Assembly (NCBI RefSeq): GCF_026571515.1
Contig: NW_026864289.1
Coordinates: 124,001-188,000, forward strand
Reading direction: 5' to 3'
Length of the DNA: 64,000 bases
Source of the DNA: Ruditapes philippinarum
Taxonomy: Eukaryota
This document shows, in pieces, positions 1 through 64,000 of the stretch. How positions within the stretch are numbered: position 1 is the first letter of the stretch; each line of letters begins with the position of its first letter. Under the pieces are notes generated by a model, which saw only the letters and a program-made list of their open reading frames with translations, searched no databases and was not told the DNA's origin. Made by a program: the position numbers and the translations under genes.

Positions 1-994
1 CAACTACAGGAACACTAGGGTTGACCTTTTCAGAGTTCACTTCACCAAGGTTAAGTTCAGATTTTTCTCCTACAACTTTTGAGCCAGTTACAATATTTCT
101 TGTCACTATGATATTTGAGCCCATTTTACCTTGTGCAGGACTAGAATATGGGAGTACAGGCTGTGAAACATTTCTCACTGTAGACTGGCCCTCTGTTTTA
201 TTCTTTTCTGGTGAAAGACTGGTCCCTGAGTTTTCTATATACTTTACAGGAGATATTGTGGTACTATCAATGTTATCTACAACACTTGTGGAGACACTTG
301 AAGCAGACAGAGTATTTGGACTAAAGTCACCTTGATTTGAAATTGATGATAATTTTACTTGACTGAGTAGAGATTTTGAAGCCTTTTCCAGGAAGATTTT
401 GAGATTGTGTGTGAGTTGAGCGTGCACAAGTAAAGCCCATGCCGTCATAAAACCCTGCGGGCAATAATTACACTTCAGTTCTGCAAAATAAAAATTGTGT
501 GAACTGTACCATAAAATATATTCTGCAGTTTTATAATATTATTTAAAAATCATCTTTAAAACAGTATTCAGTTAATGGCTTCATTATTTTAAAGTATATG
601 TGATAGACATAAATTGTTTTTAGACAAAGAAAATCATTAAATTCTCTGAAACTATTGACAGAAAGGCGGTTCATTCATTAAATTTTAAGAAATAAAGACA
701 TTTAATATGTTAAGTATTGATCATTAAAATTATTGTGGCATGCTGATGATTACTGTGAATCAACCTTGTCATATATATTTATATTTTTGTTGTTGTTGTT
801 TTGTTGTTTTTTTATGGTGCACCAACACAATTTAGGTCACAAGGCGCCGAAACAGGACAGCACATACCTGGATCTTGGTTTTGTATATCAGTGTCATCAT
901 CACAGTCCAGTTTCTTATGCTGTATAAACAAAGTGATACATTGCAGAGGAAACTCTCTCAGACACTGACCGCAGGTAAGGTAGTCAGTAGCCAT
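1..994 (-). CDS. BCL11A/B-like (or ZNF296-like) zinc-finger transcription factor, 5' part; coding exons 994-868 and 480-<1
   Basis: Exon 994-868 encodes MATDYLTCGQCLREFPLQCITLFIQHKKLDC, the BCL11 N-terminal CCHC finger. The phase-1 intron (donor CAG|GTATGT, acceptor TTTTGCAG|) joins to ELKCNYCPQGFMTAWALLVHAQLTHNLKIFLEK, matching the first BCL11 C2H2 finger (F..AW.L..HAQ..H.L.I.LE). The frame stays open through a Ser/Thr-rich region to the window edge. The true start could lie further upstream. Confidence 0.85.
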
Positions 995-2845
995 TTTGCA
1001 GTCCCAACTATCACACAACCATTCTATACAAATAAACAATAAAATCATGATAATCTATTAACTGAAACAATCATTCTGTACAAATAAACAATAAAATCAT
1101 GATTAATCTAGTAACTGTGCTTTTTTCTAAATTAACAGATCTTAGAATGGGTTTCAGACATTTTATCTCCTTAGGGTCTTTTCACCTTTATCTACAAAAC
1201 ATTAGGCTAAGCTCTATTTTTTCATCAAATTGTCTATGCTCCCCTTTGTGGATTGCATATACTTGTAGCTTAAAAGGCTTATCATTCAATTGAAAAAAAT
1301 TCTCCAATAATGCCACCTTTGCCTCTGAAGTAAGCTGTCCATTGCATATCTAAGTGGCTAATTGTCTTTGTAGTACAGATACAAGAATCAGGGTCAGCTC
1401 AGTCCTTAAACTAACTTGGCATTGAAGCTTACAATGATTTTTTATTGTCTCAAATATTTGACTGGAAGTATGACATAAGAAGTAAAGTTGTAAACTGTCA
1501 TCATTAGATTGTAGTCTGTATAATCTAGATATATGTGGGAGTAAAATACAATCATCTAGATAAGACAGACTTGATCATTGTCAATTGTGACACATTTAAA
1601 ATCTACAGTACTTAACTAACAGACAATAGTTTAAAACCACATTTTTTTTCCAAGTCAATCCCTGGATTTTGTTTAAATGACTTGCCTTCTCCAAAGGATT
1701 TGCAACCTTCATACATTGTATTACCAATTACAAGTTTATAAGAATCATGTGTTTTTTTTTTTGTAAATGAAAAATTTACAATCTGTAGGTATTACTAAAG
1801 TTATCTATGTTTCATATCTCTTTTTTGTACACAGTATTTTTAAATGGCAATACAGATTAAAGGGACTCCACTGAGGTTTTCTTGACAAGACAAGACTGGA
1901 AATAATTTTTGAGATTAGCACTTCATTTGATGATTCTAGACTTATACCTTGTGTGCAAATTACAACTCATTCTATCATTCCGTTTTTCCAAAATCATTCA
2001 TCTGTCAATTGTAACATAAGACTTAAAATTGAAAGGCGTTGCAACGCTTTTCATGCAAATCGGGCTAAGAATAAAAATATGATTTTGGATTTATTTCTGA
2101 GGTATAATCATCAATTGTCTTTGCATTTTTTCTGCTTTGAAGAGACCCAGCTGATCTGTGGAAAAACAACAACAAATTTTATCACTGTTTATGGTTTTTG
2201 GGCTTGTAGACCTCAGTGCATTTCCTATAAACAGACCAAATATTTTCTACATGACTATAAAAAAAGAGCAGTCATTTATTTAATACTCATTTCAAAACAT
2301 ATTGCCACTCTTTCAATATCACCATGACACATTAAATATTACTGTGTTGAACCCCTAGCCAAGATGACCCTAGGAGTAGGACTAAGATGGGCAATCTACA
2401 GGATTAGACACCTATGAGTATGTATTATTTCAGAAGTAAAACTTGTATATAATGTACTAACGAAAAGGAAGTGAACCGTATATATACTAATTAATTCAAC
2501 GTGAACAGTTTGACCCATTTTACAAACTTTTTTTCATACTGTCAAACTGTTGGACAAAGACATCACCCGTCCAAAATTATCTCAATGTCAGCTGTATCCT
2601 TTTTACCTGTTCTAATTCAGCTTTGCTTTTACCGCAGTCTTGTAGTTCTTTTTAAACTTATTATTTTATACCTATAAATTTGCACTTAACACATTTGTTT
2701 TTGACAGCTATTCCCAGACAACGTGCCAGCTTAGTGTAATCGTTTACGATTTTGAAGCAGTATGATGTAAATGTAAAGATGTAGATGCCTCTTTGACAAG
2801 TCTACTTCACTTTTACTTTTGTAGGGTCGCGAGATCAGAAATAAT

Positions 2846-2899
2846 ACGGGGAAGTCAAAGACCGGGCCCGCGAAGCGGGTCCGGGCTTTGGCTTGCCCG
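2846..2899. repeat. GC-rich hairpin with GCGAAGC mini-loop
   Basis: gggaagtcaaagaccgggcccGCGAAGCgggtccgggctttggcttgccc is an imperfect inverted repeat in a CpG-richer segment between the divergent BCL11-like and SLC52 genes. Confidence 0.7.
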
Positions 2900-4606
2900 G
2901 CTATAGACTACACGTGTATATTTAAAAGAAAATCAAATAAAAAACAATTAAAAAATATATAGAATTCTATACCTATCAATGAAATTTTCAGTGTCAGTTC
3001 TAGTCGGGCGCCGCCATTTACAATGTAACTCAATGATAAAAGGCGGGGTATTCCGATAACGGAACAAATCTCAACTTTTCGGATAAAAGATAATCGTCGA
3101 GTATTCCGAGTGAAAACGGAAGCGGTGCATGTAATACCGAATGACACCTTTAAAACGGAAAGAATGAAAGGAATTTTTAACGACTTCCCCGTTCATAGGC
3201 TTTGCCTAATTTCATATTAAGTGATTGTTAAGCTTAAACTGTTAAAGGGTCAAGTTGGTCCTTTACCCAGATGCACTTACTTTACTTCTCATTAAAGTCA
3301 AACAACATAATGTAACTATAAGAAACCTGACAAGTTAAAATGATAATGAATAATTTAGCACAGATTTTCAAACAGATGGAAAGATTCCGTTTGTGCCGAG
3401 TGCAAAAATGTACATGCTGATATTAGAGAATTCGACGTTTTTTTTGCCTCGAAAGTGCGTTGAATTACTTTGAAATATTTTGACGAATAAATACATTTTA
3501 GTTCTAAAATATATTCTTAAAGGGAGACTTTTTATGCAAAGACATTGAAGGAAATAAAGAATATGTGTGTAAATTTTGTCCGAAATTCAGTCACCTTGTT
3601 TATACGGAAGTTGCTTCACGGTAACGTAATAATAATGTGTTGTGACGTTTGCAATTTTTTTAAAGACATTTGTCAGATTGCCAATTCATTGATTTCCTAC
3701 TGTTAAATTTCAAATAAAAAGTTCATTTGAAGTAATTAAGCTTCCTTATAAGTGTTGTCAATGCGTTTCAATGAGAATTAATGTATGATGCAATATTTCC
3801 CTTGATAGAAGCGACCTTGTAGTTTTCTATGCGGTGTTCACGTAAACAAAGTCACAGCAGTTTAATCCTATCGATAGTTAATAGGAAGTTAAAGTTAACT
3901 TCGAATCATATTGCAAGTTCATGATCTCCAAGTTTACCATTCGATTCAAATATATTGTTTTTGCTGATTGCGTTACGTCTCATTTTACGGAGATACAGAG
4001 AAAAAAAACAGCGATTCTTACATAACCTCATACCCATAGTTCACGTGTTTAACCTTCACAATTACTTTATATACATAATGTACGTGTACTTGTGGAGTTA
4101 CTTTTCAATAGATTTGAGATATTGAAGTAGTCTTAGATATATCTTAAAAGAAGTTATTCATACTGTAAGTTATTTGTTTTTACCTTAAACTTTCAAATTA
4201 AAACTATTTTATTGAAATTGAATTGAATTCATTTGTAGCATACTGTATATATATACATGTAGGTCTGTTGCTTTTCATCTGGTATTACTTAGCATTACCA
4301 TTTTGGAACCGGCCCGGGTCCGCTAAGTTGTTTTTTTCTGTAAAGTTATGTTAATTGGAAAATAGGATTCTCCATTACAGAGTCTGAGACATTGAATTTG
4401 TGAATTTAAAATTATAATAATTGACACAGTTTTTGAAACAGGAGTTGCTTAGCTGCAGGGAGAGGGTTCTCTAAATGCCTTAAATCAAAATTAATTGAAT
4501 ATTTGTTAATCCCAGCACCATGGAGCTTTATGTTATTACATTCTGTTATAATTAAAAGTCTCTGCCAGCACATACATTTATACATTATCACTTTAAAGCT
4601 GATTTG

Positions 4607-5430
4607 AAACAAGAGCTGTCATCCAAGTGACGAATGCCTCTGAAAAGGTTTCTTAAGCATGCAGGTATTATGAAAAGAAAAGAGAATGAAAGTAACTAAT
4701 TGCTGAATATTGCTCTTGATAGCACGAACCTTCAAAATATAAGCGTGACATTGACATTTGAAGAAGGGACGTGGTTCCTGGACGCGACAAAAGGTTGTTA
4801 TGATATAGAAATTTGTGCCAAGTTATTTCAAAATCCCTCAATGCGTGACAGTCTGGACATGATTGTTGTGTAAGTGGGGACACACGGACAGACGGACATG
4901 AGCCTTAGCCGCGACACATTTCCTTGACGTGGTAGACATTTATGCTTAGTTATTTTAAAATCATTCAATGCATGACAAAGTTACAGTCCGGACACAAATG
5001 TGTGTACCTATTTCCTCTAATTGCCATAATGAGAAACTTCAAAATGATAGTGTGACCTTGACCTTTGAGGTAGAGACGTAATTCTTGGACGCGACACATC
5101 GTATTAATGTGGTAGACATTTATGCCTAGTTATTTTAAAATCATCCAATGCATGACAAAGTTACAGGTCGGACACGAATGAGTGTACCTATTTACTCTAA
5201 TGCGACAATGTGTAACTTCAAAATGATAGTTTGACCTTGACCTTTGAGGTAGGGACGTGGTTCTTGGACGCGACACATCGTCTTGATGTGGTAGACATTT
5301 GTGCCAAGTTATTTCAAAATCCCTCAATGTATGACAAAGTTACAGTCCGGACACGAATTAAGTGGGGACGCACAGACGGACGGACGCACAGACGGTGCGA
5401 TCATATTATGCCTCCCTGGGGGGCATAAAA
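4607..5430. mobile_element. Non-autonomous element with internal ~180-bp tandem repeats (Helentron/HINE-like)
   Basis: Starts aacaagagctgtc...gacgaatgcc and ends atgcctccctgggggcataaaa (short terminal palindrome). Internal units recur (gtggtagacattt at ~4929, ~5109, ~5288; tgaccttgacctttgagg), with ggac/agac microsatellite-like runs. A similar 5'-end fragment lies at ~47152-47230. Confidence 0.7.
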
Positions 5431-5546
5431 AGACGTATAAGCTTTAAGCTAGGAACTGCCCATTAATTATGTCAGAGGTTTTGTATCAACATGCTAAAAT
5501 TAATCAGATAGAAGTTCATAATCTGGTCATCCTAGCACTCCATACT

Positions 5547-5995
5547 CACAGGCACGAGTATCGGACCTGGGAAGAAACAAATATGGCCAGATTGGTAAAA
5601 AAACCCTGTGTTTATCTTAAATATGTCAAAAACCAAAAAAATGTGAAATATGAGCCCCCTTAAAAATATACTATAAGTTAAGAGAAGGCCGGAAACTCCT
5701 GATTCGTGCTAAAAATCCCTGGTAGGCAAAATTGCGGTACGTAAACATAAACTAACACATGTTCGTCAGCCGAGTACGGGTCAAAATCTGATGAATTTAC
5801 TAAATAATGATACTTAGTACATTAAGTGGAACCACTCACAACCCCTTACCGTGAGTAACTTATAGTATATTTTTAAGGGGGCTCATATTTTACAATTAAT
5901 TTTTGGTTTTTGACACATTTAAGATGAACACAGGTTGTGTTTTTTATCAATTTGGTCATATTTTTTTCTTCCCAGGTCAGATACTCGTGCCTGTG
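5547..5995. mobile_element. MITE with ~135-bp TIRs and 8-bp TSD (hAT/P-type)
   Basis: CACAGGCACGAGTATC...ctataagtta at the left is inverted at taacttatag...GATACTCGTGCCTGTG at the right. Direct repeat TCCATACT at 5539-5546 and 5996-6003. Confidence 0.88.
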
Positions 5996-6918
5996 TCCAT
6001 ACTTTGGACTCGGGCAAATTATTGTCGCTGCTTACGTTCCATAAGTTCGAATTTTTAGACAAAATTTGTTGACAGAAAACTACATTAATACTTTAAATCA
6101 AATTTTGCAAAACACTTACATTGAAAACATTGACTGTAAAATTTACAATCATAAAACCTTTCATGTGCTAATAAAAATGTTCGTATAGTCAACATTAGCT
6201 AGAGCGCTATCTAATAATAAAATATCGAGTATTAAGTGCTGCATTTGTTACATGCGATTTTTAAACTGTATCATATTCATTTGGTGTCCAAACGTTTGAT
6301 ATTACGCCTTTGTCTGGTTTAAACCGGTATCTATATGGATATAATTTATGAAAGGCGCACTCTATCAATGTCATTCTGTTGTTCAGAGCAGGATTGATAA
6401 AGTGGTGGCCATCTAAAGACTCTGCTTCTGATTTTGTTTATCATTTATAAGAAATATACCTATAGTTATACTAGGTGCACGTGACATTTACATAATACAG
6501 ATGTTTGTTTTTTTTGTCTAGAAAGTATAAGGTACTTTAAGGCTATTGCATTGCAGTGTTATATAAGCAATATTTATTTATTATAATTTAACTGCACGCT
6601 CATAAAACCAATCTCACGATCTTTGAAGCTATGTTTTATTTCATCATTTTTTATTAACCGTATAATAACGATACATATTGCAACATGCTTATTGCATCGG
6701 TAACCTTTCTAAATCTTGTAGGTTATAGTAGTAAATTAACATCTTTATTACTACATTTCTACATACATTCACACGTTTTGCTTTTTAATGCTAGTGTTAA
6801 TAAATGTTTCTTTTCTTTATATTTAGTTGCTTTACAGCTTAGCGACCAACGTAACTGGGTAACTCAGACGCTGTGTAGACACTATTGAGAATTCATTTTG
6901 AGCAACGCAGTGACAGAT

Positions 6919-8768
6919 ATGGAGGCAAAATGTTGTTCCGAAGTGAAGCTTTTAGTCTGTATCATAATCGTTCTATTTGGAATGGGATCGTGGATCGCTA
7001 TCAACGGAATATGGGTGGAGTTACCTATCCTTGTAGATCGTCTGCCTGAGGGCTGGAATCTACCCTCGTATATGACAGTGGTGATACAGATCGCTAATAT
7101 CGGACCTATAGCTTACACAGTTTTGAGTGTCCTGAAACCTGGGAAGTCGTATGAGAAACCCGTTGTGTTTTTAATGGTGTTCGTAGGAGCAACAGCATCG
7201 TTGCTTCTTGCGTTCTTTTGGATGGAAACGTCGGTGGTAGGTGGTACGGAGCACAGTACAGCTTTACTTATTCTCATGTTTTTCTTGTCACTGGTTGACT
7301 GTACATCTTCTGTGGTTTTTCTACCATTCATGAACACGTTCAAAGCAGGGTATATGACTTCATATTACATCGGAGAAGGATTTAGCGGTCTTGTGCCAAG
7401 TTTAGTTGCTCTTGGCCAAGGAGTAGGGCAGGTTGAATGCCACAATATTAGTTCAGTCAACACAACGTCCAACACTACCGAGTTTTCCGTGCAAGCCGTT
7501 TACTTGCCCTCCAAATTTCCCGTGAAAGATTTCTTTCTGTTTATATTTGCAATGATGCTGACATGTGGTATAGCATTTCTAATGCTTAATTATTTGCAAT
7601 ATTGCAAAACTGAACACGTCGACAGCAACAAGAAGAATTCCTATGAGCTTGACGTAAGCACGACCGCATCAAGCACCCAGAAATTTGTTGATTCTACAGG
7701 TGAAGAAGATATTGATTTTAAAGGAAAACATGGAGTTGATGGAAATTTAACAAAGAAAATGTCTTTCATAGACTATTTATACTTTCTATTTTTGATAGCA
7801 TGGGTGAATGCTTTAACTAATGGTATTTTACCGTCCGTCCAGTCGTACGCATGTCTACCATATGGTTCTGAACCCTATCATCTAGCTGTAACACTGTCAA
7901 ACATAGCCAATCCAGTAGCGTGTTTCGTTGCATTCTTCCTCCCCGTCGGATCTGCCGGAATTATAGGATTGATCTCTCTCGTCGGCACTTTGGTGTCTGC
8001 ATACATTATGGTACTAGCTGCTGGCAGCCCGACCCCGGTACTTGTTGAATCTAGCGCTGGTGGCATTTTAGTGGTAGGTACTTTACATTCTTACAGAAGT
8101 TTATGTGTATACTTGATTACAATTATGTACCGATAAATTTACATGTTATATTGTTTTCAGAACAGAAATCTATAGAGTCAAAAAGTAAAGGACGTCTTTG
8201 GTCGAGTGGGTAAGGTCGTCAAACGACTTGCTTGTAACTGCTGTAGGTTCGAGCCACGTTAGCGTCTTCGGATTCTATCTTTAGCGACTATTTAGCGTAC
8301 AGAAAGTCTGTGGCTCTACTCCGGGGCCCATTTGTGCCTGAAATAGCGCAACAGAGGGGCATCTGTAAAGCTTGAAAATCACCACCTGACCTATACTGTG
8401 TTGGTGCGAAACCCAAGTCAAAAAGTAACAAATTATCACTCCTAATACACTCAATCGAGCACTATTTGAGACTGCTTGATATCGCTTCTCCAGTTTTATT
8501 AGTATATTAAATAATTTTACAATATATTTTCTAACCAGTGCTTAACTTTTTCTATGACCTATATTTTCAGGTATTTGCTTACGTCGTAGTGTACCTAACC
8601 TTGACCTTTACTAAAGTTTCCATAGCAACACTATTCAGGTTTGAAGGAAGGAAAGGTTTACTATGGTGCGGCGCTATCACTCAACTGGGTTCAGCAATTG
8701 GAGCCGCTATAATGTTTGTAGTGGTGAACGTGTATACTTTATTCCAACAGAAATATCCATGCACGTGA
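6919..8768 (+). CDS. SLC52 family riboflavin transporter (SLC52A3/RFVT-like), ~450 aa; exons 6919-8073 and 8571-8768
   Basis: Family motifs FGMGSWIAINGIWVELP, LPEGWNLPSY, VDCTSSVVFLPFM, GEGFSGLVPS, NGILPSVQSYACLPYG, ANPVAC and WCGAITQLGSAIGA, with many hydrophobic helices. Phase-0 intron GTG|GTAGGT...TTTTCAG|GTA; TGA at 8766-8768. Confidence 0.93.
8196..8420 (+). mobile_element. Degenerate tRNA-derived SINE in the SLC52 intron
   Basis: A-box-like ggtcgagtgggtaaggtcg and B-box-like ggttcgagcc; body and tail (tgaaata..gaggggcatctg..gacctatactgtgttggtgcga) match the copy at 52297. Confidence 0.7.
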
Positions 8769-9529
8769 CCAGAAGCTTAATTTTAAGCTTTCTTAGCGTC
8801 CATTTTAGTCGTGTTCTTATACATTTGGTTTCAACAATACAAATTTAATATGATCTGGTTAGTGATCTAAAATAACTGATTGCTCATACTTTTTTATACA
8901 GAATTGTGATAGTTTAATGAAATTAAATGTTATTTATTATCTAGATTATTTAAAGTGCATCTGGTCATGACATTGCATTATAACATTCTTATCACTCAAA
9001 AACTCTTTAAAGACGGCTAGTTCATTATCTAGTCTACCTGCGCGGCATCTTATTTCTATAGGCATGCGACAGATACAACGTACTCCAATGCCGGTGATAA
9101 TATGTAACATCATTAAAAGAACTGATATGTCAATTGATATATATAAAAAAAATCATAATTTTAGTTATGATTGATGCTTTATACATGGACAGTGATGCAT
9201 TTTACGTTCATATTTTTTCTTTAACACTTCAAGTTATGAGACATGTATGCGATATTTGATAATGATGTTGTTTTATATATTCTTAATCTTTAGAACTTTT
9301 TACTTAGTGAAATGAAGTTTTATTTGGCTTTTTAAAAAAGATGTATCAAAGTATAACTATAAGAAAGCATAGCGCTGGATTTGTCACTTTAATTGTTACA
9401 AGGGACCATTTTGCTTCAGTTATTTTACATTCCTGTTCTAGTGAATTTCAAGTCACATGGACACTCTGACACTGTTATGGTAATTTTCTAGCTAAATTGT
9501 TGAAAGATGAATATTTCATTTGTTATATA

Positions 9530-11054
9530 TACTCAAAACAAAAAGTTTAGTCAGTATTTTGATAATGTGATATGTACTACACGCTATTAAGTAGCAATTT
9601 ATACTAGCATGTGTAATCATGCTGAACGCCTGAGCTATTCAATATTTGTTGATTTTATCGTGTACTCTTGAAATGTGCACGCTTTTCACGAAGACGTCAA
9701 AATGCACGTGCACCACATGTTTGCACAGTCCCGTGTCACTAAGTTTAATTTTACTAGTGGTACAACACGTGTTTTCGTATACAAACCTGAATTCTTAAAG
9801 AAAAAAATTAAAACTTTGTCATGGGACGTCGCCTTGGCATGACGTTAAACAATAGGCTTATAGCTATCGGTATGCTCAACGGTGGATCAACCGTTAACCA
9901 CGTCGCACTCCATTTTCATGTGCATGAGCGGATAATTTACCGTCTCCAGTCCAGGTACAGACAAACAAACAATGTTAAAGATAGACCGCGTTCTGGAAGA
10001 CCAAAGAAAACAACGCAACGTGAAGACAGGTACCTGGTGACGTCGTCGCGACGTAATCGTTTTTTGACTAGCACTGAACTGTTTAACCGCTTACATACTG
10101 CAACAGGAACTAGAATTTCGTTGGGTACCGTTCGTAACCGTCTCAGAGCTGCAGCATTACGGTCCAGACGTCCGTTGGTTGGAGTACCGTTAACGCAACG
10201 TCATCGCCGCGCGCGTTTAAACTGGGCCCGGCAATACCTCGCTTGGACAAGACAGCAATGGGCAAGGGTGGTGTTCACCGATGAATCGAGATTCAATCTG
10301 CAGGCAGCTGACGGAAGACTTCGGATATGGAGGCGAAAAGGCGAACGTTTTGACGTCTCAAACATTGTACAGCGAGATCGGTATGGAGGCGGTAGCGTGA
10401 TGGTATGGGGTGTTACCGGTATATCATACTCGGGGACTACACAGCTGGTAACAATCAACGGTAACCTTAATGCTATTGGATACCGTGACAATATCATTGG
10501 GCCAGTGGTTTTGCCATATCTACGTCAGGGCAACGCTGACGTCCTGCAGCATGATAACGCCAGGCCACACACCGCTCGGGTAACACGGGACTTCTTGAGG
10601 CAAAACAACGTCCGGGTGCTCGACTGGCCGGCCAGATCCCCGGATTTATCTCCAATAGAGCACCTCTGGGACCATCTTGGCCGCAAGGTACGTCAACGTA
10701 ATGACGTCAACAACCTGAGGGATCTGGAACGAGCGTTACATGAGGAATGGTTGAACATTCCACTCCAAGTCATCAGACGGCTGATCAACAGCATGAGGAG
10801 GCGCTGTTTGGCAGTCATCAACAAAGCAGGAGGACACACCCGCTACTGACATCCTCTAGAATTTCGCTTTCGACCCCTAGATGACGCGAATGACGATTAA
10901 CTTCTTGCAATTGATTGAATTTTGTTTTGATGTGGATGAAATTAAAGAAGATACTTTACTGATTTCGAAAAATGTTTTCTTGTTTATTTCTTTACAGCTT
11001 CGATACATCAGTCCTATCATCTTTGTGTACTGGCTAAACTTTTTGTGTTGAGTA
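9530..11054 (+). mobile_element. Full-length Tc1-family DNA transposon
   Basis: TIRs TACTCAAAACAAAAAGTTTAGTCAGTA (left) and TACTCAACACAAAAAGTTTAGCCAGTA (right, reverse complement) differ at 2 positions. TA dinucleotides flank both ends (exact end ambiguous within TA runs). Confidence 0.92.
9821..10849 (+). CDS. Tc1 transposase, DD34E, 342 aa, uninterrupted
   Basis: Paired-like HTH N-terminus, RSGRPKKT linker, FTDESRF, VMVWG, QHDNARPH and WPARSPDLSPIEHLW; 34 residues counted between the second D and the E. Confidence 0.96.
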   Translation: MGRRLGMTLNNRLIAIGMLNGGSTVNHVALHFHVHERIIYRLQSRYRQTNNVKDRPRSGRPKKTTQREDRYLVTSSRRNRFLTSTELFNRLHTATGTRISLGTVRNRLRAAALRSRRPLVGVPLTQRHRRARLNWARQYLAWTRQQWARVVFTDESRFNLQAADGRLRIWRRKGERFDVSNIVQRDRYGGGSVMVWGVTGISYSGTTQLVTINGNLNAIGYRDNIIGPVVLPYLRQGNADVLQHDNARPHTARVTRDFLRQNNVRVLDWPARSPDLSPIEHLWDHLGRKVRQRNDVNNLRDLERALHEEWLNIPLQVIRRLINSMRRRCLAVINKAGGHTRY

Positions 11055-12029
11055 TATATTTTTGAAATTTTCAGGTGCTTATCTTTTTTTTTCAAATTAT
11101 TTACCAAAGTCTACATGTATTAAACCTCGGTATTGAATACATAGATATGATGGCACAGTCTACGAAATAAATAAAACACATATAGACTATTAAAATTTTA
11201 TATTTGTCATTTTTGTCTCTTATGACTATTCATGATATTTTTTTGTAATGTGAAGGCAAGTACATTAATTTTCAATGTGTTCACAATTTATATCCTCGGG
11301 CAGACAAATGTTTCATTATTTCTGTTATCAAGTTTCTTATCTCAATTATTGAGTATGTAATACTGATACATATATATTCATTCATATGACAATTTTATAA
11401 TAGTTAAAAAAAACAAAACATGTTAACCAACGTAGAGAAAAACTAATAAAATTGTAATTTAGCGCCGGAAATGGTTATTGGTATAGTTGAAAGCTTCTCA
11501 ACCGTATTTGGCGCACACATTGCCGATAACCGCTTAGAATCACGTGACCGAAATGTTTTAAAGGAAAACGATTTTGCGGAAATAATGAAAATGTGAAATC
11601 ATTCTATTCTTTCTTGTGTTCTCACTATATTAAGACTGATTTTTCGTTGGTTTTACAACTTCACCAGTTTTATTGGTTATTGTTGACTTTATGTCACTTG
11701 ATTCCAATCTGTTGCAAGTATAGAAAGTTTTTATTTTGTATTCATATTGTGTGCATTTCATTTCATTTTGTTGGAAAAGCTATATTATGTTGTAAAAACA
11801 TTATTTTTACTTATTAAATTATTTTCTTTTCATTTATTTTTTATACATTTCGAATTTTTACGAACATGTTTTATTGCATTGTAAAAGTCTGTGTTTTTTT
11901 GTAATTTTAGAGTAATTTGATTCGTGAAATCTATGTAGGATCTGATAGAGGGTGTAATTTTGATAGACAGGAATGTGTACTGGTTATACACAATATAGAA
12001 CACAATAGGAGACCCGTGATAGAATAGAT

Positions 12030-12770
12030 CTGATAATATACATGTAAATTCTGTGTAACAGTGTTTGATAATTATATATGTGTTGTATAAAAGTGCTGTG
12101 TTTGATAATTATATACAAGTATGTGCTACACAAAAGTGTACCTGTTTGATAATGAATTATGTGCTGTGTAAAAGTGCACGTGTTCAATAATTATATATAC
12201 AAATAAATGCTATATAATTAAATTCAATTCAATATTATTTGCATTAAACATGAAATAATACTGATATAAATAATACATTAAATATATAAAAGTGCACATA
12301 TTTAATATTTGTATATGTACTGTATAAAAGTGCACTGTTTGATAATTTTATATGTGCCTTATAAAGTACATGTGTTTGATTATGAAATATATGCTATATA
12401 AAGAACACGTGTTTGATAATTATGTATGTGCTTTATAAAGTACACTTGTTTAATAATGAAATATGTGCTTTATAAATTTGCTTTATAAAGTACGCTTGTT
12501 TGATAATGAAATATGTGCTTTATAGGTATGCAATATAATAATGTACACGTGTGTGATAATGAAATATATGCTTTATAAAGTACACGTGTGTGATAATGAA
12601 ATATATATGTTTTATAAAGTACATGTGTTCGATAATGAAATATGTACTTTATAAAGTACACGTGTGTGATAATGAAATATATGCTATGTAAAGAATAGTG
12701 TTTGATAATTATGTATGTGCTTTATAAAGTACACTTGTTTGATAATGAAATATGTGCTTAATAAATTTGC
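12030..12770. repeat. Minisatellite, ~33-bp unit
   Basis: Recurrent gtttgataatgaaatatgtgctttataaagtacac units, more homogeneous in the right half. Confidence 0.85.
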
Positions 12771-15019
12771 TTAAAATCTTAAAGCGTTGAAATCCCCATC
12801 TATTTTTGACATGTTTGAATGAACGAAAATTGTAATTAAATACCCTGTAAGTGTCAAAGGGATTTTTTGACATGATTGGATTTGATTTTTTTTTTAGTTT
12901 TAGGTACCATTTGATGGAGGTCTTGACTAAGCACTTTAATGCAAAGTGTCAGACCAGGCGCTCGCTCCGTTTTTTACAAAGTAATCGCAGAAAATACAAT
13001 TTTCAATATAATTTTGGTTATATTTCTTACAATATTTTACATTTTACCGTTTGAAGTGCCCCAGGTGTTCTCTGTAAGAAATTCATTATAAAGGAACTTC
13101 ATTGAGATCCAAAAGCCTTAAAACATAAAATTTGAATTTCTTACATAGATGAGCTGGAGCACTTTAACAGAAAGATATGCAACGCTTTTCAATTTGGGTC
13201 ATTTTACACAATTATTTAAATTATTTAGGAAAAAAGGACTGAGCGAAAGATCTAAAAATTTGCGCATAAGTTACTGGTCTAGATCTATATCAAATTGAAC
13301 ATAAATCCCGAAAAAAATATTTTCAGACCCGTCATGGTAAAAAAACAACAGTGGAGACCATTTCAGACTTTTGGAACTCTGTGAAGGTAGAAACAGCGAA
13401 ACAAATATTTAGATTCGTATAAAAGGCGAACGGCTGGTGACGTTATTTAAATTTTAACAGAAAAAACATTTTTGAAGGTATGGTTTGGAATATTTAATGA
13501 CGAAATGTTGACGTTTACGAATCGTATGATAAAAGGATTTATTATCATTAGAAAATGTAAGTTTTTGTGACTAAAAAAATGCCGCATCTCGTCGGAAAGT
13601 GTGGTTATTTTCAGTCAAAATTCACGTGAAGTAAAGCTTGCACAGGGCCAGACATTTGTATGCGCCTTTGGATGTTGACTATGAATCCATAACACTTACT
13701 GTCCGTCAAGTGTTTTCTGTGTCGACATTTATTCGGTACGGCTGTCGACGGTCGAACGGCTGTCTGTCCATTTGATTGTACGGTGTGAAGATATTCATAG
13801 TATTATAAGTACACGCACAAAGTCGTGTCAAACGGGGTTTTAAGGTACATGTGCAGCACGGAGTGGATATTTTAAGCTATATTTTGATTAAGCCACAGAC
13901 GGCGGTTACCAACAAAGAACTCGACAACAGCGACTTGAAGTTTTGAGCCACCTTGACATATATAGGCATTTATTCTTTAGACAGCAGGAGTTTGCACATT
14001 TAGAACTGGACAAAAAATAATACTTGTTTCTTGGACTAAAAAGGACATCTAACATTGATCATACTCAAACACGCACTTAGTAGAGTCACTTTTTAACCCA
14101 TCTTGTAACACAAACAGTACAAACCAGTGCTTCAAAATTGACGCTTAAAAATCTTAGACTTCAACGGGAACATGTTCTTTAATTATTTATTTTATCGGAG
14201 ATTCAAACTGAATTTTTATTATTACTACTTCCACTACTATTATTATTATATCAGAAATAATCCTGACACTCGAAGACCAGTGATGTTCTACCAGAAAAAC
14301 TTTCTCGTCGTCTGTTTCGTAATTCAAACACAGTATATTTATAATAGCGAGGGTATCAAGCCGCCTATCGAGGGTTATATTGCAAACAACATTTTATTTA
14401 GGACCTGTCAAGGGTCTTCACAAGTCAACGAATTTATAATACAGAAAACTTCTTTTATTAGAGAAAACAAGTTTCTTCATAAATTGACAGAAGCAGTGTA
14501 TAAAGTTCATATAAACGTCACGGTTATGCAATGAAAATCGTCGTTTACAAAAATGCAGTAATATAACACACATTGTATTCGGTTTACTATTTAAAATGAA
14601 ATACATAACGTTATTTTGATACATTCTGAAGTAGACGTGTCACTACAGAGCCCTATTTCACAAATGTCAGGCAATATCTCAAGTCCGTTTAGGATCTAAG
14701 ACTAGATTTTATTTCAAAGAATATATACATACAAGTCTGTTTTCATATTTGAGTACTCTAATCATATATATTATATACAATCATTTCATTTTGCAGGGAG
14801 ATAAGAATGATAATAATAATTGATTATTAACAATGACATAAAGATAACGTACATTTAGCAACATTTTTGGTATATTTCAATGATAAACATGGAATCTTGT
14901 AAAAAATAAATAAATAAAAACTGTCCAAGTGCTTTGAAATACGTTTCCACTCAGTTGTTTTTCTCTAAAAGTTCATTAATATCAGTACCTTTTTAAATAT
15001 TTTTTCAAGAGGCCTTTTA

Positions 15020-15420
15020 AATAATATGTATGGTGAAACTAGACCAATTTTGAAAGTATTATACAGTGGCAAAGTGGTCAGCAGAGATTAAATGTGAGCG
15101 AGACTTCTTAGAAGATGACTCGAGACCAGGTCGCCCTGCTGATGACATAAGCCAGGAGATGATCGGCCGTGTTGAAAAAAAACTTGTGCTTAATAATTGT
15201 CGAATCAAAGTTGCCTAACTTGCTAAAGAATGCGGTTTATCTAATGGAAGTATTTACACTTTAATCGATGAAAATGTATTTATTTAGTCAAAAGTATCTG
15301 CCAGGTTGGTATCTAGAAACCTGAACATGCAAGATCGTCAGAAATGAGTAAAGTCAAGTCAAGTGTGTCAGTCCAGAACACTTTCACACTCGTCTTATAA
15401 CAGGAATTGGAACTTGGCAT
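15020..15420 (+). mobile_element. Degraded mariner transposase fragment
   Basis: Disrupted frames give LEDDSRPGRP..ISQEMIGRVEK..NNCRIKV..LAKECGLSNGSIYTLI..KVSARLVSRNL, the mariner HTH and WVPR-linker region, with stops and frameshifts. Confidence 0.75.
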
Positions 15421-15563
15421 ACCTAATTCCGTTTGTACCTATCTCCACTCGTATCTCTCCATCAAATATAAATTTAATGACAAATAAAAAATGTAACAAT
15501 TAAGGGATAGATCTGTAGAAAAGCTAGACTCGAGGCCTCACTGTGGGTTATCTAGTTAATTGT

Positions 15564-17599
15564 TTACTCTTGCGGTCGCTCATATAAAACTTGATCTTGT
15601 TGATTGACTTCATCTCTACTCTGTTCATATGAATACTGTAAAGATATAAGTATAAAATAAATATTCAAAATAACCAAGACTTCCGCAATGTTTATAGTCT
15701 TAATTAATCGTTGTTCAAGGTTAGGTAATATTTTATAAAGTATTCGAACCTCGAAACTTTTTGTAAACGAAAACAATGACTTCACGATCTTTCAACCTTA
15801 CAAGATAGTAAAGTACAGGCTACATATATAGGCTAGTTATAGATATTATAACAATATTCATACCTTGGGTTCTGGACAGTTGTTATCCCTACACCACTTG
15901 GTAAACGCTTGTCCAATTTGCTTGAACCGAGGATCAGTGTCTGGGACTTTGCTGTAAATGCGAATAATTTGCTCCGCAAACGTTGCAGGAAGGACAAATG
16001 ATACCTTAAATTATGTTAAAATTTGTTTCATATCATTTTCATATATGTTTTAATTTTAGGATTCAATAGCGGTAACATTTAACACATATTTAAGACAATG
16101 GCAAAGCAATTTAAATGTATAGCAACACGTTAAGTTATGTTATTTCTCAAGTATTTGTTACAATTACTCAGTACAGTTACAATTAGTTGTTATGATAAAA
16201 GTATATTTGCGCTACAATTATGCTACTCGATTAATTTTTCAATTATTTAATAAAACAAACCTGATTTTTTTCTAACGAAATAGCATGATTTATGTCTGCC
16301 TTTCCATAGAAGCGAATTTTTCTCAATGGGTCCTTGCTGTTTTCTCCGTAATGTAGATTCATAAACTAAAATTAAAAACAACAACAACAAACAGCATACA
16401 ATTGGCAAACGTCTTTTTAAAGTGGATTTTATTCGCCTGTGTCATTCACTTATTGCCAGACCTTTGCCATGATATTTGCACACAAACCAATATGCCAATC
16501 GTTCTGTAGCCATTTTAAATCAAGCAGGATGCCCGATTCTTATCGCTATTCAAAGTTAATGTTTTTTTATGAGTTCATTCAATTGGCAATGGAAGGTTCT
16601 AAGTTCAAAGCAGAACAAGTTATAACATATAATTAAGAAGGTAATAACATGTGAAGAGAATCTAAGGAATTCAATACTTACATAGCAGTGAAATAGATCA
16701 ACTTCAACAGGTTCATTCCTGTGCTGAGTCATTATAGTCAGGAGTTGTTCCTTGAAATCTTTTTCATCCACCTTTCCTCTCTAGAAGATAATAATTATCG
16801 TATACATAAGATAATATGTGTTTGTGGAACATGATGAACATGATGAACAAACATTTCCAGAAAAATTGATATTTTGAACTTTAAGAAACGGTCTTATTTT
16901 CTATCTCACACATTCCTAGATGTCTGATATTAATTAAAGTAAAATCAATGCTTCACGTTCAAAAGTTATTTATAAGTCATGGATAAGTATAAAATTACTA
17001 AGTCATGGATAAGTTTAAGGTAATTAGAAGTCAGGGATAATTATAAAGGAACTAGAAGTCATTGATAAGTATAATGGTACAGGAAATTATGGATAAGTAT
17101 AAGGGTATAAGGAAAATGGATGAAAGAAACCTTTTTTAAAAATATATATATATTATACTTGATGACTATATTTTAATTACTCACAGGTAATTATTACAAT
17201 ATCCCATTAACAGTTGCATAGACACATATTTTATTATTTATCATTTTTTATGAGAAACAATAATATATTAAGTGTGTGTCACAATGCAGGTAAGAATAAA
17301 AGTGAATACATTTTAATGCCAGTGTTTCATCAATGAAATGATAAGTATTGTTTCGTATTAGCTGTAATGTAGTTGTGTTCAACCTTTATTCATAGTCATG
17401 TATTAATGTTTATAAATAGTATCTAATTTCACATGATTAACTAACACCCAGAATTTTATAATTATAACAACCAATCACAATGGATATGCTCTGGAAGCTT
17501 TGTTAAGGAGTTGTCTAGAATAAATCATCAGTTCTGAGTTGACCAACATACGCGACACATTGTTCTTCTCATTATTAAACAAGTATTCTCAGGAAAGGT

Positions 17600-17638
<39 letters not shown>

Positions 17639-20600
17639 GCGCACGCGCGCGCGCGCACACACACATGAACATGCACGCGTGCACACACAACGTATTTGCA
17701 TTAGGAAATTAAGAATAGAAGGAGATCATTTGGCTTTCGTACAAACAATGAATGATGCAATAATCACATATGAGAGGTGTTCAACTTATTGTAAAACACT
17801 ATCAAAATACGTTATAAGATCTTTCTTATAGCTTACATAAACTCGCGCAAAGCGATTCATTCATGTAAAATTGAAAATTCAATATGGTTAGAACAAAAAT
17901 ATATGATTTAGTTGAGGGCATTATTTAAAGACGTTTGAAGCAAAAAAATGTCTCACAGAAAGAAACGTTGTGAAACAAGTAAAACAGGTGTGACATAATA
18001 TTTCTGCTGCTACTGTGCATCGCATTCAGCATGGTAAAGGAGCTATTTGAAATAACATACAAGAAAAGGATTGATGCAAAGCATCAAAGAGCGTCCAAGC
18101 AAGAAATGTAGACAGTGAAGATGAACTAGTAGACATATGATGACAAGATATTCTTATAAACTTTTCAATGGTTAATTTGTTTTTACCAGAATCAACGGAC
18201 GAAAGACATTGTTCATTATGAACTTTGATTGGCATGCTAGAGATTATAATATTACTTGTTATTTCTTTATGATCGTGCTTATTAATAGCAACGGATATAC
18301 ATATATACCATCATTTATAATCCATATGTGTAACGCATGATCAACACCACACTTGTGGAATTGTCTCTTATTATGTTATCGCTATTAGAGAAGACCCCCT
18401 CTTTAAGGTATCTGTTCACATTTAGTAAAAATATGACACTGGTTATATTACCATGTTGATCATGTTGAGCATAATTGTTTATTATACAATAATTGTAATA
18501 TCTATTTTAATATAAAAAATACAGATTTTATGAATATTGTTTTCCTCTCTTTTTTGTGTTTTATGTGCTATTTTGATACTGAGTTTTTACGTTTACTACT
18601 CTTTTTTTATCAAAATTGTAAAACAAATTTTAAGAATACAATTGTCATATTGACCGACGAATATAATATTATATGACTTAACTGGAAAAAGTCAGTAAAT
18701 TATGTTTAATCTTTCAATATATAATATTATTTATTCTTAAACAATGTACATGTACATTTGTATTTTTCTTTATCATTTTTTTTAAATTATCAATCAATTG
18801 AATAATTCATAAAATCTAATTTGTAACATAACTGAATATTTCCTCGGCATCTTTACTAAACACGAATAACAAATTAAATAAAATGTTTCAAAGTTGATAG
18901 TGTCATATAAATACCATAAAAATGTACCTTTTTCTCAATTATTGCACATATTTATTGTTTTTATCTCATATAGATAAAATGAAACATGCTATTGTTGTTG
19001 GTTTTTTTTCTTCAAATTGTATGTTTAGGTATAATAATAATCACTAAATTTGAGAGTTGATCTGTGTTTATTAATTATTGTAAACAAACTGAGTGACAAA
19101 CATTCATTTTGGAAAAAAGCTTATTTATCTGTAAAATATTTGTTCTGTTCTGTAACGATATCAAACATCTACTCCAAAACCGGGAGAGACCGTGATACTA
19201 TTCGCCGGTCACTAGTAAATCCCGGTCAAAATAGACCAATTACCGATAGCAGTACATCCCTCTATAAATAGATTTTCGGAATGTTTAGGACACCAACTCA
19301 TCATTCTATTTTAACATACCATAATAACCCACTGTGTACTACAAAATGATAAACAAAAAAAAACCGAAGAGACGGAAAAGGTTTTTTCATGCACTGCGAA
19401 ATTCTCCAGTTCGCTATTCATTGTACATATCGAGACATTTTTTTTAATCAAGCACCCTCATACCGATCGGAATGATCGGCTTTTATTATGACCGACTAAA
19501 AGGCTCGAGAAGTTGCTGTCGCCCATTCACAAAATCTGATTTCATTCCATAAGGGCGCCGCGCTTTATTTTCTGCTGACGTCGTACACAAAATCAGTAAT
19601 ATAATCACGTTGGTGAATCCTCCAACACAAAGAAAAATGGCAGCTTAGTGTTGGGTGTCTCTAAGCACTGTCAACAGAGTTATAGCTGAATTCTAGAAGC
19701 GAAACTGTGCGGTCATAGTCCGTCTGAACTGTGGAAAATGGAAAAACACTGTTTTACATGGGCGGTAGTTACGGTCGACGTCTTGTTTGCTGCGTTCGAA
19801 CTAATGAGACAGACCTGAACTAACCTAAGTTTGAAAAACGAGATGCATTTGCATCTAGGTTAATGGTTTAGGCCGGGCTTGGTTTATGCCGGGGTTAGTT
19901 ACTAAGGCAAGACATCTCTAATTTTTATCAAAAAAAGGGTAGAAGTCAATGCAAAATATTTCACATACAAAGTTCTAAAGTCATTTCTCAAAAAAGATTT
20001 CCCCTGGAAGAGAGAATGACATGGTATTCCATCAAGACTCGGCCTCTAGCCATAACACTAAAATGATCATCAACTTTCTCAACAAACGCAAAATGAATAA
20101 ATAAATGAAAATGAATAACATAACACCTGCAGATGGATGTCAAAAAGCCCAAATGCTCCCATCGACTTGAAAGTAGGTTACAGGAACGCAAGATTTATAT
20201 CATGTCCGGTCTTAAAAAGGCATAAACGGTACTTTAGAAAGCTGGCTTAAAAGGTGTTGAATGATTTACTAATGTCATGGATCGATCATAGATTGAGCAT
20301 CTGTTGCAATAAAACACATGCAAGTAAATAGTGAAGTAGGTTTTAGAACTGTTTCATAATTAAATGAACACCTCTCGTATTTACTGAATCAGCTTGTATA
20401 TTTTAAGATTTCTATGATTGAACAAGATATTTCTACCTTTATCTGAGTTTGGCCAACAAATTTATATAGCTTTCTTTTCAGTATATCAGTCATAACTTTC
20501 TTTGCTTCTTGCAGATCTTTTTTAATCCTCTCTTCTGCACGAATTTCTTCCACCCTGGCTACAACACCATGTTCATCAGCCCACTCAGTCTGGTATGGAC

Positions 20601-23600
20601 TCCTCATTACAAAGCCAGTTGGTGGATATAAAATGAGCAAAATTATATCGTCCGTCAGTTGTGTAAATGCTTCAGGATCATCAACTGTTTCTGAAATTCT
20701 AAGAAGTATAAACAAGATTGTCTTAATATATAGGCATATCAAAAAACCCTACAAACCAACTTACCTGAAGAAATAATGGGCGGTCGTTATAAATTTATAG
20801 AACTCGGTAGCCTGCAACCATTTCGCTCGCTTGAAACAAATGAGCAACCACGTCACGTCATGCCCCTTCACAACTATCTGATTTCATATAATGATGGAAG
20901 TTTACCGATACTTAATTCATAGAACAAACCAGGCTAAAGCACGTTGTCTCATTCTAACGGGCCTCTGTTTTGCAATATACAAAACACGTCGGTGTAAGGA
21001 CTGGCTCTTGTATTGCATTGTCATTAACATTTGATTTGTTCTGTCTATCCATATATTATTAACCTTTAGAAACTTTAAAACAAGCTCGTTATGAAAAAAA
21101 TCAAATAACTTTTTTAAGGTTTTGTATTTTTTGAAATAATTGGGATAGTGTTGTGCGGACGTTATTGCTTAAGGATCTTTAATAGCCGCTTTTAATAATC
21201 TTCAATAAGACATTGAATGCATTAGACCCCAGTTTCCGTTACCAAATATAACCTTAATAAAAAAACACACATGTGACCTCGCTATACTTTACACAATAAT
21301 AAATCGTGTGTAATGGATAACTGTTTTAACAGTATCACTTACCATTGAAAGTTTTGAAATAATAATATGTCAATCTACTTTTCCTATTTATCTGAAATAC
21401 GGCAGTAAATCGACTTTGTTCGCCATAATATGTATAAAACACGTGAACTTTTGGGTTCTATAATCATGCTTCTTTTTTAATTAAAAATAGATCTAATAGA
21501 AAATAAAACAAAATAAACTTACATGTGCTAATTGCTATTTCTTGTTTATTAATAAACTATTAACAACAACGCACTTAATATAGTTATTGAAGATATGCTT
21601 ATATTTTGTTACGTTTTGCATCTACTACAGATGTTATTCTAACATTTAAGATCTAGTAATTTTAATTTTGTTTTGCCTCAAAATGATTCTCATGTTAAAA
21701 ACACATTTTCTACAATGCCATAAAAGACTGGAATTCTTTACCAGACAACATTAGATCAATTGACAATATCCAAACATCTAAAACGAAAGTAAAACTTTTT
21801 TAAGTAATGAAAATGATAAACAAGTGAATGTTATGTTTATTTATTATTAAATTGATGTGTAACTTATGATAAGGTTTTGTAACATGTTTATGTTGTACTT
21901 GATATTTTTTAGTTTAAACGAAATTTATTTCATTTTGTTTGTGTACTTGTCTTATTATATTGAAAAATGTGTCTTGATTGTTGAAAATTGTCATTTATTT
22001 TAACTTCTTTATAATTCATTTATTATTATGTAAGTTAGTGTAATAATTTTACAGTAAATGGACCCAATTGGAAATAAGCTTTTAGCTTAATGGGCAATTC
22101 CTAGGGTAACATAGAACATACTCATTGATTAATCTTATAATTATTTTTGTTGCATTTATGTGTGTGTTTTTATATATACGCAAGTTGATATATGTGATAA
22201 CATTGTATGTGTTTATGTCTATTCCCTGAATAAATCGATACGAACTAACAGATCAAATTTAATTTGCAACAAAGAAAATTTAGATGTTGATATTACTGAC
22301 TGTCACAATTTAGTAGCTACTACAATAAAAATGCAAACAAAATGTCAAACAAAACCGAAATTTGTTGAATTTAGATCATAAAAACGTTTTAATGAATCTG
22401 CTTTCAACACTGAACGATTCATAATGGGCGTTTGAAACACCTTTCAAAGACAAAGAAGTTGTAGATGAACATGCTCAAAAAAGAACATAAATTAAGATCA
22501 CAAGATGGTAAATTGAGAAAATTAATCTATAAAATAAAGCAACTAAGAAATCGCTTTTTCAAAAACCGTAATGACATTATTTGGATTAAGTTCCACAAAC
22601 ACAGACATTTGGTACAATGGCAATATGAATTGATTAAATGTATTATTATCTGAACAGTTGTTTGTTTGTTTTTTGTTTGTTTCTTATTATTAGTTTTATT
22701 ATTTGTTCATGTCGAATACAAGATTAAAGCTTATGTTTTGTAATGCTAACCATAACCACTATAAATAAAGTTTGTCTTACAGATAAGACGTATTAACATT
22801 CTACATATTTTATTAATAGCAAAAATCAAACTGGACAGACTTAGATAGATAGATTTATTTCGGCAAAGGAAGCATATACATAGTTGACAACATAACATAG
22901 GATAAAATAATGAGCATTATTAAATACTATATCACATACGAGAAAACTATGACATGCTCACCAAAACCAAGGATAACACAAAAAAGGGCAAAAAAGCTCT
23001 TATTTCCATTGTGGCCCTTTGTATTGGCGGCATGACATAGAGAGGCAGACCTAAATATAATCATGTTTAAAAATACTAATAAATCATAAAAATGTATATC
23101 ACAGTCAAATCTTGAGTTAATGATACACCTGTTTACAGCTAGAATTTAAAAAACATTACTAAAATTGTAAAAACATAATTAGCAGACAATTTAAAATCCT
23201 GAGCCGAAATATGTAAAAACAAAGTAAAAAAATTAAATACTGTTCATAAGATGACATTTGATGGCAACATTAAAACTTTGTAACCTGTTGATCTCCGTTA
23301 ACTCTACAGGTAAATCATTCAATAATTTAATACCAGAGAAAGCAAAGGATTTAGAACCCTGACCTTTGACCTAAGGTAGACAATACCCACCCTTTTGACT
23401 AAGTCTTGTACTATAAATATGTACGGAATCTTGCGAAATAAAGTGTTCAGACATGTAATCCGGAGACAGGCCATTTTTTTATCTTAAAAACATGACACAA
23501 CATATCTGTTCAACTCTTCTGTGGACCGGTAACCAGTTAAGGGACTTATGGGCTCTGGAATCCAAGTCAAGTACAAATCTTGACAAGTTTGTAACTTATT

Positions 23601-26600
23601 TTTTAAAGACTGTGTCAAGCTATTATACCAAACAGAGCATGCGTAATCATAGTGACACTGAATAAGAGACATAACCAGAAGTTTCTTGGTATGCTAAGAA
23701 CAGACTCGGCAATGGAGCAAAATGACAGATTTTGGTCTATAGTAATCCCAAGATACTTGATAGATGAAGTTGATTCAATGGATATACCAGAACAGGTTAT
23801 ATGCAGGTTAGATTGTGACCTAAGCTTTTGCCTAAACCGAAATAAAATTGACTCGGTTTTACCCAAGTGAAATGACAACTTATTGTCCACTAACCATTGG
23901 CTGACCAATTCCATATCATCTGTCAATGCCTTTTCAACAACAGATAAACACATGACACCAGACACAGACACATTACCAGATACAAGGATACCAGAATCAT
24001 CAGCATACAAAAGCAATTTATTACTGACCACAGCTGACATATCATTTACATAAATTAAAAAGAGAAGGGGTCCAAGGATTGAGCCCTGAGGAACATCACA
24101 TGTTATTTTGGAATTGGAAGAATAAGTACCACAGTACGTACCTAACCTGCAATGAACGATGCACTTTCATAATAATTCACTTACCTTTTGCCATTAAATT
24201 TAATACTTTCGTCTGCCTTTTTCAAAACATCGAGTATCCTGTAAACGAACTGCAGGTTATTGTGTAGAAATTAATGACATGATGCTCAAAACTATATAGA
24301 TGCCAAGAAGTACAAAAGTAGTTCAAAACCGAAAATCTTTCATTTAATCTACATATACTCTTATATAAACCATTCTTTCATTAATTCGGAAACGTATTTA
24401 TACATTTATTTCGTAAATGTAAAATGTAAACAAAAGGAAGGCTTTTAGAACATCATGTGCTCATCTAGAATTTTTTCAAGATAGAGAGGTAAAAACCTTT
24501 CATATCAATGAATTACTTCTATATGTTATATATTTTTATGCATTGAAGCTAATGTTATCAACCAAAATAATAATATTCTTTTAAGAACGACTGTTAAATA
24601 AAGTTTCTTGTATCTTGTTACAGTAATACATACAGTACTTTTACGAAATCCTGAAAAGTGTTTTAAAAATAATGAAATAATTCCGTATATATATGTTTCA
24701 GGGTGAGAAAAATGTGCAGCCTGACCGAGACTAGAACCCGGGCCCTCGGAATAGCGTACTGCGGCTCTAATGACTGAGTTTTCCTGCCGCTTACACACTA
24801 TCTCCACCGTGATATTTTGCGCCCAATGAGGTGTTCGTATCAGTGTTTAATTTACATTTCTCTGTTACCCTGAGAAATTCGAGGACGAATGTCAATTTGC
24901 GGGGGGAGTACGTCAAGGTTCAGAACTCTTCAATATTTAGGGGTGAAGATGTGTAAGCGTCCGGATAGCTCATTTGGTAGAGCGGTATTCCGAGGGCCCT
25001 GGGTCAGAGTCCCTGTAAGGCTGCACAATGTTCTCGCCCTGTGACATATACGTACATCGTTCTTATGACTGTATGTGTTTTATGTTGGTATGCTTGTCTT
25101 GTCAACACCATCTTTGTGTAAAACATATCGTACAGACCCTGTGCTTCCTGAAAAGAAGCAAGTTATTTCTTATCATGTTAATGTCATAATTTATGTTTTT
25201 AAATGATTAAATAGTGGAATGAGAATATAGACGCAACCTCTTGCTGCCGATACATGTAGCACATAGGTGCAACATTTCAGATACAAAAAGGTTCAGCAGA
25301 CATATCTTAGGTTTGCTGTACAGCTGTCTCCTATTATCTGTAACAATGTAACAATTGAGATTTTGCATCTTAAAAAAACTTGTTAATTAACAGTTTTGTA
25401 AATAGTAAAGGCTTTTTAATATTTCATTTGGCTTGTATTACATATATGGTACCAAAAAACAAAACAGGTGCCTCACCTTTTCCCTGTAACATATCTGTTT
25501 TCTTGGTACAATGGGTAAAACTTCACCTCTTTGTGACGCGTTGCTACCTTCACGACTTTCATTGTCTCCAGTTTCGTCATCTCCGTTTAAACCGTTGCTT
25601 ACCAGAACTCGTGCAGTAGCGAAACATCGATTGTAATCAAAATTTGTTTTGACTCCCAGCATGTAGCTATCACGTGCCAGATAGTCCCACTTGTCTACAT
25701 CAATTCCGTTCCTTTTATTGGCAACAATCTACATAGAAATGAATTTTTGCATGTGTATTCTGACATGGTCTAAAATAGCCAAACAAAATGGAACCTTAAA
25801 AGTCGCGCAACGCGACTATAGGTTAAGTGAAGTAAGCTGATTGCCGTATTCAAAACATGCGCATTAAATCGTTAAAGAACAATGATGAAATGCTTTGAAC
25901 GTCAATTAGTCCATACTTGGAAGTGTATGTTATACCAAGCATTATTACGTTGATTGCATTTTGTATTTAGTACATGTTTCATATGTGACAACAGAAAAAT
26001 ATTGTAAAATGGCCAAACGCAAACTTATTGCTGATTGCATATAAATTGAACTGAACTGTTATGTTATTCAATAAATTGTTTCTAAATTATTACACTATGA
26101 ATGTTTTTGCAACTTTATTTATTTCTTGGATTGAATAACGTAATTCATTGATTTCTTGATCTCGATTATAATACTATATACCTCGTACATGTAACTTTTA
26201 CTTTCATCTCTTCCTTTGTGTGGCCAAGGCTGAAATTGAACAATGGCATTTCAGAAATAATATAAGAGTTTTGAACAATTCCTTAAATTAAAAAAAAACA
26301 CAAAAAAAAACAAAAACAACAACAAAAAAAAAAACAACAACAAAACAAAAACCAACAAAAAATTATGATCGTAACTCTGACTGTGTGCCAACACCAAATT
26401 TTTTATGAAATGTGTTGGACAGCTTTTGAAAAGCTTATTAACTAAACAATTAAAGCGAGCAAAAAATAAATACAACACCAACGGAAAAATGTGTTTTGAA
26501 TTTATAGAAGTTTTAATCAGAAAGAAAGTTCAAATTGATATTATAAACATTCAACTGTACGTCCTTTATACCTGTCTCACGATGTCTTTGGGTTGATCAA

Positions 26601-29600
26601 TCATTTCTGTGATGAAAATAAAATCTTTTTCATCGAAATGTGTGAATTCTGGTGTATTACAGCTAGCAATATCCTCCTGAATTTTCTTTTTCAATGCAAA
26701 ATCATCAGCAGACAACATGTATTCAAACATTTTCTTTGCTGTATTCCGATGCTTTGATGAAAAACATGGGTTTAATTATTTTTCTTTTTTAGTTTTGTAT
26801 TAGAAGAATTATTTTATATACAAATCTAACAGATTACTTAAATATGCTTTTGGAAATCCTTGTCTGCTTTCCCAAAGTTAATATGAGTAATCCAAATCAT
26901 CAACTTGATGTTATGTTGGTTAACAAAAGGTCATGATCGTGTAAGATCTATAAGAAATTGCTAAATTATTTTTCTTCAGATTTAAAACAACAATAAACCA
27001 AGCAAAAAAAGAATAAATAAATAACAAATAAATAAATAAAAACAAGGAAATGTCCAAAACAGAAGCGTTTGGAAATTAATGCAATGAGGACTTATTTTAC
27101 CTTTTCAAAAATAAGAGGAAAAATGTAAAAAAATATAGTTCAGTACCTTATAATTTGCCCTTTTCTCTTTCATAAACATTTTTTCAAACACGTAGGAAAA
27201 TGGTCCTCTGCCTAAAATAATAATACTAATAATAATAATAATTCAATTTGAATTTCTAAGATAATAATATTTTAATTGCGTAAAAGTTGACGAAATAAAA
27301 CGAAATAATGTTCCCGTTGAAGACTAAGATTTTTCATCTTCAATTTTCAAGAACTAGTTTGTGTTGTTTGTGTTACTTGATGGATAAAAAGTGACTCCAA
27401 TATTTTTTTTTTGACTTAAATTTTTTCTAATTTTGTTGTACCATGATGGGGTAATTGTAATTTCAGATTTCATCGCATATTGTTTTACGTGCAAGTACCA
27501 AATAAATGAAAAGCGGTTACTCGAAGCAGGCTAAGAACCGCAATAAAATCGTATGTTTTTTCAAGGTTCAATTCTGTAGTTCAGTATTTCTTTTAATATA
27601 ATTTATATATATTTTTTTTGTTCGTTTTATGCAAAAATTTCATTTTTTGTTTGTAGGCTTTTGGACTTGAGTGGAGCTAATTGAAGAGTTCCTTTGTAAA
27701 TAATGGCTGAACTTTGCGCTAACAGAGAAGACTGTTTGAACTGGACAATTTCAACAGTGGCAAAACATATAAAAAGTCCAGCTAGCTGACGGAACGCCGG
27801 TGGTTCTACTCAGGTGCCCGTTTGTGCCTAAAATAATTTGAGGAAGGCATCCGATGATCGTTCTTCCTCCACCACCAGTACCGTAAACGGAACGTCGCGA
27901 TCATATGACTTTACTGTGAACGATGTTGACCGTTAAAACCCAAAACAAAACAACATAAGATATATAAAAAAAGAAACCTGACTTTATGTATTTTAGTCGC
28001 CGGTCGTATAAAAAAGTTTAGACAGAAGGTTTCCTATCAAGGATTGTGAAATACAGAATGTAGTCCAAATATGACTGATGCTTTAGGGTATATAGAGTGA
28101 AAATCAAAGTGGACCGACACTATAAGGAAAGTAAGCATTAGCTTAGTTTAGTTTATTAATAATTTATTTTATTTCGGTTGTGTTGAAAGCTATAAATTAT
28201 TGAAACACTCTAAAATCTGTTTCTGGAACCAACCAGTAAAGCAATAATTGTTAAGTTTCTTTCTCAAGGATTTAAAATTAAAACATACATTATAAGCATT
28301 GGCGCCAATGACTCTAAAAGACCGGCAAAAAGGAAAGAGATAATTACATTATGATAACATGGTTATATTTAACAGCTGCCAAACAGTTTGAAAATTAACT
28401 GATGTGAGTATACAATTCAGCAGATTCTTGGCAGACAGACAGACAGATCTCCTTATTTCCTTTTAAAGTATAATACAATAGGAGAAAGCTCGGGTTCATT
28501 GGGTCGCTCAATGGCGACATCGAAAAGTACGCTTTGCTTCAATGCTTTACGTTAACTTTAAAAACAATATCTTAGCCCTACCCAAATCATGACAGAGTCC
28601 AGCTATTTCCACACATAGAATATCCCTATCTGTAATCGGTTCATTTGGCTGGTGTTGACGGATAGATCTCAATAATTTTCCTGCCAGATAGCTGACTCTG
28701 TAACAAACATACATTTGTATATATTAGTTACATACGAGTTATTTGATTTTATTTTTTCAAACATTTTTATGTTCAGAATTGTATCGTTAAACAATAATAT
28801 TCTAAGCTCATCAGATTATATTATTTAAAGATATAGATATTTTACATAGAACTTCTTTGTTTGTCTTTGATCTCTATTTATTTGTTCAATTATTTTTATC
28901 GATGTCGTCATAATTTACAATTGCGTGTCTAAACTAAAAGTATTATTGCCTATTCGCTCAAAGAATGGTTACGATATTTTCCAAATGAAGATACGAATAT
29001 AGAGTATATAAGTTTTTTTTCAATTTGTGTTAAGGGTTATACATATTTGACCCGGGAAGGGCTGAACCAAATGTTGCTATAACGTGTTGCCCGACCTATT
29101 GGCTTTGTATTATACACTTATCATTTGTATACTATTTTAAATGTATTTGATGCAATTAAATATGTTTAAACTTAACTTATTTGACTAATCAATAAAACGA
29201 ATTAATAAATGTTTTATAAAATATGTTGATGAGTTTACCTACCCTATAGAGTGCTCAAACCTATTATGACTGGCACCTGGATAAACCAGGTAACAGGTGT
29301 CTAGTTGTTTAATGTGTCTTAGGCGCTGAAACTGAGGCGTGTCTATGATACTTATACATGCCGGATGCATTTCTATGGTTCCATGAATAGGATCGTTGAA
29401 TATCTATGCGAAAGCAGTTGATAATTGAATGAAAGCAACAAGTTATAAAGGTAACAACATTCTTGTGCAAAATAAATTGAATCTATCATGCAGTCAGTAC
29501 ATAATTTAAACGCACACGCACGCATGCATACGCGCACGCACGCGCGCACGCACGCATACACGCACGCACACGCACGCACACACACACGCACACACGCACA

Positions 29601-30253
29601 CACACACACACACACACTAACTCCACTCTTTCAAAAAACAGATCGATACATACATACAATCACTCGGGCACACAACAAGTAAAGTGTAAACGTTTAGGAT
29701 GTTGCATTTCGTTCACAATATCCTTCATTTTTAAATGTTAATTTGCATATACATGTATATAATATACATATTCCTTAGAATTCCTACAAATAATTTCATA
29801 TCGAAAACTGTTCAGAAACGATACACAACTGAGGTCAAGAAGCTTAAAGTTTAAAAAAATTTGAATCTGTTCCAAGGACCGACTGGGTCACTTAGAATGG
29901 AAAAAAAATTGAAAAAATAACGATTGATACTCAGAATAAAAGTGAAAATCATTTACTTGTGCTATTCTTAATCCGATTTGAGTTTAAGTTAAATGCGTCT
30001 CATTTTTGTGATATTGTTTTACTATTTAAATGATTGAAAACGAACTAAGCGAATTATCTGAAATTTTGGTCAAAAGTTATTGATCAGGACCCACATCAAA
30101 TTAAGTTAAATAGCACCCAATTCAGTCATGTGAAAAAACCTCAGTGGAGGTAAAACCAGATTGGCTAGCTAATTAGCATATATATACCTTTCCCTTTGTA
30201 GATTCTTTTTCTGCATTGACACCTGTATCGTGTTGGGCTTGATTTTGATCCAT
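15564..30253 (-). CDS. SAMHD1: SAMHD1-like HD-domain dNTP triphosphohydrolase paralog A (no SAM domain), ~570 aa, 14 coding exons
   Basis: Exons 30253-30188, 29403-29243, 28697-28582, 27211-27147, 26751-26572, 26229-26182, 25728-25477, 25147-25056, 24238-24185, 20698-20437, 16780-16682, 16365-16261, 16004-15864 and 15635-15564. All introns are GT-AG with compatible phases; 1713 nt with no internal stop. Motifs [96 protein letters not shown] and [19 protein letters not shown]. Confidence 0.93.
16973..17105. repeat. ~22-bp tandem repeat
   Basis: About 6 units of aagtcatggataagtataa(a/g)g. Confidence 0.7.
17603..17689. repeat. (CA)n/(CG)n microsatellite
   Basis: Directly visible alternating purine-pyrimidine run. 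Confidence 0.9.
19830..20260 (+). mobile_element. Degraded Tc1/mariner-superfamily transposase catalytic-domain relic
   Basis: Fragmentary [26 protein letters not shown]...[11 protein letters not shown]...[11 protein letters not shown] resembles the VW.G / QD.AP.H / W...SPD motifs. Confidence 0.6.
22840..24135 (-). mobile_element. 5'-truncated CR1/L2-type LINE (RT C-terminal part, 3' UTR, AATAAA plus (TCTA)n tail) in an intron of SAMHD1-A
   Basis: [66 protein letters not shown], with frameshifts and deletions. Confidence 0.88.
24694..25046. mobile_element. TGT...ACA-ended inverted-repeat element whose arms are tRNA-like
   Basis: Left arm tgtttcagggtgagaaaaatgtgcagcc...gaacccgggccctcggaata...gcttacaca is inverted in tgtgtaagc...tagctcatttggtagagc..tattccgagggccctgggtcagagtcc...ggctgcacaatgttctcgccctgtgaca; TATA on both flanks. 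Confidence 0.7.
27775..27950 (+). mobile_element. 5'-truncated tRNA-SINE copy
   Basis: ccagctagctgacggaacgccggtggttctactcaggtgcccg...cttcctccacca...catatgac...gttaaaacccaaaac matches the body and tail of the SINE family. Confidence 0.7.
29511..29617. repeat. (CACG)n/(CA)n microsatellite
   Basis: Directly visible; explains the spurious ORFs 29373-29615 and 29488-29682. Confidence 0.9.
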
Positions 30254-30969
30254 TGTTCGTTTTGTCGTTCTTCAGATGATTTAGCTCTGGTTAAAAATCA
30301 CCAAACTGAAGTAAAAACAATTCTAACACTATCGGAAATTTTCCTATATAGACAAAGAAGGCCGGAAGCGTGCATTATTCTACAACAATGCAATCGCCGT
30401 TCTTATTATCTCCCTGTGTATTTTCACATTGAGGGCGCCATTTTGTTTAAAAAAAATCTGATAAATAAAAACAAATTTTTGTCGAATTTTGTTCTGAAAA
30501 CTATCTAGAATGAAAGAAAATGGTCTAACTAAGAAAATTAATCCGAACACCAATATCTCTTTAATTCAGTCGTTAACGTTGTACAAGCGTTTAAAGTGTT
30601 TGTTTTACGTGACGTCACAATGTAGCGCCAAACAGCACGTGCAAAACAATCAAATCAAGTACGCTATTTTAATGTCACAAACGAGTTAAGTTTTACATTT
30701 ATTCCCTTTTAATAATTTGTATTTTCGCTTGAAAAATTATAGAGTGAAAAAAAATAAACAAACAAAGTTTTATCAACGTTTTCAAAATTCGTTTTTCTCA
30801 AAATGTTTCTACACACGGTAGATTTAACGACAGTTTTTTTCAACCCACTGGAACAGCCCCTTTAAAGAACGTTTCTATTGGAAACTCTGAGACGAAAAAC
30901 AAATTAAACCACCAAACATAAAGTCCAACTTTGAAATAATAATTATATTTTTTCTTGACGTGTTAGAAT

Positions 30970-31142
30970 GGAAATAGATATTAATTCTTCGTGCATTATT
31001 GTATAATAATGCACGGTTTTCGTTAAAATGCTTTGTAATTAATCACTCAGGCCTATCAGCCTTCGTGATTATATTACTACGCATTTGAACTCAAACCGTG
31101 CATTATTCTACAACAATGCACTCAGAATTGATATCTATTTCC
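30970..31142. mobile_element. Palindromic MITE-like element
   Basis: ggaaatagatattaattct..gtgcattattgtataataatgcacggttt ... aaaccgtgcattattctacaacaatgcac..agaattgatatctatttcc; centre aatcacTCaggc-ctatca-gcctTCgtgatt. Confidence 0.75.
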
Positions 31143-34100
31143 TAAATAAAGTATTAAAACATCTTTTTAGCGTTCTACGATTTCGATAAGGACTGCTTCA
31201 GAAATTCATTTTGCAATGCTTTATTCTAAATATCTAAGATATGTTTATCCAAAAGAAGATTCAAATGTGTTTTCTTACATAAATTTATATTAATTAAGTG
31301 ACTCCATGTGCTTAGTGGAAGATCACGTGGCAATGATACAAGCCAAACATATTGTAGTTTCGGAGAAGCTGACTTTCAAAGATTTTATTTTCATAGTCTA
31401 TTTTTAGCTTTTGTGACATACTTACGCATCAGATTGAAATAAAATAAAATGTTACTGTACCTATAACAGATTTTAAAAAAAGAAGCTACAAACCAGTAAA
31501 ATAAATTTCAACTTCCTGGACTGAATGTGGCTAGATTAAACATGAATAAAAAATTAACTTCTGCAGAATGATTAAATTACCACTTCTACGTAAGTTATTA
31601 TACTGATATACCTTTTGAATAAAAGCGCAGAAAAAAACATAAAGCGGTAAGATTAACTTCGATAAGGTATTTCTTTGTTTAATTGTACCGTAGCTGTCAG
31701 GTTTATAAGCATAATGTGCCTTCCAAATAACTTAATGATAACCTTTTGTAGAGTTCACCTATTAATTACACCTATTAATTATACTTCCTTTCAATGTGAT
31801 CGCTGTGCGATTGACAAGTCACAAAATATATGCTTTGTTTAGAAGATTATTTATGCACAATTACATTGTTACGTTCAGTTTTGTAATTATATTTCTCAAA
31901 TGTTTTTTTTTTATTTCTAATTATTTATAATAACTCTTTGGTGCCCTTCGTGCACAATGCTATCGATTGCGAAAAATGCAAAAGTAGTATATCTTATTTA
32001 TTTTTCTTATCAATCATTAGTCTCAAATTTCTTTTTATCATTATTTCATCATTTGAAAAAAATGTTTTGGCCATTTAATATTAAGCATTAGATCGATTGG
32101 AGTTAATATAATTTGTCATAGGTAACCTTTTGCTTATTGATATGATAGCTACATTACTGATTTGTTTATTAATTAGTTTCTTATTTAATGCTGTGAATGC
32201 CACGTAAGTAAACTTTTGCTTTAGTTGCTCTGTATATAATAATATCTATTCAGTGATGAAGTTTTAAACAGTTATGAAACCCCAAAAGAAACGACCGTAA
32301 GTGTTCAACATCATATGCCGACCAATTACTCCGATTTTCAAAAAAATGACTTTCTTAATCGTATGAACACTTATTTATTTAGCCGAACACTTAATAACGG
32401 TAATTAAGAGTTTGCTACGAAGTGCGCATGTGTAGAATGAATGTAGTAGCCCTGCGTAACTATTCCGACATGACATTGTTAAATTCAAAGCAAGAACTAG
32501 GTCAACGTTTCTTCTTCATAAAATTAATTACCGCTTTCTTGTGGAGGAGTCGTTTTGTTTTTAATCCCATGGAGAAAATGAATACAAACCCGAACATTTT
32601 GGTCATTTTGAACTGACAGATATTAATGATTGTCATTTAAACATTTGTCTATTAATGCACACAGTTGTTAAAGTTTCACTCCTCCTTTCACATTGTTTAG
32701 GGCTTACTTAAGTATATTTCACATGGAATTGTCCTCAAACCCACAGCCAGAAAGAAAACCATTCAGAGAAGGGCTAATGTTGATTACATCAAAAATCATT
32801 CACGTCCGATATATTTCATATATTTCATATTTCGCCATATTTTTCTTTGCTATTTATTGATTGATTGTCGTAGCTATTACATTAACTTTGCTGCCTATTG
32901 TACCCATTGTATTGTAAACGACCTTCAATAGGATGAAGGATTTTAAAGTACTAACTTTATTAAATAAAAATTGTGTTGTATTTTTGTTAATATTGCAATG
33001 TTAATGCATAAAATTGTCAATAATTCGGAGTTTTAAAATGTTCTTTTTATTGGGCTTTAGTCAGTCATATAAGCGAATAATTAACTTCTCCCAAACAGAC
33101 CCCTTGTTATACTAATTCTAACATTTTTTACAAGTTCATTTGTATCATAATGGTGTTAATTGAATATCAAACACATTAATTTAGTAATGTGGTTCTTTTT
33201 ATTACCCCGCACGGAATAGTTACCGTGCGATAAATTGATATTCGAAAACCTTTTTTCCATTAACGCACTGTATGCCTGTTTGTGCTGGTTTGACATATAA
33301 TGTCATATTCTTTACAGTAAACACAATTTTGTGACAATTTTATTCTTAGAGAATCCTGTCCTTTAATTTCATTATTACGACTCTTTTAACCAATAGTAAA
33401 CAAAAACATTCTTATTCAGTTGTAGGTATTGTAACTTATAATTACATTGATTAAAAAGTAGGTAAAGAAATGATTTTAATTAAAAGAAGTGACATGAGAC
33501 GCAAAAGCTTACTTCAGAAAATCGTTTTTCTTTTCTATCAGATTGTTCAAGTACACGTATCAAATCAAACATAAATCTAGATGTTATCCGGAATTCGGCA
33601 ATTGTGGGGTTCTCCAAGTTTATCGCCTGGTACCAACAAACTTTTACCGTTATAGCTTCAAGGAGCACGTTACATTTAATTACGAAGCTTTTAAATAGTA
33701 AAAAAATGTAGTGCAATCACTTCCCCTCCATACCTTGATCATTAATATGTAAAATGTTTTTGACAAGATTCTTTTTTGTTACGTGTACTACTGCTTCTAA
33801 CTTGATGATTGTATATGTTCACATGTTTTTTACATATTGTAAACTGTGACTCTGACAATATAGTTTTGAATTGAATTGAAATTGAAAAATGTAACTCCCC
33901 CGAATTTGCTTGAAAACCTCAAATTAAACAGTAAAAGGAATAAGTGCATAAGGAAAAGGTAACTTGCAAAATTAAGAATGTATTTAGTATTAATTACTGT
34001 GAAGAAATATTCGTACGTGTGTGATAGCATTAACTTATATTATCATATCAAAACTTATTTTATCTTGCGTGTTATGTTCAATTAGTATACTGACATATTT

Positions 34101-34429
34101 TTTTTAATTCATCAGTACTACTGAAAGTTAAATACCTGTTAAAATTTTGTTAGGTGATGTCGCTTTGGTAGTTTAATTCCGTTATTCTGTTTTCATTTAT
34201 TTTTATTTTTCATGTAACAAATGATTATGTATAAATCTCTCTTTGTTAAACTGCATTCTAAATTATGAAATCTCTCATTATAAATATATACATGTTAAAA
34301 TACAATCATGAAACATGATATACTTTACCTTGACTAATACAATAGTGAATGCACAGGTTCGGACGTAGATAATGATTACCTAACATGCATTTGCTGCTAA
34401 TTGAGATTTTGAGATTATTCTACCTACAA

Positions 34430-36098
34430 ATGACAGGCATAAAACATATCTGGTTCTAAAATTCCAGTAGTTGATGAAGCTAAGTTGTTAGGAATTATAT
34501 TTGATAAAAAACTTTTTTTTTTATCCACATATTAAACATTTGAAAACTAAATGCCTGAAAGCTTTAAATTTACTTAAGGTTTTATCAAGTACAAATTTGG
34601 GATCAAATTCTTCCACATTACTGAAATTATACAGAAGTCTTATCCGATCAAAGTTAGATTATGGTTCTGTAGTATATGGGTTGCAAGAAAATTATTTCTT
34701 CAAATGCTAGATACTGTACATCACCAGGGTTTACGTTTAGCTTTAGGTGCTTTTCGCGCCACACCTGTATAAAGTCTTTATGCGGAAGCTGGGGAACCAT
34801 CGCTTCATCTATGTCGAAAAAAGATATCACTTCAATATGCAACTAGAATTCCATCTAATAGCAATAATTTTAAAACCAAGTTGTACTGAAAAATTTGTTA
34901 ACAAACCAAAGGAAATTAAACCATTAGGCCTTCGTTTAAAAGACGATTTAGATAAACTTAAAATTAATCCAGACAGTATCCTTCAAAATGACGATGAGGA
35001 TTTTTCCACCATGGACTTACGATATAATTCCCATAAAATAAATATTAACTTTTCAAATATAAAAAAGTCATCAAATTCACCTGAACATTTCAAAGAGAAG
35101 TTTCCAGCAATTAAGGAAGAACATGAAGATTTTACACATATTTATACGGACGGTTCAAAAGAAGGTTGCATATTAGGTGCGGCTGTGTTTGAAAATAATT
35201 TTACATCTAGTATGAGGTTACTAGATAATGCGTCAAATTTTACTGCTGAAGCAAAAGCTACAGAATTAGCATTGTCATACATAGTAGTGATAATAAAGCT
35301 TACCCATGATAAATTTGTGATATTTTCTGACCCGCTTTGTGTTTTAATATCCATTAAAAATAAAAAGTCTGACAATATCATGATAAAGAAAGTTCTTTTA
35401 CGATTTCATGATATACTTTAAACAAAATCTGTTTAATTATATTGGATTCCAAGTCATGTAGGTATACGAGGAAATGAAAAAGTAGATGCTTTAGCTAAAC
35501 AATTATTAAATTAAAAAAAAACTGACTTATTGTTACCTGCTTGTGATTTTAGACCGGCTATAAATAAACTCGTATCATCTGAATGGAAAGCTAATTGGGA
35601 CAATGCCGTTTTCAATAAACTTCACGATATAAACCCATCTTTTGATGTGTCACCATCTCTATCTCTGACAAACCGCCATGATCAAACAGTTCTTCTTCGA
35701 TGCCGAATTGGACACACTAAAATTACCCACTCTTATCTCGTCACGAATGACAATGCCCTTTTCTGTGTAGCTTGTAATTAAAATTTTACTGTCAAGTATT
35801 TTCTTCTTGAATGTCATGATTTTTCACAAGCCCGTAATAGATTTTATTGTGTAAATTCACTAAAAGAACTCTTCAATACAATTCCATAAAAAAATCATTG
35901 ATTATTTGATGAGATAAACTTGTATTCTCGGATCTAATTGGCTCATTTTCATTGTCATTTACAAAGTTTAACATAACATTTTAAGCCTATTATAACATTC
36001 GACACGATATGGCCAGTTATGTGTTGGCGTGCCGTAAAAATCCAAACAAACAAACAAAAGCATAAAACAAACAAAAATAAAACAAAAACAAAAAAAAC
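34430..36098 (+). mobile_element. 5'-truncated RNase H-containing LINE (I/Nimb-like), degraded
   Basis: RT thumb (KLLGIIFD..KALNLLKVLSST..LYRSLIRSKLDYGSVVYG), RNase H (YTDGSK, FTAEAKA, IFSD, WIPSHVGIRGNEKVD), C-terminal RCRIGHTKITHSYL..C..C knuckle, and an (AAAC)n/A-rich tail; several frameshifts. Confidence 0.9.
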
Positions 36099-38559
36099 TC
36101 TCATTTTCTCAATTAATAAAAAACCAGATATTGATGCTACCAACACAACATATTTGTTTGAGTAATCCTCTTCTGTTTATTTGTTTTTTTCACATATTTG
36201 TAAACATTACTGAGTATAAGTCACTTTTAAATGAGTAATGTTTACAATATAATAAACATATCTTTACGATTGGTGTTCACTGACAAATGTTTACTTAGGA
36301 AAGAGTAATATTCATTGGCAAATGACTATGACCTAATGAGAACCAAGGTATGTCACGGTATTGTCACAAAAAGAAAGGATAATAAGCTCCATTTTTACAG
36401 TGATAGTGACGCCAATAATTAAAAAAAGACTTTGTGGGTGTAACAGTTTAATATTAAAGCAAAGATACCTAGATAAAATTATTCCAGCATTGTATTAGCG
36501 TTGTTGATCAAATTTGTCAGGTGATATGGTCACAATGCACCAAAATAAAGCATTATGACAAGTACTTGATTTTTTTTAAAGCAAAACTCAATCTTTCTTA
36601 ATGAGTTTTTGCTTTAATTGAGACTCTCCACAGTTTAACTGATTATTTCTTACGTGTCTGAAACAGTGAAGAAAAAATAATGAAAAGTAAAGAGATTTTA
36701 TATACATTTTTATTTTTAATTTTTGAACGATCGCACCTGCAAATTAGAAGCAATTATCTAAAGGTATAGAATGCATTTTACAATATCGATTTCCAATCTG
36801 AATGTTTCCCTTACACAAAGGAAGCCAATGTTCAAACGAAACATAGAAATTGTATTTTAATGTGTACCTGAATAATATTTGAATTTCATATTTCAATAAA
36901 AAGTGTTCAATAAAAGAGTAAATGTGCTTTATTATTTGATATGAAATAGCGCTCAAAGTGCATGTTTATTTTTCAACATATGCAAATGCGACTTTTGTAA
37001 ATTGTAAATATTAAAAAGATCGATATTCAATGAATTATTAAAGTTCTTTGAAATATATATTTCACATTGTTGTCTTGATTATTTTTTATATTTTTTTATT
37101 TATCGTTTAATAAGAGGTTGACATAATCGTATTGTTAAATATTTTAATTTATTTCCAAAACACTTTTGAATGAAAAGTGAGAACACACGAAGTATGCATC
37201 TTTATTATACTTTTTATAATTTTTGATAAATAGCTTTTTGAAAAACTTTGAAATTCACTTTCAAATTGTGAGATATTGCACAATGCATAAATGGTGAATA
37301 TTGAATGTTGTTTCTCCCAATTTCTGCCAGAATCATGCACCATTATTTCATTAATATTTTCCATTTTTAAATATTAAGAATATTATACGTTTACGGTATA
37401 GTATTACTCAATGGAACTGCTTAAAATAGAACTGTTGCTATTGAATGTGACGACGTTTTTAATGTATTAACAATGAATTATGCCCATAAACACTACAATT
37501 TACTACAATTGTGTGATAGTCTTATCATTGATCTGATGATTATAATATATGTACATGTATTTGAAGGGAGGTTTACCATCCAGATATGTTTTACAGGAAA
37601 CTTTATGCTTATGCTCTATGGAATTTAATAAAATTTTATGGCAATTTATATAAAATGCCCTTTTTCAATTAAACGTTTCACTTATGTTTCCCCTACATCC
37701 AGACATGTTCGTCCTTGCTGTGACTCTTTCTATGAACAAAATAATAATAAGAAACAATTTTACGATTAACTAACATCTTTGTAAATTGTAGTTTCCGACT
37801 ATATTCTTCTGTCAGAACTGTAAAACTAAACTAAAATTAACATAATGGCGATTTACCATGCATTTAGAGTCTGTCAGAAATAAATCTTAAAGCTTTATTC
37901 TATGAAAGTTAAATATATTCTTTGTATTTTATTGAAAATGTTGGCTCATTTAGCTTACATAAACTTACATGTTTTTTCTTGTCCTGGATATTGTATGGAT
38001 AATTATATCAACTGGTATTATCACCCTAACGGGCACTATAAGGAACTGAAAAATTTATATCATAGGTCAGATATATATCTTAAGCATGTTTTGATAACCA
38101 GAAACGATCAAGTACAGCATGTTTCAAAAATTACTGAATTGTAGAGTACATTTATAGGACAAAAAGGCAAATCTAAATTTTACACAAACAGAGATTATCC
38201 CAACGAAATTATCCAAGCAATGTCACGCATCTGGTCTAATTACGAGGAAGGACGGTCCAGTATCAATTCAAAATGTATTGATATAGGATCTTAATCTAAT
38301 AAACAAAGCCAACAATGGCGTTATGTTGTGCAAATTTCGCAAAAGTAGAAACAATTACAACGCACCAGAGTGCATTGCATGCACAAGGTCTAAAACATCA
38401 CATGTTTGCGATTAACAAGTTCACAGCGTTATCAGAAACATTATCAGGCGCCGATTCCGGAAGTGACACCGAAAATAGAGAAAAACAGAATCCCTAAAGA
38501 AAATCCAACGCGACAAAATTGAAAATGTTGCAGGCTCGGTTTGATTGAGCCTGTTCAAG

Positions 38560-39500
38560 CATTATGGATCAATACAGCAAGTCAATACTTGATTCCGAAT
38601 CTCGACAGAAAAACAAGATTTTTTATTCAATCTGACTGGAATAAAATACATAGTTGGGTTTTTGACATTACCAATGATTCTTACTTGCAATGGTTTCAGA
38701 CAAGACTAACACATAGAATATTAGCTACTAGTTATCTTCTTTTGAAAATGAATTTATCAGTTACAAGTTTGTGTACTTTTTATAAATCAGAATATGAAAC
38801 ATTGTTACACCTATTTTAGGAATGCTCATTCGTCAAAATATTGATTACAGAAATTATTAAAATTGTTAAGTTTAATGATGCTTTATTTGATATTGATTGT
38901 CAAACTTTTATATAAGGTAATACAAAAAAAGAGCCAGTCAAAATACAATATCCTTTGTCTAGAGATAAAGAGATATGTTTATTTATGTAGGAGAAAAAAT
39001 ATTTTACCAAATATAGATTGATTAGTTAGAAGTTTTAAATTAGCCTCTTCAATTATTGATGCATGTGCAACAAATACAAAAGATAACATAATGAATTGGA
39101 CAATTGTTCAAAAAATCATTTAATTCTTTTTAAAGTAAAGGAAATTTATAATTAATTAATATACAGCCATTGCTTTTTGTTAAAAGTTTGAGTATAAGAA
39201 ACAACTACGTAATGTTTTCTCTGTTCAATGTATGAGCTACCTTTCCTTTTTTCTCTGCTTTTATTTCCCTTGTGATTTTGTTATATTATGTTGTGTATAT
39301 ATGTATATATTATTGTAGAAATGTGAAGTTGTGATAAATACTCAATGACAATAATTGTTAATTAATCAACAAATATTTTATACATGTATATATAGATCTA
39401 TATATGATAAATAAAATCTTTGTAAGGTATGGAGGGGGGTGCCCTCGACCCCCACATACCCATGACGAGGGAAATAAACTTTAAAAAAAAGGAAAAAAAA
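38560..39500 (+). mobile_element. 3' fragment of an L1/Tx1-type LINE
   Basis: WNKIH...LQWFQTRLTHRILATSYLLLKM...CTFYKSEYETLLHLF*EC (zf-RVT-like), followed by a 3' UTR, aataaa and an A-rich tail at ~39473-39500. Confidence 0.8.
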
Positions 39501-42072
39501 GAAGATTTTTTATTCAACAATATCACTGCGGGTTACAGCGACGCAGGATGATTTACTAATGAGGAATTGGCAGTTAATGTTTCCATTAACAATAACTACT
39601 AAGTGGGAGTATGTGATTCCCAGAACAATTAATGTGTAAATAGTTATTGTACTAATAACCGGTAATGAAAACTTTGAGGTAAATATCACAATTTTTTTCT
39701 TACTTTTCAAAATTGACATTTATGAAATTACATTATGAAATAAACTGATGATCTTTTACACAGTTTTTCTCTATCATCTCTGGCAAGCGGATTCAACCGC
39801 AGTTCGATTCCTGCGAACCTGAACAGCAAGAACTTCCGGGCTAAGTAAAATTGTGGCCAGATTGTTCCAACTAACTAACTAACGAACGTATAGAAAGGAC
39901 ACTTTCCCTAGGTATATCCTCAAAGGGAGATAAAATGTCGACTTAAAATTAATCAACATGACGATAAAAACTGACGTAGTCATTATCCATAAAATTTAAA
40001 ATTTAGCCAGTTGCCAGTTATTATTTTCACTGAAGCCAGCGATTATCCATCTTGCTTTGGCATTACCAACAGAAAAGGAAACGATAAAAGATCAAATAGC
40101 TATATAAGTTTTTCTCCACACAATGTACCTCAGAATAGGTTAAAGTTATGTAATTCTGGGCAATGGGTCGTAAACTTCACATTCTTTGTAGATATTCGTA
40201 TAATGCATGGGCTTTCTTCAAAGTCTATAGCAGTATTATACATGTATTGCTAAATGTATGTCAATCAAAGATTTAAATTGGCTTAGTCAAAGATAAAAGA
40301 AGAATCCATATGCTATTTTCACTATAATCTAGACTTTGAACATGCTACTATCACCAGAATCTGCCATTATCATCAAATCCTGACGATCTTGACACATGCC
40401 GTGTCCTTTCTTGGCCGATTATAATATAGCAAAAAGGGGACACAAATGTACTAGGCATTTCATAAAAGAAATTCACCGAACAAAAATTCCAATAAATATC
40501 GGTGGTAATCAATTTAATATACATGTATGAGTTACATGGTTTAAGAAACTTTTCAAATATATTTTTGTAATACACAAAAATGCCACAAAGACCTAGCACA
40601 ATAACATTTCCATTAAATATTGATGGTAATTTATTGGATATTAATGGTATTTGGTTTAAGCCACATTGTCATCTATTCTTAAAGTTTGTAAAATATCACA
40701 ATTGTTTCACAGTTAATTATAAATTAACAAAATTCTAATGTTCACACTTTGGTAACAACTTTCAAAACGTGTATTACATTAGGTTTATTATGCAACATTT
40801 TGATGATGTCAAGAAAATTGTTATTTCAGCTGTTAATAGAATTTATTTCTTATATTAAATTATGCTTATCTAAATACTTTGTGATTGCCCTGAACACAGA
40901 CAGAATCACAATTTGACATTAAGATGTATTTATCATTAAGAATATTTATTATAATTATGAATACTGCTGGTAAATTAAAAAAGTTGGTTAATTTAAGTCA
41001 ACCAAAACAAACACAGAATTTATATCATTGCATAGTTATAATATAACACAAGAATTATGTGTCAAAAATTAATATCACGATAAACGTGTGCCAGAGTATA
41101 AAAATATTTATAATTAAAACAGTGGTAGTTGAGATGTTTGAATCAAAATTGAAACCAAAGTAATAATAATTTTAAACAATGATACTCAAGAAATATATCA
41201 TAAAAGCAATGAAATAAGTCTAAACAATCTGAAAATAACAAAACAGCACTTACCTTTAGATGAAATATCTGTTTTTTCTTTTGGAGCTTTTTACGGGACG
41301 AAGGCTTTATATAATACAAAGGATCATATAAATTTTATATAAAAGTAAATGTTTTGTTTTTACTTTTTACCAATTTTATTACACTAAGTATGTAAAAACA
41401 AGCTTTATCAAGTACTTGAACTATAATTATGACGTAAAACTGCATTTTAAATCACAGTTAATAAACTTATTGTGTTATAGGTAGAATGACAGACTGTCAC
41501 TGAAATAGGCCATAAAACTATTTGTTTATACTGGGATTACTTTTTATAAGAACACTTTAATATTTGTTTATACTTGGATTACTTTTTATAAGAACACTTT
41601 GAAAGTTTCTAAAAGAAAAAAAGACGACCTCCCGTTGTAATCTCCCGGTGCTTTTTCTTGGAATTACTTTAGAATTACAAGGTTTTGAAGGACCTACTTG
41701 AATTGAACAAATTATATTTAGTTGTATATTATCTTATTCGCAAACTAAATAAGGTATCCTTCATCAATACTTCAATCTTTGTAGTATCTCCTCTATGATT
41801 CAGCATGCTATATATCAAGCAAATCTGCCCAAGTCTTGTCATATACTGTATAAGAGGACCGTGGTTTGATTGAAGTGTTGTACTTTGTTTCGTTAACTTC
41901 AGTTGACAACTGTTTACTCATTGCTTTGTGTTAATTGTGTAACGTAATGTTAAGAATGAACTGTTCCCCTCATTCCAAATTGACAAAGAAAACTGACGGG
42001 ATATCCCTTTCTATACAGCTACACAGTGGCTTACACATTTTCAAATTAACATTTTCATATTATATAGAGTAT

Positions 42073-42225
42073 ATTTGTTTGTTTGTGTGTAAGATGAAAT
42101 TTTATTTCATCGAGTGGGCTTTATAAACAGTATTCTCACGAGTGGCGAAGCCACGAGTGAGAATACTGTTTTTTTAAGTTCACGAGATGAAATAAAATTA
42201 CATCTTACACAACAAACAAACAAAT
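42073..42225. mobile_element. Palindromic element with GCGAAGC centre; the element probably extends to ~43235
   Basis: atttgtttgtttgtgtgtaagatg...aaacagtattctcacGAgtggcGAAgccacGAgtgagaatactgttt...catcttacacaacaaacaaacaaat. A further inverted pair ttttattttatgctt (~42230) / aagcataaaataaa (~43223) and a palindrome at 43147-43200 suggest a larger element. Confidence 0.75.
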
Positions 42226-44874
42226 TTTCTTTTTATTTTATGCTTAAAAACAAGTTAAAACGAAATTTCCTTAATATTTACGTTATTATTAAAATCTGTT
42301 TCCCCATTTAGAGCCTCAGAAAAGTCGAATTTCTCATTAAATACAAGAAGTCATGGGCTGAGAAATAAGTTCCACAATCAACGTTATATGGTGGTGATAG
42401 TATTCATTTTATTAAAAAAATATGTCTGATCACATGTTTAAATAATAAAAACAAACAATTCTAGTAAGAGAAAAAGTCCAACCATCCATCCATATTTCTG
42501 TTACTGACGCGAATTTATATTAGACCTGGCTATGTCAAATGTAAGCGGCCGCCATTTTTAAAGTTGTGTATTTCACTGGAGGAAAATAATTGTGTTTGAT
42601 TCAGAGGGATATCATTTGAATTTGTTAGTCATACACCTTTTTAAAAAGAAAGAAAACTTATTTCAGGATTGTAACAGACAATAAATAAGTGTTGACAGAT
42701 GTGTAAACATTCAAAATAGTGGATAGGAAATTGGAAAACTTGAAGCCTTACGAACGCCTGGGGTTGTTTACATATTCTTCGACTGAAAGCTGCGGCATTG
42801 CTTTTCAAGTTTTCATAAAGCATACGTCAGTTTTTGCTCGTAGGATACTAAATATTCCACAAATGTCATCGAAGAGCAGTTTTGCAAGAGGAAGGAATGT
42901 ATTTTTCAGACTGTAAAAATGAAACAAAAAATTAAAGAGACGATATTTGGTGATTGGTTATTTGAATGAATAGAAGTAACTTACTGTAAGTTTTCTTCTT
43001 TTTATTACTTTTGACATATAAGTAATTTATCAATTTCAGCTTTGCTTTTCTTTAAACAGCATTACATTGACGGAATAGTCAGCAAAAGTAAAATTGAGGT
43101 ACCACATGGGGAAAATCTTAAAAAAGTAGTTTCGTCATTGAAAAGTGTGAAATTATATTTTGATAATTTTCACTGTGAAATTATCAAATATAATTTTCAC
43201 GGATAAATCAGTAATCCACTGAAAAGCATAAAATAAATATTTTTATTTTATGCTTTTTGGATTGGATTGATAAATAACAATAATTTCAAAACTTTATAAT
43301 GCTTTCCAAATTCCAAGCCTCTTCTCGAATGTAAAGACATCTGTTAACAATTATTTATTGTCTGTAACTATCATCGAATATGTTTTTTCTATCTTATGAA
43401 TAGATGTAAAATCAAATTCAAATGAAATCTCTTCAAATCAAACACATTTTATTCTTATCTCTCTTCTCGTGAAATACACAACTTTTACGAGGGGCATTAT
43501 TTAATAAGTGGCAAAGGTAGTGCGTTTTTTTAATAAGGCATACGTGTGACAAATAATTAGTGGAGTCCTTTAAATAATAGACCTTTACATATTTTTCGCC
43601 CTAGAATCGATTCCGAAAAGCATTTTTGAACTGTTCTTTGGTATACTGTTTATACACTGGAAGAGAGTGCTTCCGACGGCACTGCGGATTTCGAAACAGC
43701 GACCACGAAAGCAAGATATGTGTATGGATTCAACTAAAAGTCACAAGATAGGTCAGGACTATAAGCGGGATGGAGCGAAACCTCAATTCTCTGACCCTCT
43801 GATTAAGCTTGAACCAACGCCGACCGTTGATGCGCAGGTGGATTATCATTGAGTAATTTGATCCAGCGCATCAACTATTGGGCGATCGCTGTTACAATCT
43901 ACCCACATTTTGTTACTGAGCTTATTGTCGGGCTCAAAAAATAAAGCCACGTTTTCACCCCCTGTGAGAATTTCTCTCAGGCGTCTAGGGCCTCAAACTT
44001 TGAACCTAGTCAACCCTCTCCCTTCTCTGGTCATAAGCAAATGCGGGATCTAACAAGTGCACACTTTCCCAAACTTATTTATGTTTCAACAAACGCAACA
44101 CGGAAAAACATTATCCGGAGGTGACTGATTCGATTCTATATACTATACTAGCATGAATTACCTTACTGTAATAAAATTTTAATTAAAATTGATTAAGTAC
44201 AGCAAGTAAATGATAATAGTTTAAATACTTTAGGTGCAGAGTTTGTTTATATTTATATCCAAAAACTTAGAATTTGAATTATTTGCACATTCTTAAAGGG
44301 TTTTCTTCAAACATTTTGATAAAGATCATTTGCTCATATTATTATATCATTAAAATGGAGAATGCTATATTTTTATATTGGTTTTTGTTGTTGTTGTTGT
44401 TTTTTTGTCAATAATTTACTTTTACAAGGGCAGTCTGGACTTACATAAATATTAACTGATAACGAAAAGAATGTATAACATATAGAACGTAGATTTTAAA
44501 GAAGGTAAACAGACTTGTCGTCTAATGTTATCTTTAAATGAATAATGGTAATGCATTTCATAAATGTTTTGCGTATTTGTTTAATATACATGTTTGTTGA
44601 AATAACTCGTATGATTCAATAAAACTAGCAATGTGTTCCTTGAAGTTTAAGAAATTTTATGTAAAAGTGTGCCTGAATTGAAATTTAGATATATTTGCTG
44701 GAACATATAGGCAGTTTGGTTAATGAAGTGAAATAATTACGCATAAAGTAGAAGACTGATTTTGTCCTATTTAGGCGTTTGTTGCCTAACAATTTATTCA
44801 TATGGCTGTAAACATCTTGTCGTTTTTGCTCTGTTAAAATTACTTGATGCACCAGTCATTTAATAGTTCATATT

Positions 44875-45110
44875 TGGTAGGGTTTTACGTCGCATCAACA
44901 CATTTTAGATCAAATGGGGGCTTTCAAGCTTAACTGGTGGAGTAAGACCTCGCGTGCCCTTGCCCTTCCGTGCATTATTTTTGCATTATTAAACTAACGG
45001 GCAACTGAGTAGAACCACTGATGATCCGTAAGCTAGCTGAATTAGCTTTCTCAAAAAAAAACCAAAAAAAAAAACCAAAGTCCCTGTCGTGATTTTGAAC
45101 CCACAGCGGT
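44875..45110 (-). mobile_element. Degenerate tRNA-SINE copy
   Basis: Reverse complement of the SINE tail and body (ttttacgtcgcatcaacaca, tggtggagtaagacc, ccgtgcattattt, gagtagaaccac..ccgtaagctagctg, gaacccacagcggtg). Confidence 0.65.
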
Positions 45111-46734
45111 GTATGGCTCATAAAATTGTTGTGTCAATGTAAAACAAGGCTACCAGCCAAAATACACTAAAATCAATTAGTTTCTGTGTCGCTAACAGAT
45201 TTACGCGTATATTTTACTTTGGTCAAATCACCACCCATCTTTTTTTTAGACATTATTTTTTATATACTCTAAAACATACATAGTTTAATAATTTTTATGA
45301 CTGCAAAACTAGTTTTAACGTTCAAAACAATACAATTACATTATTGAAATGACCGGCATGTCAAAATAATATTACGTTTGAAGGTTTTGATATGATTGTT
45401 AAAATTTCTTTTAAGTTTATTTGATTCAAGGTGATATGTCGTGTATAACCGATACTTCTGTAAACTAAAACTTCCGTGACCAAGGGTTTAAAGACAATGT
45501 GCGGTAAATAAAAATTTATATGGCGATAAACATCAAATCGCTGGGTCTTCTAGATAAAATTCAACGTTTGTTTCTTTGATATCGACAAAATATAATTTAT
45601 ATTTCCGTTCTTGTTACTTGTTATCGGAGTGTAAAATAAAAATACACTGAAACCCACAACGGTTAGGGGCAAGCCATTACTTCAATTAAAACATTAACTA
45701 AAAGTGTTACTCTGACGCCGACATCCAGGTGTGAAAGTGAAGCTCACGATTCTTCGAAAAAGTCGATCTAAAAGGAAATAACTGCAATGTCCATTGTCAA
45801 TTTATTTCATTCCACTAAGTCTTGATTTTCAGAACAATGAAAAAATGTACTTTACAATATGTACTACATAATTTTATAGAGTTTACATACACGTATAACA
45901 GAGTTCTGAATATGATGTTTTATAGTTTAGATCACAAAAACAAAATAAAAAACAAGAGTATAAAAGTTGGCTGTCAGGTGACTCACTACCGACAAATATT
46001 TCCCTACTTATGAAATTAATATCCTTGAGGGTTTCAACTTTGAAGGTTCTGAAAACAACAGCAAGATGAAACTTGACCAACACTGTGTAAGTTTGATTCA
46101 ATTCTAATTCAAATAAGCTAGCCATTGAGCAGTCAGTGCAAATCTAAGCTATCTTGGATATTTCAGGGTAAAATGATTTCTATGTCACTTTCCTTTATGC
46201 CTTTATTCCCTAAAAAAATCATTTTATAGATTATGTGACGGAGTGTTATCTTACTCCATTATTTGACTGATGGGAAAGTGCAGTATCCCAGCAGGACATG
46301 GTTCATCATGTCCTTAGTGATTTCGGTTGCACGGATTCAGGTGTTCTAGGGCTAGAAGTCACAGATGAGGTTCTGGAAAGGAATAGCGATTTATGTGACG
46401 GTGAGAAGTCATTTTTCAATGAATATTACTCTTTCCTAAGTGAACACTTGTCTTTGAATACATCATGCTAAGGTATGTTTATTATGATGTAAGCACTAAT
46501 TATTGAAAATTAAGCAATACTCAATACTTAATATTTACAAATATGTCAAAAATAAAACAAACAGAAAATCATCTATGAATAACTTCAGCAACTGTAAATA
46601 TGTAATGTGTGTACCACCAATATCTGTTTTATTTAAGACGGTTACGTTTTATTACCAAATTTGTTTTATTCAATATAGAATAATCTCAATACTAGTTAAC
46701 AATATCAAGGACAAGTATATCAGGTAATTATATA

Positions 46735-49123
46735 GCTGCGTACAAACATGTGCATCCACTATAATTTTATCAATCAATGCAAAATATATTATGTTTCATG
46801 TATGAATTGAACAAAACTTTATCTTTTACATAAATCTATCGATTTTACTTGATTTGTCGTTATAAAGAGATATTTCAGACTTTAAAGCAGTTTAAAGTTC
46901 TGATAGGATATAACGGAGAGACATTAATACATAGTCAATAAAAATAAATAAAAACCGAATAAAGGAATAAAACTGTCAAAAAGACATCAGCTTACGAAAC
47001 AGGTATTTAAATTTTAATAGTATTGTTGATTTAAAAAACAATTTTGCAATACCAGTATTCAAATATATATCATACTAACCAATTTTGTATAATCTTTTAT
47101 TGTCTATGGAAGCGTATGTTTCATGTATGAATTGAACAAAACTTAATATTAAAACTAGAAATATGTTCATAGGACACGGACGCCCCCACCGCGCCACTGT
47201 TCTGTCAATCTTATGACTCTAGGTCAAATATTTTTTGAAAAATAAAAATCTTTTACTAAGTAAAGGGCAAATATTTACAAATACTGAATTAATCCACGAG
47301 CAAACCCCAGCGTATGCGAAAATAACAGACTCCAAACAAGATCGCTGGTTGAAATGTAAAACATCTCACTCAAGCACGCAACATTGAATATGATATGATA
47401 ATATAAGTCAATTTTTTATCAGACACGTACGATTATTTTATGATATAATTATCACTAAATTCATTCCCAAATGACATAATTTATATAGTTTCGTACAAAT
47501 CGTAAAAATGAAATCTTCACCCATTTCTGTATCAGAGCCTCAATCATTTCCTTTAGTGTCACGTTTGTATTGCCTTCGGCATGAGTCTATTCAACTATTC
47601 CACCGATGTTATTTAAACAGAAAGTTAATGTAACTTATAAGCTATGATCTTACATTAAATATATGCAATAAAACTAAGCCTAGACATTGTACTCTGGCCA
47701 TTAGAAATCAATATGTATTGCCATTTTGAACAGTTAAGGCAAACACATATGGTATTGTTGGACTGTTGTTGTAGTTTCTTCGTCATGCATATAGTTTTAT
47801 TTAAGAGTAAAAAGTGCATAAAATTGCAAACATGGAATGTTTTTCAATACCATATTTTTTTCAAATAAATATCGCAAGGTATCTATTTACCCTGCCTATT
47901 TTTCTTATATTATAACAAATTAAATTATTAAAAGCAAAACTAGAATTTAACTTCTATTGTGTTTTAGTGATCTAAAATAAAACATAAAATAAAACGTATT
48001 AAAGACCCATTATGTCCCGATATACTTTTATATTAATTTTTCAAAAGATTTTTATAACGGATTTTCCATTATAGTTTCCAACAAGTTACTCACTGGCCAA
48101 TAACTTGAATAATCTGTTCCTTCTCTTACTGTTTGGCAATTAGAACAGTTATACTGATTTAGTATTTGGTATGGAAGTAAAAATACTACTTTGTTAAAAT
48201 TTTGCTACTTTTTTACAAGTTTTTTCTCACATTCAGCACTATTTCCTTCAGGTGGTAAGAGTCAAACAAGTTGTTAATCCAAGGCATTATGTGCCTTTAA
48301 TGTTTATGTTATTTCATATCATTACAGAATTTTTACAAAACTCAAAACTTAATGTTTACAAATACATGCATGTCAAAAATTAAAAAAAAAATATCTGTGG
48401 ATTACTGTCAGTTGTAGCTATAAAGAATGATTGAAAAAATAACAATAGCATCGACAAGTATACCGGGTAATCATGTAGCTACGTACAATTATGTGCACCC
48501 ACCATTGTATTAGTCAATGCAAAATATATCATGCTTTATGTTTGTATTTGAACAAAATTTTATCTATAATATAAACACATCGGTTTGTTCTTTATTTGTA
48601 ATTATAGTGAGAGATTTACATACTTTAGAGTACATGTAGTTTAAAGTTCTGATAGGATATAACGAAAAGAGATTGATTAATACATAGTCAATAATAATAA
48701 TAAATGAAAACAGAATAAAGTAATAAAACTACCAAAAAGTCAGCAAACGAAATATGAACAGGTATTTAACTTTTAATAGTATTGATGATTTAAAAAACAA
48801 GCTTTGTAATACCGGTATTCTTATAGATATCATACTTATAAATGTTGCATAACCTTTTATTGCTAATGGAAGCGTATGCAAAAGTAGGTAAAAGACACCA
48901 AATAAGATATCTGGTTGAAATGTAAAGCATCTCACTCAAGAACGCAACATTGAATATGATATGATACTATAAGTCAATTTCGATTATTTTATGATAATAA
49001 TTACCACTTAATTCATTTTAAAATTACAATATTAATACTTTCTTCAGGTAGTAAGAATATAACAAGTTCTTAAACCAATGCATCATTTGCCCTTAATGTT
49101 TATGTTATTTCCTATAATTACAG
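46735..49123 (+). repeat. Local tandem duplication of the ~650-bp segment preceding the first coding exon of SAMHD1-B
   Basis: 46735-47480 aligns to 48478-49020 (e.g. gtttaaagttctgataggatataacg; tggttgaaatgtaaa.catctcactcaag.acgcaacattgaatatgatatgata), and 48245-48327 aligns to 49041-49123. The first copy is interrupted by insertions. Confidence 0.85.
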
Positions 49124-49131
49124 ATAAAACT

Positions 49132-52100
49132 ATGGCAGATGAAGGAGGTGAAACAGGTTCGTCCAATGGTGAACAGCAACATCAAACTGATTCGGCAAAT
49201 AACATATTCATGAAGAGAAAGGTACATTAGCGATTGGATAACTTGCACAAAAATATTGCTGAAGGTGTCGCAATTATTTTTCATTTATACAATGCGCTGT
49301 ATATAGAATGCTGGAAATGTGAACAAGTCTTTGGGGGCGGCGTAAGGGGTGTTGAATTTTGTCATTAAACATTATGTACAGACTCAATCGAACAGAGTCT
49401 TCAATTTTCATGTAATTTTGCTGATAAACTTCCGAGCGATTACTTTTTTTTCCAGATATTTATTTTGATGCAAAGTAGCCGCACATGTTTTTATAATAAA
49501 CTTCTAACTGAAGGAAAGAAATTTAACAATCTAATCCAACAAGCATGCGTAAATATTATTTCAGACAATCTTTAAATTAGTACCAATGAACACTTCTGTA
49601 ATGGTTTTCGTCCAAAAAGATCGATTCATATGTTACTTTCTCAGTGGATGTGTAATGTATGTCTTAACGTTTGCTGGTGCTATTTAAAGCCCCACAAATT
49701 TCACGCTGTGTCGATTCAATTAAATACTGGAAGGTGTTTTATAAATCCTAGTGTATGATTGCTGGGAGAAAATATATGCTATCTTATTGATATAATGCTC
49801 ATTTATAAGCGAATTTCTTATGGTTTTCTATTCATATTCGTAAATAAGGTAATTTTAAATATCTTAAGTGATAGGCACACCATCAATTACTTTCGGTTCC
49901 TTTTTCTTTAATGCTTGATAAGGTCTACAACTAGTGTCTACGAATTTTCGGAGAAAATATTAATTCACCAATTTTCTGTGCGTACTCTATTTATAACGGT
50001 AAACATATTAGCAACCTGAATGCATTTTTTGTTTTCAAGTCAATGGCAATAAGTCAATGCCAGCCAATTCCCAAACATTAGTTTAGAAGATGCAATTTAT
50101 AGTTTATTCAAAAATAATAAAAAGGATTGCTGTTCCTAAAGCGGTTACGCAAAATTTTGACAAAAATTAGATCAGATACAATAAAAGGATGCAAACTTAT
50201 TTTTCTTTCGCTAGATATTCAACGATCCAATTCATGGGACAATGGAAATACACCCTGTTTGCGTCCGCATAATGGATACGCCTCAGTTTCAGCGGCTGAG
50301 ACACATCAAACAGCTAGACGCATGCTACATGGTATATCCTGGAGCAAGTCATAATAGGTTTGAACACTCTATAGGGTAAGTATATTTTCGGAAGGATTTT
50401 TAGACTGATACATACATGTATAATGTTAAATATAATCGTTTACCAGTGAACGTAATCACAAAATAATACCACTTTTGAAAATAAAATTAATAAAAGTCAA
50501 AAGAACCTTTAGATGTTAAGTCTTATCCTGTACATTCAATGACAGTCTTCACAGCCCGCATATATATTACAATTATTTTGATTGTTTAAAGTATGAAGAA
50601 GCACGTGATCTGTAAAAACCGTACATGATTGGTAAATCAAAGTTGTATAGTAATTTTATTGATAAAAACATGGTAGTTTCAAATTGGTATATTAAGGGAG
50701 TCACATATAGATGATAGAGACTACCTTCGGCTATTGATCGATTATTGTAAACTATATTCTTAATATAGATGTTTTAGAACAATTTTGAAATAAAATAAAT
50801 AAATGGAACTGTGTTGAATAAAAAGTTAAAATAAAATAAAAGACAAATTTGAAATTGCGTGCAATTCTGGATTACCTGCCTTTTGTATACAAAATGATCC
50901 CCACATACATGAATTATATATCTGTTTAAATTATCAAAGCTTTTCTCCACATGAAACCTTTTAAACATGTTATAATGTTTAACAAGTAAAGAAATTAAAA
51001 TACCTCGTTAAAAATTTGAAGTATATAAAATATTCCATTAATTTCTATAACTATGGATAAAATCGTGTTTCAGGGTAAGTTATCTGGCAGGGAAACTTTT
51101 AAAAACTATCAAAGAACAGCAACCAGAAGAAAACATTTCAGAGAGGGACATTCTGTGTGTGGAAATAGCAGGACTTTGTCATGATCTAGGTAGGTCTTCT
51201 TTTCGTTTATACGTTGTAAATAAGCTTTTGTAACATCAAAGTATACTTTAAATTGCCCTTCTCTCATTTGATACTACAAAAACGAGCGAATATTCTCCAG
51301 GTTTTTTTACTGTTTTGTTGTTTGTTTTTTTACTTCTGTTTAACAACTTGAATAGGACACTATTGACAATCATTGTGATGTGAAATGACTGTGCTATATA
51401 AGTGAACCTTTCCAAAGTCATTATCGTAATAGGTCGTTAATATAACTTTTCAATATAGCTTTATACTGTTGCTCATTTAAACATTTTGAATTTATATAAG
51501 ATTAAGCAAGAAATGCAAGTATTCCATGTATTTCCTTAATATACTGTTTTATTTGCATACAGGCCAAGGACCGTTCTCGCATGTATTTGAAAAAAGGTTT
51601 ATGCCTTCGGTAGAAAAGGAGTTTAAGGTAATAAACTGTTGTAAAGATGGATTCCACTTACAACAGCTTACATAATCATTACATAATGTTGTATAATATT
51701 ACTTAAAAAGTATAACATGTATAATTTTAAAGAATATTTTTAAGAAATATTAAAGACTTTAACTTAGATTTAAGTTTATTTTAAAGTTTAATTATAATAA
51801 ACATGTATTGTTTCATAGACACTTTATTCTTATTATTTATTAGTTTAATGTTAATTATAGTTTGTAGAACTTATTGATACATTCTTTAACAGTAACTTAG
51901 CATGGCCTAAGACTCTTTACATAAAATATACATAGAATGTTTCTACTTTTACTTATACTGGACTTTAAACTTAGTAAAATACATATTGTTAATTTAGCAT
52001 TTGCATAATTTATATATGTTTGTAAATATGTTTAGTTGATTATAGTTACTAGTATTATTGTTACAAATATTTTGCAAAATTTTATTATTTTTATAATTAT

Positions 52101-55100
52101 GGTTAATTGATACTGTTGCAAAATTTTCCATGAATCATTATTTATTTTTAGAATAGTTATGTAAAGCCCCAATAAGCTCTGATTGGCTAAAATTCATTGA
52201 CCAATCAGAGCAGGTCTGCATTTTACTGGTTCCACACAAAGTTCTGGTTCCCAGTAGTGTGCATAAATATAGGCACTTTACACAAATTTGTCATTAGAGG
52301 GCCTCCGGGGCCGAGTGGTTAAGGTCGCTGACTTGAGATCACTGGTCCCTCACCGCTGTAGGTTCGATCTTCACTTGGGTCGAAATCTTTCATGTGAGGA
52401 ACCATCCAGCTGGCTTACGGAAGGTCGGTGGTTCTACCCGGGTGCCCGCTCGTGTCTGAAATAATGCCCGGAGGGGCAACTGGGGTCTTTCCACCAAAAT
52501 AAGCTGGGAAAAAATCGACGAAAAAATCTCGGCGGGACACTCTAGGATGGTCCGACTTGAGTGTACGGTCGCCCATATGGATTTTCCGGCGGCTACCTTA
52601 ATAAAACGCATTAAAAATAATAATTATAATAAAAATTGACATTCTGCTGCTATTTTTTTGGAAATGTAACATCTCTTAAAGCTCTCTAAGGTTAATTAAT
52701 TAATTATTTAATTTATTTTAGGCACTTTGGCATTTAAATAAATCTTAAAAATTATCTAAATTCTCTAAAATATTTTAATTAATTTGTAAGTAATTTTTGT
52801 AAGTTCTTTTCACAAAATTAATTAAAATTAATTAATATCTTTTCTTTGTTTAAGTGGCAGCCATCTGAAATTATTAAATCTTTATTTTTGTTAATACATA
52901 TTAAAACAAGGCTTGCTACTATTCAACAGCACAAAATCATTACGGTTACTTTTCATATTTCATTTATAACAGTTTAAACAACTTTCAACTGGTTTAAATC
53001 TTTTATTTACTAGTTAATTTTAATCATCATATTTTTGGTTAATTACAAACAGTTCATATTAAAGTACATTTTTTCAACTTGTTTTGTTTTAAGTAACTTT
53101 TAGTTAAGTGTAAATAAAAACTAAGTTCATTAAAAATTTGGTTAATTTAAATTTATTCAAATTTGTGTTTTATTTCCCTTTGCATTCAAAGGGTGGTGTC
53201 ATACTAACAATTAAATTTATCCCATTAAAAAGTACTCCTAAGCAAACTAAAAACATTAGGTAATAAGTAACTAATTCTATTTATAAAAAAACATAAGGCT
53301 TTTAATTTTCAACACCACAACAATGGTGCCAAGTGGGATAAATGCCTGCTTCCATTTTTAGAAACACTTATTAACAATATTTTTAATCACCACAACAAAA
53401 CCATAATCATATCTGATATGCTCATTATTGTTATGTGGAAGAATACTGTTTTCTTCAATAGCTACTATTTGATGTGTGTTTTAATTGCTATATTTTCGTA
53501 ATATTATTTTAATTTAAGCATTTGGTCTTAAAAATTAAAAAGTCATGAATGTAAATAATTATCATAATACGAGATAAAATCCCCAAAATATCCCCAAGCA
53601 TCAAGTAACAAACAGAAAAAAAATATGTTCCATTTAACAGCATCAAGCCATGGCAAGAAAAATGTTTGATGATATGTTGGAGAGTACCGTACTTAAAGAG
53701 GATATTCAGAGGATTTTAGGAGAATGTAACATACAAGGCTTAAGAGAGTTCACAGAAGATGATTTTACATTTATCAAAGAAATGATCGATGTACCCAGAC
53801 AATTGGAGCAACAAGGCGTATATAAATTCTGTTCTTTGAAATTCATGCTTATTCCTGTTAAGATCTATTGAACAAAAACACCATGAAGATGCTTGAATAT
53901 TTCGGTTAAATATATGAAACGCATCTTAAATTTGTATTTGTACTCGTCTCTATGTTTGCAAATAAAGTTCTTATTTAGAAAATATCTGAGAATGAGTACT
54001 ATTTTTATTGTGGTTTCATGGAACTCTTTCACGATTGTGTGAATAATATATAATCTTATGTTGCATAATGATTTATAACAGCTTCAAAATTAATAACATA
54101 TGTCAGCTTTTGCTGTTCATGTTATTTTAAAGAAAATATGTTTCAGTCGTGGCCATACAAGGGTAGAGAGGAAAACAAAAGCTATATGTATGAGGTAATG
54201 TATATCTTTTCATATATATGGGATGATATGTGATTTTAATATTTTGTTATTGTTAATGTTACTGGCGGACACATAGTTATGCAATAGCTATAAACAATCA
54301 ATGTCTAAACCCTAAGACCAAATCAAATGATTCAGAATATATAAAGTTTTGTATTTTATCAGAACCAATGGTTATCGACCACAAATAGAATAAGCATCTA
54401 AAGTATTGTCCCCATAGTAAAATCCAAATGGATATGTCATTACATTGAAATTTATTTGTAAAAAAGACTCGGATTGTCAGGGAATTGAAATATAAATGGG
54501 GGAAATGTAACAGCCGATTTACTATAGAAAATGATTATATTTCACAATATCTATATTTGTATTTTTGCATCATTTTAAATGACTTATTAAAGGAAGACCA
54601 TTAATAAAAAGCAGAAATGAAATTGTTTTGAATTATTAGATTGTAGCTAACGGAAGAAACGGAATTGATGTAGATAGGTGGGACTATCTAGCACGTGATA
54701 GCTACATGTTGGGACTAAAGATAAATTTCGACTACAATAGATGTTTCGCTACTGCACGGGTTTTGAAATGCGACGGTTTAGAGAGGAAACAAATATGTTA
54801 CAGGGAAAAGGTGATAATTTTGTTTTGTTTGTACTTAATTAGCGCAAAAACAGCAACTGATGATAAGTCCTTAGATTCAATCGCCTAAACTTATGATAAA
54901 TGAAAAATAAGAAAAAGATTTGTTAAAGGAAAAGGGTTAATATTGTGTGATTGCATTGTAAGCCGAGATAAATTGAATTGATAAGTAAATAAATATATAC
55001 TCTCTAAAATTTGTTATGTTTAACACTAATAAGATCACAGTGATACAGATTACTTATAGATTTCGCGAGTGTAGAACAAAAGTCTTCTGATACACATACA

Positions 55101-58100
55101 TTCAAGTCAAGATGATGAAATGGACAAACTCTCTCATCATCAACAAATAAAATGCCTTCTGGATAAAAAGCAATCTTATGAAATTTTTATTTTACTCATG
55201 TTTATCAGAAAGCATTTATTATGTGTCTCAACAGGTCACGTAATTGTTTCTTTCTTGAACGGTCAATAAGCAAACAATGACAGATAATGATAAGGATGTA
55301 TATGTTTTTTACATAGCAAACTTAATTTTATCTTTGAAGGAAGCACATGGTTTGATCAGCATGTTTTACACCAGGATGACTCTATACAGACAGGCATATC
55401 AACATAAGACACACTCTGCTATCGGCATGATGTTCGTATACATGATTACATATGTTAAAACACTGAAAGACATTTCTATAGCATTACCTGCCTTTTTTAT
55501 GTTCTTTGGATATAAGGGTTATCTTTATACATGTTATTCCACATGTTGAACTGCTCATCTGTCATGGATAAATGATATTAGAAAATGATAAAACCATTTT
55601 TAGCGTAAGAATGAATTCTTGAAAAGTGTTACATTAGAAGTGTGTTTCAGTTAATGTGTTTAACATGATTTAATGTAACTTCTCAAATTCAAGTGAACTA
55701 CAAAATCTATAACATAAGATATTTACTGGTTTTTTGCTTTATACATTTAAGTCAAGGAAAGGTAAATGTCTACTTTAGCAATATATATCATTTTCATGTC
55801 TACCTTTTTTGAAGAATTGCTACACAAAGTTCATCTATTTGTTGTATTCATGTTAGTTTTTTTCCTTTTCTTCCCCTATAAAATATACGACAATTATCTT
55901 ATGATTGAAGATATAAAAACAAAACGATTTTGTTGCGCTAAATAAAAATGAATTATTTAAGACATCGGGGTAGAAATTAATAACATATAGATGTAATGAA
56001 AATGTTAATACTTCATGAATTTGTGGAAGGAAAATAACCACAAAATATTCAATCAATGCATAATAGTGTCCCTATTTATACAGCTATGGTGTAAACATCG
56101 TTATGTTAAGCGAGATTTGCGAAGTCAGTGTTATAAATTAGTAATATAAGTCAAAATTACATTTAATTTTCAGGATTATATAATGCAAAATTGCATTTAA
56201 TTTTTAGGATTTATGACGCCCTTAAGGATGCAAATGACAAAATTGAAATTGCTGGAAAGAGGTAAAATATAAAGTTTAAGGATATATTTAATGAAAGATT
56301 ACAAGATTCTACTGATTTTCAATTTTGACGGAATCACGAACAAATTTAGAATTCGAATATCTGTGATATACTTTGTTCCCAAAAGACTAGCAAAGACAGT
56401 TTAGTGATACAATATCAAGATATGGTACATTTTTGACAAATTTCATACGAACAAAAACATCGATATTTAGCTAACTAGTATAAATCTTCACTCTAATTTA
56501 GAACATAGTGAATGTAGCGAATTTGTAGCATTTCAGATGCAGTTGACGACACGAAAGCGTTTACACTTTTGACAGATGACATGATCCTTACCATTTTAAA
56601 TCCTCTATTAAGTGTTACACCATTCAAAAAGCCTGGAAGCGGGGATCCTACTAAGGCTAAGAAAATACTCGACAACATTTACAAGAGGAATCTTTACAAG
56701 TTTGTTACAGAATTGCACATTCCGGTAAACAACGTAGTTATCAATATTTTTTATCCTAGTTTATTAATTAAAGAAATATAGTTTATTCTGAAAGCCTACT
56801 CTCTATTATGCATAAATAGATTTAAATTTGTATTTAAGAAAATTATCTGAAGAAAATAAAATGCATGATTTTATATATAATGCTTAATCATCATTAAAGT
56901 TGTGTCTAAAATAATCATCTTTGACAATGAACAATTGTCAATCTTATTCATTATTTATTTTAATTAAGACGTTAAGATGTATAATTTTTATTCATTATTT
57001 AGACAAAGAAGTATGATTTAAACAAGGTTAAGAAACGCATAGACAAGTTTCTACGACCAGATAATGACTCTGTTAAAGACCTGATAGAATATGATGTGAG
57101 TGAAACCTTCATTACTCAAAAATTTTTTATAAACAAAATCTTGTTTGGTCGACATCATCAAAGCGTACGTGACAATATGCCCATTTAAATTAAAATGGTG
57201 AATGACCACGTAAAACTTAAAATAACTTCATGTAATAACTTCATGTTTGGTCTTTATTGTCTTCAGTTATATATCTTAATTTATATAAATATCGTTCAGA
57301 ATGCAGTGGTAGCGTTTGATTTTTATAAAGAGTGGGAAAACCTTTTTCTTATTTTCTATCCTAAACATTTATCATTAAAATCTTGATCAGGATTATAAAA
57401 AACAATCTTTTAAAATAATAACTCAAAGTTATTTCTTCCGCTAAACTGGACAGCAAAAATATGAGCATAATGACACTATGGCTGTGCTTGGAAAAGAAAT
57501 CGCATTAACTGAATAGAGAGAAATAAAGAATCCCTAAAGACGCTCAAATCGACAAAATTGAAAATGTTGCAGGCTCGGTTTGATTGAGCCTGTTTATGGA
57601 CGGTAATGGAAAGTGCAAGTTACCGCCAACCTAGCACCTGCTTAAGCAGTATTCAACATTTAACACGTATTGGTATAATTTGGAAATTTGAAACATCCTC
57701 AGAAGCCTTTACTGAATAAAGTGATACATGAATATAATTTCATTAAAAAGGTACATCTTTTAGGCAGGCTTTCAGCCGTAAAATGTTTATATTCTTTGTT
57801 GCTTTGGTGATTTTATTCGTGTTAATTCATTATAAATGATTTAATAAGCTTTAAATTGACGAAAACCTTACTTGGCTCTGCAAGATATCTTTATAATGTC
57901 TTTTGTGCTTTTGAATAGCTGTAACAATTGCTCCCAATTTCATTTTAATAGTGTTAGATATTTCTTCCCCTACGGGAACATTTATTATCTAAAATTGAAT
58001 ACTGCTAAAGCGCTGATGTTTGAAGTTTTGAATGATGTTGCAATTGTTCATAGTAAACAACCGCAATCGGACCGAGTATGCAACATTCGTGTATTGTATG

Positions 58101-60138
58101 GCATTTTTTCATTGATTTCGGCAAATATTCAACAACAAAATTGTGCACTTTTGTGAATAATTGAAGGTTGTAAGATTAGACTACGGAATGAAAGAGCAGG
58201 ATCCTTTGGAAAAAATACAATTTTACACTAAGGATGAGCCGAATAAAGGAATACAGTTTGAGCGGAAACAAGTATGTACTCAATTCAATCATTCATATTC
58301 TTATGCTGCATCGACAGAAGAATGGACTTGTAGAATTCTTATTTTTTAAGAAACGAGGCAAATAATAAACTCAAGTACACAAAAATAACATTTCTTTCTG
58401 AGTGATTACTTATAAATGACTCATTATAAGTGTAAATAACTGACTGATTTTGATAAAAAAATATATTAATTTCAATTTGAATGTCCAAGTAGTTTTCTAA
58501 CAATAAACATATAGAGAAATTTATAACCTTATCCTGCTGGTGATGACGCAACCAGTGCAGACCAAGATTAGCTGACATACACGTGCTGTCTGATCATTGT
58601 CTGCACTGGTCGCCATTCAGTCAGTCTTATTTTTAAATTTTGCCTAAAATTGATGAACAGATAGAAAGATGGACAAGTCCATTTTAAGTGTTAAGCGTGT
58701 TGAAGGTTAAACGATGTTGGTATAAAATTGTTTGACGCCGCTTTCGTTCGTCTATTCAGCAATGAGGGAGATTTTAGTCTTGCTCTTGTGCATTTTTTTA
58801 ACAAAATCACAATGTTTTCGAAATTTATTTTTTTAATAAAAATAGCTTTTACAACATGTCACCCACCGAGCTTTAAGGAATTTAAATAAACGTTTAACTG
58901 AAGTGATAGTGCCATGTTTGAATATCATATTCTTTTTTTATTATCTAATTTTATTTACCTATTGAATACCGTGTCAATGAGTTATTCTATATTCTAATAA
59001 CGGGAACAAAATTTGGACAGGGACTGAAATATGCAACGGAGATTTTTTGGCGCTACGGTTGCAAGGGAAATACTTTTTGCAAAACAGGCAAAATGTTTGC
59101 TTATTCATGAAAAAGAATTAACATTTAATTTTTAAACAGATTAACTGAGTGACAAAATAAGTTTGTTTTAAAATGTATCACACATATTTGCAAAAGGTTA
59201 TTTGGAAGGATTCTGTGACGAATGTTCTCTTTTGCCTAGATTTTTTATTACATTTAACGGTTCTAAATTTAAAGCAAATATGCAATCTTGTGTTTACTCA
59301 AGTAGTTTAATCTTTTATAAATAAGTAAACAATACGTAACAAAGAATTGATTATATTTTACAATTTATTCTTAATTATTATTTAATGTTACAGACATAAA
59401 AAATAGTCAATCATTGGGTAAGATAGAGGACAATGGAAATCCCAACCTTCTGGCAATCGGTTCCATGGAGAACTCGCCAAGGCTCGTTCCCGATTGAACA
59501 GATCACCCTCGGGTTGGGATTCCCTTGTCCTTTATCTAACCCAATGATAGATTCTATTAATCTCTATCTATGTCTTGAATTTATTTTAAGTTTACAAATC
59601 ATTTAATTTTTACTTCTTATTCAATTTATTTTGCTTCCACCAGACCTTTCAATCTTTGTCGCAACAGACGAACATTACAGAATTTCAGACATGACATTAC
59701 TTTGTGAATTTATGCAATAGGTTCTACTTTTTCACAAAAATATGCAACTTAATTATTAAACAACAAGCACATACCATGAATATGAAGAAAATTGATTAGT
59801 GCTTCGGATAATCAATTGTTATAATGAACAATAGTCAGGGCTGATTTTGCACATTACCAATTACTGGCATCTTTGATATGCAGCATCAACATTTAACTTG
59901 TTTTCCCTTGTCATATGTCCACTTTTAATGCGAACTGTATAATATTTCGTTATCACATGCAATGCTGTTTATTTTATATATTTAGGTATCTTACCTCTTA
60001 CCCAAGACATTCGAGGAAGTTATCGTCCGTTTCTACTGTAAACCAAGGACGGAAGAAAATCAGATAGATGAACCGGCTCAAAGCGATAAAACAAAAATCC
60101 GGAAAGCAGTTATAAAATATCAAAATAAGTATTTATGA
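49132..60138 (+). CDS. SAMHD1: SAMHD1-like HD-domain dNTP triphosphohydrolase paralog B (no SAM domain), ~506 aa, 13 coding exons
   Basis: Exons 49132-49221, 50215-50375, 51074-51189, 51563-51627, 53641-53817, 54147-54194, 54640-54810, 55340-55431, 56208-56261, 56529-56724, 57003-57095, 58167-58271 and 59986-60138. All introns are GT-AG; 1521 nt, open. Intron positions match paralog A (identical 161, 116, 65, 48, 92, 54 and 105 nt exons). Motifs [82 protein letters not shown] and [11 protein letters not shown]. Confidence 0.93.
52297..52610 (+). mobile_element. tRNA-derived SINE, near full length
   Basis: Head gggcctccggggccgagtggttaaggtcgctgact...ggttcgatc (A and B boxes); body ccatccagctggcttacggaaggtcggtggttctacccgggtgcccgctcgtg..tgaaataatgcccggaggggc; at least four other copies in the window. 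Confidence 0.85.
58524..58710. mobile_element. Short MITE-like element
   Basis: taaccttatcctgct ... agcgtgttgaaggtta termini with an internal inverted pair accagtgcagac / gtctgcactggt. Confidence 0.5.
59402..59558. mobile_element. Palindromic MITE-like element
   Basis: atcattgggtaagatagaggacaatggaaatcccaacc ... ggttgggattcccttgtcctttatctaacccaatgat; centre gaacTCgccAAggcTCgttc. Confidence 0.75.
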
Positions 60139-60166
60139 AGGAGACGTAACACTATATAATAAGAGA

Positions 60167-60303
60167 TTAATACACGACAGAGTAGGACCGGAATGTGATA
60201 ATCGGCCCGCTAAGTTAATAATGGCCCCGAGGACTTCAGCCCAAGGACATTATTCATTACAGGGCCGATTATCCCTTTTTGGCTCGTCTTTGACGTGTAT
60301 TAG
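60167..60303. mobile_element. Degenerate palindromic MITE-like element just after the SAMHD1-B stop
   Basis: taatacacg..gataatcggccc..aataatg ... cattatt..gggccgattatc..cgtgtatta. Confidence 0.65.
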
Positions 60304-61974
60304 TGTCTTTTATACACTTGATAGGTCTAATAGTAGAGCATTTTTTTAATTAGATCTACTTTGATATAAACATATTTGTTTCGTAGAAATTCCTGTCTTA
60401 AGCAGATTTCTTCTGTACAGTTGCTTCCCTTGTGTGTATACAAAGTAGAATAGAATCAAGAAGCAAGTTTTATTTTCATTTTCTCAGTATGTATTTGTCG
60501 TATTTGATTTTTTTTTATTTAAATAAGACTTTGTTAGTGCAAAATACGCTTCAGTTCTTACATAAAATCTAGCTATTCGTGCTAAAAACCTACTTTCACT
60601 TTTACAGCTAGATGTTTTTAATGACGTAAAATATGACGTCATAGTTTCAGTTTGTGCACGTACTTATGTTCAGTGGGCCGATTAAATTTCAATTTTAAAA
60701 TGAATGTACTCACATGTATGTATGATTGTATGACCATTTTATTAAAATTCTGTTTATATCTTTATATCAGACTAATATCTTTATCTCTAATAAGATTTAT
60801 CGTTTTGTTGATGAAAATGTTCATTTTTAAATTCAATAATTTAGAAAAACTAGATCTAAACATAATGTCAACACATCAAAATTGATTTTTGCTTTTTAAA
60901 ATTTTGTTTGTGTAATATTAATTTACGTAATAATAAAAGTTTTACATATCAAGTGTTCTCTTGTAATGAGTTTAAACTTTATAACACATAGATCTATACT
61001 AAGATAACTTGTGTGTACAATATGTGTACTGTACTGTACAGCTTAATTTATTGACCTCTAAGTAACTGCTATGTAGAGCTATTCTGATATAATGTTTAGT
61101 GTTTAAGCATTACCCCATCAAATGTATATCAATCTCGTCTGATACAAATGTCATCAAAACACTGAAATTGTACAGTAAACAGGAATATTATTGACTGAAA
61201 GCACACACTTATAAAAGCAATCGTATGAAAATAAAAGTTTTGTGTGAATCAGATATGAGAAGGATAAACGTGAAACTTAATTTGACTCTGATACAAGTGA
61301 CAAGTTTAAAAGAAAATGGCATTAGAAAGAAAGAAGTCGCATAAATTGTTGTACAGGTCTGTGTCTGATGATTTGGTGTTTTGCGGCAGTGTATTCCAAG
61401 ATTGCATACTAGAAAGAATGATAGAATGATGTATCGTTCATTTTGTCGTGTTGGGAGTATAGAGTGAAGGGAAGGGTGACAAAAACGATTACTTATTTTA
61501 TCAATAAAGACTAGTTTGGGATTGCAACGTCATGTTGACATAGGTTCGATTCCTAGGTCATCATAGAGCTTTTCAAGAGAAACAAGTGTTGTGTTATTCC
61601 ATTAGTTCAACAGGTGACTCGCCTGGCTCGTTTTTTCATCGTAGCCTATCCAATTCCTGCTTGTCACCAACTGAACAATTATCAAAAAGTATATCGGCAT
61701 ATTCTTACAATGGGCGTGTAAATGTCCATTCTAACACGACCCGCATTTTCCCTATTGAGCAAAGAAACAACCGAAAGTGTGTGTTACTTGCTATGCAATA
61801 AAATCACTGTTTGATGTTCTATATATATGTAGACATGTGACATAATCATTATACACTTGACGTAACCACTAAAAATGTGACGCGCTCAAAAAAAATACGG
61901 AAACAAATCAGGCCCAATTAAGCTTAATATCAAGTACGGCAGCAATTATTTGATGATGTCGTGTTTGAATCGAA

Positions 61975-62143
61975 ACAATATATCCAAATCTGTGATTTTA
62001 TCGCTTTCAAACATCACTATTTGTCGTTCGGATGCTCATCATTATATCACTCAGGCTACGCCCTCGTGATATAATTCCTCCCTTCCGAACTCCAAACAGT
62101 GATGTTATTGAGCGATAAAATCACTGTTTGGGATATTTTATTT
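61975..62143. mobile_element. Palindromic MITE-like element
   Basis: tatccaaatctgtgattttatcgct...ttcgga...attatatcacTCaggcTACgcccTCgtgatataat...tccgaa...agcgataaaatcactgtttgggata. Confidence 0.75.
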
Positions 62144-62259
62144 CTTAAATATAATGTTTCTATTGAATCACTGTCGAGAATGAATGTTAGGTTTCGTAGT
62201 ATGATGATCCTTGTCCAAGCTTTGTTTTTATGATGGTTATGATGATGAGATGGTTTTTT

Positions 62260-62435
62260 TTTTTGTTTTGTTTGTTTGTTTGTTTGGGTTTACGTCACAC
62301 CGACACAGTATAGGTCATATGGCGACGTTCCAGTTTTACTGGTGGAGGAAGACCTCAGATGATTTTTCGTGCATTATTCAGGCACGATTGGGCACTTGAG
62401 TAGAACCACTAACGTTCCGTAAGCTAGCTGAAGAT
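62260..62435 (-). mobile_element. 5'-truncated tRNA-SINE copy with (AAAC)n tail
   Basis: Reverse complement reads cagctagcttacggaacgttagtggttctactcaagtgccc...cttcctccacca...gtcgccatatgacctatactgtgtcggtgtgacgtaaacccaaacaaacaaac. Confidence 0.8.
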
Positions 62436-62479
62436 GGTTTGAGCATGATAAGTCGACTGATATAACTACACCTAAGGGT

Positions 62480-62870
62480 TTGTAAGAAAAAAATTCTTAG
62501 ATGACCAGGTTTTGCATAAGTAAAAGGAAATGTTTTGTCTTGATTATTTTATGGGAAATCCCCAAACAAGTTGTTTTTGAGAGATGGAACAAAACTAGCC
62601 ATTTTCCAAATCATTTACATATCTTTTATAAATCAAGGTTTATAATGTTGCTTGCAATATCAGGTGTTAACCTTCGACTATTGGAGTCGATGTCAATTAC
62701 GATGTCGTTGATATTGATAAGATAATGTTGAGGTCCGAGAATAGAACCTTGAGCAACACCAGACTTAATGTTAAGAACAGAAGATGACGAGCCGCGGACA
62801 GTGATTCTTTAGTGCCTGTTATAAATTAAAAGCGTTGAAACCATGGCAATCAGACACCAGCTGATGACAA
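62480..62870 (-). mobile_element. Degraded CR1-like reverse-transcriptase fragment
   Basis: Minus frame VRGSSSSVLNIKSGVAQGSILGPQHYLININDIV...NLDL*KICK*FGKWLVLFHLSKTT. Confidence 0.7.
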
Positions 62871-64000
62871 TAAAGAAATAACTCTCCCCACTCCCATCCC
62901 TCAACCTATCAAAAGTGTTGTTGATAATCACAAAATACTATTGTATTTTTTTCCGTTATTTACTTTGCAAGATAAATTTTAAAATGTGAAAAGTTGTATC
63001 TCCTTGTCGATAACTGGACTGAAATTATGTTTTGAAAATTGTTGTTTATAAGATGATAATACTGGTATTCATGTTTGTAAAAGAGAATAGAGAAGTGAAA
63101 TTTGTCTACAGTTACTTATAATATTTGTCTACACTATATACCTTTAATTTGGACAAAACCATTCACCGTTTTTACGGGAAATGTTCAGACTATATACTGC
63201 ATGAAAAAAAAATATTACAAATATTGCAGACCACGATCAGAAGGCACATGTGTGTTACTTTATATCAGCATTTAGCTTTTATAACAGTGCACCTATATGA
63301 CTGTCTTGACTGACAAACGCTGGGCACACTTCAGCCCAAATACCCCTTTTTTTAAACCCCTTTTGTTAAAAACCCAACCCCCCCCGGGGCCCGGAAAAAA
63401 GGGGGAAAACGGACCCCATAAAACTAAACCGGAATCCGGGTTTTTTTCCAAGACTTGAAATAAAAATTGCCCCTTCGCATTCAGGTTTAAAATCCCCTTT
63501 CACCCCCAAACGGTTTTGTCCACGGAAGCGAAAGTGCGGGAAATTTTTTTCTATCAATAAAAAACATGATAAATATCCGTAATGTAAAATGCTACAAACT
63601 TATTTCCTATTATGCATCTATAAATAAAAAAAATATTCAGAGTACATTTAGAACAGCTCTTACATAGCATGACAGTTAACTTGGTCACGTGACTGATTTT
63701 CATAAATTGTAAATGTTAGTGCGTAAAATATCTTTCTTTTTTTAAAAAATAAGACAATCCGTACATACGAGTATAAACCTAATTAACCAGACAAAAATTA
63801 TTTTAGAATTTATCTCACTTATATGCGACGAATTCCTCAGCATAATATTTTGTTTCGGAAAATTTTATTCTGTTTGCTAACAATATACGGGTGGCGACAA
63901 CTCTTTCTATCAATATGTGATTACAGAACCATTTCCTCATGTTTTTTTATTTTATAAAGTATTTTATCACATATAGCTTATTACTCGTTAAGAACCATTT

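Follow-up and report, generated by a model that had tools for sequence, protein, structure and literature searches.

Putatively inactive and putatively active SAMHD1 paralogues, divergently arranged within a large gene family of the clam Ruditapes philippinarum

SAMHD1 has been studied as a single-copy gene whose product is a homotetramer, and the catalytically dead forms of the enzyme are laboratory mutants; in the human protein, the substitution R366A lowers activity about 300-fold. As described in the available portions of PMC7311409 and PMC11074143, human H215A-SAMHD1 is inactive, yet it binds substrate and tetramerises; the general-acid histidine is called universally conserved in the accessible text of PMC9257424, according to which bacterial dGTPases carry Asn at position 210, Asn at 234 and Glu or Asp at 218. 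For the deoxyhypusine synthase of trypanosomatids, a heterotetramer has been described in which a catalytically dead paralogue serves as a subunit (excerpts of PMC3663545); no paper on a SAMHD1 heterotetramer was found among the literature matches listed.

In the window, that is, the whole stretch of 64,000 nucleotides analysed (positions 124,001 to 188,000 of contig NW_026864289.1), two SAMHD1 paralogues, A and B, diverge from each other (Table 1). As proposed in the sequence-only reading of this DNA, both are complete spliced ORFs, with GT-AG introns throughout and one terminal stop each; the divergent spacer, put there at about 19 kb, separates ATGs lying 18.9 kb apart, and the common intron positions are borne out by the phases, all 12 introns of B matching those of A, which has one additional terminal exon. 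The first coding exon of A is followed by 13 further coding exons (29403-15564, minus strand), that of B, which runs from the ATG at 49132 to 49221, by 12 exons (50215-60138, plus strand). The product of A is identical to P0204 (XP_060566045.1, an NCBI venerid-clam protein), and its AF2 model (pLDDT 84, pTM 0.86) has the SAMHD1 fold, matching SAMHD1 crystal chains with a TM-score of 0.86-0.91 on target length (Foldseek E 1e-36 to 1e-38, probability 1.00); the A-type protein P0024 matches SAMHD1 chains with phmmer E values of 1e-104 to 1e-110. B was assigned to the SAMHD1 catalytic core by alignment, and no retrieved protein is more than 65% identical to it. The description of the pair as SAM-less also holds: Pfam recognises only HD in P0204, and no tblastn match to a SAM or HEPN exon at E<1e-3 is present in the A-B spacer, which rules out a hidden exon of either kind and places A and B outside the canonical SAM-bearing orthologue class.

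Table 1. Features of the two genes and of their 5' regions (positions in the window)
Feature	Position	Strand	Remarks
Gene A, SAM-less SAMHD1 paralogue	15564..30253	-	14 coding exons, 570 aa; spliced ORF, NCBI protein identity
A exon with N358G, R366K, H370T, R372Q	25056..25147	-	Y374, Q375, H376, K377 retained
A exon with H210R, H215Y, D218E	27147..27211	-	GRGPFSY replacing GHGPFSH; same residues in P0024, P0204, P0206
A first coding exon	30253-30188	-	22 aa; last residue equivalent to K116
A-side shared 5' block	33976..34422	-	donor (~34.14 kb) homologous to B 5'-UTR donor; putative use by A transcripts
B-side 5' block, including B 5'-UTR exon	46676..47466	+	donor ~47.0 kb spliced to ~49.12 kb; X2 joint 46999-49120
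Second tandem 5' block copy	48336..49037	+	within B first intron; missing at the equivalent place in sister gene C
Gene B, SAM-less SAMHD1 paralogue	49132..60138	+	13 coding exons, 507 aa; spliced ORF, contig joints
B exon with H210Q, H215 intact, D218E	51563..51627	+	GQGPFSH

The suggestion that further canonical copies may exist elsewhere is answered by the genome, which holds at least 33 SAMHD1 exon-2 copies (33 full-length, stop-free matches among 36 candidates scored), one of them SAM-bearing and canonical; this sole copy of its kind (G000:C12383:522156, minus strand), with SAM exons upstream, is sister to Mercenaria P0046 (support 100/99). The IQ-TREE phylogeny (38 rows and 448 columns, comprising 19 of the 33 genome copies and 19 outside proteins) was computed under LG+G4 without a mixture model and is thus more prone to long-branch pull; a FastTree tree left out one truncated copy (C3527). 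A and B form a single clade with two downstream copies, C and D (96/89), and the sister of all four is Mercenaria P0033 (100/99), the one Mercenaria protein grouping with A-D among the best 120 of 778 and the best 120 of 2135 search matches sampled, which counts against conservation of the linkage. The sister of B is C (100/100), a clade of A and B is rejected (p-AU 0.00017), and A has the longest end branch (0.51) of the venerid copies in the H210Q clade, which among the aligned proteins occurs only in venerids or unlabelled records. Many SAM-less SAMHD1-like copies, some with H215 replaced, are likewise annotated by NCBI in Mercenaria, Dreissena, Mya and cyprinid and percid fishes; elsewhere, H215-substituted SAMHD1-like proteins account for 6 non-A motifs of 195. 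Some paralogues elsewhere begin with a HEPN-like region. The literature searched describes neither a SAMHD1 expansion in clams or other bivalves nor a HEPN-SAMHD1 fusion, and the roughly 30-member family is apparently undescribed there, although the expansion could be recorded in supplementary gene-family tables of papers on clam genomes.

With human SAMHD1 (PDB 4ZWG, 6TXC, 7UJN), A and B share the fold, about 40% identity, the metal ligands, both allosteric sites and the deoxyribose gate, whereas they differ in the absence of SAM, in belonging to a family of at least 33 members where human has a single gene, and in G151D, H210Q/R, D218E, N358G and R372Q. Every residue previously listed as kept or lost was confirmed in both proteins by alignment: the metal ligands H167, H206, D207, D311 and H233 are kept, as are K116, N119, D137, Q142, R145, R333, R352, K354, H376, K377, R451, K455 and K523 of the allosteric sites, while G151D, N358G and R372Q are common to A and B and both have lost H210 and H370. 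The clade with a new substrate surmised from these shared losses does not follow, the substitutions being inherited clade characters: H210Q is found in 17 of 30 genome copies, and G151D, N358G and R372Q also in Mercenaria P0033. Co-evolved A-B substitutions are ruled out by the occurrence of the same changes in P0033 and in other paralogues. H210Q as a mark of death or of a new substrate is excluded by its frequency and by the Asn of active bacterial enzymes; indeed, the combination H210Q/D218E is similar to the Asn/Glu found at these positions in active bacterial dGTPases (PMC9257424, accessible text) and is therefore not evidence of a new substrate.

The asymmetry between A and B, which the sequence-only reading did not remark on, is, as far as aligned residues tell, catalytic, in that only A lacks H215 and R366, and B has both. 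The pocket of A is changed by H210R, H215Y, E234R, R366K and H370T, with R164, Q149, L150, K312, Y315, D319, Y374 and Q375 retained; H215 is absent from A alone among the 30 genome copies with that exon recovered, and each of the three full-length A-type proteins (P0204, P0024, P0206) has H215Y and R366K. B carries H210Q, D218E, E234Q, K312R, H370Y and D361S and retains H215, R164, R366, Y315, Y374 and Q375, along with the glutamate E218. Like the engineered H215A protein (PDB 6XU1, 7A5Y), A has lost the general acid with the metal centre and allosteric sites intact; unlike it, A occurs naturally and is expressed, and it combines a tyrosine at 215 with four more pocket changes; its behaviour is predicted only. 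B, with Q210/Q234/E218, recalls the bacterial dGTPases (E. coli Dgt, L. blandensis dGTPase), in which, to go by the excerpts cited, amides occupy 210 and 234, Glu is allowed at 218 and the His acid is intact, whereas their oligomer and allostery are different, Asn stands where B has Gln, and no descent is implied. The dimer-1 surface is almost identical among A, B and D; the dimer-2 helix (N358, D361, H364, S368, R371, as listed in the available portion of PMC11074143, several of these positions varying in other paralogues as well) reads G, D, Y, V, R in A and G, S, Y, T, R in B, so that these proteins may stop at dimers.

Both genes are transcribed: the bulk contig sets X1 and X2 each contain A words and B joints, RNA-derived contigs from X1, X2 or both contain joints for 11 of the 12 introns of B, and full-length ORFs of A occur on two Logan contigs. 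In the raw-read runs X21 and X23, covered to 4-6% of each, exon-bin depth over B is about 2 or less, and none of the joints listed belongs to B. The Logan proteins P0024 and P0206 form gap-free alignments with A that span 548 aa, with 94-96% identity; A-type proteins show 28-36 mutual differences over 570-612 residues, a spread that may reflect relaxed or diversifying selection, with haplotype differences concentrated in two surface segments, and A has two private insertions. Branch dN/dS, estimated over 385 codons, is 0.20 for A (bootstrap 0.11-0.38), 0.26 for B (0.12-0.82) and 0.12 for D (0.05-0.26), values which are rough because dS for A-B, A-D and B-D is 1.2-1.6, near saturation, and saturated for A-B in the C-terminal half. 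Neither A nor B is near 1, and both are under purifying selection, with the interval for B reaching 0.82; the frame of A has stayed open across 14 exons despite a dS of about 0.9 on its branch.

In a dedicated head-to-head gene pair, the two starts share one bidirectional promoter and are separated by no more than about 1 kb, a spacing that A and B exceed. The distance between their 5'-UTR exons is about 12.5-13 kb (B at ~46.9-47.0 kb from a contig joint, A at ~34.1-34.3 kb by homology only), and a single bidirectional promoter is ruled out by this distance of ~12.5 kb. The two genes are flanked by a homologous 5' block, 67-79% identical between the A-side block and the B-side copies, in inverted orientation, and split on the B side by a dispersed repeat (~47140-47310); given this common block, co-regulation of A and B is possible. 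No such block was found upstream of C (23 kb) or D (16 kb). In a first DNA search, in which 40 of 1483 candidates were scored, matches to the dispersed repeat predominated; a genome-wide search without the repeat, in which all three candidates were scored, placed the block only beside A and B, and, as common words were skipped, its rarity is not proven. Head-to-head SAMHD1 pairs also occur on contigs C2950 and C11601, and the 14 same-contig neighbour pairs comprise 9 tandem, 3 head-to-head and 2 tail-to-tail. The head-to-head arrangement by itself is ordinary, and in A and B it is very probably a by-product of local duplication; a local duplication together with an inversion would have produced the divergent layout and left B with a copy of the 5' block of A. 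Linkage within a rapidly turning-over family, which the sequence-only reading had named as evidence against its own proposal, is largely what the genome shows, with at least 33 copies and 3 of 14 pairs head-to-head.

The explanation preferred here, with a probability of roughly 0.43, is that A is a likely dead subunit co-assembling with close paralogues and B a likely active dNTP triphosphohydrolase, within a large, locally duplicating family. Its parts are not equally firm: A is predicted with good confidence to be dead as a dNTPase; B is rather likely to be active, K312R, H370Y, H210Q and E234Q being of uncertain effect; and co-assembly of A with its clade-mates in vivo is predicted at slightly less than even odds. 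Though catalytically dead, A would still bind GTP/dNTP, would mix with B, C or D, and not with B alone, via the conserved allosteric/dimer-1 surface, and in mixed assemblies would damp or tune the activity of its paralogues, the family serving, on this proposal, antiviral dNTP depletion. The trypanosomatid pair is obligate and experimentally shown (PMC3663545, excerpts), whereas the pairing of A is predicted, with at least three candidate partners. What survives of the earlier proposal of a regulatory or decoy subunit plus an active one is that A looks non-catalytic; the dedicated pair is not supported, given at least 33 copies, C as the sister of B and the rejected A+B clade.

The same tree weighs against the improbable view that the two genes co-evolved as a dedicated two-component module, forming an obligate A2B2 heterotetramer and kept head-to-head. 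The adjacency of a dead-looking and a live-looking copy, the inverted homologous 5' block present in both and missing from C and D, the occurrence of both genes in runs X1 and X2 and their common N358G and R372Q would fit such a module, but a single Mercenaria protein, already with G151D, N358G and R372Q, stands for A-D, and the layout recurs on other contigs, with no single promoter between the 5' exons. A wider scheme is quite unlikely: in venerid clams, single-copy SAMHD1 would have become a modular immune toolkit for sensing nucleotides, with about 30 genes that include active copies having a bacterial-type pocket, HEPN-fused copies acting as nucleotide-gated RNases, and a naturally dead subunit, A, which would set the activity of B in mixed tetramers and have a duplicated promoter block in common with it.

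The remaining alternatives concern A itself. It might be a stand-alone non-enzyme that does not mix with B, either a homo-oligomeric binder of nucleotides or nucleic acids or a decoy for a viral SAMHD1 antagonist; its long end branch, private insertions and variable surface segments, its intact fold and allosteric sites and the recurrence of H215-substituted proteins are consistent with this, but no antagonist from clam viruses was found in the literature searched, and the dimer-1 surface, which hardly differs among A, B and D, would make mixing hard to avoid if the proteins are co-expressed, so that this reading is unlikely. To the same degree unlikely is an enzyme with altered substrate or chemistry, which would use its pocket (Arg210/Tyr215/Arg234/Lys366/Thr370) on a different phosphorylated nucleotide: a tyrosine at 215 beside an intact metal centre could permit other chemistry, the five metal ligands and eight further residues listed above are kept, and five pocket changes fell on one branch under overall purifying selection. 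However, bacterial and human enzymes alike conserve the general-acid histidine, without which turnover is abolished; metal ligands can be retained for the sake of the fold and of binding nucleotides, H215A being an example; and the unchanged deoxyribose gate (L150, Y374) argues against a switch to ribonucleotides. Finally, lost catalytic residues, a long branch and variable haplotypes might suggest an early-stage pseudogene drifting since duplication, which the open frame, the upper bound of 0.38 on dN/dS and the full-length ORFs on Logan contigs render very improbable.

In the preferred reading of A as a dead subunit among active relatives, a natural, retained and expressed H215-less copy beside predicted-active paralogues makes the tuning of SAMHD1 by mixed tetramers testable. 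With about 30 copies, the family provides candidate antiviral genes in a farmed clam; in oysters, transcripts of SAMHD1-like genes are responsive to OsHV-1 or serve as markers of resistant families.

Genes A and B, whose exon series were found by six-frame reading and by comparing A with B, were modelled from exon coordinates as two intact spliced reading frames, with GT-AG introns throughout, matching phases and a single terminal stop apiece; their ATGs lie 18.9 kb apart, in agreement with the ~19-kb spacer of the sequence-only reading. The A protein is identical to XP_060566045.1 (P0204; NCBI name SAMHD1-like, Ruditapes philippinarum), and two Logan proteins of 612 aa (P0024 and P0206, contigs of 2.8–2.9 kb) match it without gaps over 548 residues at 94–96%; we take them to come from spliced transcripts, either of alleles of A or of a very close copy. 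Their N-terminus is 42 aa longer and includes a start segment in repeat, an extension absent from the genome copy (window 30188–30253); haplotype differences in A are concentrated in two segments. No protein more than 65% identical to B occurs among those retrieved; its transcription, proposed earlier as a check, is seen in two RNA-derived contig sets (X1 and X2), where, among the joints listed, 11 of the 12 introns appear as joints in one or both (two with a few differing letters at the joint); the remaining intron, the seventh, appears in a variant contig only. In these contigs a 5'-UTR exon ending at ~47.0 kb is spliced to 49.12 kb; coverage of B is very low in two raw-read runs.

Features of the window and long paralogues elsewhere in the genome
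Feature	Position	Strand	Description
SLC52 riboflavin transporter gene	6889–8768	plus	PF06237, E 5e-144
Tc1/mariner-type transposase ORF	9812–10849	plus	intact, 345 aa; Pfam HTH_Tnp_Tc3_2 + DDE_3
Gene A	30253–15564	minus	14 coding exons, 570 aa
Retroelement remnants	23615–24166; 34492–35781; 38523–38819	minus; plus; plus	
5' block, A side	34.0–34.4 kb	minus	67–79% identity to both B-side copies
5' block, B side	46.7–47.5 kb	plus	contains B 5'-UTR exon
5' block, second B-side copy	48.3–49.0 kb		homologous to A-side block
Gene B	49132–60138	plus	13 coding exons, 507 aa
Long HEPN-like paralogue	L094, G000:C13651 upstream of 20458	plus	
Long HEPN-like paralogue	L095, G000:C7986 upstream of 71045	plus	

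Fold, metal ligands and allosteric sites place both proteins in the SAMHD1 family, and neither is the SAM-bearing orthologue; with numbering transferred from human SAMHD1 through the full-length chain 7ujn_A and human-chain alignments, all residue states reported earlier for A and B hold. Tyr replaces H215 in A alone (1 of 30 copies), and Lys replaces R366 in A alone among copies with that exon recovered, two losses with which A does not qualify as an active dNTPase; its pocket also carries H210R, E234R and H370T. According to excerpts of the human studies (PMC7311409, PMC11074143), H215 is the general acid, H215A abolishes detectable turnover while substrate binding and tetramerisation are retained, and R366A lowers kcat ~300-fold. 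B retains H215, E218, R164, R366, Y315, Y374 and Q375, and its Q210/Q234/E218 state resembles that of the L. blandensis dGTPase, for which excerpts of one paper (PMC9257424) give Asn at the H210 and E234 positions, a universally conserved histidine and Glu or Asp as its partner; K312R and H370Y of B recur in long paralogues of both clam species. From these residues we expect an active enzyme in B and a protein without dNTPase activity in A.

That A is simply drifting is very improbable: its branch dN/dS is 0.20 (0.11–0.38; Nei-Gojobori counts, 385 codons, dS near saturation), and its predicted structure is a confident SAMHD1 core (pLDDT 84, pTM 0.86), so A is not decaying. H215 is replaced in six non-A motifs of the 195 found in 211 retrieved proteins; dead-looking copies thus recur in expanded families. 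A long-clade copy with open exons, C7986:107796 (plus; L063–L064), has its metal centre destroyed (H206Q, D311G, K312I, Y315S, H370F), a second paralogue dead in another way than A. In a subclade (C13623:173848, C3378:57048, C3378:25772, C3527:1480) the GTP allosteric site is altered (N119Q, D137N, Q142H); PDB titles show D137N of the human enzyme as an established specificity mutant that has been combined with XTP, so these copies may respond to another activator.

Exon 2 of A has 33 full-length, stop-free matches (36 candidates scored) on 18 contigs of the 1.41-Gb genome, a lower bound which yet likely includes haplotype duplicates (C8053/C15858 and C2950/C7231 are near-identical), and we therefore estimate ~25–30 SAMHD1 loci; 31 other copies were read by exon-wise profiles. 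Among 14 same-contig neighbour pairs nine are tandem, two tail-to-tail and three head-to-head (A/B, C2950 and C11601, the latter two of which may be one locus). The canonical copy anticipated elsewhere in the genome is C12383:522156 (minus), with every catalytic residue kept, SAM exons upstream and, in the IQ-TREE tree, SAM-bearing Mercenaria P0046 as sister. Among the matches listed, several SAM-less or double-HD SAMHD1-like proteins also come from Dreissena, from Mya and from cyprinid, percid and goby fishes; crystallin (PF00030) or kinase domains are attached to some of them.

Two further copies, C and D, lie ~100 and ~130 kb downstream on the window's contig. In the same tree A–D form one clade (96/89), B joining C (100/100; dS 0.26), then D and finally A, with a single Mercenaria protein, P0033, as sister (100/99; best 120 hits per protein search), so that, within those hit lists, the four copies are likely products of local duplication postdating the separation from Mercenaria. 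The substitutions previously read as a joint remodelling of the pair are older: H210Q occurs in 17 of 30 copies with the exon recovered, always with D218E; of 33 copies, 12 have G151D and 3 have G151E; and G151D, N358G and R372Q already stand together in P0033. In C (G000:C12776:275829, plus; L041–L042) ~12 single-base deletions crowd the R366–K377 exon, the others being intact; the NCBI model (P0031) omits this exon, but a variant contig of set X2 joins into it, which favours an error of the assembly over true pseudogene status.

A dedicated A2B2 module, as the sequence-only reading proposed, has its best point in the 5' block common to both genes, from which co-regulation is possible. The block, a putative 5' element of A, matches here only genome-wide (3/3 candidates scored), with its donor site conserved in all three copies. 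The 23 kb preceding C and the 16 kb preceding D lack it, and B therefore resembles a C-type coding region with an A-type 5' block in front. One bidirectional promoter is ruled out, the two promoter-like copies lying ~12.5 kb apart; a forced A+B clade is rejected (p-AU 0.00017), B's sister being C, and such a module is thus improbable. SLC52 lies tail-to-tail with A; the remnants include an RT fragment inside an A intron (Pfam RVT_1) and a weak match to zf-RVT. A disrupted LINE-like segment without Pfam match, RNase H-like in appearance, directly adjoins A's 5' block.

We tentatively favour, at a probability of about 0.43, a reading in which B would deplete dNTPs as a GTP/dNTP-activated, SAMHD1-like oligomer, and A, its allosteric and dimer-1 surfaces intact, would bind nucleotides and co-assemble with its nearest paralogues, whose output it would dampen or shift; dimer-2 helix residues are altered in the alignment, and tetramer assembly is only putative. 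That A instead acts as a stand-alone binder or decoy is unlikely, as is, equally, an enzyme with changed chemistry. An antiviral role of the family would follow by analogy with human SAMHD1 and oyster data, in which SAMHD1-like transcripts are reported as markers of a delayed response to OsHV-1 (bioRxiv 10.64898/2026.05.15.723513) and as over-represented in one resistant family (PMC6971885). A clam study reports that a SAMHD1-like gene, which may be any of the copies, rises after peroxide priming (PMC13266081).

Both clam species also hold a clade of ~850-aa paralogues (P0052, P0058, P0036, P0047, P0034, P0040) whose 370-aa N-terminal part holds a DZIP3-like HEPN domain instead of SAM; the PF18738 match is below the curated cut-off in five of the six, and the Atlas feature score of 0.87 is a lead only. 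The four sequences inspected show an R-x4-H stretch like the HEPN RNase motif. The long paralogues are candidate nucleotide-gated RNases, arguably more novel than the A/B pair. The listings and abstract openings searched in the openly accessible literature describe no expansion of SAMHD1 in bivalves, no naturally dead subunit of SAMHD1 and no HEPN-SAMHD1 fusion; the value of the finding is that A is likely a pseudo-enzyme and that the ~30 SAMHD1 genes around it form a family that is apparently undescribed.

Follow-up and report, generated by a model that had tools for sequence, protein, structure and literature searches.

Can a gene of the SAMHD1 family that no longer encodes the catalytic acid of its enzyme be kept as an intact gene? 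The question is raised by the window analysed here, the whole 64-kb stretch of Ruditapes philippinarum DNA, which carries two SAMHD1-like genes placed head to head, gene A (30253-15564, minus strand) and gene B (49132-60138, plus strand). A first-pass annotation had taken A for a probable pseudo-enzyme, in which the equivalents of the histidines H210 and H215 of human SAMHD1 are replaced by arginine and tyrosine, and had supposed that the gene is nevertheless maintained by selection.

Gene A consists of 14 exons, all on the minus strand and with AG/GT ends throughout, and together they give a single ORF of 570 amino acids identical to RefSeq protein P0204, so that the earlier description of all the exons as intact is borne out. 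Residues are numbered here after human SAMHD1 by alignment, in which A22 corresponds to human position 116, and thus R116 and Y121 of A stand at H210 and H215. Translation starts from the ATG at 30253 in exon 1 (30188..30253), and a SAM domain is absent, as in many invertebrate relatives, the HD family being the sole one found. Exon 2 (29243..29403) retains N119, D137, Q142, R145, Q149, L150, R164 and H167. Exon 3 (28582..28697) has the HD motif at its end (H206 at 28591-28589, D207 at 28588-28586) and closes with CHDL plus a G in phase 1 before a GT donor. The 65-nt exon 4 (27147..27211), which follows an AG acceptor, carries R210 (27209-27207), Y215 (27194-27192, TAC) and E218, and it has one DNA match in the assembly, that is, it is single-copy. 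The first residues of exon 5 (26572..26751) are HR (CAT CGG), in which H233 is retained and E234 is changed to R (26748-26746). After exon 6 (26182..26229), exon 7 (25477..25728) retains D311, K312, Y315, D319, D330, R333, R352 and K354 and contains an inserted loop of low confidence. Exon 8 (25056..25147) shows N358G, H364Y, R366K (25114-25112), H370T (25102-25100), R372Q, N380T and D383R while retaining D361, Y374, Q375, H376 and K377, and it has no match above 75% in the genome besides itself. Exon 9 (24185..24238) is followed by exon 10 (20437..20698), with R451, K455 and an insertion specific to A, by exon 11 (16682..16780), and by exons 12 (16261..16365) and 13 (15864..16004), which retain K523 and R559, respectively; exon 14 (15564..15635) ends with the stop codon. 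Two of the introns contain repetitive material: a reverse-transcriptase fragment (PF00078) lies in intron 9 (24166-23618, minus strand), and short repeats in intron 3 (27777-27837 and 28197-28238) collect hundreds to thousands of RNA reads, which continue into unlike sequence and come from abundant transcribed interspersed repeats.

The sister paralog B is described by a 13-exon model of 506 amino acids (49132..60138). It reads HDLG-Q-GPFS-H, has Q234, R312 and Y370, retains R366 and H215, and carries D361S at the tetramer interface; no protein identical to it was found among the retrieved proteins. A block upstream of A (34100..34380, minus strand) is 67% similar to one upstream of B (48466-48797, plus strand), has a splice-donor-like site at its end and has a second copy upstream of B (46697-47118, plus strand); it is likely a promoter or a non-coding first exon. 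The rest of the window contains, on the plus strand, a frame of 415 amino acids for an SLC52 riboflavin transporter (6889-8133, PF06237), an open frame of 345 amino acids for a Tc1/mariner-type transposase (9812-10846, PF01498 and PF13358), and a 224-amino acid frame upstream of A (34747-35418) with no Pfam match, which looks like a piece of a retroelement RNase H.

What has A lost, and what has it kept? Alignment with human SAMHD1 confirms R and Y at positions 210 and 215 just past the junction of exons 3 and 4, HR instead of HE at the beginning of the next exon, and K366 and T370 in exon 8, all as first proposed, and the present analysis adds D383R as a further change. In an alignment of 96 of the 210 retrieved proteins, from which fragments and long fused forms were left out, the 93 rows other than A have H215 in 91, E234 in 91, R366 in 92 and H370, which we take to be a substrate-pocket residue, in 89. 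With these residues near-universal in other proteins of the family, the changes of A are not due to chance. In the terms of a canonical dNTPase, the general acid H215 is absent from A (Y215 with E218), and the second-shell and substrate contacts H210, E234 and R366 have become R210, R234 and K366. All the Fe ligands (H167, H206, D207 and D311) and the Mg ligand H233 are present, the guanine allosteric site A1 (D137, Q142, R145 and R451) is intact, the sugar gate (Q149, L150, Y315, D319, Y374 and Q375) is unchanged, and the phosphate contacts R164 and K312 are retained, together with N119, D330, R333, R352, K354, H376, K377 and K523. Among the residues of the A2 site and the dimer-dimer helix, 8 of 11 are kept (N119, D330, R333, R352, K354, N358, D361, H364, R372, H376 and K523 being considered). 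Three of the four dimer-dimer residues differ from human (N358G, H364Y and R372Q), and these differences, shared with sister copies including Mercenaria P0033, make a canonical tetramer of A uncertain. None of the 12 allosteric residues that are invariant in seven Q-clade sister copies is changed in A, and conservation of the guanine site by itself is non-significant (p=0.21). Membership in the family is seen from a PF01966 match, an E-value of about 1e-110 to SAMHD1 in the PDB and atlas neighbours that are SAMHD1 clusters, and an AlphaFold2 model of A (pLDDT 87) has a TM score of about 0.73 to human SAMHD1. Its fold, metal site and A1 thus place A in the SAMHD1-like family, but the catalytic features that define a canonical dNTPase are missing from it.

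The weight of each change can be judged from published mutants, with the reservation that alanine mutants are a proxy for H215Y, H210R and E234R. The assignment of H215 as the general acid agrees with PMC7311409, in which H215A has no measurable activity while its tetramer formation and substrate binding are unchanged, and H233A lowers activity about 300-fold. In a bacterial homolog, H125A, which corresponds to H215, lowers activity about 16,000-fold, and this His is called universally conserved (PMC9257424). As to the pocket role first given to H210, R366 and H370, it holds for the former two, H210A disrupting both catalysis and substrate binding (PMC7045340) and R366A lowering kcat about 300-fold (PMC11074143), and is putative for H370, of which no mention was found in PMC7311409, PMC11074143, PMC7232136, PMC3918895 and PMC7045340; PMC7232136 and PMC3918895 have nothing on any of these residues. 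The base pocket is lined by N380 and D383, and the dimer-dimer network consists of N358, D361, H364 and R372 (PMC7045340). R366C and R366H lose dNTPase activity and show weaker nucleic-acid binding while keeping dNTPase-independent functions (PMC8497992). R366K is indeed present in A, but it is a conservative change, and harm is known for R366A, R366C and R366H only. Positions 210 and 234 are second-shell ligands of Mg3, and both are Asn in the active bacterial dGTPase (PMC9257424). From this literature on 210, 215 and 234, Y215 would be the decisive change in A, and copies with Q210 may well be active; in A, the arginines at 210 and 234 would be an added disturbance to the catalytic Mg. Oligonucleotides bind SAMHD1 via A1 and H376 (PMC7854603; PMC10711556), and 8 of the 11 cationic residues of the RNA side described in PMC10711556 are found in A.

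Could R210 and Y215 be simply an error of the assembly? Two Logan proteins of 612 amino acids, P0024 and P0206, fall in the same 90% cluster as A, P0024 being 93% identical to it, and both agree with A in having R, Y, R, K and T at the five positions. Since two further full-length versions have these residues, an assembly error is rejected. Their contigs of 2934 and 2819 bases are most likely spliced transcripts, because a gene of 14.7 kb has its complete ORF within a contig of less than 3 kb, and the two proteins may be alleles or close copies absent from the assembly. In both, an N-terminal segment is duplicated (612 versus 570 amino acids), and the three versions of A differ at 40 core sites, which is high for alleles. 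Raw RNA reads of four 2026 runs placed over 26520-28760 cover exons 3 and 5 at a depth below 10 (X21 and X22) or zero (X23 and X24); they give no coverage of exon 4, which at 65 nt may simply escape read placement, and no splice joints. The residues of A are confirmed at the level of the protein versions, the reads having been placed over the span of exons 3 to 5.

The first-pass annotation treated A as one of a pair, and in this respect it fell far short: in the 1.41-Gb genome of R. philippinarum, exon 2 has 35 matches, made up of 34 loci and a partial duplicate of the exon, and exon 7 has 33, though such counts are lower bounds and some near-identical pairs may be haplotypes. Exon 4 is readable in 31 of the 34 loci (L031-L067), where position 210 is Q in 17, H in 13 and R in one, which is A. 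H215 is kept in 30 of the 30 other copies read and lost only in A (1/31). Loss of H210 as a diagnostic feature of A is thus rejected, as Q210 is common to the whole clade, including its Mercenaria members. Exon 8, read in 31 loci, has K366 only in A; H370 is replaced in 7 of the 30 others, which weakens T370 as a diagnostic feature. In a quick protein tree of 56 rows, with long fused proteins trimmed to their HD part, A groups (support 99) with the Q210/H215 proteins B, P0030, P0031 and Mercenaria P0033; its long branch, 0.69 compared with 0.17 for P0030, arose after the split from P0033. The venerid Q210 clade (P0030, P0031 and B of Ruditapes; P0033, P0028, P0032 and P0037 of Mercenaria), in which A is nested, shares with it D151, E218 and Y364, but its other members all keep H215 and, where it was read, R366 in all but Mercenaria P0041, and R210/Y215 occurs in A only. 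Because A is nested among Q210/H215 relatives, H210 was replaced by Q in the ancestor of the clade, and R and Y appeared afterwards, within the Ruditapes line alone so far as the retrieved proteins show. Three of the changes in A are two- to three-base substitutions compared with most sister codons (CAA>AGA, GAA>CGG and CAT>ACA).

The suggestion to look for R and Y in orthologs gave a divided answer: neither full-length nor fragment searches found an R/Y protein outside the A cluster or an R/Y ortholog in another species, the best full-length relatives being 57-59% identical, and the general decay of A that was feared is not seen. The 278 retrieved proteins, of which 34 gave no motif match, yielded 266 domains with the motif, and HD-R-Y is confined to the three versions of A; five other domains, from Dreissena and cyprinids, have Y215, each also lacking an HD ligand, and two others have R210. 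Some copies in the genome are broken or degenerate: exon 8 is disrupted in L032, exons 4-6 were not found in L036 and L043, a single base is inserted where exon 7 of L038 ends, L066 has a frameshift in exon 2, and L052 has H206Q and has lost the D311 motif, some of which may be assembly errors. A is unlike the truly broken copies. The Q210 clade also includes long proteins (P0052, P0047, P0036, P0058, P0048 and four more from Mercenaria) with an N-terminal extension of 360-390 amino acids, which has an R-N-K-L/V-V-H motif and, in three of the four scanned, a sub-threshold match to HEPN_DZIP3 (E 0.0008-0.009), and these are possibly HEPN-SAMHD1 fusions. In the literature searched, mostly outside subscription journals, nothing was found on a clam SAMHD1 expansion or on such a paralog; a clam transcriptome paper mentions an up-regulated SAMHD1-like gene (PMC13266081).

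Selection acting on A was examined with a home-made codon model that covered 293 codons of exons 2-9 and used 11 of the 28 copies aligned by codon. The A branch has a dN/dS of 0.18 with a dS of 0.67; this ratio is significantly less than 1 (p=1.7e-5) and indistinguishable from the background (p=0.34); such a branch average could predate the catalytic loss. It is to be noted here that none of the 40 sites differing among the three versions of A falls on the 144 family-conserved positions (p=1.5e-6), or 0 of 26 within family-aligned columns (p=3e-5). As all three versions have R and Y, this constraint on the conserved sites post-dates the R/Y change, and the supposed maintenance of A by selection is borne out as purifying selection. 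Thus, an essential catalytic residue is lost while the fold, in the predicted model, and purifying selection persist, a combination expected of a pseudo-enzyme. Conserved sites are changed at 10 of 145 positions in A and at 6-10 in the seven Q-clade sisters; of the 10 changes in A, 4 lie in the pocket, where those sisters have none. How far the pocket is enriched in changes varies with the residues chosen (p=0.018 and 0.28; 0.145 and 0.018; 0.055), and as a borderline and list-dependent statistic it was set aside as support.

We regard A as an intact and selectively conserved SAMHD1 paralog in which H215 has become Y, likely a dNTPase-dead binder of guanine nucleotides or single-stranded nucleic acids, and give this reading an even chance. 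GTP, or G-containing ssRNA or ssDNA, would dock in A1 and dimerise A. A dNTP might still enter the metal site, where Y215 would poorly protonate the leaving group, and R210 and R234, in place of both second-shell ligands of the catalytic Mg, would make hydrolysis stall. The role left to A would be a dNTPase-independent function of SAMHD1, either the binding of nucleic acids in defence against viruses or retroelements or the trapping of nucleotides, while dNTPase supply would be left to the 13 H210/H215 copies; the defence role is suggested by what the family does. The first conjecture of an enzyme that is dead or changed in chemistry and serves another role is thus strengthened by the intact and selected gene and by the H215A data, and as to function it stays a conjecture drawn from the sequence.

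That all the metal ligands are retained, together with the sugar gate, would suit an active enzyme as well. A may have been neofunctionalised, so that the metal site activates water in a pocket rebuilt by R210, Y215, R234, K366, T368V, T370 and R383 for a different substrate that carries more negative charge and has a better leaving group, such as a cyclic or modified nucleotide; we consider this possible, though improbable. HD domains host many chemistries (PMC8177086). Every metal ligand is in place, the branch after the split from Mercenaria P0033 is long, and at 22 pocket and helix-13 positions Lys plus Arg rise from 3 in the sisters to 6 in A while His falls from 5 to 3. A home-made branch-site test gives a weak signal for A (p=0.019) compared with B (p=0.11), its top sites being H370T (0.99), a P>K change after the 215 helix (0.98), T368V (0.91), E234R (0.83) and Q210R (0.65), but the test was run on two branches, and tests of this kind are inflated by codon changes of more than one base. 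The pocket enrichment varies with the list (p 0.018 to 0.28), the deoxyribose gate is the same, and the analyses provide no candidate substrate. A bolder proposal, to which we can give only a small chance, is that the roughly 34 copies form an immune arsenal and that positive selection rebuilt the site of A, where three new arginines and a tyrosine surround a metal centre that is still intact, into a receptor or hydrolase for a non-dNTP nucleotide, e.g., a cyclic dinucleotide or one modified by a virus.

The kept metal, phosphate (R164 and K312) and sugar contacts could alternatively serve residual dNTPase activity, slow or normal, with Tyr215 or water as the acid, and K366 is conservative and the bacterial dGTPase tolerates amides at both 210 and 234. 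This is unlikely: H215 is found in 91/93 other aligned proteins and 30/30 other clam copies read, its loss abolishes activity, Arg at 210 and 234 is a change of charge and not an amide, and the five other retrieved Y215 domains have also lost an HD metal ligand. We are equally doubtful that A is a regulatory subunit joining active clam paralogs and damping or tuning their dNTPase; dead H215A still tetramerises, the allosteric nucleotide residues of A are retained and the genome offers many potential partners, but the interface residues are unlike those of human. Least of all would A be a decaying duplicate or an assembly artefact in a birth-and-death family. Several genome copies are broken, and A is single-copy, has low RNA read coverage and is seen in one species only, but the unbroken ORF over 14 exons, the finding of these residues in two independent full-length versions, the dN/dS of 0.18 and the 0/40 differences on conserved sites largely refute this, and its chance is very slight.

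With which known systems can the favoured dNTPase-dead A be compared? It resembles human SAMHD1, especially the H215A mutant (PDB 6XU1 and 7A5Y), in its fold (TM about 0.73), 39-40% identity, Fe and Mg ligands, A1, most of the A2 phosphate residues and sugar gate. It differs by the lack of a SAM domain, by R210, Y215, E218, R234, K366, T370, T380 and R383, by N358G, H364Y and R372Q, and by two inserted loops, and while H215A is engineered, A is natural and conserved by selection. The active dGTPase of Leeuwenhoekiella blandensis has Asn at 210 and 234, akin to the two Gln of gene B, but it possesses the catalytic H125, which has no equivalent in A (PMC9257424). Tandem HD-HD SAMHD1-like proteins of Dreissena (P0210, P0121 and P0104) and cyprinids (P0003, P0010, P0012 and others) have one degenerate domain with Y or S at 215. 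The degenerate second HD domains of Dreissena P0104 and P0210 and of these three cyprinid proteins have Tyr215 like A, those of Dreissena independently of it. They have, however, lost metal ligands (ND or YN for HD), and in P0210 the domain is joined to an HD domain that is intact, whereas A stands alone as a protein and its metal site is complete. Degenerate SAMHD1 domains thus recur in animals, and the unusual part is a stand-alone one with the whole metal site.

SAMHD1 has dNTPase-independent functions, which in human cells have been studied with engineered mutants. The present case is a single gene in a single species, read from sequence. If true, a natural and selected copy that lacks the acid and yet has its metal and guanine sites would be a separation-of-function reagent made by evolution, and the H210, Q210 and R210 classes of the expansion, together with the HEPN-like long forms, would make a panel for the study of substrate change in invertebrates.
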